This document shows, piece after piece, positions 1 to 64,000 of a stretch of DNA of 64,000 bases. Numbering within the stretch: the first letter of the stretch is position 1; every line of letters begins with the position of its first letter. The position numbers and the translations under genes are program-made. The DNA is taken from positions 8,034-72,033 of the forward strand of contig CP070837.1 of assembly GCA_020341815.1 (NCBI GenBank), written 5' to 3'. Origin of the DNA: Candidatus Omnitrophota bacterium (lineage in GTDB: Bacteria; Omnitrophota; Gorgyraeia; JAFGHF01). Below the pieces are notes generated by a model. It ran no database searches. It was given only the letters and a program-made list of their open reading frames with translations, and was not told the origin of the DNA.

Positions 1-1250
1 CCAAAGTCCGAAAAGCTCCTACTGGTAAGATTGTAACCTGCCTCCATCTGAAGATTATAATTTATAGGCAGGGCTAACCTGTTAAAGAAGGTGTGTCTTC
101 TGATATCAGATTCCCTGCTTGAGCTGTCTGCCTCAAAAAACTCATATCCCGATTTTAAAGAAATATGCCTTGCGATGAGTTCAACTTTTTCCAATGCTTC
201 TTTTGCCCTGAAATGCAAGGGGTAAACGCTGAGTATCCTTTTATATTCGGCCTCTGCCTCTTTCCACATAGACTGATAAGAATAAATCTGGCTTACATCA
301 AACATCGCCTCTACATTTTTCGGGTCTTTTTCAATGAGCCTCTTGTAATAGGAAATGGCTCCTCTTATGCGGTTGTTCCAATAGGCCTCTTTCGCCTTCA
401 ATTCCAGCTCAATTTTTTCATTGTATTTAGTGCTTAAAATTTTCCGGTATTCCTCTTTCGATTTCTCGTATTCCCTCGCCCAGCCGAGAACACGGGCCTT
501 GCGCAACCTAACGTCTTCATCTTCTGCCGCTGCGAGAATTTCATCATAACGGCTGAGGGACTTCTGGTAATTTCCGGAATAAGCATAGATATCTGCCAGA
601 TGGCTCTTTGCCTTTATATTGCCTGGCTCCTGCCGAAGAATTTCCTTCAAAATTTCTTCGGCGCGCTCATAATTTCCCGAGTAAAGCAGGGCCTGGGCCT
701 GAAGAAACTTAAGGTTTTGCTCTTCCAGCTTTTGTTTTTTTAGCTTCTTTTTCTTCTTTTCCTTTTCCTCCTCTTTTTCTTTCTCCATGAGGTCTTCGTA
801 AATTTCCGCCGCCTCTTGCACCTTGCCTGAATACTGCATCGTTTTCGCCAGCAATAATTGCGCCTCGTAATCATCGGGGTTTTCTTTCAGGATTCTCTCA
901 GCCGTATTTTTTGCTTTCTCGAACTGGTCACTCCACATATAAGCCTCTGTCAGGGCTCGCATTATAGCGTGATCCTTAGGGTTGCTGGCGAGAATCTGGT
1001 CAAACAGCTCTATCGCTCTTTGATAACCTCCCGTCCAAAGGCGCGCATATGCCAAATCTCTTACTGCTTGCGGATGCGAAGGATTTATTGTCAGGGCTTT
1101 CTCATATAATTCTATTGCCTTTTCAAATTCACCCTTTTCAAAAAAGCGTTGCCCCCGGTGATAATTCATATCGGCCTGTTGAGTATGCTGATAAATCAAT
1201 GTCGTTACCGCGGAAATCAATAATATGAAAATAATCCAGATTATTTTCAT
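1..1250 (-). CDS. TPR-repeat protein, 3' end runs off window (N-terminal signal/TM, many TPR units, C-terminal region looks beta-rich)
   Basis: Manual reverse-complement read from ATG at 1250-1248: MKIIWIIFILLISAVTTLIY... with repeated A..Y..G..A.......L TPR-like units and a KE-rich linker. No stop before position 1, so the ORF track missed it. Confidence 0.6.
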   Translation of the reverse strand, partial: MKIIWIIFILLISAVTTLIYQHTQQADMNYHRGQRFFEKGEFEKAIELYEKALTINPSHPQAVRDLAYARLWTGGYQRAIELFDQILASNPKDHAIMRALTEAYMWSDQFEKAKNTAERILKENPDDYEAQLLLAKTMQYSGKVQEAAEIYEDLMEKEKEEEKEKKKKKLKKQKLEEQNLKFLQAQALLYSGNYERAEEILKEILRQEPGNIKAKSHLADIYAYSGNYQKSLSRYDEILAAAEDEDVRLRKARVLGWAREYEKSKEEYRKILSTKYNEKIELELKAKEAYWNNRIRGAISYYKRLIEKDPKNVEAMFDVSQIYSYQSMWKEAEAEYKRILSVYPLHFRAKEALEKVELIARHISLKSGYEFFEADSSSRESDIRRHTFFNRLALPINYNLQMEAGYNLTSRSFSDF

Positions 1251-1257
1251 TTTCTGC

Positions 1258-1998
1258 CTAAACCTCTATAGGTAAAACCCTGTAACTAACTGCATTCTTA
1301 TTCTCAAGGCCTATTTTTATAGCGTGATGCTTCTTCAAAGTATCTTTTTCCAAATCGTACATCTTTGCTCCGCCGCCTCCGGTTATAATTATATGGTAGC
1401 CATCAAGACGGCAATCCTGAAAGGCATGGATATGCGCGGCAACAATACATTCTATCTGGCTTTTATATTTATCCATTATTACCTTTAGTGCCTGCCATTC
1501 CTCACTCTTCATGCAACTGGCATGCAGGCCGGTTGAAGGAGGAACATGAAAAAAGATAAATGACTTCTTTTTTTTATTTTTCCTCAGTTCTTCCTCTAAA
1601 AAGCCAAGCTCGTTCCTGGAAAATGGCGCCGTAGAATTATTGAGACAAATAAATACTATATTTTTTGATATAACTGCATAGGAAGATGAGCCAAGAGCTT
1701 TGCGATAGTCCGGCATATCGTGATTACCACAGAGCGTAAATACAGGCACGCTTACCCTCCTGTTGCAAAAATCAATTACTTCCCGAAACTCATTCTTCGT
1801 ACCTTCGCAGACAAGGTCTCCTAATATGAAAAATAGATCTGCTTTCTTGCGCAATATCTTATCCAGCACTTTCTTGCTTTCTTTATCGAATCCGGTGCAA
1901 CCGGAATCCCCCAGCAATATGAAATTTCTAACTGTTTTTACATTAATCTCTTTCTTATTAATGCGCTGGATACCTGGTCTCAATTTGGATTCAGACAT
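1258..1998 (-). CDS. calcineurin-like metallophosphoesterase
   Basis: GDSG...ILGDLV...GNHD motifs; 8 nt downstream of the TPR gene start, so likely an operon. Confidence 0.7.
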   Translation of the reverse strand: MSESKLRPGIQRINKKEINVKTVRNFILLGDSGCTGFDKESKKVLDKILRKKADLFFILGDLVCEGTKNEFREVIDFCNRRVSVPVFTLCGNHDMPDYRKALGSSSYAVISKNIVFICLNNSTAPFSRNELGFLEEELRKNKKKKSFIFFHVPPSTGLHASCMKSEEWQALKVIMDKYKSQIECIVAAHIHAFQDCRLDGYHIIITGGGGAKMYDLEKDTLKKHHAIKIGLENKNAVSYRVLPIEV

Positions 1999-2027
1999 AT
2001 CAATAACCTTTAAGGTTATTTAACAAA

Positions 2028-2053
2028 AAGCCCCAAGATAATCCTTGAGGCTG
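2028..2053 (-). terminator. palindromic terminator hairpin (diverged copy of the AGCCTCAAGATAAATCTTGAGGCT family)
   Basis: Imperfect inverted repeat followed by a U-run on the minus strand, immediately downstream of the PPIase gene. Confidence 0.5.
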
Positions 2054-2081
2054 CGTAAAAAATTAGCTGAATAATCCTAGC

Positions 2082-2600
2082 CTATTTCAAATAGGCTCTG
2101 ATAATCTTTTGTTTTCCGGAGGCACTCTCTATTTTCTTAACCGCCTCATAGCCGGAAATAACTTCGCCGAAGATTGTATGACGCATATTAAGCCAGGGCG
2201 TCTTTACGGTCGTAATAAAAAATTGGCTGCCGTTTGTGTTTGGACCGGCATTAGCCATGGCAAGTAAGCCCGGGCGGTCAAACTTGACTTTAGCATCCAC
2301 TTCATCTTCAAAAGGCTTACCCCAGATTGAGCTCCCCCCTCTTCCTGTGCCGGTAGGGTCTCCTCCCTGAATCATGAAGTCCTTTATCACCCGGTGAAAG
2401 ACGGTTCCGTCATAATAACCTTTCTCAATCAATGCAGAGAAGTTCTCACAGGTCTTAGGTGCTATATCGGGCATCAACTTAAGCTCAATTACGCCCTGCT
2501 CGGTCTCTAAAACTACAATTTTATCCTGTGCAGCAGCATCGCTATTTGAGAAACCGCCCATTAGTCCCCCTAACAATAAAATAATCAAAAGTTTTCTCAT
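2082..2600 (-). CDS. cyclophilin-type peptidyl-prolyl cis-trans isomerase, secreted
   Basis: [22 protein letters not shown] motif. Start trimmed to M31 ([12 protein letters not shown] signal peptide), ATG at 2600. Confidence 0.8.
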
Positions 2601-2602
2601 GG

Positions 2603-2968
2603 CTATGCAGAATAGATAAGAAGCGCCCCGATAACCAAGGCAAAAAGGGCATGCGTGCGTAAAAATGCAATCGGTCTTTTTTTCCACCACTCAAGTATGG
2701 ATATGGCCTGCTCCTGGCTAATTACAAAAAGGACAATACCTTTGATAAGCGCCAAAACACCAAACAGAGTCACAAACCAGCTTACCCTGCACCCTCCGGC
2801 AGCCAGTAAAAAGATAATACCTATTATAAGACTTAAAAATGCTCCTATGCGAATCTTTTTTCCTGTTTTCCAGAAATCCACATAGGCCTTCATTATATTC
2901 GGTCTTAATAGATAGACAATTCCAAACAGCATTATAACCAATCCCAAAAGCCTAACTAATATAACCAT
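2603..2968 (-). CDS. small integral membrane protein (4 TM), function unknown
   Basis: Hydrophobic 121-aa ORF directly upstream of the PPIase gene. Confidence 0.45.
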
Positions 2969-2998
2969 AATCGCCTCCTTTTAGTCAATTATAACCTA

Positions 2999-3520
2999 TT
3001 AATGCTTCTTATACAAGCCAATTAATTCTGCCTGATCCAGTATATGGCCCTGCATGGCTCTTTCTAAGCCTTTTTTACTTATGCCTTCGGGCAGATTAAG
3101 CTCTGTATCCAGCGCATACATCTTAAAGAAATAACGATGCGTCCCCGAAGGCGGACAAGGCCCGCCGTAGTCCTTGCGGCCGAAATCGTTGCTGCCCTGA
3201 GTGCCGGGAATGCTGTTTTCTTCAATCCTGGAAATAAGCGGGATATTATACACTACCCAATGCACCCAGGTGCCCATGGGCGCATCCGGGTCATCTACAA
3301 TTAAGGCCAGGCTTCTGGCGCCAGCAGGCAACTCATCGATAATCAAGGCGGGATTAATATCCTCTCCCTGACAGGTAAATTTGGCTGGCATAACTGCATT
3401 ATGTTCGAAATCCGGACTGCTTAATTTCATCTTATTTACGCCTCCTTTCTCAATTTGAGCTTTGGCGCAAGAGCCAGATAACACAATAGCCGCAATTACC
3501 AAAAATCCTGTTATTCTCAT
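2999..3520 (-). CDS. YbhB/YbcL family PEBP (Raf kinase inhibitor-like) protein, secreted
   Basis: DDPDAPMGTWVHWVVYNIP signature; signal peptide. Confidence 0.8.
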   Translation of the reverse strand: MRITGFLVIAAIVLSGSCAKAQIEKGGVNKMKLSSPDFEHNAVMPAKFTCQGEDINPALIIDELPAGARSLALIVDDPDAPMGTWVHWVVYNIPLISRIEENSIPGTQGSNDFGRKDYGGPCPPSGTHRYFFKMYALDTELNLPEGISKKGLERAMQGHILDQAELIGLYKKH

Positions 3521-3528
3521 TGTCTTTT

Positions 3529-3768
3529 CTACTGCATAATTATATACACAAAAGCGATAATCCCCAATATAATAACCGCCGCCCCCATAATCCGGGTATT
3601 TTTTATCTCTTTTTCCATTGATATGGGCTCGATCTTCCAGTTAAAAGGCCGGTAAAGCGCTATTTGCATCTCGATAACCTGCCTGGGCCTTAAAGCCAGA
3701 TATGCTCCAAAGAGCATTGCTATAATAACTACAATAACCCGTATCCAGAAAAGACTCATTTCAACCAC
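3529..3768 (-). CDS. small membrane protein (2 TM)
   Basis: 79-aa hydrophobic ORF overlapping the response regulator start by 8 nt. Confidence 0.35.
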   Translation of the reverse strand: MVEMSLFWIRVIVVIIAMLFGAYLALRPRQVIEMQIALYRPFNWKIEPISMEKEIKNTRIMGAAVIILGIIAFVYIIMQ

Positions 3769-4144
3769 CTTCTTTATGCCTTATGGCAGTCTCAATCTTA
3801 TTGACGAGCTCTTTGACACCAGTGGGCTTAGTAATGTAATCCACGACGCCTGCCTTATAGGCCTTGAGCTTATCTGTATCTTTATCCAATGCAGAAACAA
3901 CAATTATAGGAATATTTGAGGCAAAGGCATCATCATTAAGCATCTGGCAAACCTCCACCCCTCCTATTCCCGGCATAAGTAAATCAAGCAAAATAACATT
4001 TGGCTTAAAGCTGTGGATGTGAGATATGATATCTTTTGCGTTTGCGTAAGTTGCTACTTCATAGTTTCCGGTTTTTTCCAAATTCATTTTAGTTATTTCG
4101 AGGAAATTTTCTTCATCATCAATAATCATTATTTTCTTTTTCAT
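3761..4144 (-). CDS. response regulator, receiver domain only (CheY-like)
   Basis: IIDDE...ILLDLLMPGIGG...KPT motifs. Confidence 0.8.
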   Translation of the reverse strand: MKKKIMIIDDEENFLEITKMNLEKTGNYEVATYANAKDIISHIHSFKPNVILLDLLMPGIGGVEVCQMLNDDAFASNIPIIVVSALDKDTDKLKAYKAGVVDYITKPTGVKELVNKIETAIRHKEGG

Positions 4145-4164
4145 AGTTTCTCCGACTATTTTAA

Positions 4165-5835
4165 TTATGATATCTTAAAAATTACAATAACTTTGGTGCC
4201 TTTGCCTATCTTGCTTTTTATTTCGATAATCCCTTTATGCATCTGAATGATATTCTGGGTGACCGACAGCCCCAATCCGACACCCTGGCCGATTTCCTTG
4301 GTAGTGAAAAATGGATCGAAAATCTTATTTAAATTATCTTTTGAGATTCCTATGCCTGTATCTTCTATCTCCACAATTATTACTTTTTCTCCGGCCCTAA
4401 AATGGATTCTGCCTCTTCCTCCCGGGCCTACTACACTTTTTGGCTTATCCAGGGTAAGGCAATAAGAACGGATAAACAACTCTCCCCCTTTGGGCATAGC
4501 CTGAATTGAGTTTAAAAGTAAATTGACAAAGACCTGCTCTATTTTATACTTATCCACCGAAACCTTTGGTAGATTTTCTTCTAACTCCTCAAGGACTTTT
4601 ATATTCTCTAACTTTATTTTATGGCCTATCAAAATCAGGGCACTGCCTAAAATTGAGTTTATATCTTCTGAGGTCTTCTTCAATTGCGAGGCCCTGGAAA
4701 AATCTACGAGTGTGCGTATAATATTATCGGCCCGTACAATATTGTCATCTGCGATGCGCAAGACTTCGCTAATTTCTTGTTTTGATGCGGAGGACACATT
4801 TTGTAAGAAATCGATACACTGCTTGATAGTCGCCAGTGGGTTTTTTACCTCATGAGCTACGCCGCTGGCCAGGCGTCCTAAGGCATTCATCTTTTCAGCC
4901 TGAATCAAGACATCCTGCATCTGTTCCAATTTTTTATAGGCGTTATCCAGTTCTTTTACCCTTTTCTTTTCAGACTGCGCAACTGCTGTTGCCACTGCAA
5001 GCTCTTTTTCCTTTTTCACAAGACTCCTGGTTGCTCTTAAGTCTCTGGCAATACCAACTATGCCTAAATATCCTCCTCTTTCATCGCTTAATACCGAACC
5101 GGAAAAATTGACAGGAATCTTTTTACCGCTTTTAGTTTTATAATTCATTTCATAATTTTTAACAAAGCCTTGCTTGCGCAATTTTTTCAATACTTTTTCC
5201 CTGAAGGGTAACCCTGTTTTATCTGCCAGGATAAGAGATGCCGGCCTCCCCAAAAGCTCTTTTGTCTTATAGCCTAAAAGTTGCGCCGTTGCCGGATTGA
5301 CCGTCCTTATTTTAGCCTGCGGATCCACTACAATAAGAGTAGAGGGCATGGATTTAATCACATTATCGCTGTAGCTTTTGGCTGCGGCCAAGGCCTTTTC
5401 CGCTTTTACCCGGTCGGTTACATCTTTGGAGATATGGACTAACTCCATAACGCGGCCCTTCTTATCTTTAATAGGATAAACGCTGACCTCTACGTAAAGC
5501 TCATTGCCGCGCTTGTCGAAATGCGTATGGAGTAAGCTTACAGGCCTTTTTGTCTTCAAAAGCTTACGCACCGGGCATACATCAAGGGGCGCCCGGCAGG
5601 GTTTTCCCCGCTGATGCGTAATCTTATAGCAAAAATTGCCGATTACGTCTTTGTATCTAAGCCCCAGGGCCTTTAATATTCTTTTGTTGGCCCAGATTAT
5701 TCTAAGGTCTTTGGAGAGGACTAAAATCTCATCGGTAATGTTATCCAGGGCAAGCCTTGCAATTTTTGTAATGTCTTCGCGTATTATGAAATCTTCCGAT
5801 TTATTTTTTCTGGTTTTTAATTTCTGAGCAGTCAT
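4165..5835 (-). CDS. PAS-domain sensor histidine kinase
   Basis: H-box HEVKNPLATI and HATPase_c (DTGIGI...GLGLS). N-terminal PAS regions include a Cys-rich segment. Start set at the ATG at 5835 (TAAAATG coupling with the upstream gene); the track start at 5859 is an alternative. Confidence 0.8.
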   Translation of the reverse strand: MTAQKLKTRKNKSEDFIIREDITKIARLALDNITDEILVLSKDLRIIWANKRILKALGLRYKDVIGNFCYKITHQRGKPCRAPLDVCPVRKLLKTKRPVSLLHTHFDKRGNELYVEVSVYPIKDKKGRVMELVHISKDVTDRVKAEKALAAAKSYSDNVIKSMPSTLIVVDPQAKIRTVNPATAQLLGYKTKELLGRPASLILADKTGLPFREKVLKKLRKQGFVKNYEMNYKTKSGKKIPVNFSGSVLSDERGGYLGIVGIARDLRATRSLVKKEKELAVATAVAQSEKKRVKELDNAYKKLEQMQDVLIQAEKMNALGRLASGVAHEVKNPLATIKQCIDFLQNVSSASKQEISEVLRIADDNIVRADNIIRTLVDFSRASQLKKTSEDINSILGSALILIGHKIKLENIKVLEELEENLPKVSVDKYKIEQVFVNLLLNSIQAMPKGGELFIRSYCLTLDKPKSVVGPGGRGRIHFRAGEKVIIVEIEDTGIGISKDNLNKIFDPFFTTKEIGQGVGLGLSVTQNIIQMHKGIIEIKSKIGKGTKVIVIFKIS

Positions 5836-5836
5836 T

Positions 5837-6421
5837 TTATCGCTGGGGCTCTTGGACACCCTCTTCTATATATTTAAAGAGAAATGTTGCTCTGGATAAT
5901 TTATCAAATAATATCTCTTCCTGAATAAAGGCGGGTGAGGTATCGATAAGCTTGGAAAGCCCTTCCCAGAATCCGAACCACCCCAGGGGCATAAGAATAA
6001 TTGCCATAATCTCAATAGCCAGCACGCTTAAAAACTTAAAATAGGTGGCCGTGGTTAAGAAGCCCAGAGAACAAATACCCACACCCACGAATATCGCCCC
6101 GCGAATGCGAATGCGCTTAATGATTTTCTTCTTCTGCAGAAAGCTATGGTGGAAATGCTCCTTCAGGTGGCGCGCAACCATTTGTTCGGACTCTTTATTC
6201 TTCAGGGAAATGGGGGCATAAATTACTATCACAAATTCGCCCTTTCGTGTTTCCCTGTATCGTTTTTTCAGCTCCTCAACAAAATCTCCGGAAACCGTGC
6301 GTTCATTCAAAGGCCTGGGGTCGAAATCGGAAAAGATATCATCCCAGGTGTCAATGACGACGGCTATCTCCCTTAAGTCCTGTATCCTTTGCTGTGTCTC
6401 TTTGTTAATCTTCTCTTTCAT
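5837..6421 (-). CDS. hypothetical protein with two central TM helices
   Basis: ORF with no recognisable motifs; translationally coupled to the histidine kinase. Confidence 0.4.
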   Translation of the reverse strand: MKEKINKETQQRIQDLREIAVVIDTWDDIFSDFDPRPLNERTVSGDFVEELKKRYRETRKGEFVIVIYAPISLKNKESEQMVARHLKEHFHHSFLQKKKIIKRIRIRGAIFVGVGICSLGFLTTATYFKFLSVLAIEIMAIILMPLGWFGFWEGLSKLIDTSPAFIQEEILFDKLSRATFLFKYIEEGVQEPQR

Positions 6422-6435
6422 GCCTCAAGCTCCCA

Positions 6436-6924
6436 TTATCTTGCCTGCGCAATGCCCGGCAAATACAATATATCTTCCGGCTGGAGAAACTCCAGCTCTA
6501 TGATTTTCCACTTGCCTTCTTCCTTTTTGAAATGCACTTTAAGCTTGGCCTTATCGTATTCGATAACTTCAAGACCCTGTCTCTGTCCATAAGCAAGCGC
6601 CTCTATCTCTACCAAAGCATTTTCACCTTTAATATCTATCTCTAGCTCGGTTATTTTGATAGAGATATTATCGTATTCGGCAACTAGACCCTTGCCGATA
6701 AGAAAGAGCCTGCTGCGGTCATTGCCGTATTTATCCTGATAATCGAAAGAAACATAAAAGATAGAGCGGATAAGGTCTTCTTTTTCTATGGCTCTTTTGG
6801 CCGAATAAATAAGCCGCCTCAAGCGCCCTTCTTCCCCTTCAAGAATGCTCTTTATTGCGGAAAATAAAATCAAGCCGATAAATAAAACAATTGCAGTAAC
6901 TATTATATTTTTTATCTTTCCCAT
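6436..6924 (-). CDS. membrane-anchored hypothetical protein (NTF2/SnoaL-like fold suspected)
   Basis: N-terminal TM then a beta-rich domain; weak. Confidence 0.35.
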   Translation of the reverse strand: MGKIKNIIVTAIVLFIGLILFSAIKSILEGEEGRLRRLIYSAKRAIEKEDLIRSIFYVSFDYQDKYGNDRSRLFLIGKGLVAEYDNISIKITELEIDIKGENALVEIEALAYGQRQGLEVIEYDKAKLKVHFKKEEGKWKIIELEFLQPEDILYLPGIAQAR

Positions 6925-6959
6925 TCGCTTTAAATAAGCTCGCTCCGCCTGCCAAAATC

Positions 6960-7379
6960 TTACTTTTCGAAGTCTTCATCGACCATTTTACGCATTCTTT
7001 TTTTCTCGGATCTTTTTCTTTTGTCCTGGAGCATCTTTTCTTTTGCTCTTTTTGAGCGTTTGCGCTTCTGGCGTCTTATTTTCTCTATTCTCTTTCTTTC
7101 CTCGGATAATCTCCCCAACAGACGCGCTTCAATCTTATTGGCGAGAATCCTTCTGGCTAAGAATCTGTTTAAGGCCTGGGAACGCTCACGACTGCATTTC
7201 ACCTCAATTCCGCTGGGGGTGTGTCTAAGATAGACGCAGCTTGCGGTCTTATTTACCTTCTGCCCGCCCCTTCCGCTTGAACGAATAAACTTCTCCTGAA
7301 GGTCCTGCTCGCGGATTTTCAGGGCTTCCATTTTTGCCCTTAAGGCCTCTTTTTTGGCCTTGGTTATGCCAAATTGCAT
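6960..7379 (-). CDS. arfB: alternative ribosome-rescue factor ArfB (GGQ peptidyl-tRNA hydrolase)
   Basis: SGRGGQKVNKT GGQ motif plus a very basic C-terminal tail; 139 aa. Confidence 0.8.
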   Translation of the reverse strand: MQFGITKAKKEALRAKMEALKIREQDLQEKFIRSSGRGGQKVNKTASCVYLRHTPSGIEVKCSRERSQALNRFLARRILANKIEARLLGRLSEERKRIEKIRRQKRKRSKRAKEKMLQDKRKRSEKKRMRKMVDEDFEK

Positions 7380-7406
7380 ATCTCAATTATACTCCCAAAA
7401 ACAAAC

Positions 7407-7430
7407 AGCCTCAAGATAAATCTTGAGGCT
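7407..7430 (-). terminator. palindromic terminator AGCCTCAAGATAAATCTTGAGGCT
   Basis: Perfect 10-bp stem, U-run on the minus strand; identical copy at 8170-8193. Confidence 0.6.
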
Positions 7431-7470
7431 GAAAGATATAATCAAACTCTCTATTTCCATATCTATCTAC

Positions 7471-8124
7471 TCAGTTAATTTCCAATTCCAGTTTGGATAT
7501 TAACTTATCCACTTCTTTTACAACGCGCGCAGGAAATACCTTGCTAATCTTAATCTCTTCTCTTATAGACTTAAGCAGAGACAAAAAGCGCCTGATTAAG
7601 CTCAGCTTTTTCTTCTGCCAGGCCTCCTGCGGCAGGAGCTCTTCCCGCTGCTTCATTAGTGCCGTAAGGTCCTTTTTCACCGAACGCTCATCTTTTCCGT
7701 TCTCAAAGACATTGGCTCTTAAGCGCTCGTAATCGCTTCTGTCCAGCTCCTTTTTGCTTTTGGCAAGGCGAAGGGCATTTATAGAATCGAGCGTAGGCAC
7801 CGAAGAGGCCTCCTCTCCATAATCATTCTTAAGATATGCCGACTCTTCCTGCTCAAGAAAATAATAAGACTTCAAGAGCTTAAGCGCTGTCTGCTTGCGT
7901 ATGCCGATCTCTTTTGCGGTATACTTATCAAAATTACTGTATCCCCAGTCCTTATATAGCTTATCCTTCCAGACCGAATAAAGAGTCTGGCCCAATTCTA
8001 TCCACGATGTCTTAAAATGCTTGGCATTTTTCAGAACCTGATGCCTCAATGAAGAATCATCCATATTTTCCATCAACTCTTCGATATTTCTTATCGATTT
8101 TGTCTTTACAGCACTCGTAGTCAT
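7471..8124 (-). CDS. hypothetical protein
   Basis: 217-aa ORF with no confident family assignment. Confidence 0.4.
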   Translation of the reverse strand: MTTSAVKTKSIRNIEELMENMDDSSLRHQVLKNAKHFKTSWIELGQTLYSVWKDKLYKDWGYSNFDKYTAKEIGIRKQTALKLLKSYYFLEQEESAYLKNDYGEEASSVPTLDSINALRLAKSKKELDRSDYERLRANVFENGKDERSVKKDLTALMKQREELLPQEAWQKKKLSLIRRFLSLLKSIREEIKISKVFPARVVKEVDKLISKLELEIN

Positions 8125-8169
8125 AAGTTCTCCTCCCTTTGGCTTCTAATTATACCCCACTAACAAAAA

Positions 8170-8193
8170 AGCCTCAAGATAAATCTTGAGGCT
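8170..8193 (-). terminator. palindromic terminator, identical copy
   Basis: Same 24-nt palindrome as 7407-7430, flanked by A6 and T-rich sequence. Confidence 0.6.
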
Positions 8194-8212
8194 TTATATG
8201 CCATTCTATTGC

Positions 8213-8440
8213 TTACAGCTCAAACTTCCCGGACTCTTCTTTCTTCTCTTTAGAGAATCTGCCTTTGGTGTTATCAAGAGTCCGCTGAAGGGCCGTAAAT
8301 ATCTTATCTACCTCTTCGGCAGTATATTCATAACCGGGAGAGGATAGATTGCCTATCAGCTCTATCTTCTTTATTGCGTTCGTCACCCTTTGCGAGGCCA
8401 GGCGTTTAAACTTATCGTGCTTGCTTTCAGCTTCTGCCAT
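8213..8440 (-). CDS. small hypothetical protein
   Basis: 75-aa charged ORF followed by a terminator. Confidence 0.35.
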   Translation of the reverse strand: MAEAESKHDKFKRLASQRVTNAIKKIELIGNLSSPGYEYTAEEVDKIFTALQRTLDNTKGRFSKEKKEESGKFEL

Positions 8441-8481
8441 AACTTAAACCTCCTTTTTAAAGAAACATCCTAACAAAAATT

Positions 8482-9024
8482 TTATAACCGGGGACCGCCG
8501 GAAAAACGGAAAAATAGGGAAAATATAAGCATAAGGGCTGCTACTTGAATAAGCCAGCCGATTACGCAAACCCCCACAGCTCTTCCCATGCTTTTATAAT
8601 CAAGGGCTTGCCTGACAGCAATCGCCATAGCTATAAGCATCCAGATCGAAGAGGCGAAAAATACCAGAGGCCCTATTACAGGAAGGAAGCCAAAGATACG
8701 AATTAAGCCGGCTGAACTGGAGAAGCCGATGGTGCGCAGCATTTCCCCTATATCTGCCTTGGTCTGCGGCTCAGGAAGCAGCTTGGTTCCCACTAAATAA
8801 GTCAAGAATGCCCAGATATACCAGGCCATAAGCGCAGCCATTGTGCCCATAAAAATTCCACCCAGGCCAATCCTGCCGGTGTTTCCTATGCCGGCTGCGA
8901 TACTGGAAAGCACAACAACCCCCATCGCTTGAGACATTGCTGTCTTATCCGCTTCCACCTCTTCATATAATTGAGGTTCCAGGCGGGCAGCGCGAATAAT
9001 ACGGTTTACGAAATTATTCATCAT
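8482..9024 (-). CDS. Yip1-family membrane protein
   Basis: 5-TM pattern with the conserved GG/IG-rich loops typical of Yip1 domain proteins. Confidence 0.6.
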   Translation of the reverse strand: MMNNFVNRIIRAARLEPQLYEEVEADKTAMSQAMGVVVLSSIAAGIGNTGRIGLGGIFMGTMAALMAWYIWAFLTYLVGTKLLPEPQTKADIGEMLRTIGFSSSAGLIRIFGFLPVIGPLVFFASSIWMLIAMAIAVRQALDYKSMGRAVGVCVIGWLIQVAALMLIFSLFFRFSGGPRL

Positions 9025-10117
9025 ATCCTCCTTCGTCTTGCGGAGTGAGAGCGAGCTTATGCTGCGTCTTCAACTCCTCAATCTTGTTTAAGGGCTTCTC
9101 AAGCTGCCTCTTGCGGGTTGTGGTCAGGGCCTCATATTCCTTCTGGGTATCCTCGATGCGCTTACCCAAAACCTGAAGTTTATCTGAAAACTGCTTCCAT
9201 TGCTTCTTGAAAACAGCTAATAAGGAAAGTACCTCATTGGAAGTCTTCTCCAAGGCAAAATTATCCACCGCCTGGCGGATAATAGCTAAAACCGCAAATA
9301 AAGTTATCGGCGAACAAAAGACAACCTTATTTTTTATTCCCTCATCTAAAATCGAGCTGTCCTGCTCATGTATAAAAGCATAAATCTGTTCATTGGGAAT
9401 AAATAAGAGCACATAATCCACGGTGTTCTGCTCCGGATTGATATATTCGCGCGTGGTTACCTCTTTAATCCTGGAGCGCACATCCCTTAAGAAGTCATTA
9501 CGCAATTTTGTCTTTTCCTGAGCTGAATCAACTTCAAGGAATTTCACATAGTTATCCAGGGGAAACTTGACATCCATATTCATCTTCAGTTTGCGCGGCA
9601 GAAGAAAGGTAAAGTCAGGGCGGCTGCCCGGACCCTCAATGGCCTTTTGCTTTTGATAATTGATATTCTCCACAAAGCCTGCCAGGCGCAGGACATCCTC
9701 AGCCATACGCTCACCCCACTGACCTCTTGCCTTTGTACTGGCTAAGGCCTGGCGCAAGCTATCTGTGGTCTGGGCAAGCGCCTGTGTCTGCTCACCTGCC
9801 GTTTTTAACTGGCTGGTGAGTTCCCCGAATTTCTGCTCCCTGTCCTTTTCCAGCTTCTTGATCAGCTCAGAGACGCCCTCTAATTCCGAGCCCATCCTCT
9901 CTAATTGCTGATCAATCAGGCCCTTCTTATTGTCTAATTCCTTAATAGATAATTCTCTTTCCGAACTCAGTTTCTCTTTGGCCAATCCGATAATCGTCTC
10001 GATATTTTCCCTGCGCAGGGCATCATTTTCCCGGCGCATCCACTTCAAGGCCAAAGTAGCCCCCATGCCCAGAATAAAACCAAGCAAAACTATTCCCACA
10101 ACCGCCAGCCAGCTCAT
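9014..10117 (-). CDS. rmuC: DNA recombination protein RmuC
   Basis: N-terminal TM, long coiled coil, C-terminal QWGERMAEDVLRLAGF...MDVKFPL signature. Confidence 0.85.
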   Translation of the reverse strand: MSWLAVVGIVLLGFILGMGATLALKWMRRENDALRRENIETIIGLAKEKLSSERELSIKELDNKKGLIDQQLERMGSELEGVSELIKKLEKDREQKFGELTSQLKTAGEQTQALAQTTDSLRQALASTKARGQWGERMAEDVLRLAGFVENINYQKQKAIEGPGSRPDFTFLLPRKLKMNMDVKFPLDNYVKFLEVDSAQEKTKLRNDFLRDVRSRIKEVTTREYINPEQNTVDYVLLFIPNEQIYAFIHEQDSSILDEGIKNKVVFCSPITLFAVLAIIRQAVDNFALEKTSNEVLSLLAVFKKQWKQFSDKLQVLGKRIEDTQKEYEALTTTRKRQLEKPLNKIEELKTQHKLALTPQDEGGYDE

Positions 10118-10138
10118 AACTGCTCCTACTTTTGATAT

Positions 10139-10282
10139 TTATTGAACCGAAACTCTTTTAACTTTACCCTTTTCCCAGACAACAAGAGGCCGTCCAGATT
10201 TCTTATGGCGCTCTACTACTTCTTTCACAGCTTCTCTCAAAGCAAGCATTGCTTTATCTTGTAATGATTTTCGTGTTTTCAT
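10139..10282 (-). CDS. 47-aa ORF translationally coupled downstream of the zeta-like kinase (MKTRKSLQDKAMLALREAVKEVVERHKKSGRPLVVWEKGKVKRVSVQ)
   Basis: ATG 3 nt after the stop of the upstream gene; below the ORF-track length cutoff. Confidence 0.35.
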   Translation of the reverse strand: MKTRKSLQDKAMLALREAVKEVVERHKKSGRPLVVWEKGKVKRVSVQ

Positions 10283-10285
10283 ATT

Positions 10286-10861
10286 CTACCTCATCAATGC
10301 TTCTATCTGTTCAAACAATTGCTGATCGGTAATAATAATTTGACCATTTTTCGTTTTTGCTATCAATGCAGGAATAGACCCTGCATTATTGAATAACATC
10401 CAAGAATTCAACAAAGGCTGATATAGTTTGAAAAAATTACATATTGATCTTTTAAAGCGTCTGCGCACATCTTGAACAGGAACGTTATGGCCGCCTTCTG
10501 CAACTCTATCTTTAATGCGAAATATAGCAAGCTCTGCATTTGGAATCCATAAAAAGAAAAGATGCAGTTTATATCCTTTTCTCTTTAGTTCTTTAAACAG
10601 ATTAACATAAGATTTGCCTGCGAGCGTTGATTCAAAGGCAAAATTAACTCTGGAATTGGCAAATTCATGAATCTGTTGCAAAACAAGTTTTCCTGCTTTT
10701 ATAGCTACAGCTTGCGGAGAAAATGGCGAAAGTCCTTGTGCGATTAAATCTGCATTCACAAAATTTGGGCATTTGACATAATCGGGTAGGAATTTTTTTG
10801 CAAAAGTCGTTTTTCCTGATCCATTAGGCCCTGCTATTATATAAGCATTTCTATTTTCCAT
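10286..10861 (-). CDS. zeta-toxin-like / AAA_33 P-loop kinase
   Basis: Walker A GPNGSGKTT within 15 aa of the N-terminus, about 190 aa; locally AT-rich. Confidence 0.6.
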   Translation of the reverse strand: MENRNAYIIAGPNGSGKTTFAKKFLPDYVKCPNFVNADLIAQGLSPFSPQAVAIKAGKLVLQQIHEFANSRVNFAFESTLAGKSYVNLFKELKRKGYKLHLFFLWIPNAELAIFRIKDRVAEGGHNVPVQDVRRRFKRSICNFFKLYQPLLNSWMLFNNAGSIPALIAKTKNGQIIITDQQLFEQIEALMR

Positions 10862-10893
10862 AGGTTATATTATTCTATTTTTCCAAAGTTTCG

Positions 10894-11292
10894 CTAAACT
10901 ATGCTTTGATTCTTATCAATACAAACACGCACTTTCTCAGGAATAGCCACAGGCGCAAATGAAGTATTAATACAAACAAGTATGACTTTTGCACTAACAA
11001 GAAGCTTATCCGCCCTGCGCACTTCCTGCAGAAACACTAAAGAGGCGTTTTTTATCTTCTCTATTTCGGTGACAATTTCAAGAACATCTCCATAATGGGC
11101 AGGTGCTTTATAGCTTATGGATACATCTCGCACTACAAAGCTAATTCCTTCCTCATCCAGCTTCTTTAAATCCAGGCCCTTTTCCCGCAAATATTCTGTG
11201 CGCCCTTCTTCCAGGTAATTAAGATAATTGGCGTAATAAACCACCCCTCCGGAATCAGTATCGTGATAATAAATCCTCTTATTAATCTTCAC
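10894..11292 (-). CDS. acyl-CoA thioesterase, YbgC/4HBT family
   Basis: YYHDTD...GVVYYANYLNYLEEGR hot-dog fold motif. Confidence 0.8.
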   Translation of the reverse strand: MKINKRIYYHDTDSGGVVYYANYLNYLEEGRTEYLREKGLDLKKLDEEGISFVVRDVSISYKAPAHYGDVLEIVTEIEKIKNASLVFLQEVRRADKLLVSAKVILVCINTSFAPVAIPEKVRVCIDKNQSIV

Positions 11293-11318
11293 GCCTTAGG
11301 CCTCTGCTTTGAAAACTG

Positions 11319-11495
11319 CTACCGCATCAAATCGGCAAGCTTTTCTTCAATCAATTTTTTATGTTTTTGCTCTTCCGTAAGCAAATCCGAGAGAAGATCT
11401 TTTAATTCCGGGTGATTAGCCGATAATCTCTGATATAATTCTATCGACTGCTCTTCTTTGGACAAAGCCAATTTCAAAGCCTCTGTTGGGACCAT
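11319..11495 (-). CDS. 58-aa ORF, possibly ferritin/rubrerythrin-like helix pair (MVPTEALKLALSKEEQSIELYQRLS...)
   Basis: Manual translation; short; located between the thioesterase and tRNA-His. Confidence 0.25.
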   Translation of the reverse strand: MVPTEALKLALSKEEQSIELYQRLSANHPELKDLLSDLLTEEQKHKKLIEEKLADLMR

Positions 11496-11516
11496 TTTGC
11501 CCCCTTCTTTTTAATC

Positions 11517-11590
11517 TGGGGTGGCTAACGGGATTTGAACCCGCTCTAAGAGAACCACAATCTCTCGTGCTGCCAATACACCATAGCCAC
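11517..11590 (-). tRNA. tRNA-His(GUG) with encoded G-1 and CCA
   Basis: Cloverleaf read by eye: 8-bp acceptor with extra 5' G, anticodon loop TTGTGGT, T-loop GGTTCAAATCC, 3' CCA. Confidence 0.8.
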
Positions 11591-11605
11591 CATATTTTTG
11601 ACTAT

Positions 11606-12310
11606 TTATTGTCCTATATTTGCTGCTTCCTCATATGTATCTACTTTTAATAAAGAATGTAAATTCAAAGCAGCCCAAACGGGGATATCCATCTTGATTT
11701 CTGATATCTCACCCTTTTCTCTTCTTCTGACCAGCTCTTCATAGTGTTTAATGCTTCTTCCAAAGAGCTTGTCTAAATATTTTATCAGGCTCCGGCGCTC
11801 TTGATCGGAAATAATAAACGGCAACTCTCCTTGAGGATTGTCCGACTCTGCCGGTTCAATAATCACCCAAACAGCCAGACTGCTGGTCTTTAGCGTATTA
11901 TTCCAGGCCTCACCCTGCTCCCGGGCATATTTGGAAAAAAGAGAAAGATACGCCTCTCTCGGCGGCCTATTTAAAGTCTTTATTAATTTTCCGGCAGCAG
12001 TTTCTATATTGGAAATATCCGCATATATCCCCCTTGCGGTTGCCCTGATTGCCTTATCTCTGCTCTCCAGCCAATCTTTCATAAACTCCTTCGCCTTTTG
12101 CAAACGGGGGACTTGATTGTTTAGATTGCCTAGAAGCTTTTCATATTCTACACCCTCAATACTGTAACGGGCAGCCAATTCCAGTCTATAGAGACAATTA
12201 ATCAAATCGTGCATAAACCGGTAATTCTCTGAATTTCTGGCTGCAAAGGCATTACTGGCAGACAATAAACTAAAAGCGAGGAATAATGAAATTAGCTTAT
12301 TTTTCATCAC
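11606..12310 (-). CDS. secreted hypothetical protein
   Basis: Signal peptide MMKNKLISLFLAFSLLSASNAFA; no recognisable domain. Confidence 0.45.
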   Translation of the reverse strand: MMKNKLISLFLAFSLLSASNAFAARNSENYRFMHDLINCLYRLELAARYSIEGVEYEKLLGNLNNQVPRLQKAKEFMKDWLESRDKAIRATARGIYADISNIETAAGKLIKTLNRPPREAYLSLFSKYAREQGEAWNNTLKTSSLAVWVIIEPAESDNPQGELPFIISDQERRSLIKYLDKLFGRSIKHYEELVRRREKGEISEIKMDIPVWAALNLHSLLKVDTYEEAANIGQ

Positions 12311-12334
12311 TTCACCCCCTTTTTTTCTTAAAAA

Positions 12335-12571
12335 GATGGCGTCCCCGGCACGATGCCTTCAATTCTGATAGATTATATCTTCCGTGGATACGCATTGTTT
12401 GCTCCCCGTTATTATACCAGAAAACGGCTGTCTGTAAAGGGCTATTTTGGCCTGCTTCTTTCCCGGATATACGACTATGCCCGCAACAAATGTCCTGATA
12501 AACTCCTTCTTTCTTTCCGGCTCTCCATAGCCTAATATACCCTTGAAATCATCTAAATAAGACAACATCTT
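12335..12571. repeat. 237-bp direct repeat copy 1 (att core gatggcgtccccgg plus recombinase 3' fragment)
   Basis: About 96% identical to 15744-15980. First 14 nt identical to the 3' end of tRNA-Arg at 26032-26045. Confidence 0.9.
12359..12568 (-). pseudogene. C-terminal 69-codon remnant of a large serine recombinase
   Basis: Translation MLSYLDDFKGILGYGEPERKKEFIRTFVAGIVVYPGKKQAKIALYRQPFSG... matches the last 69 aa of the recombinase at 15768-17405 with about 5 substitutions. Confidence 0.85.
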
Positions 12572-12598
12572 ATAAATAAAGAAGTTACAACGGAAAAC

Positions 12599-15433
12599 CT
12601 ATTCCTCGTAAAATATAACTTTTAATCGTATTCGATTTAAATCAATACCGCCAACATTTTCAGGCACCTGCCGGGTCATCGGACTACTGGTGTTAGCTTG
12701 CTGTGGGATTATAGGACTGCTGGGAGCTAACCCTTTTTCTTTGTCTCTTCCAGCCAATTCCATAAGCTTAGGTAATAGCTCTTTGGCTTTGAATCGGCCT
12801 AAACTTCCCTTTTTTGCTTCCTTTTCGGTAAAAATAGTGGTTATATCCGGCTCAATATCGTCAATGATTAATACTGGAACCGGATCACCGCTGTGGCTCA
12901 TTGTTGCAGTGGCGGTTGTATGATCAGCAGTAATCACAACTACTACATCATCTAATGCTTTGCTCTTTAACAAAGGACCAAAAAAGTGTTCATCAATAAG
13001 CTGAGTCACATTTACTTTTCCCTGAGCATCTCCTTTATGTCCAAATGGATCGGGACCTTTCAAATGAACGTAGAGACCGTCACTTTTTTTCAGTTGATCT
13101 TCCACTATTTGTGCAGTTTCTTTATATTCCCGAGGCAAGTCAGCTACATATCTAGGCATTTGAACTAAATTCATTCCGGCAAGTAAACCTATACCTCTTT
13201 CAACCGGCATTTGCTGTACCATTGTCCAGTTCATTCCTCCGGTTTTCTCAGAAAGCGATTTAAGAAACACATCTTTTACGCTGGGGCCGCGAAGAAGGAT
13301 TAAATTTACTGGTACACGGCCTGTTGCTCTGCGTTTTTTATTTATTTCAGAATTATCCATAATTGTGAAGATCTTTTCTACGGCCTCATTTACCAATTTA
13401 CTCAATAGCTGTGTCTTCTCTGTAGGATCTAATCTTGGTTTTACTTTTTGCACTTCATACTTGAAGCTTCCTTCAGGCAAAGATTCAGATGCGTTCTTGC
13501 TGATTTTTTTATACCGGGGGCTTGCATTGGTAACGTCAACGTCCTCAAGAGTATTAAATTTAACTGTAGGAATCCTTATGATTATTACTCCTCGATATTC
13601 TTTAGTAGCGTAAACATAAGCTTTTGCGTTGGAATAAGAAGTTAATTCAAGATTATTATTGATTTCAGCAGCGATTTCTTCAGCCTCTTCTTGAGTTAAA
13701 TCTTTTTGTGCCCGAGGATCTTCGATTTTCAGTAATTCACCTTCCTTATGTCCTGTTCCAAAGTTTAGGCGAAATACAGCATCACCCTCTTGAACATCAG
13801 CGTCAATACCTAAAGCTTCAATTATTCCTCTTCCTGGATAGTCTATATCAGGATCGTAATTCAACATAGCCATCACTGAAGGGTCTGATTCTGGAGCAAA
13901 TCCAGGTTTGATTGGGTCCATCTGCCCCATAGCTCCCTGTTGCACTAACCGAGTTAGATTAGGTAAATTTGCATATTCCAAAGGAGTTTTGCCTCCGAAT
14001 TCTTTAATTCCATATTCTCCGTCACTTACCCCGTCTAAAACAAAATAAACAATCTTTTTCTTTTGGACAAAGCTTTGGTCTTTCACGGGTGAACTCAAAT
14101 TTTCTAATTCTTCTACGCTGTCATAATTAAACCTCTCCGGATTCACGGCGAAACGACTATACGCAAGTGTAATTTCCTCATGTGAAGCCAGACTGGAAAC
14201 TGGGCTCAGTTGCATACCTTCTAGTCCAATGCCTGTTTCATCTGTGATTATCTTCGCATACCATTGTTTACCAAAGGGATCGGCTGCTGTATTAGCAGGG
14301 CTTGATATTGTCTCTACCTTTTTGAATTTAGTACCAGCGAGTATCCCCCCTGAAAAATAATGCTTCTTGGCCATATCAAATTGATAGGGGTCGTATTCCT
14401 GCTGGTAAAAGGAATATTCGCCTTCCTTGTAGGATTTGACATAGGAATCGAAGAAGTCTCTTTTGTTCCAGGGGGTTCTGGAATGAAGCCCGCTGAGGCG
14501 GCCTTGATTGATGTGGTAGTCATACATGGTGCCCTTGCCCCAGTATTTCTGCTTGAAATATTCGGCTAAGATAAGAGAGTAGTATACCTCTCTGATGGGG
14601 GCATAACGCTTTGAATAGTTGACATCGTGCTCTATGACAGGGACGATTACTTCCTTCATTGCAGAGATGGCACAATTTTGAAGGAGCTTCTCCTGTGGGC
14701 TTTGAGTTGAGGTAAGCAGAAGGCCTGCATTGTGTTGTTCTAGGTATTCTGCCTCCAGGCAGACCTTAAGGCTGGCGCTGATAATGTTGACTCTGTCGGT
14801 TCCTCTTTCCTGTAAGATGGCCTCATTAGGCACAATCCAGAGACGGGATAAAGGAAGCGTCTTGAGGTTACTTATGCCGTTTTCTGTAAGGTTTTGCCTT
14901 AATTTGGCCCAGTATCTCTGGCCTATGGGGGTACGGGGATCGGTAAAGCGGGCAGCGTCTTTTTTAAGTTTGAGGTCGGTCTCCAGAAGGACCTTCCCCA
15001 TATCGGTAGCGGTAAGCCGGGGGCTGGCAATCTTATCCGGCTGGACAGGGTTAAGGTTGACCCAGAAGTCTTCCGAAGGTAAGACAAGGCCTAAGAAGAA
15101 GTAGTTGATTAAATCTCTGGCCTTTTGTCGTAATTGTAGGGACAGGGCTGGGCCCTGTCCATTATTGCCCTCATCCAGAACAAAGTCAAAGTAGTTTGAC
15201 TTAGACTGAGGGTTGATGATAAGGCTCCTTAGGACAGGTGGATAGTATTTATCGGTTCTTGCTTCTGAATTGGCAAGAGAGACGGATTTATCCGCAGAAT
15301 AGCTTGATGAGTCCTTGTTCCTTAGGCTGGCACAGAGTAATAAGACGCTAAAGGCTATAAAGAGTACTCCGATTATGCTACAGAGCCATATCCAGAATCT
15401 GTTTTCTTTTACGTTATGTCTTTTCTTTTTCAT
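12599..15433 (-). CDS. membrane-anchored fusion protein: novel roughly 460-aa N-terminal extracytoplasmic domain plus C-terminal ApgM-like cofactor-independent phosphoglycerate mutase / metalloenzyme (alkaline phosphatase superfamily) domain
   Basis: One TM (FWIWLCSIIGVLFIAFSVLLL). C-terminal half has IVYFVLDGVSDG...GGKTPLEYANLPNLTRL...DPSVMAMLNYDP...RLNFGTGHKEG...ITADHTTATATMSHSGDPVP, the ApgM/PF01676 pattern. Start set at M24 (ATG 15433) behind an AGGAG RBS. Confidence 0.65.
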   Translation of the reverse strand: MKKKRHNVKENRFWIWLCSIIGVLFIAFSVLLLCASLRNKDSSSYSADKSVSLANSEARTDKYYPPVLRSLIINPQSKSNYFDFVLDEGNNGQGPALSLQLRQKARDLINYFFLGLVLPSEDFWVNLNPVQPDKIASPRLTATDMGKVLLETDLKLKKDAARFTDPRTPIGQRYWAKLRQNLTENGISNLKTLPLSRLWIVPNEAILQERGTDRVNIISASLKVCLEAEYLEQHNAGLLLTSTQSPQEKLLQNCAISAMKEVIVPVIEHDVNYSKRYAPIREVYYSLILAEYFKQKYWGKGTMYDYHINQGRLSGLHSRTPWNKRDFFDSYVKSYKEGEYSFYQQEYDPYQFDMAKKHYFSGGILAGTKFKKVETISSPANTAADPFGKQWYAKIITDETGIGLEGMQLSPVSSLASHEEITLAYSRFAVNPERFNYDSVEELENLSSPVKDQSFVQKKKIVYFVLDGVSDGEYGIKEFGGKTPLEYANLPNLTRLVQQGAMGQMDPIKPGFAPESDPSVMAMLNYDPDIDYPGRGIIEALGIDADVQEGDAVFRLNFGTGHKEGELLKIEDPRAQKDLTQEEAEEIAAEINNNLELTSYSNAKAYVYATKEYRGVIIIRIPTVKFNTLEDVDVTNASPRYKKISKNASESLPEGSFKYEVQKVKPRLDPTEKTQLLSKLVNEAVEKIFTIMDNSEINKKRRATGRVPVNLILLRGPSVKDVFLKSLSEKTGGMNWTMVQQMPVERGIGLLAGMNLVQMPRYVADLPREYKETAQIVEDQLKKSDGLYVHLKGPDPFGHKGDAQGKVNVTQLIDEHFFGPLLKSKALDDVVVVITADHTTATATMSHSGDPVPVLIIDDIEPDITTIFTEKEAKKGSLGRFKAKELLPKLMELAGRDKEKGLAPSSPIIPQQANTSSPMTRQVPENVGGIDLNRIRLKVIFYEE

Positions 15434-15661
15434 CAAGTCTTCTCCTTTTAAGAATTTTCCATACGCGCTTAAATAAAAAAGCCGGTAAAGTCTATAGTTC
15501 ATCTATAAACTTCGCCAGCCCCTCTCTTAAGTTGCAAAATAATTCGCATACTCCCTATTCCTATTGAGTAATTATAATAGCACAATAAGAGACAAAAATA
15601 AAGATTAATTATTATTTAGCTAATACTTTACTCCAATGATATATGATGGTGGGGCGTAAAA

Positions 15662-15695
15662 TAAAAAGGCGGGACATTTTTGTCCCGCCTTTTTA
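15662..15695. terminator. bidirectional rho-independent terminator
   Basis: AAAAAGGCGGGACATTTTTGTCCCGCCTTTTT: 8-bp GC stem flanked by A-run and T-run. Confidence 0.7.
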
Positions 15696-15743
15696 GAATC
15701 CGTAACCTCTTATAAATATTTATGTTACAAGAGTATGCGAATT

Positions 15744-15980
15744 GATGGCGTCCCCGGCACGATGCCTTCAATTCTGATAGATTATATCTTCCGTGGATAC
15801 GCATTGTTTACTCCCCGCTATTATACCAGAAAACGGCTGTCTGTAAAGGGCTATTTTGGCCTGCCTCTTCTCTGGATATACGACTATGCCCGCAACAAAT
15901 GTCCTGACAAACTCCTTCTTCCTCTCCGGCTCTCCATAGCCTAATATACCCTTGAAATCATCTAAATAAGACAACATCTT
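15744..15980. repeat. 237-bp direct repeat copy 2 (att core plus intact recombinase 3' end)
   Basis: See copy 1. Preceded by cgaatt, matching the cgaatc flank of the tRNA-Arg 3' end. Confidence 0.9.
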
Positions 15981-17405
15981 CCCTACCGCCTTATCTGCAT
16001 GGCCGTTATGGACCTTTGTTGTAAGACGGCCTTTCTCCTGATATAACTGCTGCCTTTGAAACACATATTTATTGATGATATTTACAGCGCTATCAAGCTC
16101 TATGCCCTTCTCAATGGCCTTTTTCCAGTTTTCTATCTTTAAGGATACCTCTTTTATCTCCTGATCTAACTCGCAGAGCCTCGTATCTGACCTATTTTCC
16201 GCAATTTTGACTATTTTAAGCAGTTCTTCTTTTAATTCCTTCCGCCAGGCAGAATTGTCTATCTTATTCTGTATGTAGCTTATAACAAACTCCTCAAGCT
16301 TATCTGCATCTATATCCCATCTAATACAGGCATTATTGCCATACATATTATAGCCGCCGCATCGATACCTTCTGGCTACTCTGTCTTTTCTTTTATAGCG
16401 GCTGCCCTGGAAATTAGAGCCGCACTTGCCGCATTTCATTATTCCGGTCAAAAGATAATTACTTCCCGGCCTTGTCCCGCAAGACAAGAACCTTCCGCCT
16501 ACAAAGGCCTGTCTTGTCCTGGCCTGAATCAATTCCCAAAGTTCCATGGAAATTATCGGCTGATGAGAGTTTTCTACGACAACCCACTTATCTTTAGGGT
16601 TATATTTGTGCTTGCCGTTTCGTTTATGTATATTTTCCCGGTTATACACTAAGGTTCCAATATAAACATCATTATGCAATATCCGCCAAAGGGATGATTT
16701 TGTCCACTTTTTGCCTCTTGGAGGCGCATAAGGACTTTGGTTAAGATATTCTACAATAGAGCGCACGGATAACCCCTGCTTGGCGAACATTACAAATATA
16801 GTCTTAATAACTTTAGCCTGCTGTTTATTTACGACAAGCTTTATTTTCTGGCCCTTTATGCCCTTTTCTTTGCCTTCCGGCAGAACCTCGCCTATTTTTC
16901 CGCCTTCAACAAGAGCTCTATTATAGCCGTAAGGGGGCCTCCCGCCCATCCAAAAGCCCTGTTTCGCATTATATATCTTACCTCTTAGCGTCTGCCGCCT
17001 GATATTCTTTAGATATTCTGAGGCCTCTGCGCTTTTCACAAAGTTGGTTATTGAAGTTCCTATACTGTCTTCTTTAAAACCTTCCGAGACAAAAACGACT
17101 TTCTTATCTGCTCTTTCAACTTCTACTTCCCAATAGACAGCTTCTTTGGGATTAGTGAACCTGCCCCATCTGGAGATATCATATACAAGTACATATTGAA
17201 AATCATCCTTTAATTTACAGCATTCTATCATTTTGCGAAACTGCGGGCGGCCTTCCACATTTTCGCCGCAGGCCTCTTCCGCAAAAAACTCTATCACTTT
17301 AATAGAATGCTGCTTTGCAAACAGCAATATCTTCTCTTTCTGCTGTTCTAAAGATGTCTCCTGTAAGTCAGTCGATTTTCTCAAGTAGGCAATGGCTTGC
17401 TTCAT
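15768..17405 (-). CDS. large serine recombinase (resolvase N-domain, recombinase domain, zinc ribbon, coiled coil)
   Basis: YLRKSTDLQ catalytic Ser motif, DISRWGR, GGRPPYGY, CGKCGSNF...RYRCGG zinc ribbon; 545 aa. Confidence 0.85.
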   Translation of the reverse strand: MKQAIAYLRKSTDLQETSLEQQKEKILLFAKQHSIKVIEFFAEEACGENVEGRPQFRKMIECCKLKDDFQYVLVYDISRWGRFTNPKEAVYWEVEVERADKKVVFVSEGFKEDSIGTSITNFVKSAEASEYLKNIRRQTLRGKIYNAKQGFWMGGRPPYGYNRALVEGGKIGEVLPEGKEKGIKGQKIKLVVNKQQAKVIKTIFVMFAKQGLSVRSIVEYLNQSPYAPPRGKKWTKSSLWRILHNDVYIGTLVYNRENIHKRNGKHKYNPKDKWVVVENSHQPIISMELWELIQARTRQAFVGGRFLSCGTRPGSNYLLTGIMKCGKCGSNFQGSRYKRKDRVARRYRCGGYNMYGNNACIRWDIDADKLEEFVISYIQNKIDNSAWRKELKEELLKIVKIAENRSDTRLCELDQEIKEVSLKIENWKKAIEKGIELDSAVNIINKYVFQRQQLYQEKGRLTTKVHNGHADKAVGKMLSYLDDFKGILGYGEPERKKEFVRTFVAGIVVYPEKRQAKIALYRQPFSGIIAGSKQCVSTEDIIYQN

Positions 17406-17545
17406 TAAGCTGTAACTTTCTCCCTTTCAATGACTACTCTTTTATCCTTCTGCTCTTCAAAATACTTGCTGAACATACACTCAATAATAAACTGGTTGAT
17501 TCTTTTTCCTGCTTCCGGCGGCTTCTTCTTTTCCTTGCTCTCCAT
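17405..17545 (-). CDS. 46-aa ORF overlapping the recombinase start (TAATG), possible recombination directionality / regulatory factor
   Basis: MESKEKKKPPEAGKRINQFIIECMFSKYFEEQKDKRVVIEREKVTA, AGGAG RBS upstream; below the ORF-track cutoff. Confidence 0.3.
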   Translation of the reverse strand: MESKEKKKPPEAGKRINQFIIECMFSKYFEEQKDKRVVIEREKVTA

Positions 17546-17562
17546 ACCAGGCTCTCCTTCCT

Positions 17563-17769
17563 TTACCTAACCAGATCCTTGCAACTAACGCCAAGGGCTT
17601 TGGCAAGCTCAAAAAGAGTTGTCAAATACATATTGACCCTGCCGTGTTCCACCCGGCTTATATATCCCCGGCTCAACTTGGCCTTTTTAGCCAGCTGCGC
17701 CTGTGTCAGCTTCTTCTCTGAGCGGTAATAGCGTATATTGTCCCCTATCTTCCTTCTCAGCTCTGACAT
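17563..17769 (-). CDS. XRE-family HTH transcriptional regulator
   Basis: LTQAQLAKKAKLSRGYISRVEHG HTH motif; start trimmed to M18. Confidence 0.75.
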   Translation of the reverse strand: MSELRRKIGDNIRYYRSEKKLTQAQLAKKAKLSRGYISRVEHGRVNMYLTTLFELAKALGVSCKDLVR

Positions 17770-17826
17770 AATACCTTTCCTCCTTTCATCAGTAATTACA
17801 TATGTAATGTTTGAGCACAAAAAAAT

Positions 17827-18021
17827 TTACCAGGTAATTCCCAGCGCCTTTATCTCCTTTATAGTCCTCTCCTGTTTTGGCACTGCCATCCCTAATTCCC
17901 ACCGCGCAATTGTAGTAACAGTTACAACTAATTTTCGCGCAAGTTCTTGTTGCGTCAAATCGCGTTCCTCTCTGTATCTTTTTATTGCCCGGCTAAATTT
18001 TTGCTTATCAATGGTCGTCAT
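17827..18021 (-). CDS. XRE-family HTH transcriptional regulator
   Basis: LTQQELARKLVVTVTTIARWELG HTH motif; 64 aa. Confidence 0.75.
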   Translation of the reverse strand: MTTIDKQKFSRAIKRYREERDLTQQELARKLVVTVTTIARWELGMAVPKQERTIKEIKALGITW

Positions 18022-18109
18022 CTTCTTCCTTTAATTCTTAAAGATAGCTTATCATATGTAATTACCCTTGTCAAGTGGTTTTTTTAAAGAATTTCTTTGG
18101 GAGAAAGCT

Positions 18110-18811
18110 TTATTTACGAGGACAAATAGAGCATGGAGATCTATTTGAAATACACGTATAAACGTTTATGCCATCAACTCTATGAAAATCTGCATCAATA
18201 ACAATAAAGTCATTTATGCCAGCTTCTTGCGCAATAGCAATATTAAGAGCATCTGCTGGTAAGATATTATACAGTTCTACAATATTGCACATCTTTTCGG
18301 TGACAGTCTCTGTTGTCTTCGTTTGCAGATGATCTGCTTCTAAAACGGCAATTGGAATAGCCATAATCCTCTCATAATAATATTTTAGTAAATGGTAATA
18401 CTTAGCAATTAATTCGTGATGATCTTTTAATAATTCGGATAATGGATTTTTTCTTCCTTTATCTTTATATTCTTGAATATGCCTATCATAAGGGGTAGTA
18501 AAGAAATCTACAGATTCTACTTTATTTTTCAAAATATAAAAAAAGAACTCATTCAAAACATAATTATCTGTAAATAAACAAATTTCTTCAGATTTCGCTT
18601 TTGTTTCTAAAAGAGTCAAAAAATCACTGCAAATAATATTTATTCTGGAAAAAATTTTCTCTGGAACAGGAAAAAAAGAATTGATGAGAAAAGAAGTATC
18701 TATAAAAAAGAAATCTGGAAAATTAAATCCAGATTTTTTAGTATTATTAAATTTATATATCGTCGCTGGCATAGAAGTTTTTTTTGTTATCTTTTTCAAA
18801 ATATTTCTCAT
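18110..18811 (-). CDS. long PIN-like nuclease domain protein (about 220 aa), third gene of a coupled operon
   Basis: FFFIDTSFLIN (first Asp) ... TDNYVLNEF ... DALNIAIAQEAGINDFIVIDADF (distal Asp pair), with a roughly 90-aa insertion between. Alternative start M14 at 18772. Confidence 0.5.
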   Translation of the reverse strand: MRNILKKITKKTSMPATIYKFNNTKKSGFNFPDFFFIDTSFLINSFFPVPEKIFSRINIICSDFLTLLETKAKSEEICLFTDNYVLNEFFFYILKNKVESVDFFTTPYDRHIQEYKDKGRKNPLSELLKDHHELIAKYYHLLKYYYERIMAIPIAVLEADHLQTKTTETVTEKMCNIVELYNILPADALNIAIAQEAGINDFIVIDADFHRVDGINVYTCISNRSPCSICPRK

Positions 18812-19100
18812 TATCTAAGGTAACTTGATCGGGGAAGGTAATATTCGAAATCTCACCTTTCTTTGAAGCCAATATTTTAGCTTTTGCCAAAGCTAATTTA
18901 TAGAATGATTTTAATTTATTCTTTTTTTCTTCTTTTAATTCGCTAAAAATTAAATTATCTGTTACTTTCTTTAAATAGTGCTCCAGGATTCTTTTCTTAT
19001 TAGTAAACCGCATTTCCTCTTGGCTAATCAAGACAACATCTTTATCATCCTCGATATGCCAAATTTCTAGGCCGATATCTTTCTTGAGTATTTTATGCAT
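18753..19100 (-). CDS. 115-aa hypothetical protein, middle gene of the operon
   Basis: Start at the ATG embedded in AATGCATAA (overlaps the stop of the upstream gene); the track's longer N-terminus would overlap the upstream ORF by 178 nt and is rejected. Confidence 0.45.
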   Translation of the reverse strand: MHKILKKDIGLEIWHIEDDKDVVLISQEEMRFTNKKRILEHYLKKVTDNLIFSELKEEKKNKLKSFYKLALAKAKILASKKGEISNITFPDQVTLDNEKYFEKDNKKNFYASDDI

Positions 19101-19701
19101 TTTTATTTTCTTTTTGTTTGATAAAAGCTGCCGAAAAATTCTTTGATTTTTTAATGGTATCCTTAAGATATCCAAAGCTATAACTATTAATGTGCTCCGA
19201 AAGAACTTGAAGAAAGATATCATCTGCCTTACAACGATGACATTTCTGAATATCCAAAATAATAGAATCAACTTCTCTATGCTCTGGAAAAGAAATTCTC
19301 ATACCATTCAAAATTACTTTTCCAAAGCCACTTCTTTTTTCTTCAAAAACCACTGGCAGAGCAGGATCAGTTTCAAAATCTTTCCTTGAATAATGAAATG
19401 TCATTCTTGAAAAAATAGTTATTTTTTCTGTAAAGTTTTTCTCGAAAAAGTCTGAAGTTTTTTTGAAATTCTCTATATCTTTTTTTTCGAAGCTAGGATA
19501 ATCAGGAATAGTAACGGTAAGTTGATAAGCAGTAGTAGAATTTGGTTTTTGTTCAGGCAATTCAATCAGACTAAAAAGTTCTTTCTGTACATGGATAAAG
19601 TTAGAGTATTCTTTATAAAGTCTTTTTTCTATAGCCAATTCAGTAACTAACTTGGCATAATAGAAATGCCTATTTTTTATTAAATTTATAAACTCTTGCA
19701 T
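19093..19701 (-). CDS. 202-aa hypothetical protein, first gene of the operon
   Basis: No recognisable motif; 146-bp AT-rich promoter region upstream. Confidence 0.45.
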   Translation of the reverse strand: MQEFINLIKNRHFYYAKLVTELAIEKRLYKEYSNFIHVQKELFSLIELPEQKPNSTTAYQLTVTIPDYPSFEKKDIENFKKTSDFFEKNFTEKITIFSRMTFHYSRKDFETDPALPVVFEEKRSGFGKVILNGMRISFPEHREVDSIILDIQKCHRCKADDIFLQVLSEHINSYSFGYLKDTIKKSKNFSAAFIKQKENKNA

Positions 19702-19846
19702 AGTTTGTGATATCTAATTGTAATATTTATTAACAAAAGTTATTTTAGCACAAATTTCGATAAAAGTCAATTATATTTATAATTGCCCAAATTGTCCAGA
19801 AACATAACTTATTTCCTCTTAAGCAGTTGCAACAATTCACCAATTC

Positions 19847-20638
19847 TCAAAAACCAACTTTGTATTTTTTCAGAAATAAATCTAATTCTTGTTTCTTTCC
19901 TAGTTCAAATAAATCATTATATACAGATAGGAATGTATGCATGTATTCAATTGTTAAAATCATATTTGTTATTATATTGCAATATGATGGGTCAGAAGAA
20001 AAATATGTATATTCTTCAGTACGCTTCACTTCTTGGATGATTCCAAGCATTGAGGGGTGTGAAATTAAGCAGCACATACGATATACAAGATTATATTCAT
20101 TTGACATACCAACTACTTCGGCCATTCTTTCAACGGATTTCCCCGACCAAGTAGAAAGACCATTTTTAACTTTAAAATTTACTTTATATTCTTTAACTTT
20201 AGCCAAAATTTCGGGTTCTTTTGATAGAATTGATTTCTGTAACTTTTTGCTCTCAACTTGTTTATTTGTTTTCCAATATTTCAATTGCTTTCTCATCAGT
20301 AGCCATTTGTATTCTTCAAATCTTTGAGCAAGCTCATTAGGATTTTTATTCAAAATTATATATTTTGTAGTAATCAAATTTTCTAATAGTGATCTCATAA
20401 GTATTAGGGCGCTCATACCATGACCTTCTTGGCAGAGCAAATCAATAGATTTATAATGTCTAATTGATGTATTAAATAGATATAGAAAGGTGTTCTTATA
20501 TTTTGGTATTCTGCTTGGTCGAAAGTTATTTGATGATTGATTAAAGACGATAAGTAATGTGTCTATTAAATGATATAAATTATCGGCGCATTCAAATAGT
20601 TCTTTATTTTTTTTAAGATTTTCATGTTTAAAAGCCAT
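19847..20638 (-). CDS. hypothetical protein with HEPN-like Rx6H motif (RMCCLISHPS), candidate abortive-infection-type RNase
   Basis: 263 aa; the R-x6-H-x-S motif lies in a predicted helical C-terminal region. Confidence 0.35.
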   Translation of the reverse strand: MAFKHENLKKNKELFECADNLYHLIDTLLIVFNQSSNNFRPSRIPKYKNTFLYLFNTSIRHYKSIDLLCQEGHGMSALILMRSLLENLITTKYIILNKNPNELAQRFEEYKWLLMRKQLKYWKTNKQVESKKLQKSILSKEPEILAKVKEYKVNFKVKNGLSTWSGKSVERMAEVVGMSNEYNLVYRMCCLISHPSMLGIIQEVKRTEEYTYFSSDPSYCNIITNMILTIEYMHTFLSVYNDLFELGKKQELDLFLKKYKVGF

Positions 20639-20818
20639 ATTTTTATATTCACTTCATATAATGCTTGAGATAATCTGTCTTTTTCGCATAGCTAAAAAAG
20701 TTAGATTGAGCGATTTGATAAAGGTTTAATTTATAAATATTTCACATAAAATCAGGTGACAATACCTATTTAGTAATTAAGTATTGTCCCTCGATTTGTG
20801 TCATTTTCGCTCTCTTGT

Positions 20819-21157
20819 TTAAGGTAAAGCTACTGGTACGCTAAACTTAATTCGGCTTACTGAGGAATTCTCTTTGCGGGATTCACCTTGACTGCCAAGT
20901 CCGACTGATCCAACAAAAACACCAATGCCACCTTTTGTGCCCTGTCGTTCCACTGCAGTTATTGCTACATCAAATTCAACTATAGTTACAGTTTTATGGC
21001 CGCTCATTTTCATCAGGCCTTGTTTCACAATATCTTTTGTATCCCCCCAAACACCTGGATTAATGTCGGCACCGGATGTGGATTCAGATTCCTTAGCATT
21101 TTTAATGCCTGTAATTAACTCTTCTAAGGTTTTTGACACAAAGTCACTTAAATTCAT
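20819..21157 (-). CDS. small protein resembling the Trypco2 (trypsin-co-occurring domain 2) fold
   Basis: N-terminal amphipathic helix (LEELITGIKNA) followed by Gly-rich beta hairpins VEFDVAITAVERQGTKGGIGVFVGSVGLGSQGES...IKFSVPV. Only gene in the window with a perfect AGGAGG SD at -7. Confidence 0.35.
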   Translation of the reverse strand: MNLSDFVSKTLEELITGIKNAKESESTSGADINPGVWGDTKDIVKQGLMKMSGHKTVTIVEFDVAITAVERQGTKGGIGVFVGSVGLGSQGESRKENSSVSRIKFSVPVALP

Positions 21158-21289
21158 ATGGATCCTCCTATTGAAATCTGGAAATCTGAAATCTAAAAAT
21201 CCGTATGCTTTAGATTACGGGAACATAATATTTATTTATTAGATTTTAAAGCTAATTAAGTGTTGATCCCTAGAATTTTCCGATTGGTT

Positions 21290-22381
21290 TTATTTTCCAG
21301 ATTTTGTTCGGTTATCTTGTTTGCACAACATTTGACAATTTTCTGCAACAGTCTTTCCACCTTCATGCCATGGCTTTATATGATCAGCTTCCATTCCTTC
21401 TATCTCAAAGCGTTTCTTGCATTTTACGCATTTACCTTTTTGCCTTTCATATGCTTCTCTCTTTTGTTTATCTGTGAATGCTCTAATATTCAAAAATTTC
21501 TCATTTCGGGTTAAAATATATGGATAAATTCCGGATTTCTTCGTTACTTCGTCATCTAGCATTAATTCTTTGATTTCAGTTTCCAATTTATTAGAGTTCA
21601 GTCTCTTCTTTTTGAACTCGTTATGCAGCCCGCCCCATTGCACACCACTCATTTCTCGGCGATAATTTATAAAAGTCTTTCGCACCCACTCAATCACATC
21701 TTGAAAGTATTGCCATAATTCTTCAGCATTCTGACTATGCTGATGTTTGGCCATATAATCTTCTATCTTGCCATTGTTAATCCACGAAAGTGCAGTTTCT
21801 AAATACTCTTGTCGTATTGGCGATCCACTTACTAATTGTCCCCCATCATTTGCTAGAAGGTATGCTGCACAATTTGATTTGCTAAATTTCAATTTAGCGT
21901 CGCTCAACCATGGCCCAGTATAAACTGCATTGCGTATTTCTTGATCAGTCAATTTTACACCGGCAATGTTGATAATCCTAAACCAGTCTAACCGCTCTTT
22001 GTCTGTGCCTTCGCAGAAGTAAATCATTAGTTCATAATCCAAAATTTTATCCTGCTCCTCTTTGGTTAGATTATGAAAAAAGCAGTTATTCAGTGAAAAA
22101 TCGTTATAAACATATTGTCCTATACTAATAGTGCGCTGTTGGCCGTCCAGCATTTCGTAGCCGCCATCTTCTCTGATCATCCAATACATCACATTCAGCG
22201 GAAAGCTGTTTTTGATAGTTTCTATCACGGCATTACGTTGCTTTTCCTTGTATACAAACTCACGCTGATATTTTGGACGAATATTCAATTTGCCGTCATA
22301 AGCCGTCACGCCTTCTTCAGCACTATCTTTATAATCGGCTATTACCTTACGAATTGGAATTTTATGTAGATCGATTTTCAT
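21290..22381 (-). CDS. DUF262 (ParB/Srx-like, DGQQR) domain protein with C-terminal HNH endonuclease, GmrSD/SspE-like
   Basis: MLDGQQRTISI motif; C-terminal CVKCKK...EADHIKPWHEGGKTVAENCQMLCKQDN HNH motif. Confidence 0.75.
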   Translation of the reverse strand: MKIDLHKIPIRKVIADYKDSAEEGVTAYDGKLNIRPKYQREFVYKEKQRNAVIETIKNSFPLNVMYWMIREDGGYEMLDGQQRTISIGQYVYNDFSLNNCFFHNLTKEEQDKILDYELMIYFCEGTDKERLDWFRIINIAGVKLTDQEIRNAVYTGPWLSDAKLKFSKSNCAAYLLANDGGQLVSGSPIRQEYLETALSWINNGKIEDYMAKHQHSQNAEELWQYFQDVIEWVRKTFINYRREMSGVQWGGLHNEFKKKRLNSNKLETEIKELMLDDEVTKKSGIYPYILTRNEKFLNIRAFTDKQKREAYERQKGKCVKCKKRFEIEGMEADHIKPWHEGGKTVAENCQMLCKQDNRTKSGK

Positions 22382-22382
22382 A

Positions 22383-23435
22383 TTATTTTTTCACTTTCTT
22401 GTTTTTAATTAAAATACGAGCATATATTTCTTGACCATTTATCGTAAATCTCTTTCCATAATTCGGATTATCTTTGACATACCTATCAATACCAATAATT
22501 TCAAACTGCTCGGGGTTATATTTATCAACAAATGTAATTGGAACACCCATTACACCTTTATAATCCATTGGGATATCAATGTATCTATTTATATTAATAG
22601 CATTGTAGCTATCATATTTAGGATAATCCTCTGGGCTATATTTTTTATATAAAGTTAATTCTTCATGACGTTTTGCAGTATCCAAATTTGTAAACCACAG
22701 AATACGACCCATACTTAAATATTTCACACCGTTTTCAATCTTCTTCCTTGATTCTGTTGGTATGTCATAATCCATGGGTACCTGGAACCACTTCGTGCCA
22801 CCGTTATCATAACCAAGCCACAATTTATTTTCTTTGATATAGCCGAAAATTTCTTTATAAGAAATAGCGTTCTGATCACCAAGAATCAAAAACTTCTTGT
22901 TATATTCCATTAGCTGTGCAACATATTCCCGAAACAGAGAAAAAGGCGGATTGGTTACAACTATGTCGGCTTGCTTGAGTAATTCTATACACTCATCGCT
23001 GCGGAAATCGCCATCACCTTCAAGGGGAGATGAAGTATTAACATCATGTCTTAGCAACCACTCTACATCTGTAATATCAACAGCGCCGTCGGCATTAACA
23101 TCTGAAATCTCCCTTATTTCAATTTTAAATGGCTCTTTGCCTTTCGGCTTTAACCCTTCCATTTCAAACAACAACAGCTGACCGCCCACAATTGGCGACT
23201 TAATATAGCTTGTGGTAATAAGCTTCTTTAGTTTTAGTGGTTTAAAATTAGCAGCGAAATATTTAAAAAAATTACTCTCAAAGGGATCATCGCAATTACA
23301 GTAAACAACCTTGCCACGAAATTGTTCTTTGTAGTGTCTTAGCTCTTTTTCAATATCAACGAGCTGGGTATAAAACTCATCTTTTTTTGCTTTGCTTGCC
23401 TTATGTAAGTTTTTATTTAAAGATTTAGTTCCCAT
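22383..23435 (-). CDS. N6-adenine DNA methyltransferase (FYT motif X-like ... NPPF motif IV) with embedded EF-hand/dockerin-like Ca-binding loop
   Basis: DEFYTQLV near the N-terminus, IVVTNPPFSLF catalytic motif, DVNADGAVDITD 12-residue DxNxDGxxDxxD loop; stop overlaps the start of the DUF262-HNH gene. Confidence 0.6.
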   Translation of the reverse strand: MGTKSLNKNLHKASKAKKDEFYTQLVDIEKELRHYKEQFRGKVVYCNCDDPFESNFFKYFAANFKPLKLKKLITTSYIKSPIVGGQLLLFEMEGLKPKGKEPFKIEIREISDVNADGAVDITDVEWLLRHDVNTSSPLEGDGDFRSDECIELLKQADIVVTNPPFSLFREYVAQLMEYNKKFLILGDQNAISYKEIFGYIKENKLWLGYDNGGTKWFQVPMDYDIPTESRKKIENGVKYLSMGRILWFTNLDTAKRHEELTLYKKYSPEDYPKYDSYNAININRYIDIPMDYKGVMGVPITFVDKYNPEQFEIIGIDRYVKDNPNYGKRFTINGQEIYARILIKNKKVKK

Positions 23436-23659
23436 ATTTTTATTAGGATTTGGTCCTAATTACCTAATGTTACTTTCTTCCTACTAATTCATCCAAGCTA
23501 ACCCCAAAAGCATCGGCAATCTTAACCATGGTTTGAATTGTGGGTTGCTTTGCGATACTTTGTTCGATTATGTATTTTACTTGCCTTTGTCAAGAAATTA
23601 GTATTGCGTCCCCTGATCTGCATGATTCTGCGATTCTGTAGAGGAATATCCCGTTTATC

Positions 23660-24973
23660 TTATTGCTCAATCTTACAACCCTCCTTTGACACTCTTAACC
23701 ATCCATATTTCTTTGTAAAGATATCGAGTACATCATTATTTGTAATTTCTCCCTGTTCTTTCAGATAGAGCAGATTTAATAGATCAATTGTCCTCATAAT
23801 TAACACCTTCTTTTCAACTGCTAACTTTACTTGCTCTGAATTTACTTCGCGCAATTTGTCTGCAATACTATTTGCTGATTTTATAAATGAATTCACAATT
23901 AATATAGTTGGAAATTTAGACGATTTCCCTCTGCGACCTCTATGTGAGTCTGCTTGATAAACATTAGGACTTTTAATATTTTCGTTTACTCCCTTTATTT
24001 CCAAAAGAGCTATCTCTTTATTATCTTTGTCAAGTATTGCTCTGTCTTCTATGTATTCGTCTTTTTTAGTATCTATGTTAAAGCTAAACCCTTCTTTCAA
24101 TACATCTACCACACTATCAACTAATGGATTATCACTATAACAAAGGCATCTTTTATATTTTTTATACACCTCTTTTCCTGCAAGTAGTGCCTCTATCTTA
24201 TTCTGTAATGCTACTTCTTTTTTCAAGATAGCTTCTTCTTCTTGAAACTTATAGTCGTCTACCCAAGATGGTATTTCTTGAACTAATTTCTTTGAAGTAG
24301 CCACTAAAGATGAAACGAGTTCCTTAAAAAAATGATCTATTTCGTCTATTGATGGTATCCGACACGGGATAATATAATGGCTGTCAAACAAAATGAAGCC
24401 CGCTAGAGTACGATAGCCTGCATCACAAATCTTTTTTACATACGGTTCAAAGAATGAATTATAGGAAAATTTTACCTTTGCTATGCCATAGTCTTTCAAG
24501 AATTGCAGAAATTCCCCTTTATAAGTCTTTGTAATTCCACAATCCCCACCTAAAGGATACCTATAGAAACCATCATAATTTAGAAGCAGTTTGCATAAGC
24601 CAGTCTGTTTCAGATTTAAGTCATCCTGACCTCTTATATAATCAACAAATTCTGAATGGATGAGGAAGCAAATAAATCCTCCTCTCTCGCGTAATTGTAA
24701 AGTTTGATTTCTTCTTTTTACTAATTCATCTCTCCGATATCGCAAATATTTTTGTGCATAGAGGCCATCTGTTGATTCAACACTTTCAAATGTAGACTGG
24801 AATAAAACTACGCCATTATAATCTTGAAACCTTTTAGCTGTTTCGAAAGGTTCAAAATCTATTTCAAAGTTTTTGGTTTTGATGGTTGACTGCGGAATAC
24901 TTAAGTCGAAACGCTCAATACCATATACAAGAATACGTGGTAAGGTAGAACCTTGAATTTGTTTAGCATCCAT
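23660..24973 (-). CDS. hypothetical protein with C-terminal PD-(D/E)xK nuclease-like core, candidate restriction endonuclease
   Basis: ...EDRAILDKDNKEIALLEIKG (D ... ExK spacing typical of the restriction-endonuclease fold); N-terminal 300 aa unassigned. Confidence 0.4.
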   Translation of the reverse strand: MDAKQIQGSTLPRILVYGIERFDLSIPQSTIKTKNFEIDFEPFETAKRFQDYNGVVLFQSTFESVESTDGLYAQKYLRYRRDELVKRRNQTLQLRERGGFICFLIHSEFVDYIRGQDDLNLKQTGLCKLLLNYDGFYRYPLGGDCGITKTYKGEFLQFLKDYGIAKVKFSYNSFFEPYVKKICDAGYRTLAGFILFDSHYIIPCRIPSIDEIDHFFKELVSSLVATSKKLVQEIPSWVDDYKFQEEEAILKKEVALQNKIEALLAGKEVYKKYKRCLCYSDNPLVDSVVDVLKEGFSFNIDTKKDEYIEDRAILDKDNKEIALLEIKGVNENIKSPNVYQADSHRGRRGKSSKFPTILIVNSFIKSANSIADKLREVNSEQVKLAVEKKVLIMRTIDLLNLLYLKEQGEITNNDVLDIFTKKYGWLRVSKEGCKIEQ

Positions 24974-25094
24974 TTATTTCACCTCATCTCTATGAAAACT
25001 ACAGGAAATTCTTTGGCCAGCAAAATCACATTGACTTTTATTTTACCCCTTTTTGTTGACTATAGCAAGGTAAAAGTACTTGGACAATGGAGAG

Positions 25095-25334
25095 TCATTT
25101 GGCCTTTTTAGACCAATGAAATAGGGCTATTTTGATGGAAATTGGGATTGGTTTGCCCTTTCGGGGCCTGCAATGACGTCTGAGGCGTAAAATCCAGCCC
25201 TTTGGAAACCAGATTTCCCTGCCATCAAACTCGATTAGGATGGCTTTGGGGGTTTCTTTGATGAGAAGGGCGTTTATCCAGACATATTCCGGGGGATTTA
25301 AGGCATATTTGAGCCAAAATTTGAGGCTAAACAT
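25095..25334 (-). CDS. small hypothetical protein
   Basis: 79 aa, overlaps the upstream wHTH gene by 8 nt. Confidence 0.35.
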   Translation of the reverse strand: MFSLKFWLKYALNPPEYVWINALLIKETPKAILIEFDGREIWFPKGWILRLRRHCRPRKGKPIPISIKIALFHWSKKAK

Positions 25335-25815
25335 AGGTTTTTCTTGCTTTTCTCAGGTTTCTAAGGCCTTCTTTTAGCCAATCTGGGGCAATATAAGGCT
25401 TTTCGCAAAGGGGTTTTGGCTGTTCAGTAAATTCGGATCTCCTTTTTCTGATCTTCTTAGTGGTAATTTCTTTATGGGCAGTGGCGCGGCGCTGCTTGAG
25501 CTCTATTCTGTCAACCGGAAGATCCTGGAGCTCTACCCATATCTTTGGCTTTTTGTTCTTGTGGCCGGAAACCATCCCCTTTTCAGTAGCAATCAGGCCC
25601 ATATCTTTGAGCTCTTGGCGTGCTTTGTATATTGTCGCATTGGCCAGGCCGGTGGCTTCTTTTAATGCTTTTGCTCCATAGCAGCTTCTGCCCTCTGCCC
25701 CACCTGCTAAGACATAAAGAATGTAGAGCTTGGCGGCTGAGGCGGACATTTCCTTTAAGAATCCTAATTCTTTAAGGTCCCTGTCTATCCAGCCAAATGG
25801 GTAAAGTGTTCTCAT
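25327..25815 (-). CDS. winged-helix DNA-binding protein (phage/plasmid replication-organiser or regulator type)
   Basis: LYILYVLAGGAEG...ATIYKARQELKDMGLI wHTH followed by a basic tail. Confidence 0.45.
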   Translation of the reverse strand: MRTLYPFGWIDRDLKELGFLKEMSASAAKLYILYVLAGGAEGRSCYGAKALKEATGLANATIYKARQELKDMGLIATEKGMVSGHKNKKPKIWVELQDLPVDRIELKQRRATAHKEITTKKIRKRRSEFTEQPKPLCEKPYIAPDWLKEGLRNLRKARKTYV

Positions 25816-25865
25816 AGTTTAAATATTCTATTTCAATATCTATTTAATACTTATATAGAGAGTTC

Positions 25866-25915
25866 AAATTTTGAACTATGCCCTGCTTAAAGCTGAGTTC
25901 AAAAATTGAACTATG
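25866..25915. promoter_or_regulatory. two copies of the palindromic operator GTTCAAAnnTTTGAAC-TATGC
   Basis: agttcaaattttgaactatgc and agttcaaaaattgaactatgc 24 bp apart, upstream of the wHTH gene and next to the attL side. Confidence 0.4.
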
Positions 25916-26033
25916 CTTTAAAATAAAAAAAGGGAAGCTACCCTGCACCGTATGGTACAGAACAACTTCCCTTAATTTTGGTAACCTTTTATAACTGTTT
26001 AAGTTATAAAAGTGTCCGAATCGATGGCGTCCC

Positions 26034-26304
26034 CGGTGTGATTCGAACACACGACCCTCTGCTTAGCATCCAGCATCAAGTTTCCCTGACCACTCCGAAT
26101 ACTCGGAGCTTGCTGGCCGGACTTTCTCTTGGGCGTCTCAGCCCCACCGCGTAAAGTCTCTACACTTCCCCAAAACTTTTAGGGTAGCTCGGTATTACCC
26201 AACTTGGGCGTCTACCGAATTAGCGGTGTCCACTTCATAAGTTTATTTCCCTATGAAGGCTCCTTATTGAAGGCAGATGCTCTATCCAGCTGAGCTACGG
26301 GGAC
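26034..26304 (-). tRNA. tRNA-Arg(UCU) interrupted by a 194-nt intron in the anticodon loop (exons 26270-26304 and 26034-26075)
   Basis: 5' half GTCCCCGTAGCTCAGCTGGATAGAGCATCTGCCTT and 3' half CTAAGCAGAGGGTCGTGTGTTCGAATCACACCGGGGACGCCA. They pair perfectly in acceptor (GTCCCCG/CGGGGAC) and anticodon (TCTGC/GCAGA) stems. The D-arm is that of E. coli tRNA-Arg. Confidence 0.75.
26076..26269 (-). ncRNA. group I (IC3-like) self-splicing intron candidate inside tRNA-Arg
   Basis: Contains GAAGUGUAGAGACUUUACGCGGUGGGG, closely resembling the P7/J6-7 core GAAGGUGUAGAGACUAGACGGCACCC of the Azoarcus tRNA-Ile intron as I remember it. 5' exon ends in U, intron ends in G. Possible P1 CUU/GAG. Confidence 0.55.
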
Positions 26305-26308
26305 TCAC

Positions 26309-26383
26309 TCGGGACGGGCAGATTCGAACTGCCGACCTTCTGCTCCCAAAGCAGACGCGCTAGCCAAACTGCGCTACGTCCCG
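26309..26383 (-). tRNA. tRNA-Pro(UGG), CCA not encoded
   Basis: Acceptor CGGGACG/CGTCCCG, anticodon loop TTTGGGA, T-loop TTCGAAT; 4 nt upstream of tRNA-Arg. Confidence 0.8.
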
Positions 26384-26480
26384 TTCCAAAATACTGCCAA
26401 GCTTTGTGCTTTGGCAAGACTAATGCCATATAGCACTAGTCTACTTTTAAAAATCAACCATTGAAGTATTTTGGAACGGG
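26380..26480. mobile_element. MITE-like TIR repeat, family 1, copy A
   Basis: TIRs CCCGTTCCAAAATAC / GTATTTTGGAACGGG around a central palindrome ctaatgccatatagcactag; abuts the tRNA-Pro 5' end. Confidence 0.7.
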
Positions 26481-26564
26481 ATACGTCCCCATTCTGCAGA
26501 CATACCCTCTTCCAAAATACCACCACAGTTCTCTGATTATAGCTTAAAAACGGGCCTCTGTCCA

Positions 26565-26606
26565 GAAAAAACAGGGGGCCGCAGTTAACTGCAACCCCCT
26601 TTTTTT
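26565..26606. terminator. bidirectional rho-independent terminator
   Basis: AAAAAACAGGGGGCCGCAGTTAACTGCAACCCCCTTTTTTT. Confidence 0.7.
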
Positions 26607-26630
26607 CTATTACTGGATTTTTATAACTTC

Positions 26631-27383
26631 TTACTTCTTGAATACGTTGTCCAGGAATTTCCCGGCTTTATCCTTTGCCCCAAAACCAAAAGCAATGGCG
26701 CTGGCTAAAATCAGGCCACCGAGGACAATGTCTTTGGATTTATCGGTCAGGATAGCCATAAATCCCAATTCTCTCAAGGCAAGCAGTCCGGCAACGACGA
26801 CAATGGCATATTTGGAAATATTGCCTAAGGTCTGTACCTGAGCAATTCTCATATTTCCCCCTACCACTGTGATGATGCCTGAGATGAATATTGCCAATAG
26901 AATTCCCAAAATTAGTACAAATGCAGCCGCAATCACATGTGGGATATAGGAAAGAACCTGGGCGATAAGAGGACTTGTGCTTAAACCATAGTATTCCAAA
27001 GCAGTAATTAAAGTGGCAATGATAATCAGGAAGAAAATTATCTCTGTAATCAATGCGCTCAGAGATAGTCCTACGCCGCCCTTCTTGAGAATTTCCGGAA
27101 CGCCCGCTCTTTTGGCTAATTTTTCCAGCCGAATAATCTTAAGCAATCCTTCTACTAAAGCCGCAATCCCTACAGCAACCAAGCTACCTACGAGAAGAAT
27201 AAACAGAAGCCCTACCAGCTTTGGCAAATATGCGCTCAATCTATCAAATGCGGCCCTGGCCGGCATCCATACAGCTGCGCGAAAACCGCTCTGCACAACA
27301 ATCTCCTCCTTTGCAGCAAAGGCAGGAATTACTATTGCACCCAGTAGAAAGAAAAGAAGAATGCCTGTTCCTACTTTTTTCAT
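26631..27383 (-). CDS. membrane protein with repeated conserved-TM-helix (MscS N-terminal-type) units
   Basis: Signal/TM plus repeated hydrophobic helices; 250 aa. Confidence 0.4.
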   Translation of the reverse strand: MKKVGTGILLFFLLGAIVIPAFAAKEEIVVQSGFRAAVWMPARAAFDRLSAYLPKLVGLLFILLVGSLVAVGIAALVEGLLKIIRLEKLAKRAGVPEILKKGGVGLSLSALITEIIFFLIIIATLITALEYYGLSTSPLIAQVLSYIPHVIAAAFVLILGILLAIFISGIITVVGGNMRIAQVQTLGNISKYAIVVVAGLLALRELGFMAILTDKSKDIVLGGLILASAIAFGFGAKDKAGKFLDNVFKK

Positions 27384-27496
27384 TATTTCACCCCCTTCCT
27401 AATTATAATTGACTATTATACCACAAATCTGCGCTTGGTAAAGCTTTTTTTCTAAATTATTTGTGCTGATGTCAGTTATATGATATCATAAAATCC

Positions 27497-28537
27497 ATGC
27501 AAAACAAAATAAAAAATAAAATAAATAAGGAACTCGCCCGCTCTCTATGCAATTTAGAGAAGACCTACTCTCTAAGGAAAGCCTCACCTCTTCTCTCTAA
27601 AGCTATAAAGGAGCTGGTATTAGGAAAAGGCAAAAGACTAAGACCCGCTCTTTTCATTATCGGCTATCTGGGTTTTGCCAAAACCCCTGCCGCCGGCCTC
27701 TACAAAACTGCCGTATCTTTTGAGCTGTTGCATGATTTTTTCCTTGTGCATGATGATATAGTGGATAAAGCAGACAAAAGACGGGGTAAACCCGCGATGC
27801 ACAAGAGCTTTGATAATTATTTAAAGAACGCCTCTTCCGCCAAATTCAACGGCCAGGACCTGGCAATTATTGCCGGCGATGTCCTCTATGCCCTGGCTAT
27901 AGAGAGCTTCCTTTCGATAAAAGAAGACGCGAAACTAAAGCAAAAAGCCTTACAGAACTTCCTTAAGGCTGCGATCTCGACAACCACAGGAGAGTTCATT
28001 GAGCTTTTAAGCGGCCTCAAAGGTATAGAAAAGATTTCCTCAGAGGATATATACAAAATATATGACTACAAGACTGCCCGTTATACATTTGCTTCGCCTT
28101 TATCCTGTGGGGCTATACTTGGCGGGGCAAATAAAAAAGAAATAGACAGGCTTTATCGCTACGGGATATATCTGGGCAGAGCCTTTCAGATCAAAGACGA
28201 TGTCTTAGGGATGTTTGGCGAGGAAAAGGAAACCGGAAAGCCGGCACTTACCGACCTGCAGGAAGCAAAAAAGACCATACTTCTGTGGCACGCCTACAAT
28301 AATTCAGGCAAAGAATATAAATCGGCAATTAAAAAGATTTTATCAAAAGATAAGATAGACCGCAGCGATTTATTAAAGATGCGCGAAATCATTAGCGCAT
28401 CAGGCACCCTGGATTTCGCGGGGGATGAGATTATTCATTTCACAAGGAAAGCTAAAACAATAATCAAATCTTTAAAGATGCACCCCAGATACAAGGAACT
28501 TCTCGGCAGCTATTCTCGCCAGTTGCTCACCTTATAA
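27497..28537 (+). CDS. polyprenyl diphosphate synthase (trans-isoprenyl)
   Basis: First Asp-rich motif LVHDDIVD...RRG and second FQIKDDVLG. Confidence 0.8.
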   Translation: MQNKIKNKINKELARSLCNLEKTYSLRKASPLLSKAIKELVLGKGKRLRPALFIIGYLGFAKTPAAGLYKTAVSFELLHDFFLVHDDIVDKADKRRGKPAMHKSFDNYLKNASSAKFNGQDLAIIAGDVLYALAIESFLSIKEDAKLKQKALQNFLKAAISTTTGEFIELLSGLKGIEKISSEDIYKIYDYKTARYTFASPLSCGAILGGANKKEIDRLYRYGIYLGRAFQIKDDVLGMFGEEKETGKPALTDLQEAKKTILLWHAYNNSGKEYKSAIKKILSKDKIDRSDLLKMREIISASGTLDFAGDEIIHFTRKAKTIIKSLKMHPRYKELLGSYSRQLLTL

Positions 28538-29335
28538 CTTTTCAAGGAAGTCCCCTACCCTGGCGCTGAACTCCTCACCGGCCATAAAGATGGCCTCATT
28601 ATGCCCGCCGCGCATCTGGTAAAACTCTTTAGGCTGAGGCGCAGCCTCAAATAATTTCTCACCCAGCGCAAATGGCACAATTTCATCATCGCGGCTGTGA
28701 ATGATTAATTTGGGAATGGAGATATTTTTTATCTTTGCCAGGGCATCATATTTAACGGTAATTATCCATTTTACCGGAAGATAGGGAAAGAGTTTCTTGC
28801 CCATATCACGCGCCGAAGTAAAGGCGCCTTCCGAGATTAAGGCTTTTGCAGGCACCCTGGAGACCAAATCAATAGCCACGTTTGCCCCGATGGACTTTCC
28901 GTAGACCACAATATTCTCGCGATCCACATCCGCCCTGTTTAATAGATATTCAAAGGCCGCCTGCGCATCCTGATAGAGACCCGCCTCACTCGGCGAACCC
29001 TCGCTTCTTCCATAGCCCCGATAATCAAAGATAAAGACATTGAGATTAAGCCTGCGGAATATATTTATAATTTCAATGCGGTGGCTTATATTTCCCGCAT
29101 TGCCGTGGCAGAATAACAATGTGCCCCGCGCCCCATCCGCAGACACAAACCAGCCGTTGAGCTTTACGCCCGGGGCACTTTCGAAGAAAATATCTTCGTA
29201 TTTAAGGCCGTAGTCGCTGGGCGTAATCTCGATTTTTCTTAAAGGATAATAAATGCCTTTTTTCTCAAAATACTTTAAATAGGCAAAAACAAAGAAGGCA
29301 CATACTAATATTATTGTGATAATCTGCCTGAGCAT
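28532..29335 (-). CDS. alpha/beta-hydrolase (S9/S33-like)
   Basis: GKSIGANVAI nucleophile elbow, HGNAGN oxyanion region. Confidence 0.7.
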   Translation of the reverse strand: MLRQIITIILVCAFFVFAYLKYFEKKGIYYPLRKIEITPSDYGLKYEDIFFESAPGVKLNGWFVSADGARGTLLFCHGNAGNISHRIEIINIFRRLNLNVFIFDYRGYGRSEGSPSEAGLYQDAQAAFEYLLNRADVDRENIVVYGKSIGANVAIDLVSRVPAKALISEGAFTSARDMGKKLFPYLPVKWIITVKYDALAKIKNISIPKLIIHSRDDEIVPFALGEKLFEAAPQPKEFYQMRGGHNEAIFMAGEEFSARVGDFLEKL

Positions 29336-29400
29336 TTTACTTTAAACCTCTTTACAATTATACCCCAATTTTATATAATAGTAAAGAAGGTGAATAGATA

Positions 29401-30984
29401 ATGAAGAAAACAAAAAAAACCAAGAAAACCAAAAAAGAGCCAAAGTCATCTTTTTTTATTGTAATTGCAGCTCTTGCCCTTATTATTGCAATAGCCTTTA
29501 TCTACTTAAACTTCATCTACCTGCCCCAAAAAGTAAGCTCTAAAGGACCTCTCTATCTGCAAGAGAAAACCAAAGGACAGGTTAAGGCCGAAGATATCCG
29601 CTATATTCCTTTCAAAGGGGTAAGCCTGAAAAATGTCACAATTCTCACTAAGACCAAAAAGCCTATTTTTACGATAGAGCAGGTATATTTTAATGCCCGC
29701 ATCTGGCCGCTGATTCTGCAGCAAAATCTCATCTTCCGCATTGACTTGCATCTGCCAAAAAAAGAAAGACCTCTCATCTTTAAGGGTCTTTATCAAATCA
29801 AAAAACAAGACTTAGAGGTGAATTTTAAGGCAAGAAATGACTTCTTTACCCAAAGTCAGACCATCCAGGGAACGCTTAAGTGTCTCCTGAATAAGAAAAA
29901 AAGATCCGATATAAACTTAAACATAACTTCCCGCGACCTAAATCTTCAGGGCAATCTTTATATGGAGGCGCAGGATGTGCATATCGAAAAATTATCCGCA
30001 AAAGTCTTAAACTCAAGCCTTGAACTTATCGGCGATGCCCAGAACCTTCCCGATGCCCTGCTCAATATCTACGGAAACCTTAATCTGGATTTAAAAGATC
30101 TAAAAAGCATAAAACCCGAATATACCGGCATACCTGCAAAATTGAAGCTTGAAGGCAACTGCAGGGGTGAGCTCTATATAAGCTCTGAAGCCCGTAACCC
30201 GCAAATCGGCCTAAAAATGGGTGCTGAAGAAATAAAGATTGAAGAAACTCAAGTCACGGATTTATCCCTTATATCGATAATGGAAGATAAAGAGTTTAAG
30301 CTTAATAAGCTTTATGCGAAGTCATGCGGCGGTGAAATCAATCTGCAGGGAAGCTGTAAATTGGATAAAGAAGGCCTGCCTGCCGATTTGCACTTAAATG
30401 TCTTCAATCTGGACATGCATAAGATACTTAAAGATATAACGGGCAAGGGCACGCCCGTGCACGGACGCCTGTTTACCCTGGGCCGTCTATCAGGTCCCCT
30501 TAAAACCCCCAAGAACTGCCAGGGTGATCTCTGGGTGAGCGTCTCCGGCTCCAATATACTAAAGCTGCCTCTATTTGAGGGTATAGTCAATGTGCTTCGC
30601 CTGCCTGAGCTGGGTAAAATTGAGTTTAAAGAGGCCAGCGGCAATTTCCGCATTGGGCAACAGGCAATCTCAACCGAGGATTTCAAAATAGCAAGTAGCA
30701 GCATAGTCATATATTTCAAAGGATATATGGATTTTGCCGGCAACTTATCCTTTACTATTCAACCCACTTTTTCTCAAAGTTACCTTGCCAGCACCCCGAG
30801 CGTAGGCAATATCTTAGGGATACTTATTGATTCCACAGGCACCTTCCTGGGAGAAATCGAGATGAAGGGCACCATCAAAGAGCCCCGCTATACCTTCAGG
30901 CCCATATCTATGGAGAAGCTTCTGCCTCGAGGCATAGAAGAAGGAATCAAGCAATTCTTTAAATTCAGAAAGAAAAAGGAATAA
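29401..30984 (+). CDS. AsmA-like outer-membrane biogenesis family protein (N-terminal anchor, large periplasmic domain)
   Basis: Lys-rich N-terminus, single TM, long beta-rich body; family call tentative. Confidence 0.4.
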   Translation: MKKTKKTKKTKKEPKSSFFIVIAALALIIAIAFIYLNFIYLPQKVSSKGPLYLQEKTKGQVKAEDIRYIPFKGVSLKNVTILTKTKKPIFTIEQVYFNARIWPLILQQNLIFRIDLHLPKKERPLIFKGLYQIKKQDLEVNFKARNDFFTQSQTIQGTLKCLLNKKKRSDINLNITSRDLNLQGNLYMEAQDVHIEKLSAKVLNSSLELIGDAQNLPDALLNIYGNLNLDLKDLKSIKPEYTGIPAKLKLEGNCRGELYISSEARNPQIGLKMGAEEIKIEETQVTDLSLISIMEDKEFKLNKLYAKSCGGEINLQGSCKLDKEGLPADLHLNVFNLDMHKILKDITGKGTPVHGRLFTLGRLSGPLKTPKNCQGDLWVSVSGSNILKLPLFEGIVNVLRLPELGKIEFKEASGNFRIGQQAISTEDFKIASSSIVIYFKGYMDFAGNLSFTIQPTFSQSYLASTPSVGNILGILIDSTGTFLGEIEMKGTIKEPRYTFRPISMEKLLPRGIEEGIKQFFKFRKKKE

Positions 30985-31213
30985 AATCAATAAGAACTTT
31001 CTTAAAGTCAGCGTTATATTCTTCGCTTTCTATCTGATATTTGCCGGGCACTACTTTAAGCGAATCTATCAGCCCTGGGGAACGTGCGATACGGACTTCA
31101 CTGTCTTCAAACGGGCAGCCGATGATATTGCCCAAAAAAAAGACATATACCAAAAGTCTTATCTAAGTACCGGCCGGGACTATTATAAGTATTCTCCTGC
31201 CTTCGCCGTATTT

Positions 31214-32212
31214 ATGATTCCCTTAAGCCGGCTGCACATGCATTTGTCTGTGCCCATCTGGTATTTATCCATCTTTATATTTTTTATTATCTCTATTTTC
31301 TTTATTACAAAAATCCTCACCCTTCAGGATAAGACAAAGACTCTTTCCAAGACCTTTTATTTCCTGGGGATACTGATGAGCCTGCGCTTTCTTTTAAGCG
31401 TTATCCAGCGGGTGCAAAGCGACGCCCTTGTGCTTTTTCTTTTGGCCGGATTTATCTATGCCCTTTTCCTGAAAAAAGATATTTTAGCGGGTTTTTCTTT
31501 GGCAGGCGCCTTTGCCGTCAAGCTTACCCCTTTAATATTTTTCCCTTTTCTTATCTTGCGCAAAAAGTTTAAGGCAGCTGCCTCATTCTTACTCTTTGTG
31601 CTCTTCTACGGCTTTTCCCCTGCCTTGTACCTGGGCTTTAATAAAAACCTGGAGTATCTGAAAAGTTTCCTTTTAGTGCACAGGCAAAACCCCGCAGATT
31701 ATATTATGTGGTATAAAAACCAGTCTCTCTTAAGCTGTCTTTTGAGATTTCTCACCCAGCCTTCGCAAGTCAGTATATTGAATTTAAACCCACAGGTGGT
31801 ATATATCATTTTTGCTATTCTGGCGGCATTTCTTTTTTCTCTGATTTTCATTTCCCGCAAAAAGACTCATCGCACATCCGGTTTTTCCTACCTCGCAGAT
31901 GTTTCTCTGGTCCTTATCTGCATGATTATCTTCTCACCCCTGGCCTGGAAGCACACCTTTGTGCATTTAATTATTCCGCATCTGGTTTTATTATATTACA
32001 TATTTTATCTAAACCCGCAGGATAAAATTACAAAGGTTCTGGTAATTAGCTCTTTTCTAATCAATACTATGCTTAACCCGGAAATCACCGGAAGTCTTTC
32101 TAAGATTATTCAATTATATTCAAATGTTACTTTCGGCACACTCCTGTTATATGCGGCCCTTTTAAGAGCCAGGGGAAAATATGCAGACCTTAATTATCAT
32201 TCCCACTTATAA
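31214..32212 (+). CDS. GT87/DUF2029-type polyprenol-phosphate-sugar glycosyltransferase. The annotated ATG lies inside the conserved domain; the frame is open and conserved from 30938.
   Basis: AVKLTPLIFFPFLILRKK is typical of GT87. In-frame upstream translation ...GTCDTDFTVFKRAADDIAQKKDIYQ...YYKYSPAFAVF looks like the GT87 N-terminus, but has no ATG/GTG/TTG. Confidence 0.55.
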   Translation: MIPLSRLHMHLSVPIWYLSIFIFFIISIFFITKILTLQDKTKTLSKTFYFLGILMSLRFLLSVIQRVQSDALVLFLLAGFIYALFLKKDILAGFSLAGAFAVKLTPLIFFPFLILRKKFKAAASFLLFVLFYGFSPALYLGFNKNLEYLKSFLLVHRQNPADYIMWYKNQSLLSCLLRFLTQPSQVSILNLNPQVVYIIFAILAAFLFSLIFISRKKTHRTSGFSYLADVSLVLICMIIFSPLAWKHTFVHLIIPHLVLLYYIFYLNPQDKITKVLVISSFLINTMLNPEITGSLSKIIQLYSNVTFGTLLLYAALLRARGKYADLNYHSHL

Positions 32213-32900
32213 CGAAATAGAAAACTTACAAAAGCTTACCGAAAATATTTTTCTTGTGCTTCCGCAAACCAATATTCTTGTTATCGATGACGACTCTCCT
32301 GACGGAACAGGAAGGCTCGCCCAAAGCCTGGCCGGGAAAAATCACAAAATTAAACTGATCCAGAGGGGCGGAAAATCGGGTCTGGGAAGCGCCTATATCC
32401 GGGGATTTAGATATGCCCTTGAGAATAACTATGACTTTGTCTTTGAGATGGACGCCGACTTCTCGCATAACCCGAAATACCTGCCTGAATTTCTTAAGCA
32501 GGCTACACAGTACAATCTTATCCTGGGTTCGCGTTATATTAAAGGAGGGGGTATTACAGAGTGGGGTATCCTGCGCAAGTTGATCAGTTACGCAGCCAAC
32601 CTTTACGCAAGGATAATTTTAGGTCTTCCCTATCGCGATTTAACCGGAGGGTTTAAATGCTATTCTCAAGCCGCCTTAAGGAACCTGGAATTAGATTCCA
32701 TTATCTGTGAAGGCTATGGATTTCAGATAGAAACTACTTACAGGATTTACCGCAAAGGCCTCAGCATTAAAGAAATCCCCATTGTCTTTAAAGGCAGGCG
32801 CAGAGGAAAATCAAAGATTTCCCGTAAGATCTGTTTTGAGGCATTCTGGAAGGTGCCCTTATTGCGCTTTCGGCGTATTTACCCCGAACCAAAATACTAA
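32181..32900 (+). CDS. polyprenol-phosphate mannose synthase (GT2, Dpm1/Ppm1-like)
   Basis: IIIPTYNEIENL...VIDDDSPDGT...EMDADFSHNP motifs. The last 6 codons and stop lie in the MITE. Confidence 0.8.
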   Translation: MQTLIIIPTYNEIENLQKLTENIFLVLPQTNILVIDDDSPDGTGRLAQSLAGKNHKIKLIQRGGKSGLGSAYIRGFRYALENNYDFVFEMDADFSHNPKYLPEFLKQATQYNLILGSRYIKGGGITEWGILRKLISYAANLYARIILGLPYRDLTGGFKCYSQAALRNLELDSIICEGYGFQIETTYRIYRKGLSIKEIPIVFKGRRRGKSKISRKICFEAFWKVPLLRFRRIYPEPKY

Positions 32901-32984
32901 TAACAATCAATCTTTAAAGTGAACTAGTGCCATACGGCATTAGCTTGCTATTAGTTTTGACTGTTGGAGTATTTTAGTTCGGGG
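32882..32984. mobile_element. MITE-like TIR repeat, family 1, copy B (inverted orientation)
   Basis: CCCCGAACCAAAATACT ... AGTATTTTAGTTCGGGG; sits between convergent ppm1 and rdgB and supplies both stop codons. Confidence 0.7.
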
Positions 32985-33583
32985 TTTAACTTAAAATATT
33001 TTATAATAAGTCTTTTTGCCGCCTTTAGCGCCCGGGCGCGATGGCTTATTTTATTTTTTATCTTGGGCTTGAGCTGGGCAAAGGTCTTTCCGTATTTTGG
33101 AACGATAAACACCGGGTCGTAGCCGAAGCCGTATTTTCCCTTCGGGCTAAAAGCAATCCTGCCGCGAATCTTTCCCTCCACCAGGCCGATAACTTTCGGA
33201 TAATCGCAAAGCGCCACAACACACCTGAATTGCGCGCCTCGCTCCTTCATCTTCTTGCCCTTGAGCATCTTGAGAAGCTTCCGGTTATTCCGGGCATAGG
33301 TTGCATTCTTTCCGGCAAAACGCGCAGAACGCACACCGGGTAAGCCGCCCAAGACATCTGTCTCCAGACCGGAATCATCCGCTAAGGCCGGCCTTTTAGT
33401 AAACTTAGAAACTGCCTGCGCTTTACGCAGGGCGTTTTCCCGAAAGCAACTGGCGCCTTCTTTTACTTCAGGGCAGTCAGGATACTTATTCAGCGAAACT
33501 ACCTTCACCCCCAGGCCCTTAAGGAGTTGCTTCAATTCCCTTTCCTTATCGCGGTTTTTGGTGGCAATTACTAATTCTCTCAT
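32951..33583 (-). CDS. rdgB: non-canonical purine NTP pyrophosphatase RdgB/Ham1
   Basis: [10 protein letters not shown]...DDSGLE...FGYDPVF motifs; the C-terminal about 12 aa are encoded by the MITE. Confidence 0.8.
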
Positions 33584-34302
33584 CTGCCTTTTCCCAGAAT
33601 GCGCTTCTCAGCCGCAATTAACTCCCTTATCCCCTTGGAAGCCAAATCAAGCAAATCGCGCATCTGTTTTCTGGAAAAGGGCTCTTTCTCGGCTGTGCCC
33701 TGAATTTCTACAAGCTTATCCCTACCGGTCATTACCACATTCATGTCCACAGAGGCAGATGAATCCTCCGCATAACTAAGGTCTAAGAGGAACTTGTCGT
33801 TGCATATACCCACACTGACAGCCGCCACATAATCTTTAAGCGGTAACTTATCAAACAATTTATCCTTTTGCAATTTCTCAAGGCACTGCACCAAAGCCAC
33901 GAAGCCTCCGGTAATTGAGGCCGTGCGTGTTCCTCCGTCGGCCTGCAGGACATCGCAGTCTATCCAGATAGTCCGCTCACCTAATTTATCTAATTCCGCT
34001 GCCGCTCTTAAAGAACGGCCGATAAGCCGCTGAATTTCCTGGGTACGTCCGCTGACCTTGCCAATTCTGGCCTCGCGGGGGATACGCTGAGCGCATGAAC
34101 GCGGCAACATCCCGTATTCGGCGCTGATCCAGCCCACACCCTGTCCTCTCAGGAAAGGAGGAACCCTTTCCTCTAAGGTCGCTGTGCAAGCCACCTTAGT
34201 CTTGCCTAACTCTATCAGGCAAGACCCTTCGGCATACTTGTTATAGCCGGGTTTTATCTTGAGCCGCCTTAATTTGTTGTTACTCCTGCCGCCTGCACGC
34301 AT
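33580..34302 (-). CDS. rph: ribonuclease PH
   Basis: [12 protein letters not shown] motif; 240 aa. Confidence 0.85.
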
Positions 34303-34835
34303 TATCCTGCCTTCCTTTTATATATATCCCTGCCTGCTGAATCAATTCCCACAATAAGAGGGAAGTCTTCCACCTCTAATCTATATATTGCCTCCGGGCC
34401 GAATTTTTTATAGGCTACGACCCTGGCCTTCTTTACCCTGGTGGAAAGCAGGGCCCCGCATCCTCCGATGGCCAGAAAATATACAGCCTTGTATTTCTTA
34501 ATGGCTGCTCTCACCTGAGGGCTTCTCGGGCCCTTACCAATCATCCCTTTAAGACCCACCTTCAACAAATCCAAAGTAAAATCATCCATCCGCGAGCTGG
34601 TGGTGGGGCCGCAGGAGCCGATAACTCTATCTTTTTGACGAGGGGTAGGCCCGCAGTAATAAATTACCTGATCCCTCAGGCAAATAGGCAGCTTTCTGTT
34701 ATGCCTTACGGCATCTGAAAGCTCCTGATGAGCTAAATCGCGCGCCGTATAAATAACTCCGCTTAGCGAAACCTCATCGCCGACTTTTAAGGATTTGATA
34801 CTCTTTTCTGCCAGAGGGCTGTAGATTCTCTTCAC
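34302..34835 (-). CDS. class I fumarate hydratase / Fe-S hydro-lyase beta subunit (GTG start)
   Basis: Family-typical GGCGALL region. Start codon is GTG at 34835-34833, inside the hairpin element. Confidence 0.75.
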
Positions 34836-34913
34836 CCCGCCCTTCCTTTCCTCGTAATGCCAAGGTTTCGTCCCCGTCCTTCTGATGTTTTGGAAGGGCG
34901 GGGTTCATCTTTA
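34833..34913 (-). promoter_or_regulatory. intergenic stop-hairpin-GTG module, copy 1
   Basis: UGAACCCCGCCCUUCC...GGAAGGGCGGGGUG: 12-bp GC stem between the stop of the alpha subunit and the GTG of the beta subunit, with the AGGAAGG SD inside the 3' arm. Confidence 0.6.
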
Positions 34914-35753
34914 TATCCGCCTGGAGGCGCTCCTTAAGGCGTGACAACTAATGTTTATGGCCACAGGAAGCCCGGCGATATGCGTGGGAGCTGTTAAGAC
35001 ATTTACGCCTAAGCAGGTAGTCTTTCCTCCCAAACCCATCGGGCCGATACCCAATCGATTGATTTTGTTAAGCAATTCTTTTTCTAACTTCGCTACTATT
35101 TTATCGCTATTCTTTCTCTTGAGCGGACGCAATAAGGCCTCTTTAGCTAAAGATGCCGCCCGATCGGATGTTGCGCCTATACCCACTCCGACTATAAAAG
35201 GCGGACAGGCCTCACTCCCGGCAAGCTTGACCTCTCGAATAATAAAGTCTTTAATTTTCTCTGGACCCTCGCTGGGTTTAAACATCCGGAGTGCGCTTTT
35301 GTTTTCGCAGCCAAAACCTTTTGGCAGAACAGCCAGCTCAAGGTGCGCACCCTTTACTATCTCAACAGTCACAACTGCCGGAGAAAATCCAGGAGTCGTC
35401 TTTCTCTTGAGCGGATGGGCAGTAATGGAATTGCGCAAGTAACCTTTTCTATACCCCTCTTCAACCCCTTTGTTTATTGCCTTTAAAAAGTCGCCTCCGA
35501 CAATTAATACTTCCTGTCCCAATTTCACAAAAACGCAAGGCAGGCCCGTATCCTGACAAATCGCCAGCTTAAACTTGCGCGCGCAGGCAGCATTATCCAA
35601 TAGCATCTGAAGAATGCCGCGGGCACGGGGATTGTCCTCCCGGGCCAGCGAAAGACGCAAGGCGCGCTTTACATCACTGCGCAAATTAGTATTGGCTTCA
35701 ATGCAAAGTTCGGATATGATACTCGTTATTTGGCGGGCATGAATTTTACGCAT
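34911..35753 (-). CDS. class I fumarate hydratase / Fe-S hydro-lyase alpha subunit
   Basis: CQDTGLPCVFVKLG Fe-S cluster ligand region; 280 aa. Confidence 0.8.
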   Translation of the reverse strand: MRKIHARQITSIISELCIEANTNLRSDVKRALRLSLAREDNPRARGILQMLLDNAACARKFKLAICQDTGLPCVFVKLGQEVLIVGGDFLKAINKGVEEGYRKGYLRNSITAHPLKRKTTPGFSPAVVTVEIVKGAHLELAVLPKGFGCENKSALRMFKPSEGPEKIKDFIIREVKLAGSEACPPFIVGVGIGATSDRAASLAKEALLRPLKRKNSDKIVAKLEKELLNKINRLGIGPMGLGGKTTCLGVNVLTAPTHIAGLPVAINISCHALRSASRRI

Positions 35754-35754
35754 T

Positions 35755-36429
35755 TTATTTTGCCCCTGTCATCTTATGTAATTGCGGAATAACCTTTACA
35801 CACGATAGGTAGCGCGAGCAATATTTCTCCCAGAGCCTGACCTTTGCCAGGAGGTCTTTATTCAATTCAAAAAAATTGGGCTGTAAAATCAAAGGGACCT
35901 TTTTCGCGCGCAACTTTAAGATTACCTTGAGGGCCTTCTCTAAATCTATGCGCTCGGTGGTCTGACAGATAACTACCTTAACAAATACCTCTTTCTTCAA
36001 AGCTATTTTTAGAAATTTTTGATGCTCCTGCCAATACTCAAGGCTGCCCGTAGAGCTGGGCAGCTTAAAATCCATGGCAACAATATCGATATCTTCGATA
36101 ATATGAGCCAGCTCGTCCGCCAATATGCCGTTGGTTTCTAAATAAGTGGCAATGCCGTCATATTTAACCAATCTTAAGAATTCCTTCAGAAAATCATGCT
36201 GCTGCAGCGGCTCTCCTCCCGTCAGGCAAAGCGAGTGATATGGAACCTTAAATCTCTTAACCCTATCATATAATTCTAAAGGAGTATATTTATCGTAGGC
36301 ATTTAACCGGGTATCGCAAAAGCGGCAGGCCTGCTTACAACCATAGAAACGCACAAAGACCTGAGGAGTTCCCGCATATAAACCCTCTCCCTGAAGACTG
36401 AAAAATATATCGGCAACTTTTGCTTTCAC
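35755..36429 (-). CDS. queE: 7-carboxy-7-deazaguanine synthase QueE (radical SAM), GTG start
   Basis: IFFSLQGEGLYAGTPQVFVRFYGCKQACRFCDT signature; GTG start inside hairpin element copy 2. Confidence 0.75.
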   Translation of the reverse strand: MKAKVADIFFSLQGEGLYAGTPQVFVRFYGCKQACRFCDTRLNAYDKYTPLELYDRVKRFKVPYHSLCLTGGEPLQQHDFLKEFLRLVKYDGIATYLETNGILADELAHIIEDIDIVAMDFKLPSSTGSLEYWQEHQKFLKIALKKEVFVKVVICQTTERIDLEKALKVILKLRAKKVPLILQPNFFELNKDLLAKVRLWEKYCSRYLSCVKVIPQLHKMTGAK

Positions 36430-36538
36430 CCCGCCCTTCCTTTCTTCGTAATGCCATAGTTAAATTTTACTTTTGCCAAACTATTACCTTCGCCCATATC
36501 TATTATGCAATGCGTGGTGTTTGGAAGGGCGGGGTTCA
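36427..36538 (-). promoter_or_regulatory. intergenic stop-hairpin-GTG module, copy 2
   Basis: Same 22-nt 5' and 30-nt 3' conserved arms as copy 1, with a longer variable loop. Confidence 0.6.
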
Positions 36539-37873
36539 TAAGGCCTCCCCCGCTAAATCGTATTCTAAAGTGTCGGTTATTTTCACCTTTACGAAATCAC
36601 CCGCCTTAAGCTTTTTTCCAGACTTCACATAAACGCAGCCATCGACTTCGGGCGCATCGCCTTCTGTGCGCCCCAAAAATATATTTTTATCGCTTGAGGT
36701 TTCTTCATCGATAAGAAGGCACAACTCTTTTCCCAGAAAGCCCTGATTGATTTTTGTGCAAATATCCTGCTGTAGAGAAAGGGCTTGCCTATATCGGGCT
36801 TGTTTTATTTTTTCGGGAATCTGCCGTGCAAAATTAGAGGCCCGAGTGCCTTGCTCCTGCGAATACTTAAAAAGGCCCAGCCGCTCAAATTTTACTTCAC
36901 GGATAAAGTCCAGAAGTTCAGTGAACTCTTTATCCGTCTCCCCCGGAAAACCGACCATCAGCGTCGTCCTGATAAAAACTCCGGGGATTTCTTTTCTTAT
37001 TTTTTCAATCAGGGAAAGAATCTGCCTGCGCGAGGTGCGCCGGTTCATCCTCTTGAGTATTTTATCATTTATATGTTGAATAGGCAAGTCGATATATTTA
37101 CAAACCGAAGGCTCATCCCTGATAACATCTATCAACTCGCTAGATACATGCGCCGGATGGGCATATAACAGCCTTATCCATTTGCCTTTTGCCTGGCGGG
37201 ATATTTTCCTGATGAGCTCAGGAGCTTTTCCCAGCCTCATATGCAAATCCTGCCCGTAAAGAGTGGTATCCTGCCCGATTAAATTAATTTCGCTTACCCC
37301 TTGCTCCTCAAAAAGATGCCTGGTCTCTTTAAGGATAGAGCCCATCTTTCTTGAGCGGTGCCTACCGCGCAAATCAGGAATTACGCAGTAACTGCAACGG
37401 TTATTGCAGCCTTCGGATATCTTTACATAGGCAAAGTGTTCGGGTGTAAGCAATATGCGGGGTGAGGTGTGCGTATATAGAAAATCGCTCGGTCCGAATT
37501 TGCCAAAGCTTTTCTCCGAACCTATATTTTTTACCACAGCGGCAATCTTATCGATACTGCCCACGCCCACGAAGACATCCACCTCTTTAAGCTCCGGCAA
37601 TAGTTTATCTTTATATCGCTGCGCAAGGCATCCGCATACTATAATTGCCTCTATCTTGCCTTCTTTTTTCAGCCGGCCGAGATTGAGGATTGCATCAATG
37701 GACTCTTCTTCCGCCTCGCGGATAAAGCTGCAGGTATTCACAATTGCCACATCTGCCTCTGCGACTTCATCAGAAATCCCGAAGCCGGCCTTCTTCAAAT
37801 ACCCCAGCATCACTTCACTATCCACCAGATTTCTGGCGCAACCTAAGCTAAGTATCCCTATCTTTGCTTTCAT
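36536..37873 (-). CDS. rimO: ribosomal protein S12 methylthiotransferase RimO
   Basis: SLGCARNLVDSEVMLG MTTase N-domain, CSYCVIP radical SAM, C-terminal TRAM. Confidence 0.75.
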   Translation of the reverse strand: MKAKIGILSLGCARNLVDSEVMLGYLKKAGFGISDEVAEADVAIVNTCSFIREAEEESIDAILNLGRLKKEGKIEAIIVCGCLAQRYKDKLLPELKEVDVFVGVGSIDKIAAVVKNIGSEKSFGKFGPSDFLYTHTSPRILLTPEHFAYVKISEGCNNRCSYCVIPDLRGRHRSRKMGSILKETRHLFEEQGVSEINLIGQDTTLYGQDLHMRLGKAPELIRKISRQAKGKWIRLLYAHPAHVSSELIDVIRDEPSVCKYIDLPIQHINDKILKRMNRRTSRRQILSLIEKIRKEIPGVFIRTTLMVGFPGETDKEFTELLDFIREVKFERLGLFKYSQEQGTRASNFARQIPEKIKQARYRQALSLQQDICTKINQGFLGKELCLLIDEETSSDKNIFLGRTEGDAPEVDGCVYVKSGKKLKAGDFVKVKITDTLEYDLAGEAL

Positions 37874-37890
37874 CCTTATCCATCCGTGTA

Positions 37891-37920
37891 TAAAAATGAA
37901 AAATCGGGGCTTCCCCCGAC
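37891..37920 (-). terminator. rho-independent terminator downstream of rodZ
   Basis: UCGGGG-cuuc-CCCCGA followed by UUUUUCAUUUUU on the minus strand. Confidence 0.6.
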
Positions 37921-37954
37921 ACTGTCAACTCTTAACTGTCAACTGTTAACTAAA

Positions 37955-38785
37955 TTATTTTCCCTCAATCCCCTCGCGGGTAACCACAAGGGCCCTCTTA
38001 ACCTGGGCCTTCTTCAGGTCAACAGGATTTCCGTTAAGGGATACCTCTATTACTTCAGGTTTTCCTATACGTAACTCTATCCTGTCTTTGGCCCGCCAGC
38101 GTTCGGTCTTTCCTTTATATAGGGTCTTCTCAAATACGGCCTGCTCATCGGTTTTTACCCGCATCCAGCAGTTGTCAAGGGTCTTGACCTCCAGAATTAA
38201 ATCTTCCGCTTGAGGTAAAACTACGGGTACTGCCTTTACTTCGATCTTGGGCTTGACCTTAGGCTTTTCGATTTCCTTGGCTATCTGCTGTTTACCTTCA
38301 GTAGAACGAGAGATATTTTTCAAGACAAAGCGAAAATAAAAAACAAAAGCAAATGAAAAAACTATAATCAAAACTCCTCTTATAATCGAAACGGGTTTAA
38401 GCTGGGGAATCTTCCTGCTCTGAGGTTTTTTATCCGAAACAGCCGTAACAGGGCTGGCGGCAACAACAGAAGCAACGGGGTGAGTAAACTGATTGACTTC
38501 TTTTTTCTGGTCATCTTTGGAAATATTTTTGGGTGCCTCTTTGGGCTCATCTTTCCGGGCCTCATTGGTATATTCTCTAAGCAGTTGCTCGCTATCCAAC
38601 CCCAAATACCGGGCATAGGTTTTTAAAAATCCTTTTATATAGATAGGACTTAACAAACTATCTGCCCTGTCTTCCTCCAGGGCCTGCAGGATATTGTGAT
38701 GAATCTTGGTATCCTTATAGACTTCATCTAAAGAGATTCTTTTCTCCTGCCTTGCCTTTTTTAACTTTTCGCCTACGCTCTGCAT
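37955..38785 (-). CDS. rodZ: cytoskeleton protein RodZ (HTH, TM, C-terminal DUF4115)
   Basis: N-terminal HTH LSLDEVYKDTKIHHNILQALE, central TM, Pro/Lys-rich linker. Confidence 0.7.
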   Translation of the reverse strand: MQSVGEKLKKARQEKRISLDEVYKDTKIHHNILQALEEDRADSLLSPIYIKGFLKTYARYLGLDSEQLLREYTNEARKDEPKEAPKNISKDDQKKEVNQFTHPVASVVAASPVTAVSDKKPQSRKIPQLKPVSIIRGVLIIVFSFAFVFYFRFVLKNISRSTEGKQQIAKEIEKPKVKPKIEVKAVPVVLPQAEDLILEVKTLDNCWMRVKTDEQAVFEKTLYKGKTERWRAKDRIELRIGKPEVIEVSLNGNPVDLKKAQVKRALVVTREGIEGK

Positions 38786-41022
38786 TATTCTCTGCTCTCC
38801 ACTTCCTCTTCCGCACCTATCTCCTGATTGAGATTTGTTTTATCGTCTATAAGGATCTCCCGCGGCTTGGAGCCCCGATAAGGGCCGACCACGCCTTCTT
38901 CTTCCATCATATCAATCAGGCGGGCAGCGCGCGTATAACCCAGGCCCAATCTCCTCTGCAGCATAGAAACAGAGGCCTGCTTTGTCTGCAGTATTACCTT
39001 TACGGCCTCATCAAAGAGGTCGTCCTTTTCCATTTTTCTGGAAAAGCTGCTCTTTTTCTCCTGTGCATCCATAAGCTCCTGATTATAAAGCGGGGGTTTC
39101 TGCGCTTTTATAAAATTCACTATTCTTTCCAGCTCGCTGTCAAAAATCAAAGAACCCTGGGCGCGCACAGGTTTATGCTGTCCGGGCTTCAAAAAAAGCA
39201 AATCCCCTTTACCTAAAAGTTTGTCCGCACCATTCATATCCAGAACAGTGCGTGAATCGACGCGCGAGGCAACGCGAAATGAAATGCGCGCAGGAAAGTT
39301 TGCCTTAATTACTCCGGTTACCACATCTACCGAGGGCCTCTGGGTGGCCAAAATCAGATGAATACCCACTGCCCGGGAAAGCTGGGCCAAGCGTGTTATG
39401 GCCCCCTCTACCTGCTGCTGGGCCACTACCATCAAATCGGCTAATTCATCAATAATTACCACTATGTAGGGCATCCTTGTAACCGCAGAGTCCGCAAAAT
39501 CATCCGCAAAGTCCGCAGAAACTTCTTCTTTGCGCTCTTTGCCTTTCTCTGTGCTCTTTGCGTTTGCAATTTTTTCATTATAGAGGTCGATATTTCTTGC
39601 CCCTATTTTGGCCAGCAATTTATAACGCTCCTCCATTTCACTCACCACCCAGGCCAGAGCAGAAGAGACCTTCTTTGGATTTGTCAAGACAGGACAAAGC
39701 AGGTGCGGCAAGCCATTAAACATAGCCAGCTCCACCATCTTAGGGTCAACCATAAGGAACTTTATCTCATCAGGCGAGGCATTGAAAATAAGACTGGTGA
39801 TGATGCTGTTCATACAAACCGTCTTGCCGGAACCGGTAGTGCCGGCAATCAAAAGGTGCGGCATATCCGCCAGATCCGCAACCAGGGGCTGGCCGGATAT
39901 ATCTTTGCCCAGACATAAGGTAAGCTTGGAAGAAGCCTGCTGAAACTCTGCCGACTCCAGGATTTCTCTGAGATAGACTATGGCACTTTTACTATTGGGC
40001 ACCTCAACACCCACTCGGGATTTTCCGGGAATAGGGGCCACAATACGCACGCTGGAGGCCTTCATCGCCAGGGCAATATCATCGCTCAACTCTACAATGC
40101 GGTGAATCTTTACTCCCGGGGCGGGCTCCAGCTCATATCTGGTAATTACAGGCCCCGGACTGACCTGAGTTACCCTGGTCTCAACATTAAAGTCCCGCAG
40201 GGTAGCCTCAAGTATGTGTGAACTGGCCTGCAAATCATCCTTAATCTGTCTTTCTTCCAATGGAGGAGGTGAATCCAGTAAATCCAGCCCGGGAAATTTA
40301 TAATCGGCAGAAACTCTTTCTACGGGAACCCTTCGCTCAAGCGGCTTTTTGACAACGGGCGGCTTGACTATTTTGGGCTTGGGTATCTTGGGCTTATCTA
40401 TTTTCAAGACAGGCTTATCTATCTTTATCTTTTTAACGGAGGAGACAATCTTTTCTTTAAATACACGCTTCTTAAGAAAAAGAAATAAATTGAATAACCT
40501 GTTCCCCAGCCATTTAAAAAACGGCAAAATCAAAAACTCCGTAGAGACAAATGAAGAAAGAATAGTTAAGCCTAAGGAAATGATCAATGTCCCGGCGCGG
40601 CCAAAATATTTAATCACGAATCCTCCCGCCGCCGTACCGAGCAAACCCGCCCTCTGGAATTTAAGCACCTCATCCTGCGCTCCAAACAAGCTGAGTAAAA
40701 CCGTCGAAGACACAAGCAAAATTGCCGCACCCGATAGCCTGATATAAAGCTTAAGCGGCGGTCTTTGCAGAAAGCGCACCCAGGCCCAGGCCAAACTCAG
40801 CGAACACAAAATATATGCGGCTGCGCCCAAAAACATAAACAGGCCCTCGGCCATATATGCGCCGACAACGCCGATGAGGTTTTTTACCGGGATATTGGGA
40901 TGGGAGGTGCGAAATGAGGTATCCTGGGGATGATAGGAGATTAAACTTAAGAGAATAAAAATGGCAAAGGCTATCAGGCATAATGCCTTTATTTTATCTA
41001 CCAGGGACTGCCCTATTTTCAT
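38785..41022 (-). CDS. ftsK: DNA translocase FtsK
   Basis: 4-TM N-domain, Walker A GTTGSGKTV, gamma domain at the C-terminus. Confidence 0.9.
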   Translation of the reverse strand: MKIGQSLVDKIKALCLIAFAIFILLSLISYHPQDTSFRTSHPNIPVKNLIGVVGAYMAEGLFMFLGAAAYILCSLSLAWAWVRFLQRPPLKLYIRLSGAAILLVSSTVLLSLFGAQDEVLKFQRAGLLGTAAGGFVIKYFGRAGTLIISLGLTILSSFVSTEFLILPFFKWLGNRLFNLFLFLKKRVFKEKIVSSVKKIKIDKPVLKIDKPKIPKPKIVKPPVVKKPLERRVPVERVSADYKFPGLDLLDSPPPLEERQIKDDLQASSHILEATLRDFNVETRVTQVSPGPVITRYELEPAPGVKIHRIVELSDDIALAMKASSVRIVAPIPGKSRVGVEVPNSKSAIVYLREILESAEFQQASSKLTLCLGKDISGQPLVADLADMPHLLIAGTTGSGKTVCMNSIITSLIFNASPDEIKFLMVDPKMVELAMFNGLPHLLCPVLTNPKKVSSALAWVVSEMEERYKLLAKIGARNIDLYNEKIANAKSTEKGKERKEEVSADFADDFADSAVTRMPYIVVIIDELADLMVVAQQQVEGAITRLAQLSRAVGIHLILATQRPSVDVVTGVIKANFPARISFRVASRVDSRTVLDMNGADKLLGKGDLLFLKPGQHKPVRAQGSLIFDSELERIVNFIKAQKPPLYNQELMDAQEKKSSFSRKMEKDDLFDEAVKVILQTKQASVSMLQRRLGLGYTRAARLIDMMEEEGVVGPYRGSKPREILIDDKTNLNQEIGAEEEVESRE

Positions 41023-41030
41023 TTTTTATC

Positions 41031-43148
41031 CTACTTTGCCGGAGAGGCCGCCTGCTTAATGCTTAGATTGATCCTGCCCTGCTCGTCAATGGCAATAAGC
41101 TTGACCTTGACTTCCTGGCCGACCTTTACTACATCTTCTACGTTTTTCACAAACTTGTCTGCCAGCTCCGAGACGTGTATCAATCCTTCCTTCTTTGGCA
41201 GGAACTCACAGAAGGCGCCAAAGTTCATCACCTTTTTTATTTTGCCGGTGTAAACCTTTCCTACCTCCGGTTCCTCCGTCAGGCCATTAATATAATCTAT
41301 TGCCTTTTGCATAGCCGCTTCCTCTAAGGCAGAGATAATCACCCGACCGTCATCTTCTATATCAATAGTAGCTCCTGTATCCTGAATAATCTTGCGAATA
41401 GTTTTTCCGCCCGGGCCGATGACTTCCCCGATTTTAGCGGTGTCTATTTTAATTACATGAATCTTGGGGGCATATTTGGAAATAGTGCTTCTGGGCTGAC
41501 TGATTACCTCAGATATTTTATCCAGGATAATCATCCTGGCTTTTTTGGCCTCAGTCAATATCTGGGTAATAAGCTGAGGGCTTATCCCCTCTATTTTGAT
41601 ATCTACCTGAATAGCGGTAATACCGTCTCTGGTCCCTGTAACCTTAAAATCGGTATCTCCGAAATGGTCCTCCAGCCCTAAGATGTCAGTCAAAATAGCT
41701 GCTTTATTTCCTTCCTTTATCAGTCCCATGGCCACTCCGGCAACCGCTGCTTTAATCGGCACACCGGCATCCATTAAAGCCAAAGTCCCGGCGCAAACCG
41801 TAGCCATGCTGGAGGAGCCGTTAGACTCTAAGATCTCCGAAACCACGCGCACCGTATAGGGAAACTTCTCCTTGGAGGGCATCACCGGCTTTAAAGCCCG
41901 CTCAGCCAGGGCGCCATGGCCGATCTCGCGCCGGCCCGGGCCTCTAATCGGACGGATTTCTCCCACGCTGAAAGGAGGAAAGCTGTAGTGTAACATAAAA
42001 TTCTTGAACATCTCTCCTTCTAAGGCCTCTACCATCTGCTCATCCGAGCGGCTGCCCAATGTAGTCACCGAAAGACTCTGGGTTTCCCCCCGGGTAAACA
42101 GCCCGGAACCATGCGTCCTGGGAAGGGCGCCGGCCTTGCAACTGATGGGACGGATCTCATCATAACCTCGTTCTCCGATACGCACCTTTTTCTCTAATAC
42201 CAGCTTTCGCACCTGTTGCTTCATTGCCTCACTTAAGGTCGTCTTTATATCCTGCTCGGTATAAGCGGCTTCATCGGTGAGTAATTTTTCTATCAAGCTC
42301 TTAATCAGGAGCTCGGTCTTCTCCAGCCTCTTTTCCCTGTTGGCAATCTCAAAAATCTGCTCTATCTCACCAAGGGAGAGTTTCTCCACCTTCTTCATAA
42401 GCTCCGGGTCAATCTTTTTAAGTTCCAGGGTACGGGCAGGGTGAGTTAAGTGCGGCTTTACCTTCTTCTGCAAGCCCTGTTGCAACTTAATAATCTCCTG
42501 CAAATCTTTCCGGGCAAAGTTGATAGCCTCGGTAACAGTCTCTTCCGGCACCTCATTTGCCCCGGCCTCCAGCATAACCACGCCTTCTTCCGTAGCGGCA
42601 ATCACCAGATCCAGGCTACTCTTATCTAATTGGGCGTAAGTTGGATTGATGACGAACTCATCGTCAATTTTACCGACACGGACAGCGCCTATCGGCCCGC
42701 CAAAAGGAGGATTTTTGCCAAAGGCAATATTGGCCAGCATAAGGGCGGAAGACGCCCCCACCATGGCCAGGACATCCGGGTCGTTTTCTCCATCGCTGGA
42801 GAGGACAATAGCCATTACCTGAACCTCATTAAAAAGGCCCTTGGGAAACAGCGGCCGGATAGGCCGGTCAATGAGCCTGGCGCTTAAAATCTCTTTTTCC
42901 GAAGGACGCCCCTCTCTCTTAAAGAACCCGCCCGGGATTTTACCTGCGGCGTAGGTCTTCTCCTGATATTCCACAAATAAAGGGAAAAAACTGGCTTCTT
43001 CTCTGGGTTCATCCGATATTACCGCAGTCACCAAAACTACTGTGCCGCCGTACTGGACGGTAACTGCTCCATCGGCCTGTTTGGCTACCTCTCCTGTTTC
43101 AATAACCAGGTTTTCCCCGCCTAATTTTAATTCTACTTTCTCTAACAT
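41031..43148 (-). CDS. pnp: polyribonucleotide nucleotidyltransferase (PNPase)
   Basis: Two RNase PH domains, KH and S1 C-terminus; 705 aa. Confidence 0.9.
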
Positions 43149-43156
43149 ATCTCCTC

Positions 43157-43426
43157 TTACTTTCTAAGCTTGAGTCTTTTAATCAGCTTTTCGTATTCTT
43201 CTTCATCTTCTTTCTTAAGATACTCCAAGAGCTTTCTACGCTGATTTATCAGGCGCAGGAGCCCCTGTCTTGAGTGGTGGTCTTTCTTGTGGACCTTGAA
43301 ATGCTCCACAAGGGCATTGATTCTTTCTGTAAGCAGGGCAATCTGCACAGAAGAAGAACCGGTATCTCTCTCATGCATCTTATAATCATGAATTAATTTT
43401 TCTTTCTTGTCTCTCAGCAAGCCCAT
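43157..43426 (-). CDS. rpsO: 30S ribosomal protein S15
   Basis: [25 protein letters not shown]. Confidence 0.9.
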
Positions 43427-43469
43427 ATTCTTTCGAAACCTCCTTTTTCGACTTAAAGCACTGATACAA

Positions 43470-44135
43470 CTACCTTGGATATCCTATCGGAATAACATAC
43501 AAAGGCTGTTCTTTATCCGGCAACTGCAATACTGCCTTTACCGCCTGATCATCAAAGGCACCCACAGGCACAGAACCCAGCCCCAGAGCAACCGCCTGCA
43601 AATGGACGTTCTGGGCTATGTGTCCCACTTCTATATCTGTATAACGCTCACCGCGCGAGCCGTAATGCGAGGTAATCCTTTCATAAACTGCCGCAATTAC
43701 AATACTCACCGGGGCCTGGGCAACAAAACCCTGACCCAGACAAGCCGCAGCCAGCTGACTGCGCATGTCTTTCGGTAAAAGCTGCTCTAACTTATGCCCC
43801 CGGGGTAAGTAGTGAAATAATCCATCGCTCTTGACGATGTAAATCTCCATCGGATAACGCGCACCTGCCGAAGGCGCGGCCCGATAGCCGCTTTCAGTTT
43901 CGGTAATCCCCTGAGCCGACCAAAGCAGCTGTCCGATCTGCGCAAGCGTCAGCTCTTGCGGCCTAAAGCTGCGCTTTGACCTTCTCTGCACTATGGCCTC
44001 TTCCAGCGAAATCTCTCCTTCGAGGCGGGGAACAGGTAAAGATATATTCTTTTCCATCGTCTCTAACTCTTGAGCTTCTGCCGAAGGGACTCCCAGCGCA
44101 AATCCAAGCAATATAACTGTAAAAAGATACCTCAT
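43470..44135 (-). CDS. nitroreductase-fold (SagB-type dehydrogenase-like) protein with signal peptide
   Basis: GARYPMEIY and nitroreductase-like C-terminus; start trimmed to MRYLF. Confidence 0.55.
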
Positions 44136-44243
44136 TTTATAGACCAGGATTATAGCACATATCAACTAAAATTGCAATCTTTATTTAAGATTGACTGCTG
44201 GGGTCTCTTATGTTAAGATGGAGGTTCAAAATAAGGAGATGAA

Positions 44244-44960
44244 GTGGAGAACCCCCGGGTTTCCATCGTTATACCTGTTTATAATGAAGAAGAAAATATC
44301 CCTCTATTACTTGAAGGCATAGCTCAAGTAATGGACGGACGCACCGAACCCTGGGAGCTGATTATTATCGATGACGGAAGCACGGATAACAGCCTTGAAG
44401 TTTTAAAGACGCTGGCTGATAAGTATCCTCCTCTGCGCATCATCAGGTTTCAAAAAAACAGCGGCCAAAGCGCCGGTTTCGATGCCGGATTCAAGCTGGC
44501 CAGGGCCGAGACAGTAGTTACTCTGGATGCCGATTTGCAATATGACCCCCGTGACATCCCCCGCCTGTTAGAAGGATTAAAGGATTATGATGTAGTCTGC
44601 GGCCGGCGCAGGAAGAGGCTTGACCCCTGGCTCAAACGCGTCTCTACCAAAATAGCCAACGCCGTCAGGAATAAGCTCAGCGGAGAAAATATAAAAGACA
44701 CCGGCTGCTCCCTCAAGGCTTTCAAAAGGTCTTTTCTCGTAAATCTAAAAATGTATAAAGGCATGCACAGATTTCTGCCTACTCTGTTAAAAATGCAGGG
44801 TGCTAAAGTTACCGAAGTTGAGGTAACCCACCTGCCGCGAAAGTTCGGCCGTTCAAAATACAATATCAGAAATCGCCTGTTCCGCTCCTTTCTGGATTTA
44901 TTATTTGTTGCCTGGATGAAAAAACGTAACCTGGATTATAAAATGGAGGTTATCCGATGA
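44244..44960 (+). CDS. GT2 polyprenol-phosphate glycosyltransferase (ArnC/GtrB-like)
   Basis: VSIVIPVYNEEENI...IIIDDGSTDNS...DADLQYDP. Confidence 0.8.
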   Translation: MENPRVSIVIPVYNEEENIPLLLEGIAQVMDGRTEPWELIIIDDGSTDNSLEVLKTLADKYPPLRIIRFQKNSGQSAGFDAGFKLARAETVVTLDADLQYDPRDIPRLLEGLKDYDVVCGRRRKRLDPWLKRVSTKIANAVRNKLSGENIKDTGCSLKAFKRSFLVNLKMYKGMHRFLPTLLKMQGAKVTEVEVTHLPRKFGRSKYNIRNRLFRSFLDLLFVAWMKKRNLDYKMEVIR

Positions 44961-45220
44961 ATCTCTGGATTCTTTTAGGTCTCTTTGCCCAATTTCTTTT
45001 CTTCATGCGTTTTTTTGTGCAGTGGATAGTATCGGAGAAAAAGAAAGAAAGCACTATCCCTGAATCTTTCTGGTATTTCAGCATTGCCGGAAGCCTTCTG
45101 CTTCTGATATACTCTATCTACAGAAAGGATATAGTTTTTATCCTCGGGCAAAGCGTAGGTTCATTCATATATATGCGTAACCTGATATTAATTCATAGAA
45201 AAGGAAAAGTTTCCGTTTAA
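44957..45220 (+). CDS. lipid-A-biosynthesis N-terminal-domain (LAB_N) small membrane protein
   Basis: 87 aa, 3 TM, FMRFFVQWIVSEK motif; typical partner of ArnC-like GT2. Confidence 0.6.
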   Translation: MNLWILLGLFAQFLFFMRFFVQWIVSEKKKESTIPESFWYFSIAGSLLLLIYSIYRKDIVFILGQSVGSFIYMRNLILIHRKGKVSV

Positions 45221-45221
45221 T

Positions 45222-46892
45222 ATGCTTAAAAGACAATTATCTCAGCGCCGGGGCATGCTTTTATTTGTCCTGGTAATTTTTTCTCTGGCTGCGCTCTTTG
45301 TGAACCTGGAAAAAAGGAGCTTCTGGGAGCCGGATGAAGGAAGATATGCCGAGATATCCCGGGAAATGCTGGAGTCCGGCGACTGGCTTACCCCCCGCCT
45401 AAACTATATTAAACATCTGGATAAGCCTCCTATTACCTATTGGCTTATCGGCTCTTCTTTCAGGCTCTTCGGGCAGAACGAATTTGCCGGACACCTGCCG
45501 CTGGTTATTCTGGCCTTTGCAGGAGTGTTGGCCGTTTATTCCTTAGCCAAAGAGACGCAAGGTGCACGCACAGCATTCCTTTCGGCAATTATCTTAATCA
45601 GTACCCTGGGTTATCCAGCCTTGGCGCGGGTGCTTTCCACCGACATAATACTTAGTTCTTTCTGTCTCTTTTCTTATCTATTTTTTGTGCGAAAAAAATA
45701 TTTTCTCTTTTATCTTTCGCTGGCCTTGGGTTTCATGACTAAAGGGCCGATAATCCTTTTGCTTGTGCTTCTGCCCATCTTTATCTTTCTCATCTATACA
45801 AAACAAACATATATCTTTAAAGAAATGCGCCTTGTGTCTGGAGCAGTCATCTTTGCGGTCGTGGGACTGCCCTGGTTCATCTATCAAATACTTATTCACA
45901 AAGGCCTCAGTTACAATTGGCTCATGCAGCAAACTGTAAGCAGGATAGCCACCAGAGGCGAAGAACCCTTCTATTTCTTCGTTCCAGTATTAATCGGACT
46001 TTTCTTCCCCTGGATATTTTTCTTAAGCCCGGCCCTAAAAAGGTATCTCTCTTTCAAAAGGACATCGTTCGATAAAGAAAAGACATGGACCCTGCTTCTT
46101 TTCCTCTGGTTCCTGGTACCTTTTATTTTCTTCTCCTGTATCGGCAAAAAGCTGGTTCCCTATATTCTGCCGCTTTTGGCACCTCTGGCGGTAATAACGG
46201 GCCGTCTCTGGGATGAGACTATGGATAATCCCGCAATATTATCGGAGAAGTTTTTTTCTGTTTCCTATTATATCTTCCTATCGTGTAAGTCAATTATGTT
46301 AATAGCAATGCTCACTTTTCTCTATCGGGGCATTGATTACCAGCTCGATATCCCTGCGGCCCGTCCAAATATAATCGCGCTTTGCATAATATTGGCGGGT
46401 TCAATAACAGCAAGCGTATCTTTCTTCCGCCTAAAAAAACCTCAAGCGCTTTTCTGGACTGTAGCCTTAACTTCTGCGCTTTTCTTCCATACGGCAATAG
46501 ATGTACTGCCTAAGATAGAGGCGGATATCAGTAAATCCGTAAAGCCTCTGGCTCTAAAGATTAAGCAAGACTTAACACCAGAAGACAAAATAGTTAACTA
46601 CCGCTGCTTCCTGAAGAGCCTACCCTTTTATCTTTCTCGCCGCACAATAGTCATTGAGCGAAGCCGCCACTTAGACTTTGAAGAAAATGAGCACTGGCAG
46701 GATTATCTGCTCAAGGACAAAAATGACCTTTACAGGCTTTTATCTTCCAGAAAGACGCGCATCTTCTGCATTACCTATACCTGGGAATTTGAGAAGATTA
46801 AGGCGGAATATTCCGGGCGGATTTATTTATTGGGTAAGGCAGGAAAATATGTGCTCTTCAGCAATCAAATGAGGCCCAAACTTACGGAATAA
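45222..46892 (+). CDS. GT39/ArnT-family polyprenol-phosphate-sugar:glycosyltransferase (PMT_2)
   Basis: EPDEGRYAEISREML...KPPITYW motif; 12+ TM. Confidence 0.75.
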   Translation: MLKRQLSQRRGMLLFVLVIFSLAALFVNLEKRSFWEPDEGRYAEISREMLESGDWLTPRLNYIKHLDKPPITYWLIGSSFRLFGQNEFAGHLPLVILAFAGVLAVYSLAKETQGARTAFLSAIILISTLGYPALARVLSTDIILSSFCLFSYLFFVRKKYFLFYLSLALGFMTKGPIILLLVLLPIFIFLIYTKQTYIFKEMRLVSGAVIFAVVGLPWFIYQILIHKGLSYNWLMQQTVSRIATRGEEPFYFFVPVLIGLFFPWIFFLSPALKRYLSFKRTSFDKEKTWTLLLFLWFLVPFIFFSCIGKKLVPYILPLLAPLAVITGRLWDETMDNPAILSEKFFSVSYYIFLSCKSIMLIAMLTFLYRGIDYQLDIPAARPNIIALCIILAGSITASVSFFRLKKPQALFWTVALTSALFFHTAIDVLPKIEADISKSVKPLALKIKQDLTPEDKIVNYRCFLKSLPFYLSRRTIVIERSRHLDFEENEHWQDYLLKDKNDLYRLLSSRKTRIFCITYTWEFEKIKAEYSGRIYLLGKAGKYVLFSNQMRPKLTE

Positions 46893-46921
46893 AATGACGT
46901 AAGTTTGTTGGCCGAATATGA

Positions 46922-47026
46922 CCCCGTACCAAAAATACTTCAACAGTCAAAACTAAAAGCAAACTAATGCTATATGGCACTAGTTCACTTTTAAAAATCA
47001 ACCGTTGTTAGTATTTTGGTACGGGG
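46922..47026. mobile_element. MITE-like TIR repeat, family 1, copy C1
   Basis: CCCCGTACCAAAAATACT...AGTATTTTGGTACGGGG; between the GT39 gene and the rnpB 3' end. Confidence 0.7.
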
Positions 47027-47085
47027 TTAATTCGCACAGCGACTTATGTTCACTAGTGTTCCATAAGTCGTGTGTTCATTAAAGA

Positions 47086-47536
47086 GAGTAGAGCTATAAG
47101 CCGAGTTCTGTATTTGACGGCCATCCATCTAGTTTTGCCGTTACCGACAAAATCAATAGCGGTCAACCCGAAAGTGCTGACGAACCGGGTGAAGCTCGTT
47201 GCCATATAAGCATCCCTTCCTATTTAACCTTTCTCCGCGTAGAGATTACCTCTTTTCACCCTCTGCCCAGAAAAATTTTTCTGGATGAGTTGTTGTCTCT
47301 GTGGCTCTAATCCTATCCCGAACCAAAATACTTCAACAGTCAAAACTAAAAGCAAACTAATGCTATATGGCATTAGTTATGCCAAAAGTATAAAACTTAG
47401 CAGTATTTTGGTTCGGGACGATGGGCGTTACCCACTACGCTCACCCTTTGGAGCTCGGACTTTCCTCTCCCCCTGCTGTTTCGTTTTGCTTCGCAAAAGC
47501 GAAACAAAACGACAGGGGCAGCGACCATCCGCTCTA
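47086..47536 (-). ncRNA. rnpB: RNase P RNA (bacterial type A) carrying a MITE insertion in P9
   Basis: Minus-strand read: P1 AGAGAGUAGAGC/GCUCUACUCUCU, CR-I GGAAAGUCCGAGCUCC, P8 GUGGGUAACGCCCAU, CAGAGGGUGAAA...GGUAAUCUCUAC (CR-II/III), ACAGAACUCGGCUUAUAG (CR-V). Confidence 0.8.
47317..47417. mobile_element. MITE-like TIR repeat, family 1, copy C2, inserted inside rnpB
   Basis: CCCGAACCAAAATACT...AGTATTTTGGTTCGGG lying between P8 and the P10/11 strand, i.e. replacing/extending P9. Confidence 0.7.
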
Positions 47537-47554
47537 CTCTCTTACAAAGAACAA

Positions 47555-47986
47555 TTAATTTGATTTCAGGCTCGTATCAATTCTTGAATCAATGGCCTCG
47601 TTGGCAAGCCTGTCGGCCTCTTTATTTTCTTCCCGTTTGATTTGTCTTATTCTTAATCTATCGAAGCCTGTCTTCAAATGCAAAAATTGCTCATAATATG
47701 TTTTCAAATTGGAATTCTTAACCCTGTATTCCCGGTTCAATTGCTTAACCAGAAGTTCGCTGTCCGAATAGACCGCCACTTCACGAAGTCCAAGGATAAG
47801 GGCCTCCTGCAAGGCATAGATAAGGGCCGTATATTCGGCGGCATTATTGGAAAGCTCACCGATATATTTATAAAGCTGTTTTATCTTGCGGTTTTCTCCG
47901 TCCTTAATCACTATACCTATCCCTGCTTCTCCGGGATTGCCGCGGGCAGCTCCGTCAATATAAATAAAACACTCTTTTGCTTGCAT
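47555..47986 (-). CDS. rnhA: ribonuclease HI
   Basis: IYIDGAARGNPGEAGIG...NNAAEYTALIYAL...TDSELLV. Confidence 0.85.
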   Translation of the reverse strand: MQAKECFIYIDGAARGNPGEAGIGIVIKDGENRKIKQLYKYIGELSNNAAEYTALIYALQEALILGLREVAVYSDSELLVKQLNREYRVKNSNLKTYYEQFLHLKTGFDRLRIRQIKREENKEADRLANEAIDSRIDTSLKSN

Positions 47987-47989
47987 AAT

Positions 47990-48700
47990 TTACTCCGGAT
48001 AATATAAAAGACGGGCACAAAACTCACACGTCACTATTTTATCTTTCATTCTGACTTCGTTAATTATCTGGGGAGGTAAAACCCGATGGCATCCCCCGCA
48101 GGACTCACCAGAAAGCGCAACCAGGGCCAGGCCCTCCTTGGCTTTAAGTATTCTCTCATAGCGGCTCAAGAGGCTTTTTTCCACATTAGAGCTAACTTGT
48201 GTTCTTTCTTTCTCCAGGGAAGAGAGCTTCTGTTCTATTGCTTTAATCTCCTGGTCTATTTTTATCGTCTCCTCTTTTAATTTTTTCTCCTCAAGGGCCA
48301 ATTTTTCCTTTTCTTCGGTAGTCTCTGCTTTAATTTTATCTATTTTCTCCATCCACTGCAATATATCATCTTCCAAAACGGCATTATCCGCTTTTAAACC
48401 GGCAATTTCTTTCTGTAAAGAGAGATATTCCTTATTAGTCTTGACTTGCAAGAGTTGTGTTTGATACTTTTTAATCTCTTTCTCCTTGGTCTCCATTTCC
48501 ATTTCGTGCTCTTTTCTTTTTAATTGCGCGGACTTAAGCTCCTCTCCTTTATCCTTCAGAGTTTTTTCCTTCTGGGCAAAGGCTTCTTTCAAGGCCTCCT
48601 TTTCTGCCGGCTTAGAGGACTTCTCATCCTTTAGCCTGTAGATTTCGCCGTCAATTTCCTGCAGTTTAATTAAAGTATTGATATGTTCCTGAACCATCAT
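47990..48700 (-). CDS. zinc-ribbon coiled-coil protein (DUF164/COG1579)
   Basis: Long coiled coil and C-terminal CGGCHRVLPPQ...CEFCARLLY zinc ribbon. Confidence 0.7.
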   Translation of the reverse strand: MMVQEHINTLIKLQEIDGEIYRLKDEKSSKPAEKEALKEAFAQKEKTLKDKGEELKSAQLKRKEHEMEMETKEKEIKKYQTQLLQVKTNKEYLSLQKEIAGLKADNAVLEDDILQWMEKIDKIKAETTEEKEKLALEEKKLKEETIKIDQEIKAIEQKLSSLEKERTQVSSNVEKSLLSRYERILKAKEGLALVALSGESCGGCHRVLPPQIINEVRMKDKIVTCEFCARLLYYPE

Positions 48701-48824
48701 TTAGTCGCTCGTATCTAGTCGCTAGTCGCTTGTATTTAATATCTCGTTAAAAACTCTTTATTTAATTATTAAATCTTTTATTTTTCTATTTTTACTAGAT
48801 ACTAAATACTATATACTAGCGACT
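48701..48824. mobile_element. TAGTCGCT-type TIR element, empty copy X1
   Basis: tagtcgctcgtatctagtcgctagtcgcttgtat ... actagatactaaatactatatactagcgact inverted repeats around an AT-rich 60-bp core. Confidence 0.6.
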
Positions 48825-48829
48825 TATAA

Positions 48830-48904
48830 TGGTGGGCCCACAAGGATTCGAACCTTGAACCAACAGATTATGAGTCTGCTGCTCTGCCGTTGAGCTATGA
48901 GCCC
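48830..48904 (-). tRNA. tRNA-Met (CAU anticodon; elongator or Ile2-lysidine type not resolved)
   Basis: GGGCTCATAGCTCAACGG...CTCATAA...GGTTCGAATCC...CCA. Confidence 0.75.
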
Positions 48905-48920
48905 TGTGTCTGTAACTCTC

Positions 48921-49664
48921 TTAGGATTGAATTTTCCAGTTTTTTATGTAATGCCCTTTATTATCTATACTTTGCCAGTCGTCTCCCAAGGAAATATTTG
49001 AATGATTTTCGAGCAATATTTTAGGTCTTAATGATTTACCCATTCCTTCCAGAACCTTAAATTCACAACCTTCCACATCAATTTTGATTAAATCCGGGCG
49101 TATCTTTTCTTTTTCAATAAAACTATCGAGCCTCGTTACCCTGACCTCTGTTTTCATAGAATTTTTTAGAGAATTATGGGGTGCTAAAGTTGCGCTATAA
49201 AGATGCTCTAAAGGTTCTTCGTAAAACTCTCCAACTCCGTCATAATCAGAAACAGCTACCTCAAGACACTGAATATTAAAATTGTTAAGCATACAGTTAG
49301 CGCGGAGTTTTTTTATAACTCTTGGCACAGGTTCGAAGGCATATACAGAAGCTTTAGGATTTACTGCTTTGGCAATAAGCGAAAAAATACCTGTATTTGC
49401 CCCAATGTCTAAAATAACATCTGCTTCCTGACACATCTCAGCCCAAACCTTCATCTCTTTTGAAAGTCCCCGCCAAAATAGTTCATTCTCACAAAGATAT
49501 CCAAAATGATGGATATAAAAATGGTTCTTTTTTATTTTTACTTTGAATTTCCCTTTAAAATGAAGGTGTCTATAAACAAATTCGGGAAGTAGATGCCTCA
49601 AGATTTTAAACATTATTCTCCAATTATTTTTATTTCGAATTCTTATTATCTGGTGGGCCGCCAA
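48921..49664 (-). CDS. FkbM-family SAM-dependent methyltransferase
   Basis: ILDIGANTGIFSLI motif I; 247 aa. Confidence 0.7.
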   Translation of the reverse strand: MAAHQIIRIRNKNNWRIMFKILRHLLPEFVYRHLHFKGKFKVKIKKNHFYIHHFGYLCENELFWRGLSKEMKVWAEMCQEADVILDIGANTGIFSLIAKAVNPKASVYAFEPVPRVIKKLRANCMLNNFNIQCLEVAVSDYDGVGEFYEEPLEHLYSATLAPHNSLKNSMKTEVRVTRLDSFIEKEKIRPDLIKIDVEGCEFKVLEGMGKSLRPKILLENHSNISLGDDWQSIDNKGHYIKNWKIQS

Positions 49665-49716
49665 ATTGCCTGGCGAGCCTCACCATCTCGCCCGCCATTT
49701 TTGATGGCGAGGTGGA

Positions 49717-49793
49717 TGGTGGGCGTAAGAGGATTCGAACCTCTGATCTCCACAATGTGAGTGTGGCGCTTTAACCAGCTAAGCCATACGCCC
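49717..49793 (-). tRNA. tRNA-Val(CAC)
   Basis: GGGCGTATGGCTTAGCTGG...CTCACAT...GGTTCGAATCC...CCA. Confidence 0.75.
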
Positions 49794-49947
49794 ATGGCAC
49801 TGAAACCACTGAATCAAATCTGAAACCTCTGAGAAATAACTCAGTGACTTCAGTGTCCCAATCTCAGTGGTTTCAGTGATAAAAAAAGGGTAAATCCTAA
49901 ACAAGGTATTTTAGCATAGGATTTATCCCTTGTCCATAAAAAGTATC

Positions 49948-51531
49948 TTACAGGTATCTTCTCTCCTGACCTAATCCCAAATCAAGAAAGTTCTTTAAGC
50001 GGCGGCTGCGAGTGGGATGCCTGAGCTTGCGCAGGGCCTTGGCCTCAATCTGCCTGACCCGCTCACGGGTTACTTTAAAAATGCCTCCCACCTCTTCCAG
50101 GGTGCGCGAATAACCGTCGCCCACGCCAAAACGAAGCTGAAGCACCTTTCTTTCCCGCTCCGTAAGCGAAGTCAATACATCTTCCATTTCCGATTTAAGC
50201 ATAGAATAGGCGGTGGCATTGGCCGGAGAAACCGCGCTTTTGTCTTCGATGAAATCACCGAAATGGGTATCTCCTTCATCCCCCACAGGTGTCTGAAGGG
50301 ATATAGGCTCCTGAGCAATCTTTAAGACTCCTCGCACCTTCTCTACCGGCATATCCATCTGGCGGGCGACCTCTTCCGGAGCCGGCTCTCTTCCCTTTTC
50401 CTGCACCAGGGCGCGGGAAATACGGATGAGCCTGTTGATAGTCTCGGTCATATGCACGGGGATACGGATAGTCCTGGCCTGGTCGGCAATGGAACGGGTA
50501 ATTGCTTGCCTGATCCACCAGGTAGCATAGGTGCTGAATTTATAGCCCCGGCGGTAATCATATTTGTCCACCGCCTTCATCAGGCCGATATTGCCTTCCT
50601 GAATTAAATCCAGGAAGGATAATCCCCGATTAGTGTACTTCTTGGCAATGCTTACCACCAGACGCAGGTTTGCCTCCACCAGGGCCTTTTTTGCCTTATT
50701 GAATTTATTTTGTTTGGTCCTGATTAATCTTATCTTTTCTTTTATTTTGGGAAGCGGCAAGCCGAATTCTTTTATAATCCTCTTTTTCTTCTGGATTAAA
50801 GCGCCGATTTTTCCTCTTATTTTCTTTCTGCGCAGGCGCTTAATCTCTGAATCTATCTCTTTTATCTGGTGAAAGCTGGATTTTATTCTTGCAGCAACTT
50901 CTTCGATTACTGAAGTTATTAAATCGAATTGCCAGAGCAAAGAGGCAATATTCTCCTGTTTTCTTGTCGCCCTTAACTTGGAAACCAAAACGGAGAGTTT
51001 CTTTAAGAGCTTCTCGCGATTCAAGCTGGGCTCCTCCCTTACCGCCTCCTCTAAATTAAACTCGCCCTTAAGAATCTTATTGGCTACATTCAGAACTTCG
51101 CCCTTCGCCCGCAGGCAATCAAATACCGCCTGGCGAAAATTGTGCTCTGCGGCCTCTATCTCCTTGGCCAACCTCAACTCCTCCTCCCGGGAAACAAGGG
51201 GAATCTGTCCCATCTGGCGCAGATACATCCTCACTGGGTCATCCATTCGTCCCAGACGGGGCAAACTTTCAGGCTTTGCCTTCACACCAGGCTCTTCCTC
51301 AGCGGGAGGGGCTTTTTCCGGCTCCGGCTTTGTCTCCTGGGCAACAATCTCTATGTTTTCGTTACCCAGCATAGCCAGTATCTCGTCTATCTCCTCGGAA
51401 GAAACTATATTCTCAGGCAAGATATCATTTACCTCTTCATAGGTGAGACACCCCTTCTGCCTGCCGGCAGCAACAAGCTTCTCCAGCTGCTTTATTTTCG
51501 TTCCCTTTCGATTGCGTGATTCTTTTTTCAT
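49948..51531 (-). CDS. rpoD: RNA polymerase sigma-70 RpoD
   Basis: Regions 1.2 through 4 ([32 protein letters not shown]). Confidence 0.9.
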
Positions 51532-53300
51532 TTCTTCGCACCCCGGCTTTTAACTAAATGATTGTACTGACTAATCAATTCCGCAAGTTTATCTTTATGT
51601 CCCCAGCCCTGGATAAGCTTGATTTGCCTTTGTAATTTATTTAACTTATTTTTCCAGCTATCCTTTTTTATCCGTCCGATACAGTCGCTTAAGCACTTGG
51701 CGCGGTCGATAAGCTTATGATTATCTGCGCATGCCCGGGAAATCAGCTGACGCGCCTCTTCAATCTCTAGATGAGTTATCAATTTTCCCGCTGAGATAGG
51801 CTCACCCTGAATGTGTAAATGATAAACTATTCTCATTGCCTCTCTGATGCGCAAATCCTGAAAGTCTTCCAGCGCAAGATGTTTCCTGATTTCGGAAACG
51901 GCGGTTTCATCTTCCAGTAAAATCTTCAAAAGCATCTCCTCAGCCGCAGGGCTCACAATGCGACTTTTCTGAACGGGACCGGCGGTATAATAGCCAAAGT
52001 CCTTTTTGACTTTTTTCAGCTCCGCCAGAATCCACTCCTCTCCCAGAGATTTTTCTCCCTTGGAGAAGGCCTCAGCCAGTCGCTTTACATAAGCGCTCCT
52101 GCGAATGGCATTTTGCACCCGGCGGATAGTCGGAAGCATCTCGGCTGCAATGCCCACCTTTCCTTCCACTGTGCCTAAATCATACTTCTGGGTAAGTAAA
52201 TTGAGTTTATAATCAAAAAGGTCCATCCCCTCGGTAATTTTTTTCTGCAAACTCTCCTTTCCGAATTTGCGCAGGAAGCTGTCCGGGTCCTCATTCTTAG
52301 GTAAAGCGACAATCTTTATACCCATATTCTGCTCAATAAGCAAATCCAGGCTGCGCAAGCTGGCTAACTCTCCAGCACGGTCGGCGTCAAAAATCATAAC
52401 TACATTTTTCGTGTGACGCCCGAGCAGCTTCAATTGCTGCAGAGTAAGGGCCGTACCCAGGGAAGCGACGACATTGCCGATACCGCTTTGATAAACCGTA
52501 AGTAAATCGATATAACCTTCCACAATAATGCAGCAGTTTTCTTTTTTTATCTCTTCCCTGGCGAAGTTCAGCCCGTAGAGATGATTGCTTTTGCTGTATA
52601 CAGGGGTCTCGGGAGAATTAAGATATTTAGGCAAAGCCTCATCAAGGACCCGGCCGCCGAAAGCTACAATACGTGAGCGGCTGTCAAAGATGGGAAATAT
52701 TATCCTCTGCCTGAACCTGTCATAGTAAGGACCTTTTTCTTTACGCAGGATTAATCCTGACTTTTCTAAAAGCTCCTCCCGAATGCCCCTGGCGCGCATA
52801 AACTTTAACAGGCCGTTATCAAAAGGGGCAAAGCCCAATCTAAAGGTAAGGGCGGTCTTGGCCTGAAAGCCCCTTTTCTTCAGGTATTCCAAGGCCGCGC
52901 GAGCCTTTTCTTTCTTCAAATTCTCCTGATACCATGAAGCGGCCATCTCATTCAGCTGAAAAAGGTCGTGTGTCTGCTTCTGCTGCCGAGCCGCACCTGA
53001 AGAGACAGGAAGCTTAACCCCGGTTTTATCCGCCAGCATCCGCACTACCTGCGGAAACTCAAGCCCCTCATGCTTCATAATAAAATTAAACACGTTCCCT
53101 CCGGCACCGCAGCCAAAACAATGGAATATGCCTTTATCAGGACTGATCATAAAGGAAGGGGTCTTTTCCTGATGAAAAGGGCAAAGCGCCTTAAAGTTCC
53201 TTCCAGCGGCTTTGAGGGGAATATACTGAGCAATAATCTCTGCGATATTGCATTTATCGCGGATTTCATCAATTATACTGTCGGAAAAAAGAACAGGCAT
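51528..53300 (-). CDS. dnaG: DNA primase DnaG
   Basis: [11 protein letters not shown] zinc finger, TOPRIM EGYIDLL...DADRAG. Confidence 0.9.
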
Positions 53301-53392
53301 CTATCTCCTTCTAGCACTGAAATCACTGAAAATTAGCCACTGAAATCACTGAAGTTTTATTCAGTGTTCTCAGTATTATTATTTCAGTGCTC

Positions 53393-54352
53393 TCAGTGTT
53401 TCCTTCTTATCCGTTTAAATCCGGAACACTCGATAATATTTAACTTTTGCCTCTTTTCCAGCTTGTCCAGCAAAAGATTAAGGCCCAGGGAATCGCTGCC
53501 GATGTGCCCGGCGATAATTACATTGATGTGCTCGGCCCTTACTTTGCGAAAATGCTCTTCGCTCAGATGCATAGCCACTATGGTGCCGATACCTGCGGTG
53601 GCGAGTTTCTGGAAAATGTCTTTGGAGCCCTCGGTGCCTCCGGTCATATCTACAAAGATTTTTCCCGCCTGGCGCTTCGGCTCTCCCACAATGATGCGCG
53701 GTCCGGCCTTTTCCTTAAAAGCCTGACGATATTCGGCAATACCTTTTAAGATATCCAGGACATCGCCCAGACTATCGGGTTTTTTCCTATCCATCAACTT
53801 CTGCAGATAGGAAGCTACATGATTATCGGCTACAGTATGACAGCACATAAAGCCGAGCTTAAGAAGCCGCGCCATATCTACGGAGCGGCTGTGATTGGCC
53901 GGCATAACCTTTCTTTTGACCTCGGCGATGCGCTCGGCCATCAAAGACTCGGCAACGCTGATAGGCACGCCTAAATCTTTGAGAATCTCCGAATGAATAT
54001 CCATCACCTCGGTAAGCCCTGCCAAGGCCTTGCCTTCGGGATGATGCGACATAACTAAATCTATTTTTTCACCCTGCTGGTTAAGCCTGTCTGCCAGCAA
54101 TAACTCCGCGCCCTCTATATCGATCCCCAGCAAGATAGTCTTTACCTTTTGTGCGGGCGAGCCGCAGAGTATCCTTGTATCGCTGTAGGGATTCCAAAGC
54201 CGCTCTGCGTCAAACTCCTCTTTTGCCTTTTTATTAAGTTGCCGATAACGCTTTTTAAGTCTGGCTAAGTTTCTGGTGGCTACCGACTTACCCCGGGGGT
54301 CGGCAGATATCCCCTCCTTTACCACAAACTCGTAGATATCCTTAAGTGTCAA
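53393..54352 (-). CDS. Nif3-like dinuclear metal center protein
   Basis: Nif3/YqfO architecture with an inserted PII-like domain; conserved yqfO-dnaG-sigA synteny. Confidence 0.6.
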   Translation of the reverse strand: MTLKDIYEFVVKEGISADPRGKSVATRNLARLKKRYRQLNKKAKEEFDAERLWNPYSDTRILCGSPAQKVKTILLGIDIEGAELLLADRLNQQGEKIDLVMSHHPEGKALAGLTEVMDIHSEILKDLGVPISVAESLMAERIAEVKRKVMPANHSRSVDMARLLKLGFMCCHTVADNHVASYLQKLMDRKKPDSLGDVLDILKGIAEYRQAFKEKAGPRIIVGEPKRQAGKIFVDMTGGTEGSKDIFQKLATAGIGTIVAMHLSEEHFRKVRAEHINVIIAGHIGSDSLGLNLLLDKLEKRQKLNIIECSGFKRIRRKH

Positions 54353-54921
54353 TTCTGACTCCTTTCGTTCCCTGCATCCTTAGGGCTGAATTTAATTATA
54401 AAGTCCAAGACACGGGGCGTTATCTCTTTTAGATAAGCGCCGGAAAATGATTTCTCTTCTATGCTTTCTCTGAAATACTCAACAGGAAGCATGGTCAGGG
54501 CAAAAAGAAAGAGGCTGGCAAAAATGAGACTGCGAGCCAGCCCCAAAATAAGACCACCCCACATTTGTAATCCGCCAAAGATCTCAAGATGCAGCAGCTT
54601 AAACAGAATCACTCTAACTATTTTAAACGCAATAAGTAAGGCAAAAAATATGGCTAAAAAAGAGATGAAATTGGCTATTTGGATAGGAAGAAACGAACAA
54701 AAGGACAAGCTTGCCCCCACCCTACTATAATGCAGCAGAGATAAGACAGACGCGGCAATCATTCCCGCGGTTTTGAAAAGTTCAACTGAAAATCCCTGAC
54801 TAAAACCGACGTAACCCCCTCTAACTAAAAGGATTGCGACAATCAGGTCCACCCAGTTCATTTCAAATAAAAAGTCTAAATTCATCTTAATAAACACAAA
54901 AAGTTTTTGTAAGTATACCAT
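54349..54921 (-). CDS. cvpA: CvpA-family membrane protein
   Basis: 4-TM colicin V production protein pattern. Confidence 0.6.
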   Translation of the reverse strand: MVYLQKLFVFIKMNLDFLFEMNWVDLIVAILLVRGGYVGFSQGFSVELFKTAGMIAASVLSLLHYSRVGASLSFCSFLPIQIANFISFLAIFFALLIAFKIVRVILFKLLHLEIFGGLQMWGGLILGLARSLIFASLFLFALTMLPVEYFRESIEEKSFSGAYLKEITPRVLDFIIKFSPKDAGNERSQN

Positions 54922-55044
54922 ACAAACAGCCCAAAGTCAAGGCCACGTAACGAGTTAATTCACCCCTGCCGCAACAAAAATAAAAAGAAGCTTGCATAAT
55001 CTTGGAAAGTATGGTACATTACACATCGTTAATATCAACTATCA

Positions 55045-55314
55045 ATGGAGGCAGCAATGTCAAGAATTTGCGCAATCTGCGGAAAAAGACCTTTTGCCGG
55101 AAGAAGCATTACCCGCCGCGGTATGGCCAAGAAAAAAGGCGGCGTGGGTAGAAAAATTACCGGCATCAGTAAACGTATCTTTGCCCCTAATCTGCAAAGA
55201 ATCAAAGCTATTGTAAAGGGAACGGTAAAACGAATCTACGTCTGCACCAGATGTCTTAAGGCCGGCAAGGTACAAAAACCCAGTCGCTCGTATCCAGTCG
55301 ATAGTATTCAGTAA
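55045..55314 (+). CDS. rpmB: 50S ribosomal protein L28 with repeat-derived C-terminal extension
   Basis: MSRICAICGKRP...FAPNLQRIKAI...VCTRCLKAGKVQK, then 11 extra residues encoded by element X2. Confidence 0.8.
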   Translation: MEAAMSRICAICGKRPFAGRSITRRGMAKKKGGVGRKITGISKRIFAPNLQRIKAIVKGTVKRIYVCTRCLKAGKVQKPSRSYPVDSIQ

Positions 55315-55445
55315 CTAGTATTCCGTATCTCGTATTTCGTATATAGTATTTCGTTAAAAGCTTTTTTGTTCAATTCTTAAATCTTTTACTTTATATTTTA
55401 CTAAATACAAGATACTAGCGACGAGCGACTAGATACTAACGACTG
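55282..55445. mobile_element. TAGTCGCT-type TIR element, empty copy X2
   Basis: Inverted gtcgctcgtatccagtcgatagtat... / ...gatactagcgacgagcgactagatac around an AT-rich core; overlaps the rpmB and recJ stop codons. Confidence 0.6.
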
Positions 55446-57133
55446 ATTTTTACGTCCTCGAGTTTCAGCTGAATAGAAAAATTTCCCTGCCAGTTATTTA
55501 CAGAAGGTGCATAAGCTAAAGATACAGTCTCGCCCGCTTCAAGCTCAGGAAAATTTCCCTTCTTGTTATAACCTATCGCTTCACAGGTAAGCTTTCCGTC
55601 TGTAACCCAAAATTTTATATGATTGCCTGCGACTATAGATACCTTAGACTTAACCTTGAGTCCCGATGAGCAGATTAAAGGCTCAGGATTATCCGCTCCG
55701 AAAGGCGAAAGGCTATTCAATTCATTAATCAAATTTTCGCTTAAACTGGAAAGAAGGATTTCGGCATCTATTTCCAAGGCAGGCACCAGATCTTCCGGCA
55801 GGAGCATCTCTTTGGTTACTCTATTGATTGTCCGAAAAAAGTCGCTGAATCTGGTTTTTTTCAGCTTTAACCCGCAGGCGCGCCTGTGGCCGCCGTATTC
55901 CTCAAGTAAATCCTTGCATTTCCTTAAGGCCTCCAAAAGATGAAAATTGCCGATTGAACGGCCTGAACCCCTCCCAAACTCATCTTCCAGGCTCATCATA
56001 ATTGTCGGACGCATGTAGCGCTCCACCAGGCGCGAGGCCACGATGCCGATTACCCCCCGATGCCAATGCGGCGCGCCCAGGACAATTATACTGTGTTCCT
56101 TAAAATTGATTTGGCTCTCTACCTGCTCGATGGCTTCCTGAAGGGTGCGGCTCTCAATCCTCTGCCTGAGGCGATTCCCCTGGTTAAGCTTTTGGGCAAG
56201 GGTTCGAGCCTCAAGCTCTGTCCTGGCTAAAAGCAGGCGCAGGGAATCCTCAGGGCTGCCCAGCCTTCCGCTGGCATTTATTCTCGGCCCCAGAATAAAG
56301 CCGATATGCCTGGCGTTAAGGGTTCGATTATCCAGGCCGGAGACCTCCATCAGGGCCACCAGGCCCAATTTCCTGGTCTGGCTTAAGCTGGAGAGGCCGT
56401 GCTTGACAAAAACCCTGTTCTCCCCTGTAAGAGGAACGACATCGCCCACAGTGCCCAGGGCAATAATATCCAGATGATTATCCAGGACGGCCTTTTGATT
56501 ATCCATAAGGGCACAAGCCAGCTTTGCCGCCAGCCCCACCCCGGCCATATACTTATAAGGATAGGAGCAGTCTTTCTGTAAAGGATTGATAATCGCCCAG
56601 GCTGCTTTAGGCAGGGAGCCTTCTTTGGGCTGGTGATGGTCACAGACAATGGTATCGATGCCTGAACTTTTCAGGTAGGTTATCTCTTTATCGGCCGAGA
56701 TTCCGCAATCAACCGTAATCAAGAGGCCAACGCCCTTAGCCTTGGCCTCTTTGGCACCTTTTTCATTCAAGCCGTAGCCTTCTTCAAGGCGATTGGGAAG
56801 ATAGTGCAAGGCGCGCGCGCCCATCTCGCCCAGCACGGAAATCAAAAGGGCTACACTGGTGACACCGTCAATATCGTAATCGCCCCAGACCATAATCTTC
56901 TCATCGCTGCTAATAGCCTTTTTAATCCTGGCTACCGCCTTTTTCATCCCTTTGAGAAGGAAGGGCGAATGCAGGCCGGTCAAACTGCAACTCAGGAAGC
57001 TCTCCGCCTCTTTTACGCCGGAAACTCCGCGATTAATCAGGATCTGGGCCAAGATTTCGGATACCCTCAAGGCCCGGCTGATTTCCTTACGCAGGCGGCT
57101 ATTGGAACGCCTGATGTTCCAGATTTTTTCCAT
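55436..57133 (-). CDS. recJ: single-stranded-DNA-specific exonuclease RecJ
   Basis: DHH (GDYDIDGVTS...DHH) and DHHA1 domains; start trimmed to MEKIWNI so it no longer overlaps secDF. Confidence 0.85.
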   Translation of the reverse strand: MEKIWNIRRSNSRLRKEISRALRVSEILAQILINRGVSGVKEAESFLSCSLTGLHSPFLLKGMKKAVARIKKAISSDEKIMVWGDYDIDGVTSVALLISVLGEMGARALHYLPNRLEEGYGLNEKGAKEAKAKGVGLLITVDCGISADKEITYLKSSGIDTIVCDHHQPKEGSLPKAAWAIINPLQKDCSYPYKYMAGVGLAAKLACALMDNQKAVLDNHLDIIALGTVGDVVPLTGENRVFVKHGLSSLSQTRKLGLVALMEVSGLDNRTLNARHIGFILGPRINASGRLGSPEDSLRLLLARTELEARTLAQKLNQGNRLRQRIESRTLQEAIEQVESQINFKEHSIIVLGAPHWHRGVIGIVASRLVERYMRPTIMMSLEDEFGRGSGRSIGNFHLLEALRKCKDLLEEYGGHRRACGLKLKKTRFSDFFRTINRVTKEMLLPEDLVPALEIDAEILLSSLSENLINELNSLSPFGADNPEPLICSSGLKVKSKVSIVAGNHIKFWVTDGKLTCEAIGYNKKGNFPELEAGETVSLAYAPSVNNWQGNFSIQLKLEDVKISR

Positions 57134-57137
57134 TTTT

Positions 57138-59303
57138 TTATCTTTTTCTATGCCAATCGACAAGGATGGGGCTGGCCACAAAAATTGACGAATAGGTACC
57201 CACGATTATGCCCACTAAAAGCACAAAGGCAAAATCGTTGATTACCGCTCCTCCTAAGAAAAACAGGGCCAGGACCACCAGAAGCGTGGTCAAAGAGGTA
57301 AGCAGGGTTCGGCTTAAGGTCTGATTGATGCTGGCATTGATGATTTCCTCGTAGCTTGCCTTGCGCATCAGCCGCATATCTTCGCGAATGCGGTCAAAGA
57401 CGACAATGGTGTCGTTGATGGAATAGCCCACTACGGTCAAAAGCGCAGCGATTACCGGAAGAGAGAACTCTCGTCCGGTAAAGCTCAATGCCCCGGCGGC
57501 GATTAAGACATCGTGAAAAAGCGCCGCAATAGCCGCAATGGCAAAACGAAATTCAAAACGAAAAGAGATATAGATACAGATACCGATTAAAGCAAATATC
57601 AAAGCGCGGATTGCCCTCTTGGTCAAATCCTTACCCACCGACGGCCCCACCTTCTCTATGCGCAAGATTTCAAAGGGGTTTCCGGCAAAGGCGCTTTTGA
57701 ACTTATCGATAATCTTATTCTCCGCATCGGCGTAAGTCCTGATTAAGATATTCCTTTTGTCCTTATATTGTTGAATGGGAGAGTCACCCAGATCTATCTC
57801 TTTTAACGCTGTCCTTGCCTCATCAGTCGAAATAGGCTTCTCAAAACGAAACTCCTGAAGCGAGCCTCCGGAGAAATCTATCCCTAAGTTTTCCTTGCCG
57901 CGCGTGCCCAGGCTGATTAACCCGACAATAATCAAGACTATGGAAATCACATAGGCGGCCTTTCTTTTGCCGATAACATTAAAATGAGGGCCTCTTATAA
58001 ACTGCAGCATAGGCAGGCTCTTCAATACCTTCCCCAGAGAAAGAATATCAAAGATAACCCGTCCCACCACCAAAGCCGTAAACATACTGGCTAAAATACC
58101 GATGCTCAAGGTGGTGGCAAAGCCCTTTACCGGCCCGGTGCCAAATTGAAAAAGGATAAAGGCGGCAATAAGGGTGGTAACATTGGCATCTAAAATAGTT
58201 AAAAAGGCCTTTTGGTAGCCGTTTGAGATAGCCAGGCGCAGGCTCTTTCCCAGCTTCAATTCCTCTCTTATTCTCTCAAAAATGAGCACATTGGCATCAA
58301 CGGCCATGCCTATGGTCAGGACAATTCCGGCAATGCCGGGAAGGGTCAAGGCCGCGCCCAGGCGCGGATACGAAAGCACACCCAGTATAATCACCAGATT
58401 CAGGCAAAGGGCAAAATTGGCAATCAGCCCGGCCCATAAATAATATCCGCCCATAAACACCAAAACCAGGACTGCCCCTACAATAATCGACTCAATCCCC
58501 TTCCTTATAGAGTCCTCTCCCAGGGCCGCCCCGACGGTCCTTTCCTCTTCAACTTGTATGGGTGCAGGAAGCGCTCCTGTACGCAGGACCAAAGATAAAT
58601 CTGCGGCCTCATCTTCGCTGAAGCGTCCGGTAATCTGACCCTTGCCTCCGGGTATCTGGCTCTGGATAACCGGAGCGCTCTTTACCTTGCCGTCTAAGAC
58701 TATAGCCAATCTCTTGCCGATATTATTTTTGGTCAGGCGGGAAAAGGTGCGCGCCCCTTTGGAATTCAAGCTAAAGCTGACATAAGGGTTAATCTCCATC
58801 GAACCCCACTCCACACGGGCATCGACAAGACTATCCCCCATAAGCGAGGCATCCTTCTCCAGAAGCAGGGGCCTCTTGTCCAGATATTTCAGCTCATATC
58901 CGGCCGGGACATTCCCATCCAAGGCTGCGGTAAGCTTTCCTTCTTCTTCGTTAACTAATTTAAACTCCAGGTGCGCCGTCTGCTTGATAATCTGCAGCGC
59001 CCTGTCTCTGTCGGTAACCCCGGGCAGCTGAACCACGATATGGTCTCTGCCCTGCTTCTGAATCAGCGGCTCACTCACTCCGAACTGGTCGATACGATTG
59101 CGGATTATTTCTATAGCCCGATCGGTAGCATCAGCCCTTACCTCCTGGGGCACCTTCTCGATATCCACTTTCAGGATAAGATGCATCCCGCCTTTTAAGT
59201 CCAGCCCTAACTTTACCTTCTCCTGCGGCGGATAGGCCATCCAGAAGGCCCAGCCCACCACACAAACTACCAACAGGGCCTTCCATTTTAGATTCTTAAT
59301 CAT
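57138..59303 (-). CDS. secDF: protein translocase subunit SecDF (fused)
   Basis: SecD periplasmic domain then two 6-TM blocks; 721 aa. Confidence 0.9.
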   Translation of the reverse strand: MIKNLKWKALLVVCVVGWAFWMAYPPQEKVKLGLDLKGGMHLILKVDIEKVPQEVRADATDRAIEIIRNRIDQFGVSEPLIQKQGRDHIVVQLPGVTDRDRALQIIKQTAHLEFKLVNEEEGKLTAALDGNVPAGYELKYLDKRPLLLEKDASLMGDSLVDARVEWGSMEINPYVSFSLNSKGARTFSRLTKNNIGKRLAIVLDGKVKSAPVIQSQIPGGKGQITGRFSEDEAADLSLVLRTGALPAPIQVEEERTVGAALGEDSIRKGIESIIVGAVLVLVFMGGYYLWAGLIANFALCLNLVIILGVLSYPRLGAALTLPGIAGIVLTIGMAVDANVLIFERIREELKLGKSLRLAISNGYQKAFLTILDANVTTLIAAFILFQFGTGPVKGFATTLSIGILASMFTALVVGRVIFDILSLGKVLKSLPMLQFIRGPHFNVIGKRKAAYVISIVLIIVGLISLGTRGKENLGIDFSGGSLQEFRFEKPISTDEARTALKEIDLGDSPIQQYKDKRNILIRTYADAENKIIDKFKSAFAGNPFEILRIEKVGPSVGKDLTKRAIRALIFALIGICIYISFRFEFRFAIAAIAALFHDVLIAAGALSFTGREFSLPVIAALLTVVGYSINDTIVVFDRIREDMRLMRKASYEEIINASINQTLSRTLLTSLTTLLVVLALFFLGGAVINDFAFVLLVGIIVGTYSSIFVASPILVDWHRKR

Positions 59304-59314
59304 CGGCGTATACC

Positions 59315-61169
<1,855 letters not shown>

Positions 61170-61173
<4 letters not shown>

Positions 61174-62177
61174 ATTATCAACATGGCATCGCCATAGGAG
61201 AAAAATCTATATTTTCTCTCGATTGCCTGCCTGTATGCCTCGAATAGCAACTCTTTCCCCGCAAAGGCACTCACCAGCATTAGAAGCGTGGATTTGGGAA
61301 AATGAAAATTGGTCAGAAGGCAATCTACCGCCTTGAAATCATAAGGGGGATAGATAAATAAATCCGTCCAGCCCTCTCTGCCGCTGGCACTTTCCAAAAC
61401 ACGCACGGATGTCGTGCCTACGGCAAGGACCCTGCCGCCTTGTCTGCGCGTAGCGTTAATTGTCTTTTTTGTTTCTTCAGGCAGGATAAAATATTCCTTG
61501 TGCATTTTATGCCTGCTCAAATCCTCACTCTTGACAGGGGCGAATGTTCCGTAATTGATATGCAAAGTCAGATAAACCACATTTACGCCTTTGGCCCGGA
61601 TATCCTCTAAAACTTCCTTAGTGAAATGCAATCCTGCCGTAGGAGCGGCAGTGGCACCTTCAACTTCTGCATAAACCGTCTGGTATCTTTCTGCATCTGA
61701 CTCTACAGGCTCTCTTTTGATATACGGGGGAAGCGGCACTCTGCCAAACTCACGCCAGATGTCCCGACCGCTAAACTTTACAATCTTACTCATCCCTTGG
61801 TCGCTCAGCACCGTAGCAGATGAGCTGCCGTTATTAAACACTATTTTCATACCCGTGGTTAATTTTTTTGCGGGGCGGGCTAAAACGCGATACGTATTAT
61901 CGGATAAGTCTTCCTGAAAAAATACCTCCTGTCTGCCGCCGGCTGTGCTTTGTCTTCTGCCAATCAGCCTGGCGCAAATTACCCGCGTATTATTCAAAAC
62001 CAGGCAGTCCCCGGGTAAAAGATAGTCAAGGATATCCTGAAAATGCCCGTGCCTAATCCTTTTTTTGGCCCGCTCCAGGACTAACAGCCGCGAGTCCTGC
62101 CTCCGGACTAAAGGATATTGGGCAATCAGCTCTTTAGGTAAGTGATAATCAAAATCAGAAAGTCTCATAATCTGCAC
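61170..62177 (-). CDS. queA: S-adenosylmethionine:tRNA ribosyltransferase-isomerase
   Basis: LSDFDYHLPKELIAQYP...TAGLHFT. Confidence 0.9.
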
Positions 62178-63309
62178 TGAAATCCTTAATCTTGCTCTCC
62201 GGATAATAATAATTCAGAATCTGTTCGCTGTTGAAACCTTCCCTGGCCATAAAGAAGCTCCCCCACTGGCACATCCCTACGCCGTGACCCCAGCCGTAAC
62301 CTTCAAAATAGGCCTGTCTTTTTTTAATCTCTACCGTAAAGTTTGTGCTTTTGATAATGTTGGGCCCTACGGCTAAACGAAAGCGGTTGCCGCCGACTTT
62401 GATTTTGCCGCGCGTGGAAGTTATCTCAAGCTCGGTAATTCGGCTGGAGATATCTTTATCTACAATCTCCATGGACTTAATCAAGCCTACCTTAAATCCC
62501 GCTTTCTCCAGGGCCTCCTCCATATCCTGCAGGGAAACCTTTTTTTTCCAGTGAAAATGCGGCGAGCGCCGGCAGAACTGACACTCCCTTCCCTTCAAAG
62601 GGGTTAAATTAATATTCCAGAGCTTACCGGCCTCCTCCGTATATCCGGCGCAGGTGGCATGATAAAAGCTGGAGAAAAGTTTATTACTATAAGTCAAAAC
62701 CTTATTTTTGGTGTATTTGACTGCCCTTGAGGTCCTGCCTCTCTCCGAGGTCCTTCCGCCATAGACCTGGGAATAGATAGTCGAGACAAGGTCGTAGTCC
62801 TGTTTTGCATTAACCTTGGCCTGATGCAAGGCAAAGGTGCGCGAGACAATCGCCTGGGCCTTAAGGGCCTCCATCGGCCACCAGGGGGCTACCTCATGGT
62901 AAAGCACGCCACGAATATATTCTTCCACATCCAGGTGATTGACTACCAGAAGTTTATTATTGCTCTGGCGGATGATATCGATTGCCCCTCTGAATCTGCG
63001 GTTGTTGAGATAAATTGAAGGACTCTTATCGGGTTGAATCCTTACGCCGTAAATCTTGAAATTCTGCTCTCCAATATTAATCCCTCCCTCGGCAAGCGAA
63101 ACCTTCGTATGCCAGAGGCGCTTGCCCTTATAAAGCTCTTCGTTTGTGTTTAAGGCCAGGACACGATAGGCAGAGCGAACGGAAAGGTCGGCTTCGGCAG
63201 CATCCTTGATTACGGCTACGCGCACCAGATGCGACTCAGCCCGGCTTATCGAAGGGAAAAAAGCTAAAGAAAAAAATAATATTAAAGCAATTTTTAGATA
63301 TCTCATCAT
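62155..63309 (-). CDS. SpoIID/LytB domain protein
   Basis: Signal peptide and SpoIID amidase-enhancer domain (HATCAGYTE). Confidence 0.7.
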   Translation of the reverse strand: MMRYLKIALILFFSLAFFPSISRAESHLVRVAVIKDAAEADLSVRSAYRVLALNTNEELYKGKRLWHTKVSLAEGGINIGEQNFKIYGVRIQPDKSPSIYLNNRRFRGAIDIIRQSNNKLLVVNHLDVEEYIRGVLYHEVAPWWPMEALKAQAIVSRTFALHQAKVNAKQDYDLVSTIYSQVYGGRTSERGRTSRAVKYTKNKVLTYSNKLFSSFYHATCAGYTEEAGKLWNINLTPLKGRECQFCRRSPHFHWKKKVSLQDMEEALEKAGFKVGLIKSMEIVDKDISSRITELEITSTRGKIKVGGNRFRLAVGPNIIKSTNFTVEIKKRQAYFEGYGWGHGVGMCQWGSFFMAREGFNSEQILNYYYPESKIKDFSADYETF

Positions 63310-63389
63310 ATAAAAATAAAACCTAGCGCAATAAGAACTAGGCCTATGAAAATCAACACCCTGCCTAGATTAGCCGGCATATCTCTTAT

Positions 63390-64000
63390 TTAAAACAATT
63401 CCTTCCGGCCCTTATTCAGGTGGCTGTGCCCCAGCTCGGTTACTTCTCTGCCGCGGGAGGTGCGCTTGATGTAGCCGATTTTCAGGAGAAACGGCTCCAC
63501 TATATCTACAATGGTATCGCTTTCCTCATTCAGGGTGGCAGCCAATGACTCGATACCTACAGGCCCGCCATTATAATAATCGATGATTACCTTAAGCACC
63601 CTGCGGTCTATATTGTCCAGGCCGACTCCGTCCACCCCCTGGGCATCAAGGGCTGCGCAGGCAACTTCTTTACTCAAATGCCCTCCGGCCTTCACCTGGG
63701 CATAGTCCCTCGCCCGGCGCAAAAGACGATTGGCTACGCGAGGCGTGCCCCGGGAGCGCCGGGCAATCTCATAGGCGCCTTCTTCATCCAGAGAAATATT
63801 CAAAATCTTCGCCGAGCGCCTGAGTATCTCTATAATCTCTTCGCAATTATAGAAATCGAAATGGAAAAATATCCCGAACCGGCTGCGCAAAGGCGCTGTA
63901 AGCAGTCCGGCGCGCGTGGTTGCCCCTATCAGGGTAAAGCGCTTGAGATTAAATTTAATCGTCTTGGCATAAGGGCCCTTATCGATTACAAAATCTATCT
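63390..64000 (-). CDS. ruvB: Holliday junction helicase RuvB, C-terminal part (5' end beyond the window)
   Basis: RGTPRVANRLLRRARD...winged-helix C-domain; frame open to 64000. Confidence 0.85.
   Translation of the reverse strand, partial: IDFVIDKGPYAKTIKFNLKRFTLIGATTRAGLLTAPLRSRFGIFFHFDFYNCEEIIEILRRSAKILNISLDEEGAYEIARRSRGTPRVANRLLRRARDYAQVKAGGHLSKEVACAALDAQGVDGVGLDNIDRRVLKVIIDYYNGGPVGIESLAATLNEESDTIVDIVEPFLLKIGYIKRTSRGREVTELGHSHLNKGRKELF

Follow-up and report, generated by a model that had tools for sequence, protein, structure and literature searches.

The group I introns that interrupt tRNA genes of bacteria span 184-894 bp in a recent survey (Nakagawa et al. 2026, mSystems; PMC13011429), and the accessible entries of its Table S5 already include subgroup IC3 introns listed as 'Arg (TCT) 34/35'. 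Williams 2020 (bioRxiv 10.1101/2020.01.27.920355), who distinguished 21 tRNA/site classes, probably covered introns at this site of tRNA-Arg(UCU) as well. Two other described introns are close in kind: the Azoarcus tRNA-Ile intron, which is 205 nt long (PMC13168695), and the tRNA-Leu(UAA) intron, which likewise belongs to subgroup IC3. We analysed a 64-kb stretch (hereafter the window) of an Omnitrophota genome of ~1.55 Mb and identified what is very probably a 203-nt IC3-like group I intron between U34 and C35 of tRNA-Arg(UCU), with tandem islands at the end of the 3' exon (Table 1).

The window intron shares with the Arg(UCU) 34/35 entries accessible in Table S5 the host tRNA and the insertion site (U34|C35), a 5' motif (..aggagcc), a P2 hairpin with a GAA..AA loop, the sequence gtgga, the core elements ccgtagagact / gtgtagagact and aagaNaNagtcc, and a terminal g. 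Its homology to these IC3-labelled entries suggests that it, too, belongs to subgroup IC3. It carries no ORF and is shorter than the Bacillota examples of the class among the same entries (260-338 nt; PMC13011429). The initial annotation had ranked it among the smallest group I introns known and had implied that it was new. Neither idea holds against the published size range and the Arg (TCT) 34/35 entries accessible in the same survey (PMC13011429), the Azoarcus intron (PMC13168695) and the shortest homologue in our own set (191 nt). Introns of this class have been published before and occur widely, and the window copy is neither a size record nor unusual in architecture. It extends to Omnitrophota a class that the accessible entries catalogue in Bacillota, Bacteroidota and Campylobacterota, and it leaves the knowledge of group I introns unchanged.

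Table 1. Features at and around the split tRNA-Arg(UCU) gene, in window coordinates
Feature	Position	Strand	Evidence
Promoter-like TTGCCA-18-TATTTT, 5 nt upstream of tRNA-Pro	26388..26417	-	Consensus scan only; count not above shuffles
tRNA-Pro(UGG), 4 nt upstream of split tRNA-Arg	26309..26383	-	ARAGORN, Rfam
5' exon of tRNA-Arg(UCU)	26270..26304	-	Sequence; ARAGORN (intron mode; joined exons)
Group I intron (probable), 203 nt, IC3-like	26067..26269	-	Family covariance model built without the window; covariation in 87 sequences
Predicted internal guide sequence GAG, intron nt 8-10	26260..26262	-	GGAG invariant in 87/87
P2 hairpin, intron nt 12-20 with 29-37, loop GAAAUAAA	26233..26258	-	Covariation
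P3 5' strand CACCGC, intron nt 42-47	26223..26228	-	Partner GCGGUG at 26145-26150; 5/6 pairs covary
P4-P5-P6 domain	26164..26218	-	Covariation in family alignment
P7 5' strand G-A(bulge)-GACU, intron nt 110-115, predicted guanosine-binding helix	26155..26160	-	AGAGACU invariant; GAGACT fixed in the scan pattern
P8 hairpin, intron nt 126-129 with 136-139	26131..26144	-	99% paired; 4/4 pairs covary
J8/7 AAGAGAA, then P7 3' strand AGUCC (classical 'S' element)	26119..26130	-	AGUCC invariant in 87/87, not imposed
P9 domain	26070..26116	-	Covariation in family alignment
3' exon of tRNA-Arg(UCU)	26025..26066	-	Sequence; ARAGORN
att core copy 1, CCGGGGACGCCATC	26023..26036	-	Repeat search, three-way alignment; spans acceptor 3' strand, discriminator and CCA plus 2 nt
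Terminator-like hairpin, 20 pairs and T tail	25930..25973	-	Consensus scan only
Island A, ~10.3 kb	15758..26022		Pfam; GC
Large serine recombinase, 545 aa (Resolvase, Recombinase, Zn_ribbon_recom)	15768..17405	-	Pfam, ORF list
att core copy 2, between islands A and B	15744..15757	-	Repeat search, three-way alignment
Island B, ~3.4 kb, degenerate	12349..15743		Repeat families D1 and D9, alignment, Pfam
att core copy 3, distal end of island B, followed by chromosomal flank	12335..12348	-	Repeat search, three-way alignment

The 5' exon corresponds to tRNA positions 1-34 (acceptor 5' strand, D arm, anticodon-stem 5' strand, C32, U33 and U34). The 3' exon supplies C35, U36, A37 and A38, followed by the anticodon-stem 3' strand, variable loop, T arm, acceptor 3' strand, discriminator G and encoded CCA. 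The gene thus runs from 26304 to 26025; the initial annotation had set its boundary at 26034 and so dropped the last 9 nt. Between the two exons, the acceptor strands (GUCCCCG/CGGGGAC) and the anticodon-stem strands (UCUGC/GCAGA) pair perfectly. This perfect pairing of two tRNA halves had been recognised from the start, but the spacing between them is 203 nt (26269-26067, a length that ARAGORN also returned in intron mode), not 194 nt. Joining the exons after U34 restores the loop CUUCUAA with the anticodon UCU, as had been proposed, and ARAGORN called the joined sequence a canonical 77-nt tRNA-Arg(tct), which places the insertion at the 34/35 site of the published class. The U at the 3' end of the 5' exon and the G at the 3' end of the intron, both named in the initial annotation, are present in the sequence.

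Among 17 long ORFs of the window, AGA and AGG made up 20% and 24% of arginine codons, respectively, and a UCU tRNA is therefore needed. Standard annotation misses the gene, so that the genome would seem to have no AGA-reading tRNA even though AGA and AGG together account for 44% of arginine codons in these ORFs; once the intron is recognised, the decoding set is complete again. The split gene is probably co-transcribed with the tRNA-Pro(UGG) gene upstream. The terminator-like hairpin lies ~50 nt downstream of the tRNA-Arg 3' end, within the proximal end of island A.

A pattern scan of contigs from one genome per species yielded 87 split tRNA-Arg(UCU) genes from more than ten taxonomic groups. 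GAGACT and the exon motifs were built into the scan pattern, so an unvarying P7 5' strand carries no independent weight. The terminal G, found in 87/87 introns, and the GGAG and AGUCC elements, invariant across the 87 introns, were not imposed by the pattern. In a MAFFT alignment of the 87 sequences, the proposed pairs were formed in 87.1% of cells, compared with 34-44% when the partners were slid by 1-3 columns. The covariation score was 0.546, against ~0.1, and none of 500 shuffles reached it. P2, P3, P4, P6, P8, P9 and P9b each contained pairs altered on both sides. A covariance model trained on the 86 homologues, with the window intron left out (R1), produced a single match in the 64 kb, at 26063-26272 on the minus strand (186.5 bits, E=1.4e-58). 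The match covered the full length of the model (positions 1-215 of 215), and no non-canonical pair was flagged. Identity between the window intron and the retrieved homologues ranged from 41% to 77%, with the closest relatives at 72-77%. Judging by the scan, Omnitrophota commonly carry Arg(UCU) 34/35 introns. By eye, two Chitinophagaceae members of the set (L053 and L060) resemble a 213-nt Bacteroidota entry in the accessible part of the published table.

The intron starts with CAAUAAGGAG and ends with GCUGGAUG, with the terminal (omega) G at 26067. Drawn by hand, the window sequence accommodates the whole set of core helices: P1, P2-P9, the P3/P7 pseudoknot and a bulged A in P7. Core fold and family model both support the proposal of a group I intron within the tRNA-Arg(UCU) anticodon loop, and its position lies between U34 and C35. 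In the predicted fold, P1 is a 3-bp helix of GAG with exon C32-U33-U34, with a wobble between U(-1) and G8. A minimal P10 could form between the invariant G7 (26263) and C(+1) of the 3' exon. P2 was paired in 91% of cells of the family alignment, with two-sided changes in 9/9 pairs. P4 (intron nt 52-57 with 76-81) was 97% paired, with 5/6 pairs covarying, and P6/P6a (nt 82-84 with 104-106 and 86-92 with 96-102) also covaried. Following the P7 5' strand come J7/3 and the P3 3' strand (26145-26150). The P7 pairing joins G110-A111(bulge)-G112-A113-C114-U115 with A147-G148-U149-C150-C151. In P9, the closing stem CCAGC/GCUGG (nt 154-158 with 196-200) was 98% paired and covarying, as was P9b (nt 181-185 with 190-194), which was 97% paired and is capped by a GAAA (GNRA) tetraloop. 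Pairing was lower in P5 (nt 61-64 with 70-73; 67%, weakly aligned by MAFFT) and P9a (nt 162-167 with 172-177; 52% in the MAFFT alignment), whose length varies across the family; both values probably reflect length variation among the members. The R/S-type elements of group I introns (..AGAGACU.. / AAGAnAnAGUCC) were found in the window intron. The P7-region element noticed at the outset, GUGUAGAGACU at 26164-26154 on the minus strand, matches the conserved ...gtgtagagact... of published subgroup IC3 tRNA introns.

From homology with the Azoarcus and Anabaena tRNA introns, we infer self-splicing chemistry for this intron. The split tRNA-Arg would be transcribed, probably together with the upstream tRNA-Pro, and the intron would fold into its P3-P9 core, with the guide GAG and exon C32-U33-U34 forming the 3-bp P1, in which a U.G wobble holds the U of the splice site. 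P7 would bind an exogenous guanosine, which would attack after U34, and the terminal G would then take its place in the G-binding site. Attack by the 3'-OH of U34 after the terminal G would join the exons, giving a mature tRNA predicted to read AGA (and AGG). During these steps the exons would be kept together by the anticodon and acceptor stems; Zaug, McEvoy and Cech (1993, cited in PMC3984707) reportedly showed that the tRNA-Leu(UAA) intron depends on the anticodon stem to hold its exons.

Like the window intron, the Azoarcus tRNA-Ile intron is a compact, ORF-less element of ~205 nt in a tRNA anticodon loop (PMC13168695). It is inserted after position 36 of tRNA-Ile2, whereas the window intron lies at 34/35 of tRNA-Arg. 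The window intron further differs in its 8-nt P2 loop, its 4-bp P8 and a P9 domain arranged as a three-way junction (closing stem, P9a and P9b). The Azoarcus ribozyme has a 3-bp P1 with a U.G wobble, formed by CAU/GUG where the window intron has CUU/GAG. Compared element by element, the two introns have further features in common: P7 contains GUAGAGACU with a bulged A, and P9 contains a GNRA tetraloop. Neither has a P5abc-type extension. The tRNA-Leu(UAA) intron has the same insertion point as the window intron, between U34 and the next anticodon base (CUU/a...g/AAAA; Williams 2020). It occupies a different host tRNA, and the published examples in the accessible entries are typically longer (211-259 nt).

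Standard tools did not report the locus. Across the whole window, ARAGORN in default mode did not call the split tRNA-Arg, and Rfam at its gathering score called neither the split tRNA nor the intron. Rfam Intron_gpI (RF00028), which the initial annotation had put forward as a check, did not match the window intron even in 551-nt and 216-nt slices searched at E<=10, where only chance-level matches such as YrlA and PyrR208 appeared. We did not take this as a refutation because Intron_gpI does match two relatives in the family alignment, L026 (60.8 bits) and L012 (50.2 bits; gathering threshold, 50 bits), and because the family model is decisive. Indeed, 16 of the 18 family loci tested had no gathering-level match to Intron_gpI, so that most members of the class, as judged from these loci, fall under the Rfam group I threshold. 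The miss reflects low sensitivity of Intron_gpI to this intron subtype; none of the 12 Intron_gpI seeds cited by Williams 2020 (bioRxiv 10.1101/2020.01.27.920355) is bacterial. ARAGORN in intron mode found the split gene and its 203-nt intron, with the junction at 33/34 and the label tRNA-Ser(gct). This call was ruled out: with it, the intron would end in U, and the variable loop is short, at 5 nt that of a class I tRNA and not of tRNA-Ser. Only the 34/35 junction yields both U(-1) and a terminal G in the intron.

Of the other ways to read the insert, a decayed pseudo-tRNA carrying a non-splicing intron or remnant, with tRNA-Arg(UCU) supplied by another copy elsewhere, fares best and is still improbable. 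The Rfam miss could be read in this way, and the window, within which ARAGORN by default called no other tRNA-Arg, covers 64 kb of the ~1.55-Mb genome. By contrast, every family-invariant column is intact in the window intron (the columns were computed with the window included), R1, built without it, aligns it end to end, and the exons are perfect, with all stems paired and CCA encoded. The closest relatives retain the same helices through compensatory changes at 72-77% identity, which indicates purifying selection on the fold. A non-ribozyme insertion (a bulge-helix-bulge intron spliced by proteins, a small element of group II descent or a miniature transposable element) might be entertained on the grounds that exons alone cannot fix the boundaries, as the ARAGORN junction one nt upstream illustrates, but all three are so unlikely that we excluded them, given the full group I core with covariation, U.G wobble and terminal G, the two family members at the Rfam group I gathering score, the class I variable loop and, for a group II origin, a length of 203 nt that is far too short and the lack of any match to group II or other Rfam families.

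The initial annotation had also taken the tRNA 3' exon for the att site of tandem islands. The islands and their site stand, but the core is confined to the last 12 nt of the exon and the 2 nt beyond it. Exact copies of the 14-nt core number three in the window, where 0.08 would be expected. The tRNA-Arg 3' end is left intact, with its CCA, beside island A; the intron lies 30 nt from the att core and forms no part of the att site. Island A encodes an EcoRI-like adenine methyltransferase, a GmrSD_N-HNH endonuclease, a DUF5677 protein, a PIN-like protein and the large serine recombinase (Pfam), whose stop codon is separated from att copy 2 by 10 nt. GC content falls to 28-38% at 18-26 kb, compared with 42-50% in the flanks. 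In island B, the proximal arm (15702-15743) is ~84% identical to 25981-26022, and the 237-nt distal end matches the 3' end of the recombinase gene in island A at 96% identity; only the last ~70 codons of that gene remain here (12359-12571). Island B also carries a 967-aa protein with PhosphMutase/Metalloenzyme domains.

These tandem serine-recombinase islands are a case of ordinary tRNA-targeted integration. The last 12 nt of the 3' exon and the next 2 nt would serve as the crossover core for an integrative element with a large serine recombinase, which would have integrated twice in tandem and regenerated the tRNA 3' end each time. At 14 nt the core is short, and its three copies might instead be duplicated remnants of the tRNA 3' end or chance repeats; we consider this highly improbable in view of the number of exact copies, the intact recombinase adjoining copy 2, the low GC content inside the island and a flank pattern as expected for tandem integration, in which copies 2 and 3 resemble each other in their left flanks (96% identity over 237 nt, corresponding to the recombinase 3' end) and copies 1 and 2 in their right flanks (~84%). 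In a tblastn search with flanking proteins of the window against all retrieved loci, we found no synteny and hence neither an empty att site nor a close relative of the locus among them. As in other tRNA-targeting islands, direct repeats of a tRNA 3' end bound the elements, a recombinase gene sits at one end, the composition is foreign, the cargo includes defence genes, and of the two related tandem elements the distal one has decayed. tRNA sites are usually used by tyrosine integrases, whereas the window islands have a large serine recombinase. The tRNA targeted here also carries an intron, which is uninvolved.

The Arg(UCU) 34/35 family may have been carried between phyla by phages, a possibility that we regard as rather unlikely. 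A 2014 review stated that the phage group I introns then known were all in protein-coding genes, and a non-exhaustive literature search returned no report of phage tRNA introns, only that statement of none known. Were phage carriage true, with the viral contigs that contain such introns genuine phages and the finding still unreported, compact tRNA introns would have a new reservoir and vector in the tRNA arrays of phages. Phage spread could then explain the window copy in an Omnitrophota genome and how a family that lacks homing endonucleases comes to be present in more than ten taxonomic groups.

In large viral contigs from IMG/VR, R1 matched intron-split tRNA genes within tRNA arrays, with up to three per array. 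ARAGORN assigned these split tRNAs to Arg-UCU, Leu-UAA and a third tRNA. At one phage locus (L093), an R1-type intron occurs in a tRNA-Leu(UAA) gene that adjoins the Arg(UCU) one.

The two halves of tRNA-Arg(UCU), separated by 203 nt, pair perfectly in the acceptor and anticodon stems, and joining them yields the anticodon loop CUUCUAA and a 77-nt tRNA that ARAGORN calls tRNA-Arg(tct). The split gene described in the initial annotation is thus real, although its intron measures 203 nt, not 194 nt, and its end lies at 26025 instead of 26034. The intron mode of ARAGORN also detected a split gene with a 203-nt intron. The junction was set one base 5' of the correct one, giving 'Ser gct'; we rejected this reading on two grounds: it leaves the intron ending in U, and the tRNA has a short variable loop. 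ARAGORN found no further tRNA-Arg within the 64-kb window. The 5' half begins 4 nt after tRNA-Pro(UGG), and a copy of a 54-nt repeat lies directly upstream of tRNA-Pro, overlapping the promoter-like site.

A complete group I core could be drawn on the intron sequence, with a minimal P10 possible between intron G7 and C(+1) of the 3' exon. Single-sequence folding gave a stability above that of shuffled versions (z = -4.5) and recovered most hairpins of the drawn structure.

Features in and around the split tRNA-Arg(UCU) gene (intron positions 1-203 correspond to 26269 to 26067)
Feature	Position	Strand	Remarks
tRNA-Pro(UGG)	26383-26309	-	ARAGORN, Rfam
Promoter-like site	5 nt upstream of tRNA-Pro	-	consensus match only
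tRNA-Arg(UCU) 5' half	26304-26270	-	GUCCCCG UA GCUC AGCUGGAUA GAGC A UCUGC CUU
tRNA-Arg(UCU) 3' half	26066-26025	-	CUAA GCAGA GGGUC GUGUG UUCGAAU CACAC CGGGGAC G CCA
Terminator-like hairpin, strong	~50 nt beyond tRNA-Arg 3' end	-	consensus match only
P1	exon CUU with G8-A9-G10		U(-1).G8 wobble
P2	intron 12-20 / 29-37
P3	intron 42-47 / 120-125
J3/4			UAAU
P4	intron 52-57 / 76-81
P5	intron 61-64 / 70-73
P6	intron 82-84 / 104-106
P6a	intron 86-92 / 96-102
J6/7			GUA
P7	G110, G112-U115 / A147-C151		A111 bulged
P8	intron 126-129 / 136-139
J8/7			AAGAGAA
P9 domain closing stem	intron 154-158 / 196-200
P9a	intron 162-167 / 172-177
P9b	intron 181-185 / 190-194		GAAA loop
Intron 3' end	A-U-G203		terminal (omega) G
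Island A	15758-26022		EcoRI-like methyltransferase, GmrSD_N-HNH endonuclease, DUF5677, PIN-like protein
Large serine recombinase gene, intact	15768-17405	-	Resolvase, Recombinase, Zn-ribbon domains (Pfam)
Island B, degenerate	12349-15743		967-aa PhosphMutase/Metalloenzyme-domain protein
Recombinase gene remnant	12359-12571		last ~70 codons only
PNPase	41031-43148	-	identical to UCB57075.1 (Candidatus Omnitrophota bacterium MAG)
RNase P RNA, bacterial class A	47081-47540	-	Rfam, 185 bits

Taking a single genome for each species, we searched for a pattern in which the Arg D-arm, C32-U33-U34, GAGACT, CUAA and the T-loop were obligatory and introns of 174-234 nt were allowed. The scan returned 87 loci from more than ten taxonomic groups, as judged by record title: Omnitrophota (the largest), Planctomycetes-labelled MAGs, Gamma- and Alphaproteobacteria, Desulfobacterota, Chitinophagaceae, Salinibacter, Bacilli and Clostridia, Acidobacteriota, Chloroflexota, Elusimicrobia, Armatimonadota (Fimbriimonas) and Patescibacteria. 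Intron lengths were 191-231 nt, within the permitted range, and all 87 introns had a terminal G and a GGAG near the 5' end, neither imposed by the pattern. In a MAFFT alignment of these introns, 87.1% of cells were paired, compared with 34-44% when partners were slid by 1-3 columns, and the covariation score was 0.546 versus ~0.1, a value reached by 0 of 500 shuffles. Double changes were numerous in P2, P3, P4, P6, P8, the P9 closing stem and P9b. P7, in which the pattern imposed GAGACT, was invariant, its un-imposed 3' strand AGUCC included, and the length-variable, poorly aligned P5 and P9a were 67% and 52% paired, respectively. A covariance model (R1) built from the 86 other sequences, leaving the window out, matched the 64-kb window exactly once, at 26063-26272(-) (186.5 bits, E=1.4e-58), at full length and without flagged non-canonical pairs. 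The covarying core and this match bear out the proposed group I intron, from whose homology we infer self-splicing. Its nearest relatives, in Omnitrophota and Planctomycetia-labelled MAGs, are only 72-77% identical.

The initial annotation would have counted the lack of a group I covariance hit against its reading, and Rfam Intron_gpI (RF00028) indeed matched nothing at the window intron, not even when a 216-nt slice was searched at E<=10. This silence is nevertheless uninformative, because two loci of the same family, L026 (60.8 bits) and L012 (50.2 bits), matched at gathering level, and because Williams 2020 (bioRxiv 10.1101/2020.01.27.920355) had already noted the problem, stating that the 12 seeds cited there for the Rfam model include no bacterial one; his own dedicated model raised the tRNA intron yield by 20%. 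Since L026 and L012 share the alignment and covarying structure of the others, they link the Arg(UCU) family with Rfam's curated model of group I introns. They were the only gathering-level matches among 18 loci, each holding an intron of this family (L012, L026, L030, L053, L043, L001, L002, L013, L004, L006, L010, L014, L041, L044, L055, L069, L079 and L003), so standard pipelines would leave most of these introns unannotated. Across 17 long ORFs that lie beyond the islands, AGA and AGG account for 20% and 24% of Arg codons, and a tRNA with a UCU anticodon is therefore required. The value of the result lies mainly in annotation: a seemingly missing tRNA is actually present.

Williams 2020 raised the number of intron-split bacterial tRNA classes from 4 to 21. 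Nakagawa et al. 2026 (PMC13011429) reported 333 tRNA group I introns in 4,934 complete genomes (184-894 bp, mean 257; 81% subgroup IC); for Bacteroidota and Campylobacterota they mention Arg(UCU) introns that carry an endonuclease. The 'Arg (TCT) 34/35' introns in their Table S5, most of them labelled IC3, include examples from Bacillota (260-338 nt) and Bacteroidota (213 and 639 nt); these have the 5' motif aggagcc, the P2 hairpin, gtgga and the core elements in common with the window intron. The intron in Azoarcus tRNA-Ile measures 205 nt (PMC13168695). From these comparisons, the window intron is a member of a published class and of ordinary size for it. The exceptional smallness first claimed for it does not hold against these lengths, and the match to 'GUGUAGAGACU', though present, is simply the P7 element conserved among tRNA introns of subgroup IC3.

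The scan pattern also found intron-split tRNA-Arg(UCU) genes on 16 IMG/VR viral contigs (loci L089-L104), all matched by R1 (121-151 bits), and several of these introns lie inside phage-like arrays of 8-18 tRNA genes (examples at L093:3400-5200 and L090:12800-13999). At locus L093, taken from a 280,913-bp contig, R1 matched three introns in neighbouring tRNAs, called by ARAGORN as Arg-UCU (205-nt intron), Leu-UAA (237-nt) and 'SeC-tca' (189-nt). A 2014 review (PMC3984707) placed every phage group I intron then known in protein-coding genes, and a non-exhaustive literature search found no later report of phage tRNA group I introns.

CCGGGGACGCCAT occurs three times in the window (26024-26036, 15745-15757 and 12336-12348; 0.08 expected). 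The core common to these copies is 14 nt (CCGGGGACGCCATC) and takes in just the final 12 nt of the tRNA-Arg 3' exon and 2 further nt. The intron, 30 nt away, takes no part in the att site. The 237 nt left of copies 2 and 3 are 96% identical and correspond to the 3' end of the large serine recombinase gene, and the ~43-nt arms right of copies 1 and 2 are ~84% identical. Because the core occurs three times with such matching flanks, two related elements appear to be integrated in tandem at the tRNA-Arg 3' end, upholding the att site and tandem islands originally proposed. The GC content of island A is 28-38%, versus 42-50% around it. A serine-recombinase homologue 29% identical to that of the window lies at L046:5535-6068 (Omnitrophota), ~2 kb downstream of that locus's own intron-split tRNA-Arg(UCU), suggesting that this tRNA may be a recurrent target of the recombinase family.

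Within 21290-23435 (-), island A encodes an EcoRI-like adenine methyltransferase (Pfam, E=1e-138). Its direct neighbour is a GmrSD_N-HNH endonuclease instead of a nuclease of the EcoRI type, and this combination is unusual in a restriction-modification module; the DUF5677 and PIN-like genes lie close by.

Compared with the Rfam consensus, the RNase P RNA has unusually long insertions: its first hairpin is extended by ~31 nt, and 97 nt are inserted where the model has 4 nt. Copies of the 54-nt repeat (26388-26441, 32892-32945, 46932-46985 and 47325-47378) contain the palindrome ACTAATGCyATATrGCAyTAGT, and the repeat may represent a small element with a mobile or regulatory role. Two of the copies share 98% identity, one inside the 97-nt insertion and the other ~100 nt past the 3' end of the RNase P RNA match. 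Three further patches (48703-48824, 55282-55444 and 60732-61171) consist of short periodic repeats (families D2, D6, D7 and D11) whose units, for example AGTCGCT / AGTATCT, measure ~7 or 14 nt; the first patch adjoins tRNA-Met at 48830-48904.

Follow-up and report, generated by a model that had tools for sequence, protein, structure and literature searches.

A probably MITE-like palindromic element of Omnitrophota with copies in the RNase P RNA gene and at the start of a tRNA-Pro gene

Bacterial MITEs are elements of ~100-150 bp that are mostly intergenic, are present or absent according to the strain, and form long hairpins when transcribed. Rickettsia palindromic elements (RPE) are also mobile and of ~100-150 bp, and survive in functional genes at structurally tolerant places. 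REP units are imperfect palindromes of 20-40 nt, which are extragenic, show no target duplication and are linked to RAYT genes. With regard to structural RNAs, short tandem repeats occur in helix P12 of the cyanobacterial RNase P RNA, and the intervening sequences found in helices of the 23S rRNA are excised by RNase III. Large helix extensions, together with the absence of P13/P14, have been described for the RNase P RNAs of uncultured bacteria (10.1101/2020.03.05.979740).

The element described here was found in a stretch of 64,000 nt from a Candidatus Omnitrophota MAG, hereafter the window. It is similar to Correia (Neisseria), RUP (Streptococcus pneumoniae), ERIC/IRU (enterobacteria) and Nezha (cyanobacteria) in being short and non-coding, with terminal inverted repeats (TIRs) and short duplications. 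It differs from them in that its duplication is of 4 bp (TTTA, TACG) instead of TA, it is palindromic over its full length with a conserved central palindrome, and it has copies in RNase P RNA and tRNA genes; moreover, its ends and core are unmatched in the collections searched, and no parent insertion sequence is known. Like RPE, as these have been described, it is a palindromic mobile element tolerated inside functional genes; however, RPE are best known in frame in protein genes of Rickettsia, whereas the present element is tolerated at the tips of RNA helices and at the 3' ends of Omnitrophota genes. As in the helix-extended RNAs, a foreign repeat lengthens a peripheral helix of an essential RNA, in this case P3 and P9; unlike the P12 repeats, the insert is a self-contained mobile element with inverted repeats, also present elsewhere in the genome. 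Small palindromes that combine, and that nest at the centres of other palindromes (the c3 composite, L005 and L083, see below), recall the BIME/REP mosaics and IS1397, which targets REP loops, but the unit of ~100 nt, the 17-bp ends and the duplications at three copies place the family outside the REP/BIME definition. The element is an ordinary kind of mobile hairpin; its landing sites are unusual. To our knowledge, Omnitrophota has no cultured members and its mobile elements are essentially undescribed; likewise, a literature search returned no earlier description of mobile elements in rnpB or in this phylum.

Four copies, named c1 to c4, are present in the window, all inside one span of 21 kb (Table 1). 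Each one is a whole-length palindrome of 101-105 bp, with ends that read YCCCG-WW-CCAAAATACT and form TIRs of 17 bp, and with the 20-bp palindrome CTAATGCCATATGGCATTAG at its centre. The four copies and their places, TIRs of 15-17 nt and a shared core had been claimed in an earlier note on this DNA, and these claims hold well above chance: the 16-nt end CCCGAACCAAAATACT, with up to 3 mismatches, has 7 matches versus 0.58 expected (a number reached in 0 of 100 shuffles), the 20-nt core has 4 matches versus 0.00 expected in the shuffle controls, and a covariance model trained on six copies recovered exactly c1-c4 in the window, at 100-108 bits, with no other match. All eight distinct copies known to date have paired inverted-repeat ends, and in the terminal and core stems taken together 95.8% of the cells are paired. 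The two ends co-vary within each copy (AA/TT, TT/AA, TA/TA, C..G/T..A), and the central palindrome is conserved as strongly as the ends; neither of these features is needed by a plain transposase substrate. The element is non-coding, with a longest frame of at most 34 codons and stop codons in most frames, and each copy in the window is predicted to fold into one long hairpin of -42 to -57 kcal/mol (z-scores of -8.7 to -12). Two arm subtypes were distinguished, type I, a near-perfect hairpin, and type II, with a right arm that reads ..TGCCAAA... The contexts given in the earlier note, intergenic 3' ends or RNA genes, are broadly right, given that c4 lies in rnpB, c1 over the start of a tRNA-Pro gene, and c2 and c3 between convergent genes. 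Regarding orientation, c2 is indeed inverted, but it is not the sole inverted copy, since the internal sequence of c1 also runs opposite to that of c3 and c4.

Table 1. Features of the window; copies of the element are delimited by their true termini, YCCCG...CGGGR
Feature	Position	Strand	Evidence or remark
tRNA-Pro(UGG) gene	26309-26383	minus	first 5 nt covered by c1
TACG direct repeat, left of c1	26375-26378		nt 6-9 of tRNA-Pro on the minus strand
Copy c1, type II	26379-26481	minus (canonical orientation)	covariance model, 100.5 bits
TACG direct repeat, right of c1	26482-26485		TCCCC next
Probable solo end remnant, GGTATTTTGGAAGAGGG	26508-26524	minus	~30 nt upstream of c1
Promoter-like TGGACA-17-TATAAT	26536-26564	minus	11/12 consensus match alone
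Glycosyltransferase-2 gene	32181-32900	plus
TTTA duplication, left of c2	32878-32881
Copy c2, type I	32882-32984	minus	sequence, covariance model, empty site
Ham1/RdgB gene	32951-33583	minus
TTTA duplication, right of c2	32985-32988
Composite AAATGAGGCC...GGCCGAAT-c3-TTAATTCGCAC...GTGTGTTCAT	46867-47079	plus	flanking modules recur elsewhere
Copy c3, type I	46922-47026	plus	folding, covariance model
rnpB, bacterial type A, without P13/P14	47081-47540	minus	185.4 bits
rnpB core compared with L005	47082-47319
Copy c4, type II	47316-47418	plus	sequence, Rfam alignment of rnpB
Second, unrelated hairpin, in helix P3 of rnpB	47463-47526

A relative with 91-96% DNA identity in its genes lacks c2, c3 and c4 at the orthologous loci, which supports the recent mobility proposed for the element. 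The copy c2 occupies the place where the convergent glycosyltransferase-2 and Ham1/RdgB genes overlap at their 3' ends, and the search for empty sites that had been suggested in the earlier note revealed a clean one in the relative (L008), with a single CTTA where c2 has its flanking TTTA, i.e., an insertion with a 4-bp target duplication. Comparison with the relative also indicated that both proteins acquired new C-terminal tails. The idea that the target was the centre of a CCCGGG that contributed the C and G runs was ruled out, because this empty site assigns the runs to the element. Direct repeats of 4 bp are also present at c1 (TACG) and at the copy in L081 (TTTA); in L002, where the copy also lies between convergent genes, the flanks match at 3 of 4 positions. 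No target duplication was detected at c3, c4, the copy in helix P3 of L001 or L083. L005 lacks c3 and c4 in spite of 237/238 identical positions in the rnpB core, and the outgroups L006, L007, L084 and L087 lack them too; these two insertions are therefore derived.

In the case of c1, its terminal CGGGA (26383-26379, minus strand) constitutes nt 1-5 of the tRNA-Pro gene, which with this start is full-length, reaches 67.6 bits and has a perfect acceptor stem. The sequence GGGGACGTA, which precedes c1 on the minus strand, is a displaced relic of the former 5' end of tRNA-Pro. An 8-bp duplication, GGGACGTA, was considered for this copy and replaced by the 4-bp TACG plus a chance identity of CGGGA with nt 1-5 of the tRNA, since the shorter repeat agrees with those of c2 and L081. 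An empty site for c1 was sought in the relative (L008), but its allele of tRNA-Pro plus leader is too divergent for a clean comparison. The promoter-like site of Table 1 stands upstream of both c1 and tRNA-Pro, and if this predicted promoter is used, c1 would be transcribed within the pre-tRNA leader. The probable solo remnant of an element end matches the right end at 13 of 17 positions, including a contiguous run of 11; this assignment takes into account the expected frequency of an 11-mer.

From these results, we think it probable, with some reservation, that the family represents MITE-like, non-coding palindromic mobile elements of Omnitrophota, mobilised in trans and generating a 4-bp target duplication. 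A non-autonomous MITE had already been proposed in the earlier note; the short non-coding element with TIRs and its recent mobility stand, whereas a partner transposase and duplications at the rnpB copies were not found. According to this proposal, a transposase encoded elsewhere would mobilise the element, with several insertions after the divergence of this lineage from the nearest relative sampled. The element is self-complementary over its full length and, once transcribed, would form one long hairpin, so that the surviving copies would mark the sites where an extra hairpin is harmless; tolerance would in this way filter where copies are seen, and the RNA genes that carry them would still be functional. 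Three kinds of site would be tolerated, i.e., the space between convergent genes (c2, c3 and L002), where a few C-terminal codons are rewritten; the tips of peripheral helices of the RNase P RNA (P9, and P3 elsewhere), where the helix would be extended coaxially; and the start of tRNA-Pro, whose nt 1-5 are restored by chance by the terminal CGGGA, so that the rest of the element would be 5' leader removed by RNase P. The search for a transposase with matching TIRs, recommended in the earlier note, was negative in the window, in viral contigs and in plasmid BLAST: the window contains no second pair of ends for an autonomous element, the TIR-only pattern gave 70 single hits in viral contigs and no genuine pair, and the plasmid BLAST was empty. 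One apparent pair of ends in a viral contig (L055) turned out to be a chance match on inspection. The IS1380 family, with CC ends and duplications of 4-5 bp, is a candidate lead for the parent.

The copies at and next to rnpB are less easily accommodated by plain insertion. The gene aligns in full length with RF00010 (model positions 1-367), the insert is restricted to the position of the P9 loop, and P13/P14 are absent across the whole clade. The copy c4 forms the apical part of helix P9, with 97 nt versus 4 in the Rfam consensus, and the RNA bears the reverse complement of its canonical strand. In L005 an unrelated hairpin of 30 nt occupies this place between the same flanks, CCTATCCC and GGGACGATGG; hence one hairpin substitutes exactly for another between identical flanks, on a shared CCC/GGG stem base and without duplication, an outcome not predicted by plain insertion. 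In a second species (L001), where the rnpB copy is the sole match in the genome, the element constitutes the whole of P3 between CCCC and GGGG, again without duplication. Two of the six independent insertion events thus fall in rnpB, which accounts for ~400 bp in a genome of 1.55 Mb or more, a recurrence that is not well explained by tolerance alone. All three type II copies are at RNA genes, versus none of the five type I copies (1 chance in 56). For its part, c3 does not represent a separate insertion of the 100-bp unit but the core of a composite element of 213 bp that recurs at three unrelated loci; its flanking modules also surround the element in the unrelated loci L081 and L083. This composite is located between the 3' end of rnpB and a gene for a PMT-type glycosyltransferase, whose last 7 codons and stop codon it contributes; in L005, L006, L007, L084 and L087 the block is missing and the end of the glycosyltransferase gene abuts rnpB.

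Since the rnpB copies lack a target duplication and the ends co-vary, a hairpin-based mechanism is possible, in which hairpin modules spread without a classical DDE transposase and are copied into the tips of other palindromes. This could occur by template switching in replication, by recombination where two hairpins share a short stem base (CCC...GGG), or alternatively through an enzyme that acts on single-stranded DNA hairpins, as RAYT-type enzymes do with REP, and the outcome would be BIME-like mosaics. In addition to the exact swap at c4 and the P3 copy of L001, this explanation is favoured by the position of the element at the centre of CGAAT-TTA-ATTCG in the composite; by the similar nesting of other small hairpins, such as an insert of 62 nt within the P3 hairpin loop of L005, the additional insert of ~50 nt in L083, and the different hairpin beside the left module of the composite in L081; by the inversion of the P9 hairpin tip between L006 and L005, a classic outcome of template switching; and by the inner element of L083, which is inverted relative to the outer module as compared with L081 and c3. 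Nevertheless, we regard it as rather unlikely, because c2 is a textbook insertion in non-palindromic coding sequence with a 4-bp duplication, c1 and L081 likewise show 4-bp direct repeats, and the 17-bp ends far exceed the length needed for microhomology at a stem base; no RAYT or HUH gene has come to light so far.

A different explanation would be that the element is a functional RNA hairpin maintained by selection, with mobility as a secondary trait, e.g., a 3'-end stabiliser or terminator, a site for a double-strand-specific RNase, or a protein-binding hairpin. Compensatory changes maintain the pairing of the stem, the central palindrome is highly conserved, all type I copies are at convergent 3' ends, and a T-run follows the L002 copy. 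Furthermore, c3, c4 and L083 fold 6-15 kcal/mol better on one strand (for c3, -57.3 kcal/mol for the minus-strand RNA versus -42.2 for the plus-strand RNA), given that the mismatches are G-U on that strand, which for c3 and c4 is the one present in the rnpB transcript. However, the same sites are empty in the close relative, and the element is therefore not required there; besides, the strand asymmetry is inconsistent among copies, most copies lack a T-run, the orientation relative to neighbouring genes varies, and protein C-termini are overwritten. For these reasons, we consider selection on a functional hairpin to be very improbable. Finally, weak look-alikes of microRNA precursors are all that favours a known RNA family, an artefact of assembly or a palindrome arisen by chance. 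These readings are effectively refuted, as no Rfam family matched the element at gathering thresholds in the whole window, the matches at E<=1 around c1, c3 and c4 were far under threshold (at best mir-2513 with 30.4 bits, threshold 89, and MIR1862 with 19.6 bits, threshold 84) in the Rfam test that the earlier note proposed, zero core matches are expected from shuffles, and five independent assemblies by different pipelines (NCBI, Logan, JGI, ENA) carry the element in both orientations and in unrelated contexts.

The distribution of the MITE-like family in public data is narrow. A strict TIR-plus-core pattern that matches all eight known copies was scanned against public contigs, and gave matches in a single further genome out of 185,579 species representatives and in two JGI metagenome contigs, and none in viral contigs; a protein probe, made as a synthetic 61-aa join of two reading frames encoded by the element, recovered two more loci. 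Overall, the scan of genomes, metagenomes and 5.8 billion proteins yielded four further distinct copies only, the contig collections evidently lacking the source genome. The remaining 43 kb of the window and ~4.7 kb of additional sequence from the source genome (short Logan contigs) contained no copies. The estimate of hundreds of copies genome-wide was an extrapolation from four copies that lie within 21 kb, and was not confirmed. Outside the window, the element is present in at least three other assemblies. A search for genes in common among the organisms of L002, L081 and L083 gave none.

This family provides dated, site-resolved insertions with empty sites in a close relative, and with them two natural experiments: an RNase P RNA in which P9 (or P3, in another species) is lengthened by ~100 nt, and a tRNA-Pro whose nt 1-5 come from a transposon end, with a hairpin of 100 nt directly before the point where RNase P cleaves. 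Should targeting, and not tolerance, underlie the recurrence in rnpB, it would represent a new rule of target choice for a bacterial mobile element. A more speculative proposal, to which we assign little probability, is that the element homes to GC-clamped hairpin tips with a CCC..GGG base similar to its own ends and is excised from the RNase P RNA by RNase III, type II being a tolerated form. Homing would make the helices of structural RNAs preferred targets, and would explain P9 here, P3 elsewhere and the CGGGA start of tRNA-Pro; excision would leave an RNase P RNA in two pieces but active, like the 23S rRNA with its intervening sequences; and the imperfect arm of type II could be the variant that structural RNAs tolerate. 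In practice, elements of this kind interrupt short-read assemblies at rnpB, and in annotated MAGs they lead to spurious ORFs and changed gene ends; a Logan contig from the same organism ends in the middle of c4, as expected from repeats that break assemblies.

The four copies (c1 to c4) of the palindromic repeat that the earlier note had placed in the window are all present, and they are confined to 21 kb of it. The 16-nt end CCCGAACCAAAATACT matches the window seven times at up to three mismatches versus 0.58 expected, and the 20-nt core CTAATGCCATATGGCATTAG matches four times versus 0 expected. Pairwise comparison in both orientations supported the inverted orientation assigned to c2, but c1, which had not been described as such, is also inverted relative to c3 and c4. 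The real ends of the element are YCCCG...CGGGR, and the bounds in the table below were set accordingly.

Locations of the element copies and of the features associated with them (window positions unless a locus is named)
Feature	Location	Strand	Length	Remark
Element end pattern				CCCGWWCCAAAATACT
c1	26379-26481			bounds set by real ends
c2	32882-32984			bounds set by real ends
c3	46922-47026			bounds set by real ends
c4	47316-47418			bounds set by real ends
Composite with c3 inside	46867-47079		213 bp	flank homology with L081/L082 and L083
RNase P RNA gene (RF00010), host of c4	47081-47540	minus		185 bits
'Family 2' hairpin, window	47463-47526			CUGUUUCGUUUUGCUUCGC-AAA-GCGAAACAAAACGG
'Family 2' hairpin, L005	5640-5830			as above
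'Family 2' hairpin, L006	11915-11950			as above
'Family 2' hairpin, L084	3790-3822			as above

Every window copy is predicted to fold into a single long hairpin (-42 to -57 kcal/mol, z-scores from -8.7 to -12). Two subtypes of the right arm were distinguished; type I, found in c2 and c3, gives a near-perfect hairpin, and type II, found in c1 and c4, has ..TGCCAAA.. and is poorly paired at its middle. In an alignment of eight copies, 95.8% of the stem cells are paired, and the ends co-vary, with C-G or U-A at the outermost pair and A-U or U-A at two inner pairs. The observed covariation score exceeded that of every shuffle; coming from only eight related sequences, this signal is suggestive only. 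The strand opposite to the canonical one (plus for c3 and c4, minus for c1 and c2) has a clearly better fold in c3, in c4 and in L083, an ENA locus, and folds about equally well in the remaining copies.

Evidence for mobility comes from c2, which is located between convergent glycosyltransferase-2 and Ham1/RdgB genes, both of whose reading frames extend into it. Looking for empty sites in related strains, as the earlier note proposed, yielded a clean one in the close relative SRR24270831 (Logan contigs L005 and L008), whose genes are 91-96% identical to the window at the DNA level. The filled site of the window is GCGTA-TTTA-[element]-TTTA-ACTTAAAAT, against GCGCA-CTTA-ACTTAAAAT in the relative; the comparison of filled and empty site therefore defines a 4-bp target duplication and assigns the C/G runs to the element. 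The two genes overlap in the relative, and the insertion of c2 gave both flanking proteins new C-terminal tails. Likewise, c3 and c4 are both absent from the corresponding sites of L005, despite an rnpB (RNase P RNA gene) core identical at 237 of 238 positions. Neither copy is present at these positions in the outgroup loci L006, L007, L084 and L087 or in L001, an element-bearing genome locus, indicating that both insertions are derived; a covariance model of the element detected no copy anywhere in the loci L005, L006, L007, L084 or L087. It is somewhat probable, in our judgement, that the element is MITE-like, non-autonomous and recently active, and that its insertion produces a 4-bp duplication. 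After insertion, selection would leave survivors only where the extra hairpin does no harm. No transposase partner was found. The IS1380 family has CC ends and 4-5 bp duplications, and we take it to be a candidate lead toward this partner.

Copy c1 (ends TCCCG...CGGGA) overlaps the 5' end of tRNA-Pro(UGG); the preceding gene's terminator and a strong promoter-like site both lie upstream of it. TACG is present on either side, at 26375-26378 and at 26482-26485. Read along the minus strand, the sequence runs GGGGA-CGTA-[element ending CGGGA]-CGTA-GCGCAG..., from which it follows that the insertion fell within the first nine nucleotides of the tRNA; the old 5' end was pushed upstream by c1. Nucleotides 1-5 are now the terminal CGGGA of the element, with a perfect acceptor stem starting at C1-G72. 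Survival of c1 was possible only through the match between the element end and the first nucleotides of the tRNA, which may reflect chance or a target preference. The relative carries a divergent allele of this tRNA and its leader, hence there is no empty site for c1. Between window and relative (window 26309-26560 versus L008 16900-17211), gene and leader are about 19% divergent with compensatory stem changes, and both flanks are 98-100% identical, which suggests that a patch of about 250 bp was swapped in through recombination with a less closely related lineage.

Copy c3 is located between a PMT-type glycosyltransferase gene and the 3' end of rnpB; this glycosyltransferase is 100% identical to an NCBI protein from a Candidatus Omnitrophota MAG, the source of the window. 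A synthetic probe made from two reading frames encoded by the element matched two spurious ORFs in a set of 5.8 billion proteins, and these led to element copies in ENA assemblies (L081/L082 and L083). Their flanks are homologous to those of c3, with the arrangement AAATGAGGCC..hairpin..GGCCGAAT-TTA-[element]-TTAATTCGCAC...GTGyTCAT, and the c3 unit is thus a composite that moved as a whole. In L081, TTTA borders the inner element on both sides, and the left module also occurs alone beside a different hairpin; L083 has its inner element in the opposite orientation to the outer module, with a further small hairpin nested alongside. This extra insert of L083 (7118-7170) shares the motif CAAGGACTARG with a 62-nt insert of L005 (5690-5760) nested in the loop of its P3 hairpin in rnpB; the motif hints at one more small hairpin family common to both genomes.

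The remaining copy, c4, is placed where helix P9 of RNase P RNA has its loop, with 97 nt versus 4 in the model. It stands exactly in place of an unrelated 30-nt hairpin of the relative, with identical flanks. The only match among 185,579 species-representative genomes was a MAG labelled Planctomycetia (L001), which is the same organism as the JGI contig L003; its locus shows synteny with the window, with proteins 64-71% identical. Its copy also lies within rnpB, in the orientation of c4 and of type II, but it forms helix P3 instead of P9. Both rnpB copies lack a target duplication. P9 and P3 have hypervariable tips among seven rnpB genes of the clade. The 'family 2' hairpin, seen only within rnpB, is located in P9 of L006 and L084, in P9 of L005 with an inverted tip, and in reverse orientation in P3 of both the window and L005.

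These observations bear on a second reading, in which the element moves by hairpin exchange or as a single-strand hairpin. The lack of duplications in rnpB, the exact swap of hairpin for hairpin at P9, the nesting at palindrome centres, the co-varying ends with a conserved centre, and the fact that two of six independent insertion events hit rnpB all fit the MITE-like reading poorly. They keep this mechanism alive, although we regard it as unlikely, and they also allow for a genuine preference of the element for GC-clamped helix tips. The MITE-like reading remains the preferred one; the element works like the bacterial MITEs Correia, RUP, ERIC and Nezha. Its survival inside functional genes resembles that of the Rickettsia palindromic elements, and the helix extension in RNase P RNA recalls both the P12 repeat insertions of cyanobacterial RNase P RNA and the intervening sequences of 23S rRNA. 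Literature searches returned no previous account of the element, nor of mobile elements in Omnitrophota rnpB. Its insertion sites are unusually informative.

A pattern fitting all eight known copies was found in one genome and two JGI contigs (from collections without the source genome), and in zero viral contigs; the covariance model detected no further copy elsewhere in the window or in 4.7 kb of additional source sequence. The hundreds of genome-wide copies inferred in the earlier note stay an extrapolation, and the public record argues for a rare, lineage-restricted family. A Logan contig of the source organism breaks off midway through c4, as would be expected of a repeat. Two Logan contigs of other relatives (L085 and L086) stop almost at the stop codon of the glycosyltransferase gene, only a few bases away and exactly where rnpB starts; repeats may have broken the assembly at rnpB there as well. 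Helices P13/P14 are missing from all RNase P RNAs of the clade (window, L001, L005, L006, L007, L084 and L087), with one nucleotide in place of the 43 of the Rfam model. A study of uncultured bacteria (10.1101/2020.03.05.979740) reports large helix extensions in their RNase P RNAs as well as P13/P14 loss, and describes the loss as 'not unusual'.

Directly downstream of tRNA-Pro there is a split tRNA gene (26031-26302, minus strand), with a 5' half GTCCCCGTAGCTCAGCTGGATAGAGCATCTGCCTT, an insert of about 229 nt, and CTAAGCAGAGGGTCGTGTGTTCGAATCACACCGGGGACGCCA; the joined halves would form a tRNA-Arg(UCU)-like molecule. It was called neither by ARAGORN nor by Rfam (E<=1). The insert is located between U34 and C35, and as in group I introns it is preceded by U and has G as its last nucleotide. 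A 237-nt repeat (12335-12571 and 15744-15980, 96% identical) terminates in CCGGGGACGCCAT, the 3' end of this split tRNA at about 26031, and the G+C content is 34-35% in the 16-24 kb region versus 41-50% elsewhere. The picture resembles one or two islands integrated in tandem at the tRNA-Arg gene. Finally, 7-nt repeats (AGTCGCT / AGTATCT and their complements) occur as inverted arrays that make up three paired structures, at 48696-48830, 55282-55444 and 60732-61178, possibly another mobile family. The first two pairs contain little or nothing, and the third flanks a gene of 118 aa (60777-61133) of the '23S rRNA intervening sequence protein' family PF05635.

Follow-up and report, generated by a model that had tools for sequence, protein, structure and literature searches.

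The window analysed here is a 64,000-nt stretch of a Candidatus Omnitrophota genome (contig CP070837.1), whose minus strand carries rimO, queE and the genes for fumarase alpha (fumA) and fumarase beta (fumB). A sequence-only reading of this DNA had described one and the same hairpin sequence at the fumarase alpha/beta and rimO/queE junctions. Both copies are present on the minus strand where it had placed them (Table 1), in the form ATGAA-CCCCGCCCTTCC...GGAAGGGCGGGG-TGAA, each with a stem of 13 bp and with a loop of 45 nt in copy 1 and 82 nt in copy 2, close to the ~45 and ~80 nt first estimated. The stem, described earlier as a 12-bp GC-rich one, does comprise 12 G/C-rich pairs, and one A-U pair is added by the flanking TGAA repeats. 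RNA folding, which had been suggested as a check, predicts this 13-bp stem at both junctions (-37.8 kcal/mol, z = -4.5, and -39 kcal/mol, z = -2.0), and the Shine-Dalgarno-like motif of the 3' arm is sequestered in the minimum-free-energy fold. The earlier reading took TGA as the shared 5' end and placed the stop of the upstream gene at the stem base: the sequence is indeed shared, while the shared block begins with ATG, and rimO ends in that TGA, while fumarase alpha stops at a separate TAA and the stem-base TGA is out of frame with it. The two copies are not a product of chance, since shuffling the sequence 100 times never produced the paired-arm pattern, and by chance ~0.2 occurrences are expected for each of the 17-mers ATGAACCCCGCCCTTCC and AGGAAGGGCGGGGTGAA. 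A covariance model run on the whole window recovers only these two copies, with the next match at 15 bits.

Table 1. Features of the two hairpin copies and of their host genes (window positions)
Feature	Positions	Strand	Remarks
Copy 1, both flanking repeats included (ATGAA ... GTGAA)	34831-34908	-	fumarase alpha/beta junction; covariance model 66.1 bits
Copy 1, element proper	34835-34903	-	69 nt
Copy 1, retained original fumarase beta ATG	34906-34908	-	fumB of relatives starts at this ATG
Copy 1, TGAA, 5' copy of the 4-nt target-site duplication	34904-34907	-	matches TGAA 34831-34834
Copy 1, arm 1 CCCCGCCCTTCC	34892-34903	-	5' terminal inverted repeat; anti-Shine-Dalgarno-like; mini-ORF codons 2-6
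Copy 1, loop, 45 nt	34847-34891	-	sequence read
Copy 1, arm 2 AGAAGGACGGGG, internal, degenerate, G-rich	34872-34883	-	could pair with arm 1, freeing arm 3
Copy 1, arm 3 GGAAGGGCGGGG, AA just before	34835-34846 (34835-34848 with AA)	-	last G is base 1 of the new GTG
Copy 1, Shine-Dalgarno-like AAGGAAGG	34841-34848	-	within AA + arm 3
Copy 1, rebuilt fumarase beta GTG	34833-34835	-	overlaps 3' TGAA 34831-34834
Copy 2, both flanking repeats included	36425-36539	-	rimO/queE junction; covariance model 69.5 bits
Copy 2, element proper	36429-36534	-	106 nt
Copy 2, retained ATG	36537-36539	-	overlaps rimO stop TGA 36538-36536
Copy 2, arm 1 CCCCGCCCTTCC	36523-36534	-	sequence and fold
Copy 2, loop, 82 nt	36441-36522	-	sequence read
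Copy 2, arm 3	36429-36440	-	Shine-Dalgarno-like AAGGAAGG inside region 36427-36442
Copy 2, rebuilt queE GTG	36427-36429	-	QueE homologues begin MKAK... here
rimO	36536-37873	-	host gene context
queE	35755-36429	-	host gene context
Fumarase alpha	34911-35753	-	stop TAA 34913-34911
Fumarase beta	34302-34835	-	Pfam Fumerase_C, E = 4e-57

A dispersed family and its insertion sites

The family was collected by a genome scan with a pattern that required exact 11-nt arms. Among the matches listed, at least ~65-70 copies with the same ends were found in at least 25 Omnitrophota MAGs, and in 54 cases the copy coincides exactly with the start of an ORF that has at least 60 codons. The MAG JAUWBJ01 holds at least 17 copies, with a near-identical 82-nt-loop subfamily at no fewer than six different genes, and L067 has two 77-nt twins at different genes. 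The element proper measures 26-110 nt and has no transposase gene, its only reading frame being a mini-ORF of 7-52 codons with no sequence conservation beyond the arms. The terminal inverted repeats (CCCCGCCCTTCC / GGAAGGGCGGGG) are perfect over 12 nt, whereas the loops are conserved neither in sequence nor in length (25-85 nt). Across 53 copies 99.6% of the cells are paired, a figure inflated by the exact-arm search; copies outside that selection keep the stem paired through compensatory changes, for example C-G to U-A at pairs 1, 7 and 11 of the stem and C-G to G-C at its pairs 11 and 12, counting from the outer end. The orientation relative to the gene is uniform (model scores of 55-80 bits forward vs 25-35 bits reverse), while the downstream genes are unrelated housekeeping genes, with acetate kinase-, MurG- and NusA-like products and ribosomal proteins among them (names read from N-terminal sequences). 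Two tandem doublets (L060 and L102) lie in the regenerated GTGAA. Besides, there is a second family with arms (T/C)CCCGTTAGA...TCTAACGGG(A/G) and identical flanks and logic, in which the terminal A and TG give an ATG start.

The tetranucleotides on the two sides of the element are direct repeats, with TGAA/TGAA in 44 copies, TGAG/TGAG in 4, TAAA/TAAA in 4 and CTGA/CTGA in 1; a further TGAG case besides these 4 (L029a) has an incomplete left flank, and no copy with TGAA on the left has TGAG on the right. Immediately 5' of the repeat, 46 of the 54 start-codon copies have A and 4 have G. The target is T[G/A]A[A/G], overwhelmingly TGAA within an ATGAA start (Met-Lys or Met-Asn). At fumB the empty site is found in L113, L114 and L116 (...TATAAGA-ATGAA-AAAGG, where the window reads ...TAAAG-ATGAA[element]GTGAA-GAG), and the element is also absent from L119 and L120, which have ATGAG. 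FumB of the relatives begins MKKVY, MKKIY or MRKIY at the position of the retained ATG, and the N-terminus of the window's fumarase beta, (V)KRIYSPL, aligns to MKKVY and MRKIY. The queE site is empty in L113, L116, L118 and L119 (plain ATGAA(A/G)) and in L115 (ATGAG), while L120 has the element there, of the copy 2 subfamily. In the empty-site relatives queE-fumA-fumB synteny is conserved, with a single ATGAA or ATGAG. The sequence-only reading had staked its junction module on further copies and on stems at orthologous junctions; such copies are abundant elsewhere, while the same junctions of close relatives lack the stem, which speaks against a conserved junction device.

Altogether, the element is small and free of a transposase gene, has terminal inverted repeats and a target-site duplication, and occurs as dispersed near-identical copies, all of them properties of a MITE. 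On this comparative evidence, the junction hairpin is a mobile MITE-like element and not a gene-specific switch. A REP-type mobile hairpin that brings its GTG along had been offered as the second option in the earlier reading, and it was essentially right, given the dispersed copies, the covarying 4-nt duplication, the empty orthologous sites and the G that joins the duplicated TG. Mobility is deduced from such comparisons because the loci examined held neither an autonomous parent nor a transposase with matching ends: arm pairs 300-4000 nt apart enclosed no transposase in these loci, and the four long-range arm pairs found there were separate small copies flanking host genes. From the 4-nt duplication we infer 4-bp staggered cuts, and a transposase cutting in this manner is the putative mobiliser. 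The window contains 104 intergenic TGAA sites vs ~15 [A/G]TGAA gene starts, and ~80% of the elements are at starts; this preference for starts may reflect either how targets are chosen or selection.

The rebuilt start codon and the mini-ORF

Insertion duplicates TGAA and, since the element ends in G, the downstream duplication reads G+TGAA, so that the last G of the element and TG form a new GTG in the old reading frame. The 3' arm and its purine-rich lead-in (AGAAAGGAAGG) place a Shine-Dalgarno-like motif 5-8 nt upstream of this GTG, with AAGGAAGG from the 3' arm as the ribosome-binding site candidate. Concomitantly, the original ribosome-binding site and ATG are retained at the 5' flank, and in nearly all copies this ATG opens a mini-ORF (M-N-P-A-L-P...) across the 5' arm, arm 1 being always covered; in a crude test, 25/54 of the retained ATGs had an obvious Shine-Dalgarno-like motif. 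In copy 2 the mini-ORF (36426-36539, 37 codons, MNPALPNTTHCIIDMGEGNSLAKVKFNYGITKKGRAG) ends at TGA 36428-36426, which overlaps the queE GTG (GTGA, -4 spacing). Copy 1 departs from this -4 design, with an out-of-frame mini-ORF (34908-34774, 44 codons, MNPALPKHQK...) that ends 59 nt beyond the GTG. In 26/54 copies the mini-ORF is in the frame that leads to the UGA of GUGA, and this frame is open in 17 of them, vs 4.1 expected from loop shuffles, a statistic weakened by the many non-independent copies that come from one MAG; this enrichment points to translational coupling. Half of the mini-ORFs (27/54) end within the loop, while 7/54 copies are in frame and form an N-terminal extension (MNPALP...RKGGV-K...). 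A conserved small protein was considered and rejected, as the two window copies differ in the frame in which their common 3' segment is read, and nothing recurs but MNPALP and KGRAG, which the arms encode. An internal decoy arm is predicted at z < -2 in 37/54 copies; for copy 1 the arm1:arm2 duplex is put at -18.5 kcal/mol (z = -3.4 vs shuffled loops), and the truncated transcript folds as an arm1:arm2 hairpin.

In the mechanism that we propose, the 13-bp stem (duplex ~ -27 kcal/mol) would hide the new ribosome-binding site and GTG in the mRNA, and ribosomes starting at the retained ATG would melt the 5' arm and expose both. Translation of the host gene would in this way stay coupled to its original initiation signals. 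At operon junctions like these two, ribosomes finishing the upstream gene could also open it. In about one third of the copies, copy 2 included, the mini-ORF would end at the UGA of GUGA, with the -4 spacing of termination-reinitiation; in a few short copies the element would rather be read in frame as an N-terminal extension; and in most copies the G-rich internal arm may pair with the 5' arm, the start region being open during transcription. The portable translational coupling put forward in the earlier reading is plausible in this light, although its partner is probably the retained-ATG mini-ORF and not the stop of the upstream gene. We consider it probable that the junction elements are copies of a non-autonomous MITE-like mobile hairpin, widespread in Candidatus Omnitrophota, with start rebuilding and coupled translation. 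In a far-reaching version, the hairpins would not simply be passengers that the genome puts up with. They would form a class of elements that home to start codons, comprise at least two arm families with (T/C)CCCG ends in common and are moved by an enzyme that recognises translation-start DNA, and their three-arm RNA would make dozens of housekeeping genes depend on the MNPALP... leader. We hold this to be improbable; if it were true, transposons would have built a layer of translational control that spans the genome in Omnitrophota.

Other explanations of the hairpin

An intercistronic coupling module confined to operon junctions is rather unlikely; in this reading a ribosome that terminates at the stem base, at the end of the upstream gene, would unfold the hairpin and then reinitiate at the GTG. 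The TGA of the upstream gene does overlap the retained ATG (ATGA) in 17/54 copies, including rimO, in ~14 more a stop lies 0-14 nt away (2 nt for fumA), and a ribosome at those stops would cover arm 1. However, 15/54 copies have no upstream ORF end within 150 nt, so that upstream termination is not the general mechanism; with the fumA stop at TAA and not at the stem-base TGA, the stop of the upstream gene is probably not the coupling feature. Abutting or overlapping stops and starts are moreover normal before insertion in compact genomes, as with queC-ATGA-queE in L118.

Single-stranded DNA transposition by a Y1/HUH enzyme (REP/RAYT, IS200/IS605-derived), with insertion beside a recognised tetranucleotide and no true duplication, is unlikely. 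A lone G/C-rich hairpin that stands on a conserved tetranucleotide would suit such an enzyme, arm complementarity is maintained as expected of a folded-hairpin substrate, and there is no DDE-type parent in the loci examined. Yet the two-sided tetranucleotides are direct repeats that change together (TGAG/TGAG, TAAA/TAAA, CTGA/CTGA), the empty sites hold one copy, which is the signature of a staggered-cut duplication, and no internal guide change tracks the flank variants, with altered arms in 3/6 and standard arms in 2/6 of the TAAA-type copies. IS200/IS605 elements, which insert 3' of a target tetranucleotide, are not known to make a target duplication, and a palindrome derived from them was rejected on the duplicated flanks that covary on both sides. 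REP elements are extragenic palindromes of 20-40 nt that mostly follow genes and have GTAG or CGTC heads, and a REP/RAYT element was likewise set aside because the flanks are direct TGAA repeats instead and the position is the 5' start of a gene.

Only a slim chance is left for a host-selected cis-regulatory RNA (riboswitch, thermosensor or leader-peptide attenuator) that was recruited to many genes as a regulon and whose stem would keep the ribosome-binding site covered as long as no signal or stalled ribosome opened it. Such an RNA would agree with a start region inside a very stable stem, with the three-arm layout and its alternative arm1:arm2 hairpin (37/54 copies), with the MNPALP leader common to all copies, with the enrichment of open -4-coupled leaders and with compensatory changes that keep complementarity. 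Nevertheless, Rfam 15 gave no gathering-threshold match (whole window; region at E <= 10), the best sub-threshold match being PreQ1 on the antisense strand with 15.8 bits vs a threshold of 39; the loops, where a ligand pocket would be expected, show no conservation of length (25-85 nt) or sequence; no pathway unites the downstream genes; in the closest relatives these genes are free of the element; and the flanking duplications show arrival by insertion. For a thermosensor, the 12-pair G/C-rich stem is too stable. The RNA switch that had been proposed for the two junctions is not supported either, on the same observations. Finally, a structural or stability element with no translation role (terminator or attenuator, REP-like mRNA stabiliser, RNase III site) is most improbable, for although the hairpin is stable and G/C-rich, and copy 1 scores terminator-like on the antisense strand (arm2:arm1 hairpin, then TTCATCTTTA), the coding strand has no U-tract after the stem (3' flank UGAAG or UGAAA) and no terminator call at either copy, the copies sit at gene 5' ends on the start codon in a single orientation, and such an element has no need to rebuild an in-frame start codon.

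Known systems and implications

Several further candidates were rejected. An integron attC site is an imperfect palindrome between RYYYAAC ... GTTRRRY core sites, a consensus that fits neither GATGAAC / GGTGAA, the ends of the element on its gene strand, nor GTTCAT on the opposite strand. IS5-type ends were discarded since the GGAAGG motif is at the inner and not the outer arm end, and matches of the genome scan in Erythrobacteraceae and Geminicoccaceae were longer high-GC palindromes lacking ATGAA/GTGAA flanks. Viral contigs gave no match to the element, a metagenome scan via QueE gave 64 pattern matches with 0 confirmed, and in the literature we found no description of these hairpin elements in Omnitrophota.

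The closest precedent is MIRU, which (Supply et al. 1997 as summarised in PMC12548453 and PMC3184786) is described as inserting at start codons, with tetranucleotide direct repeats at its flanks and an internal ORF in -4 coupling, and whose -4 overlap has been read as insertion with little effect on expression (PMC12548453, PMC3184786). The Omnitrophota hairpin resembles it in the tetranucleotide direct repeats at filled sites, the empty sites in relatives, the internal ORF whose end overlaps the host start at -4 and the G/C-rich internal inverted repeats. By analogy it probably works like MIRU, although we do not assign it to the MIRU family: it belongs to a different phylum; its terminal inverted repeats, perfect over 12 nt, pair into a single long stem that would conceal the new ribosome-binding site; and it itself supplies the first base of the start codon and the Shine-Dalgarno motif, uses the -4 design in only ~1/3 of its copies, and occurs singly or as a doublet (L060, L102) instead of in variable-number tandem arrays. 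The two are not known to resemble each other in sequence.

Bacterial MITEs (Correia/NEMIS, ERIC, RUP, Nezha) are likewise small, with no transposase gene, terminal inverted repeats, a target-site duplication, many dispersed copies, stable RNA stem-loops and both filled and empty orthologous sites. In contrast, known MITEs are mostly intergenic with TA or longer duplications, whereas ~80% of the Omnitrophota copies lie on a start codon and repair it. The words 'start codon' and 'ribosome' are both absent from a 2024 review of prokaryotic MITEs (PMC10969869). Neisseria REP2 and the Borrelia upstream repeats, both covered in a review (PMC3184786), are also among the closest known systems. REP2 in addition brings along a promoter as well as a 5' UTR and contains two small stem-loops, the review mentioning no terminal inverted repeats or flanking duplications for it (PMC3184786); its start codon is wholly element-borne, while the Omnitrophota start combines one element base with the duplicated target. 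Rickettsia palindromic elements are mobile palindromes tolerated inside coding sequence and read in frame (PMC10969869), to which the 7/54 in-frame copies can be likened; however, those elements are internal to ORFs and ~150 bp long, and the in-frame mode is here a minority that depends on loop length. The proposed mechanism would work like ermC/cat leader-peptide attenuation and engineered bicistronic designs, in which a short ORF runs over one hairpin strand and its translation exposes the downstream ribosome-binding site, and ribosome delivery by a short ORF is discussed in PMC12548453. Attenuation of the ermC/cat type is gene-specific and inducer-responsive via ribosome stalling, whereas the Omnitrophota element has no evident stalling signal or inducer and was spread by transposition.

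The hairpin would add an independent second case of the MIRU principle, and a much cleaner one: a mobile element can settle on the most sensitive triplet of a gene because it brings along what repairs translation, namely one base of the start codon, a ribosome-binding site and a mini-ORF coupled to the gene. With at least two arm families, this start-repair strategy is present in a deep, uncultivated phylum. The element can also be seen as a ready-made natural bicistronic design and as a candidate portable expression part. Gene callers will place starts at the GTG or annotate false N-terminal extensions (MNPALP...), and assemblies break inside the repeat, as in contig L120. The copies may also drive rearrangements, as hinted by a synteny break at copy 2.

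Two hairpin copies and their insertion sites

On the minus strand, the fumarase alpha/beta and rimO/queE junctions carry the same block, ATGAA-CCCCGCCCTTCC-AAA...TGGCATTACGA(G/A)GAAA-GGAAGGGCGGGG-TGAA, in which the terminal arms (arm 1 at the 5' end and arm 3 at the 3' end) enclose a loop of 45 nt in copy 1 and 82 nt in copy 2. The paired-arm pattern had no occurrence in shuffled sequence, and each of the 17-nt ends of the block is expected about 0.2 times. Both predicted transcript folds contain a 13-bp stem (-37.8 kcal/mol for copy 1, -39 kcal/mol for copy 2), and a covariance model run against the 64-kb window scored copy 2 at 69.5 bits and copy 1 at 66.1 bits, with the next match at 15 bits. 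Sequence, folding and covariance model thus confirm the shared hairpin described in the sequence-only reading. That reading had the block open with TGA and placed the upstream stop at the stem base; the first codon-like triplet is in fact ATG, TGAA stands on both flanks, and the TGA at the stem base serves as a stop for rimO only, while fumarase alpha ends at a TAA two bases upstream of the block.

Coordinates of the genes, hairpin copies and other repeats discussed in the text (L-numbers are loci retrieved from other genomes)
Feature	Locus	Position	Strand	Remark
rimO	window	36536-37873	minus	
Hairpin copy 2	window	36425-36539	minus	rimO/queE junction
queE	window	35755-36429	minus	
fumarase alpha	window	34911-35753	minus	stop TAA 34913-34911
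Hairpin copy 1	window	34831-34908	minus	fumarase alpha/beta junction; arm 2 at 34883-34872
fumarase beta	window	34302-34835	minus	
Tandem doublet	L060	2739-2956		
Tandem doublet	L102	5326-5551		
Element at CTGA site	L014	6693-6810		
Minimal element	L040	5203-5237		
Different insert	L115	4860-4935		fumA/fumB junction
Second family	L005	6470-6584		before putative FabH-like gene
Second family	L015	~510-660		before putative HU-like gene
Second family	L074	near 6110-6200	minus	before putative XerD-like gene
Second family	L070	7945-8000		
RNase P RNA	window	47081-47540	minus	insert at 47319-47415
AT-rich palindromic repeat, further copies	window	26375-26486, 32878-32989, 46918-47031		
Direct repeat	window	12335-12571, 15744-15980		
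Short repeat clusters	window	48703-48830, 55282-55444, 60732-60797, 61134-61178		
Low-GC stretch	window	18001-26000		

The hairpin is very probably an inserted mobile repeat, and the alternative that the same reading had offered, a mobile hairpin bringing a GTG with it, is supported by covarying flanking repeats and by empty sites in relatives. Among the matches listed, the 4-nt flanks are TGAA/TGAA (n = 44) or TGAG/TGAG (n = 4, plus locus L029a), none of the copies with TGAA on the left having TGAG on the right, and divergent copies found with the covariance model have TAAA/TAAA (n = 4) or CTGA/CTGA (n = 1). The covarying pairs therefore point to a target close to T[G/A]A[A/G], duplicated over 4 bp on insertion. 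The gene order queD-queC-queE-fumA-fumB-rph-ham1 is kept in relatives whose QueE is 69-78% identical, and their fumB starts are empty sites: GCGGTTATAAGA-ATGAA-AAAGGTTTAC in L113 and L114, ...AAGCT-ATGAA-AAAAATTTAT in L116 and ATGAG-AAAAAT in L119 and L120, to be compared with the filled site GCGGATATAAAG-ATGAA[69 nt]G-TGAA-GAGAATCTAC of the window. The queE starts of L113 (ATGAAGAAAGCA), L116 (ATGAAAAAAGCA), L118 (ATGAAGGCAAAG) and L119 (ATGAAAGCAAAG) are without the element, and that of the window (GTGAAAGCAAAAG) lies downstream of it; the stem is thus absent from both fumB and queE in L113, L116 and L119. At queE, L120 has a copy of the TGGCATTA subfamily, as in the window, with a contig break within the repeat. 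Since the N-terminus of QueE homologues is MKAK... or M(S/N/K)KAK..., the GTG is the true queE start position. In the two tandem doublets, a second element sits within the GTGAA that the first had restored.

The position of copy 2 is precisely where synteny is lost: queE follows rimO in the window and queD-queC in the relatives compared (L113, L115, L116, L118), and the 64-kb window has no homologue of queC, of queD, or of an amidase or racemase. Recombination between element copies at two different gene starts would explain this break. Besides, the fumA/fumB junction of L115 holds a different 44-nt insert flanked GTGAA...GTGAA, with a small hairpin (GATTGTG-TCCCGAG-CACAATC) and a GTG as fumB start; no second copy of it was found in the retrieved loci.

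Family size, start-codon bias and known systems

An arm-pair scan (arms 25-85 nt apart, one genome per species) matched at least 112 stretches. The low-GC matches represent at least 25 Candidatus Omnitrophota MAGs, together with a few that bear the label Planctomycetia, Elusimicrobia or 'bacterium', and when oriented they are uniform: ...ATGAA-CCCCGCCCTTCC-(T/A)AA...purine-rich-GGAAGGGCGGGG-TGAA, then a long ORF from GTG. Among the matches listed, 54 copies (arms with at most two mismatches) stand where an ORF of 60-570 codons begins. From N-terminal sequences read by eye, we take the downstream genes to include those for glycerol-3-phosphate dehydrogenase, CoaD, acetate kinase, MurG, NusA, ScpB, QueF, QueE, TrpA, TrpS, KdsB, IlvB, PurN, PurQ and ribosomal proteins L4, S6 and S18, which by their sequences look unrelated to one another. 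The MAG JAUWBJ01 holds at least 17 copies, including a subfamily with near-identical 82-nt loops at six or more genes, and L067 has two 77-nt twin copies. No copy was found in the viral contigs searched, nor an autonomous parent element in the retrieved loci. The minimal element of L040, GTGAA-CCCCGCTCTTGC-GC-GCAAGGGCGGGG-TGAA, is almost loopless at 26 nt.

The window has 635 TGAA sites, 104 of them intergenic and about 15 being [A/G]TGAA gene starts, and some 54 of the 65-70 distinct copies among the matches listed are at gene starts. All start-sited copies show one orientation of the asymmetric loop, with covariance-model scores of 55-80 bits forward versus 25-35 bits in reverse. Two explanations fit: the enzyme may recognise something beyond TGAA, or intergenic insertions may be lost and self-repairing ones alone persist. 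Other sites are also targeted, as judged from the TAAA copies (often at a stop codon or in a spacer) and the CTGA copy of L014. The latter, with its CTGA/CTGA duplication, lies seven codons into a 398-codon frame, between MDIEKRL and KKIPTSPGV..., and its host gene is either disrupted or restarted at an unusual codon.

The nearest precedent is the mycobacterial interspersed repetitive unit (MIRU), which by analogy follows the same logic. A review describes direct repeats of a tetranucleotide at MIRUs, and sites left empty in M. leprae (PMC3184786), and the Omnitrophota element has such repeats and empty sites too; it differs in its phylum, in a perfect terminal hairpin predicted to sequester the ribosome-binding site it carries, in donating the start codon's first base and in having at least two arm families. 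Insertions of Rickettsia RPEs are tolerated when in frame, and a 2024 review of prokaryotic MITEs makes no mention of start codons or ribosomes (PMC10969869); such repeats go unmentioned in a 2026 survey of 176 complete Omnitrophota genomes. An IS200/IS605-like element is rejected because the flanks are duplicated, and a REP-like one since it lacks a GTAG or CGTC head and the copies are at 5' rather than 3' gene ends. No terminator was found on the coding strand at the hairpin copies, and the RNA switch suggested from the sequence is unsupported, Rfam giving no match for the element.

The high-GC matches from Erythrobacteraceae, Geminicoccaceae and Streptomyces were set aside as a different thing, being longer palindromes with palindromic flanks. 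Erythrobacteraceae and one Geminicoccaceae MAG (L001, L006, L008-L010, L017-L020, L024 and others) contain many REP-like palindromes with an 11-nt core, CCCGCCCTTCC/GGAAGGGCGGG, in common within such longer stems; they are probably unrelated to the Omnitrophota hairpin.

The rebuilt start and proposed translational coupling

The terminal G of the element and the TG of the duplicated target together give a GTG start in the old frame of the host ORF, or an ATG where the outermost stem pair is T-A (L029a, L034, L085). Arm 3 and its conserved purine-rich lead-in (consensus AGAAAGGAAGGGCGGGGTG) supply AAGGA/GGAAGG 5-8 nt upstream of the rebuilt start. Concomitantly, the old ATG and the former ribosome-binding site of the gene persist at the 5' flank (GGGGGAGG, five bases upstream of the retained ATG in copy 2), and arm 1 forms codons 2-6 (N-P-A-L-P) of a mini-ORF opened by the retained ATG.

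The arm1:arm3 duplex has a computed energy of about -27 kcal/mol, and in either window copy the penalty for keeping arm 3 and the GUG single-stranded is some 14-16 kcal/mol, so that ribosomes should initiate poorly at the GUG without help. To translate from the retained AUG, a ribosome has to melt arm 1, and would thereby free the new ribosome-binding site and the GUG. We propose this coupling with moderate confidence, and reading-frame statistics support it: among the matches listed, 26 of 54 copies use the frame that ends at the UGA of GUGA (-4 overlap), and 17 of these 26 have it open across the whole AT-rich loop versus 4.1 expected from loop shuffles. Copy 2 is among the 17, with a mini-ORF of 37 codons and a C-terminal ...KGRAG before the stop; in 27 of 54 the mini-ORF stops within the loop, yet past arm 1. 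In seven short copies, with loops of 26-32 nt, the mini-ORF shares the reading frame of the gene, so that the protein would gain MNPALP...RKGGV. Copy 1 belongs to a group of three that fit the scheme badly: its mini-ORF is out of frame and runs 59 nt beyond the GUG. Arm 2, a degenerate G-rich stretch complementary to arm 1, is present in the loop of 37 of 54 copies (z < -2); that of copy 1, AGAAGGACGGGG, has a computed duplex energy of -18.5 kcal/mol with arm 1. The predicted fold of the transcript before synthesis of arm 3 is arm1:arm2, a hairpin that could hold the start region open temporarily.

The sequence-only reading had instead let a ribosome terminating on the upstream gene open the stem. 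Such opening may contribute at both window junctions, and among the matches listed 17 of 54 copies have an upstream stop that overlaps the retained ATG, and about 14 more have it 0-14 nt away; it is not a general mechanism, because 15 of the 54 have no upstream gene within 150 nt.

Stem constraint and other repeats

As the arms were fixed by the search pattern, information on pairing comes only from copies that happened to be retrieved along with others in the same loci. Counting stem pairs from the outer end, pairing is kept by C-G to U-A double changes at pair 7 (L102 5442), pair 11 (L055 1741, L040 6937, L067 5021) and pair 1 (L011, L029a, L034, L085), and by C-G to G-C changes at pair 11 (L040 5203) and pair 12 (L011); L071 has a 13-pair variant. 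A second hairpin family differs widely in its arms, which are (T/C)CCCGTTAGACCTC or ...GAAAT with their complement, and shares with the first the CCCG...CGGG ends and the ATGA[A/G] and TGA[A/G] flanks. GGAGG lies within or just upstream of its 3' arm, and the rebuilt start is ATG or GTG; the downstream genes were presumptively named by eye from their N-terminal sequences. This apparent same solution in another sequence argues that the architecture, rather than a particular sequence, persists.

The window holds further repeats. Its RNase P RNA measures 460 nt versus 367 nt for the model, with a 97-nt insert in place of a 4-nt hairpin loop. The insert matches in position one copy of a different palindrome, an AT-rich repeat about 100 nt long (core ACTAATGC[C/T]ATA..GCA[C/T]TAGT), and so resembles a small mobile palindrome lodged in a structural RNA. 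Of the other settings of this repeat, one adjoins a tRNA, one is between convergent genes and one is directly 3' of the RNase P RNA. A 237-nt direct repeat occurs twice, 3.4 kb apart, with 96% identity, and short AGTCGCTAGT / ATACTAG-type repeats form clusters in both orientations, some adjoining tRNA genes. Finally, the low-GC stretch has a GC content of 0.28-0.38 versus about 0.43-0.49 in the rest of the window, and is possibly acquired DNA.

Follow-up and report, generated by a model that had tools for sequence, protein, structure and literature searches.

How can an essential ribozyme gene carry a copy of a dispersed repeat in one of its helices, and what becomes of the added helix? RNase P RNA combines a conserved catalytic core with peripheral helices that come and go between lineages. 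Views on how these helices arise, such as the accretion model (PMC12974513), come mostly from comparisons over deep evolutionary distances. We analyzed a 64,000-nt stretch of a Candidatus Omnitrophota genome (hereafter the window) in which the RNase P RNA gene, rnpB, contains a copy of a repeat termed family 1. In our judgment this is fairly probably a functional rnpB at its conserved locus, in which the tip of helix P9 was replaced by a mobile repeat that is tolerated and retained as an extension. Such a locus would catch the gain of a helix at short evolutionary range, with one hairpin family forming P9 here and P3 in another species while the core is constrained. It would also offer a concrete and testable mechanism for the birth of expansion segments in structured RNAs. 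Contigs and loci used for comparison are given by handles (L001 and so on).

Identity and Architecture of rnpB

The whole 64-kb window was searched against Rfam with cmscan. One match to RF00010 (RNaseP_bact_a) was found; it scored 185.4 bits (gathering score, 100; E = 2.5e-58) and covered the full model (positions 1-367 of 367). An earlier, sequence-only reading of this DNA had recognized type A core elements on the minus strand at 47086-47536; the elements were confirmed and the coordinates were right, the covariance model extending the gene slightly to 47081-47540. The main features of the gene are as follows.

47081..47540, minus strand: rnpB (RF00010), class A architecture without P13/P14, 460 nt with inserts
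47540-47531 and 47094-47085, minus strand: the two strands of P1, at the two gene ends
47450..47467, minus strand: CR-I, the 5' strand of P4, GAGGAAAGUCCGAGCUCC (cmscan alignment)
47097..47111, minus strand: CR-V, the 3' strand of P4, ACAGAACUCGGCUUA (cmscan alignment)

The P4 core motifs CR-I (GAGGAAAGUCC) and CR-V (ACAGAAnnCGGCUUA) were aligned with high posterior probability, and P1/P2 closed as expected. The window RNA shares P1-P12, P15-P18, the P4 pseudoknot, and CR-I/CR-V with type A RNAs of RF00010, together with the GUAA loops capping P8 and P18. It differs from them in the absence of P13/P14, where 43 model positions are reduced to 1 nt (in the region of 47253-47261), in a 31-nt insertion in the P3 loop, and in P9, where 97 nt occupy the place of a 4-nt consensus loop; the P16/P17 region carries 17 extra nt. 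In the minimum-free-energy fold of the whole RNA, P1, P3, P8, P9 with its insert, P12, and P18 were all kept, and the insert formed an autonomous P9 arm.

P13/P14 were likewise absent from all Omnitrophota homologues examined. Because all of them share this loss, it is a lineage trait rather than damage. Type B and type C RNase P RNAs have also lost P13/P14 (PMC2858038). The type C RNA of Thermomicrobium resembles the window RNA in this respect but has P10.1 (PMC2858038), which the window RNA lacks.

Directly 3' of rnpB, a conserved imperfect hairpin, AAUGAACACACGACUUAUGG...CAUAAGUCGCUGUGC, was observed at 47030-47080 on the minus strand and again at L096:6668-6720. It is truncated in L094 and has no U-run; it may be a processing or termination signal of rnpB.

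A Family-1 Repeat at the Tip of P9

The sequence-only reading had further proposed that a 101-nt family-1 repeat stands in place of the short P9 hairpin. This was borne out by the cmscan insertion and by the repeat match, which together define the following features.

47313..47420, minus strand: complete P9, with the base CGUCC (47420-47416) / GGAUAG (47318-47313) continuous with the terminal stem of the element
47317..47417, minus strand: family-1 palindromic repeat (MITE-like) forming distal P9, 101 nt from CCCG to CGGG (profile match, E = 5e-29)

The insert runs CCCGAACCAAAAUACU...AGUAUUUUGGUUCGGG (103 nt if the flanking T/A are counted) and has a perfect terminal inverted repeat of 16-17 bp. 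Folded alone, it formed a hairpin with a free energy of -47.9 kcal/mol, which corresponds to z = -9.8 relative to dinucleotide-shuffled sequences. The long stem foreseen in the sequence-only reading was thus present, whereas its count of about 45 bp did not hold, the hairpin comprising 37 bp. A chance hairpin was excluded by the z-score of -9.8 and by zero chance matches.

The native base of P9 is retained in the window, as it is in L002, L003, and L087. With the native CGU/AUAG added to the element stem, P9 has about 20 continuous base pairs at its base and about 40 pairs in all. Because the ends of the element, CCCG and CGGG, coincide with native P9 stem bases, the element replaces the tip of P9 and does not merely sit in its loop. 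The boundaries of the element are accordingly ambiguous by 4-5 nt, over which its ends match the native stem. The covariance model placed the insert peripherally, in the P9 terminal loop, and left the catalytic core undisturbed. In the mechanism that we propose, the P9 tip would have been replaced by a 101-nt mobile palindromic repeat whose terminal inverted repeat prolongs the native P9 base, giving a coaxial extension directed away from the core.

A weak terminator-like motif, a minor concern for this mechanism, was noticed within the insert in rnpB sense (47378-47355, minus strand); in it, UGCUUUUAGU comes after a 9-bp stem that includes 3 G-C pairs. A stronger version is found in the family-1 copy downstream of the gene (46953-46994).

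We considered whether a repeat copy had been wrongly joined into rnpB during assembly. Short-read assemblies do break at the family-1 repeat: contig L001, from an independent Logan assembly (SRR14739666), covers the RNase HI gene and the 5' portion of rnpB and breaks off inside the repeat, 61 nt into the element. The same contig, however, reproduces the left junction between rnpB and the element. In addition, the two P9 junctions coincide exactly with complementary bases of the P9 stem, the source contig spans 1.55 Mb, and the analogous insertion into P3 (L093, described below) comes from an unrelated JGI assembly. We regard an assembly artefact as hardly credible.

P9 in Related Genomes

The gene directly upstream of rnpB served as a synteny anchor.

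47555..47986, minus strand: RNase HI family gene (Pfam RNase_H/RVT_3)

Orthologous rnpB genes were fetched via the conserved gene order, which is zinc-ribbon gene, RNase HI, rnpB, and ArnT-like glycosyltransferase, and P9 was compared between the invariant CAUCG(U/C) and (A/U)AGGAU. A genome-collection scan with an RNase HI alignment gave, among the matches listed, mostly distant genomes (best identity, 74%), and among these matches the RNase HI-rnpB synteny was common to dozens of genomes. P9 of the window and its relatives, with the RNase HI identity of each to the window, was as follows.

Window: reference; P9 is the 101-nt repeat
L002: RNase HI 94%; P9 is a different 36-nt hairpin
L003: RNase HI 76%; P9 is CCCGGACAUCCGGG, 14 nt
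L087: RNase HI 76%; P9 of 21 nt with a GAAA loop
L004 and L005: RNase HI 75% and 74%, respectively; P9 is a shared 36-nt hairpin
L094: RNase HI 73%; P9 of 25 nt
L095: RNase HI 73%; short P9 tip CUCACAUAUGUGGGG, 15 nt

The family-1 element was absent from P9 in every relative examined; the close relatives have short P9 tips. The P9 tip differed in every lineage, and a GNRA-type L9 occurred only in L087 and L093 among the loci compared. Because the tip varies in length from 14 to 36 nt among the relatives and L9 is usually not of the GNRA type, the P9 tip appears free to vary in this clade. This agrees with observations on mesophilic type A RNAs, in which the L9-P1 contact contributes little and L9 mutants complement an E. 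coli rnpB mutant, and with the natural P9 extension of Deinococcus radiodurans (PMC8457005). The insert would then be tolerated because the tip of P9 is unconstrained in this clade, and it is presumably neutral.

A native P9 expansion that seeded the other family-1 copies was also considered and judged unlikely, the expansion being absent in relatives and the copies lying in unrelated contexts in at least two organisms.

At about 60 of 80 loci (L005-L084), among the matches listed, RNase HI was directly upstream of rnpB, the latter being judged by CR-I and CR-V motifs downstream of the RNase HI match. Contigs with this pair are labelled Omnitrophota and also Bacillota, Nitrospirota, Chloroflexi, Actinomycetota, Patescibacteria, and others.

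Selection on rnpB

Over about 4.5 kb of coding DNA on the flanks, the window and L002 share 92.5-93.5% identity. The part of rnpB 3' of P9 showed 1 difference in 238 nt (99.6% identity), and two nearby tRNAs were 100% identical. With the divergence of the flanks used as the neutral rate, which was taken as conservative, neutral evolution of this part in both lineages would leave one change or none in 238 nt with a probability of about 2e-7; for neutrality confined to the window lineage, the probability is about 1e-3. Because rnpB 3' of P9 is nearly unchanged while the flanks have diverged by 7.5%, the gene is under purifying selection, a result that says little on the time since insertion if the insertion was very recent.

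These data bear on the possibility that the window gene is a pseudogene, that is, a disrupted copy in a cell whose RNase P is supplied by a second rnpB or by a protein-only enzyme elsewhere. The sequence surveyed is 64 kb of a genome of about 1.55 Mb, which leaves room for such a gene, and the possible weak terminator inside the insert would fit a disrupted copy. The window itself has one RF00010 match and no second, and the one match is full-length at 185 bits with its core intact. This explanation is also opposed by the near-identity of rnpB 3' of P9 (one change in 238 nt, with flanks diverged by 7.5%) and by a syntenic locus that is conserved in dozens of genomes among the matches listed. 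Because the match is full-length, the sequence is conserved, the locus is canonical, and L093 has an intact gene that relies on the element for P3, we consider a pseudogene improbable, with only a slim chance of being the right explanation. The view taken in the sequence-only reading, that a mobile element is tolerated inside an essential ribozyme, gains support from the intact core, the conserved locus, and the contrast between rnpB and its flanks. On this view, the Candidatus Omnitrophota genome would have one functional RNase P RNA gene, that of the window, and it would lie at the conserved locus.

Copies and Class of the Family-1 Repeat

BLAST, alignment, and a profile search gave four family-1 copies in the 64-kb window, including that in P9, where the chance expectation was none. 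The other three are listed below.

46921..47027, minus strand: second copy, oriented like the P9 copy, 54 nt past the 3' end of rnpB
32883..32983, plus strand: third copy, between convergent ORFs
26380..26480, plus strand: fourth copy, abutting and overlapping the 5' end of tRNA-Pro(UGG) (26309-26383, minus strand)

Five further true copies (L088, L089, L090, L092, and L093) were found in JGI metagenome contigs by a pattern scan; a match in L091 was a chance match and was discarded. No copy was present in about 320 kb of loci fetched by protein searches, mostly from Omnitrophota genomes. The termini of the family have the form CCCG(A/T)(A/T)CCAAAAUACU, and they gave no matches elsewhere in the 64-kb window beyond the short copies. 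All nine copies keep the hairpin, with compensatory double-sided changes in 7 of 33 consensus pairs, and the terminal stem pairs vary by copy (AA/UU, UA/UA, or UU/AA). Family 1 thus has a hairpin held by compensatory substitutions, as REP/RPE-like elements do.

Bacterial MITEs and REP-like elements (Correia, Nezha, and REP/BIME) are small, dispersed, mostly intergenic, and hairpin-forming, and have terminal inverted repeats. Family 1 shares with them its small size, terminal inverted repeats, many dispersed copies, and hairpin; it is short (101 nt) and non-coding, with a 17-bp perfect inverted repeat. As in MITEs, the copies are dispersed and differ in presence and absence among relatives: the P9 copy is absent from relatives, and the copy 3' of rnpB is absent in L002, which has no counterpart of a 213-nt stretch (46869-47081). 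Family 1 differs from MITEs and REP-like elements in that its termini match native stems at P9, P3, and the 5' end of tRNA-Pro and in that target-site duplications are inconsistent across the nine copies. Duplications were found at 32883-32983 (TTTA/TTTA) and 26380-26480 (TACG/TACG); the copy in P9, the one 3' of rnpB, and those in L088, L089, and L090 had none. The term MITE, used in the sequence-only reading, is therefore apt with regard to size, inverted repeats, copy number, and presence/absence, and only partly apt overall. Because there is no such consistent duplication and no autonomous partner is demonstrable, MITE is a working label here, and we prefer the more cautious term MITE-like palindromic repeat.

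The copy in P9 and the one 3' of rnpB lie 393 nt from each other and point the same way. They are 98% identical over a 54-nt stretch (46932-46985 and 47325-47378), while their other halves differ. The pattern suggests gene conversion between these two neighboring copies. If the two were to recombine, about 390 nt would be lost, and with them most of rnpB 3' of P9.

Family 1 as P3 and Other Hairpins in rnpB

The JGI contig L093 has the same gene order as the window, and its RNase HI gene is about 74% identical to that of the window at the nucleotide level. Its rnpB reads ...GGAUGGCCGC-[CCCGAACCAAAAUACU...AGUAUUUUGGUUCGGG]-GAGGAAAGUCC, with a family-1 element at the position of P3. This gene scored 204.4 bits, and the termini of the element form all 9 P3 pairs of the covariance model. 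The P3 copy of L093 and the P9 copy of the window are 84% identical and form the best pair between genomes. P12 is absent from the L093 rnpB as well.

P3 of the window is also extended, by a different sequence.

47467..47521, minus strand: extended P3, with the 39-nt palindrome GUCGUUUUGUUUCGCUUUUGCGAAGCAAAACGAAACAGC at 47475-47513

No other copy of this palindrome was found in the 64-kb window, which gives no grounds for classing the P3 extension as a dispersed repeat of this genome. The same palindrome is present in P3 of L002 (2041-2156), where a further 63-nt hairpin is nested in its loop, and the P9 tip of L002 (2204-2246) is a shorter version of it. Contig L086 ends inside the palindrome (L086:1672-1694). 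The P3 palindrome may have arisen by duplication within the gene, or it may be another small mobile hairpin.

Other relatives carry other hairpins. In L085, a relative at 79% identity, two tandem hairpins of about 40 nt with TCCCGAA...UUCGGGA ends lie between P10 and P11 (2058-2135), and a similar pair is found about 100 nt upstream of rnpB (L085:1832-1884). The rnpB of L004 has 81 extra nt in P12. Copies of the P12/P18 inserts of relatives were sought in the window, and none was found. Because L093 has family 1 as P3 and other relatives have other hairpins in P3, P9, P10/P11, and P12, insertion of hairpin repeats at rnpB helix tips is recurrent in this clade. Family 1 and other hairpin repeats have entered further peripheral helices of rnpB in relatives, and the insertion of mobile hairpins at helix tips would amount to an ongoing gain and exchange of peripheral structure in a ribozyme.

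One or two extra hairpins between P10 and P11 were also observed in L010, L012, L016, L021, L025, L044, L053, L055, L070, and L071. These hairpins of Omnitrophota recall P10.1 of type B and type C RNAs. With P13/P14 missing and extra P10-P11 hairpins present, the RNase P RNA of Omnitrophota may represent an undescribed structural subtype. A borderline c-di-GMP-I riboswitch (36.4 bits against a gathering score of 35) was observed upstream of a large gene of the sister strain, at L002:5227-5358; no corresponding match was reported for the window.

Fate of the P9 Extension

The sequence-only reading had expected the insert to be either retained as a giant P9 or processed. Most likely, the extension would be retained in the mature RNA as an expansion segment. 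The arm would persist as a neutral segment off the P8/P9 stack. Inserts of this kind provide natural variants for asking how much added helix a ribozyme tolerates; in practice, they break short-read assemblies at rnpB and lengthen the RNA well past the usual model length.

Alternatively, the duplex could be cut from the transcript, for example by RNase III, leaving two fragments joined by the remaining P9 stem and tertiary contacts. Intervening sequences of 23S rRNA are hairpin DNA at helix tips, variable among close relatives, and excised by RNase III. The P9 insert resembles them as an extra hairpin at a helix tip of an essential RNA that varies between close relatives, and this position lends the alternative some weight; excision is a feature of the rRNA case. 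With about 20 continuous pairs and 37 in total, the insert is a plausible substrate for a double-strand-specific nuclease. We know of no naturally split bacterial RNase P RNA. Bimolecular RNase P ribozymes can assemble from separate domain RNAs (PMC6783828). In L093, however, the terminal stem of the element is the only P3, so the RNA has to keep the base of the element at the very least. We consider excision unlikely for the window RNA.

It could also be argued that the long P9 has been co-opted to stabilize a specificity domain that has no P13/P14, as in D. radiodurans with its P9 extension and P9c pseudoknot. The examined Omnitrophota rnpB genes all lack P13/P14, many have a long P9 or extra P10-P11 hairpins, and the P9 extension of D. 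radiodurans is functionally important (PMC8457005). Moreover, both copies embedded in rnpB are transcribed in the orientation that gives the more stable RNA (-46.0 versus -39.5 and -51.2 versus -49.4 kcal/mol), although n = 2. On the other hand, the closest relatives manage with unrelated P9 tips of 14-36 nt, and the insert has the sequence of a dispersed repeat and is not a lineage-conserved RNA motif. A recruited function for the arm thus seems quite improbable, and retention as a neutral segment remains the reading that we prefer.

The D. radiodurans RNA is itself a precedent for a long P9, which is elongated there past the usual tetraloop in an active ribozyme (PMC8457005). That extension is a lineage feature which forms a pseudoknot with L12 and has L9 as an internal loop, whereas the extension in the window is a copy of a mobile repeat.

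Repeat DNA in a peripheral helix of RNase P RNA is already known, and the recurrence of mobile hairpins across helices is what the present case adds. STRR repeats inside rnpB of heterocyst-forming cyanobacteria were reportedly described by Vioque in 1997 (Nucleic Acids Res 25:3471). Repeats of this class are short tandem repeats of the heptamer type and are said to be located in P12. They share with the window element a genome-wide distribution and a position in a peripheral helix of a functional rnpB. They differ from it in being tandem short repeats, whereas the window has a single 101-nt inverted-repeat hairpin in P9, of a family that also forms P3 elsewhere. Rickettsia palindromic elements, of which 1 of 526 copies in R. 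bellii lies in the tmRNA gene (PMC1458961), are similar to family 1 as dispersed palindromes that survive in essential genes. They belong to another phylum, have another sequence, and are best known from in-frame insertions into proteins; a single family forming two helices of a ribozyme has not been described for them. Searches confined to open-access papers, and thus weak as evidence, yielded no report of a MITE-like element in rnpB, and open-access papers likewise yielded none of one repeat family forming different ribozyme helices across species or of Omnitrophota RNase P RNA.

Regularity of the Insertion Sites

Native stems of relatives can already carry the end sequence of the element. 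P9 of L003 is UCCCGG-ACAU-CCGGGA and P3 of L094 is CCCCG-GUUU-CGGGG, and it looks as if the element had replaced a loop and upper stem of this kind exactly. At tRNA-Pro(UGG) (26309-26383, minus strand), the last five bases of the element, CGGGA, are tRNA nucleotides 1-5, and a near-duplicate of the tRNA 5' end, the remnant GGGGACGUA, lies beyond the far side of the family-1 copy. The corresponding contig of the sister strain (L097) has no element; its spacer is different and unalignable, and its tRNA-Pro is divergent.

A second hairpin family in the window has outermost CCCG/CGGG ends like those of family 1.

34836-34902 and 36430-36533: second hairpin family, CCCCGCCCUUCC...GGAAGGGCGGGG

Each copy takes up exactly the short gap between two ORFs that run in the same direction. 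A related hairpin, CCCCGCCCUUUC...GAAAGGGCGGGG, occurs in L094 (1768-1828) at the site 3' of rnpB. There, the family-1 copy of the window and the L094 hairpin occupy orthologous positions and are both bounded by ACCCCG/CGGGGU, as if interiors had been exchanged between fixed stems.

Of the nine family-1 copies, four are within a stable-RNA gene or immediately next to one, and the copy in L090 lies inside a terminator-like hairpin. Non-coding DNA makes up only about 12% of the window, and the tolerant rnpB loops are a tiny part of it, so random insertion followed by selection does not seem enough to explain the pattern; the copies are few, and the window case was picked for its insert. We tentatively suggest, as a possibility about which we are more doubtful than confident, that hairpin elements of the CCCG...CGGG type home to, or recombine with, short G+C-rich hairpin stems similar to their own ends and rebuild the stem on insertion. 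The idea is based on the occurrence of the element in P9 in one species and in P3 in another, its overlap with tRNA-Pro nucleotides 1-5, and the different hairpins within identical ends 3' of rnpB. If it were true, stem-homing elements would be a dedicated source of expansion segments for stable RNAs. A partial family-1 end, GGUAUUUUGGAAGAGGG, was also observed further upstream of tRNA-Pro, at about 26503-26519.
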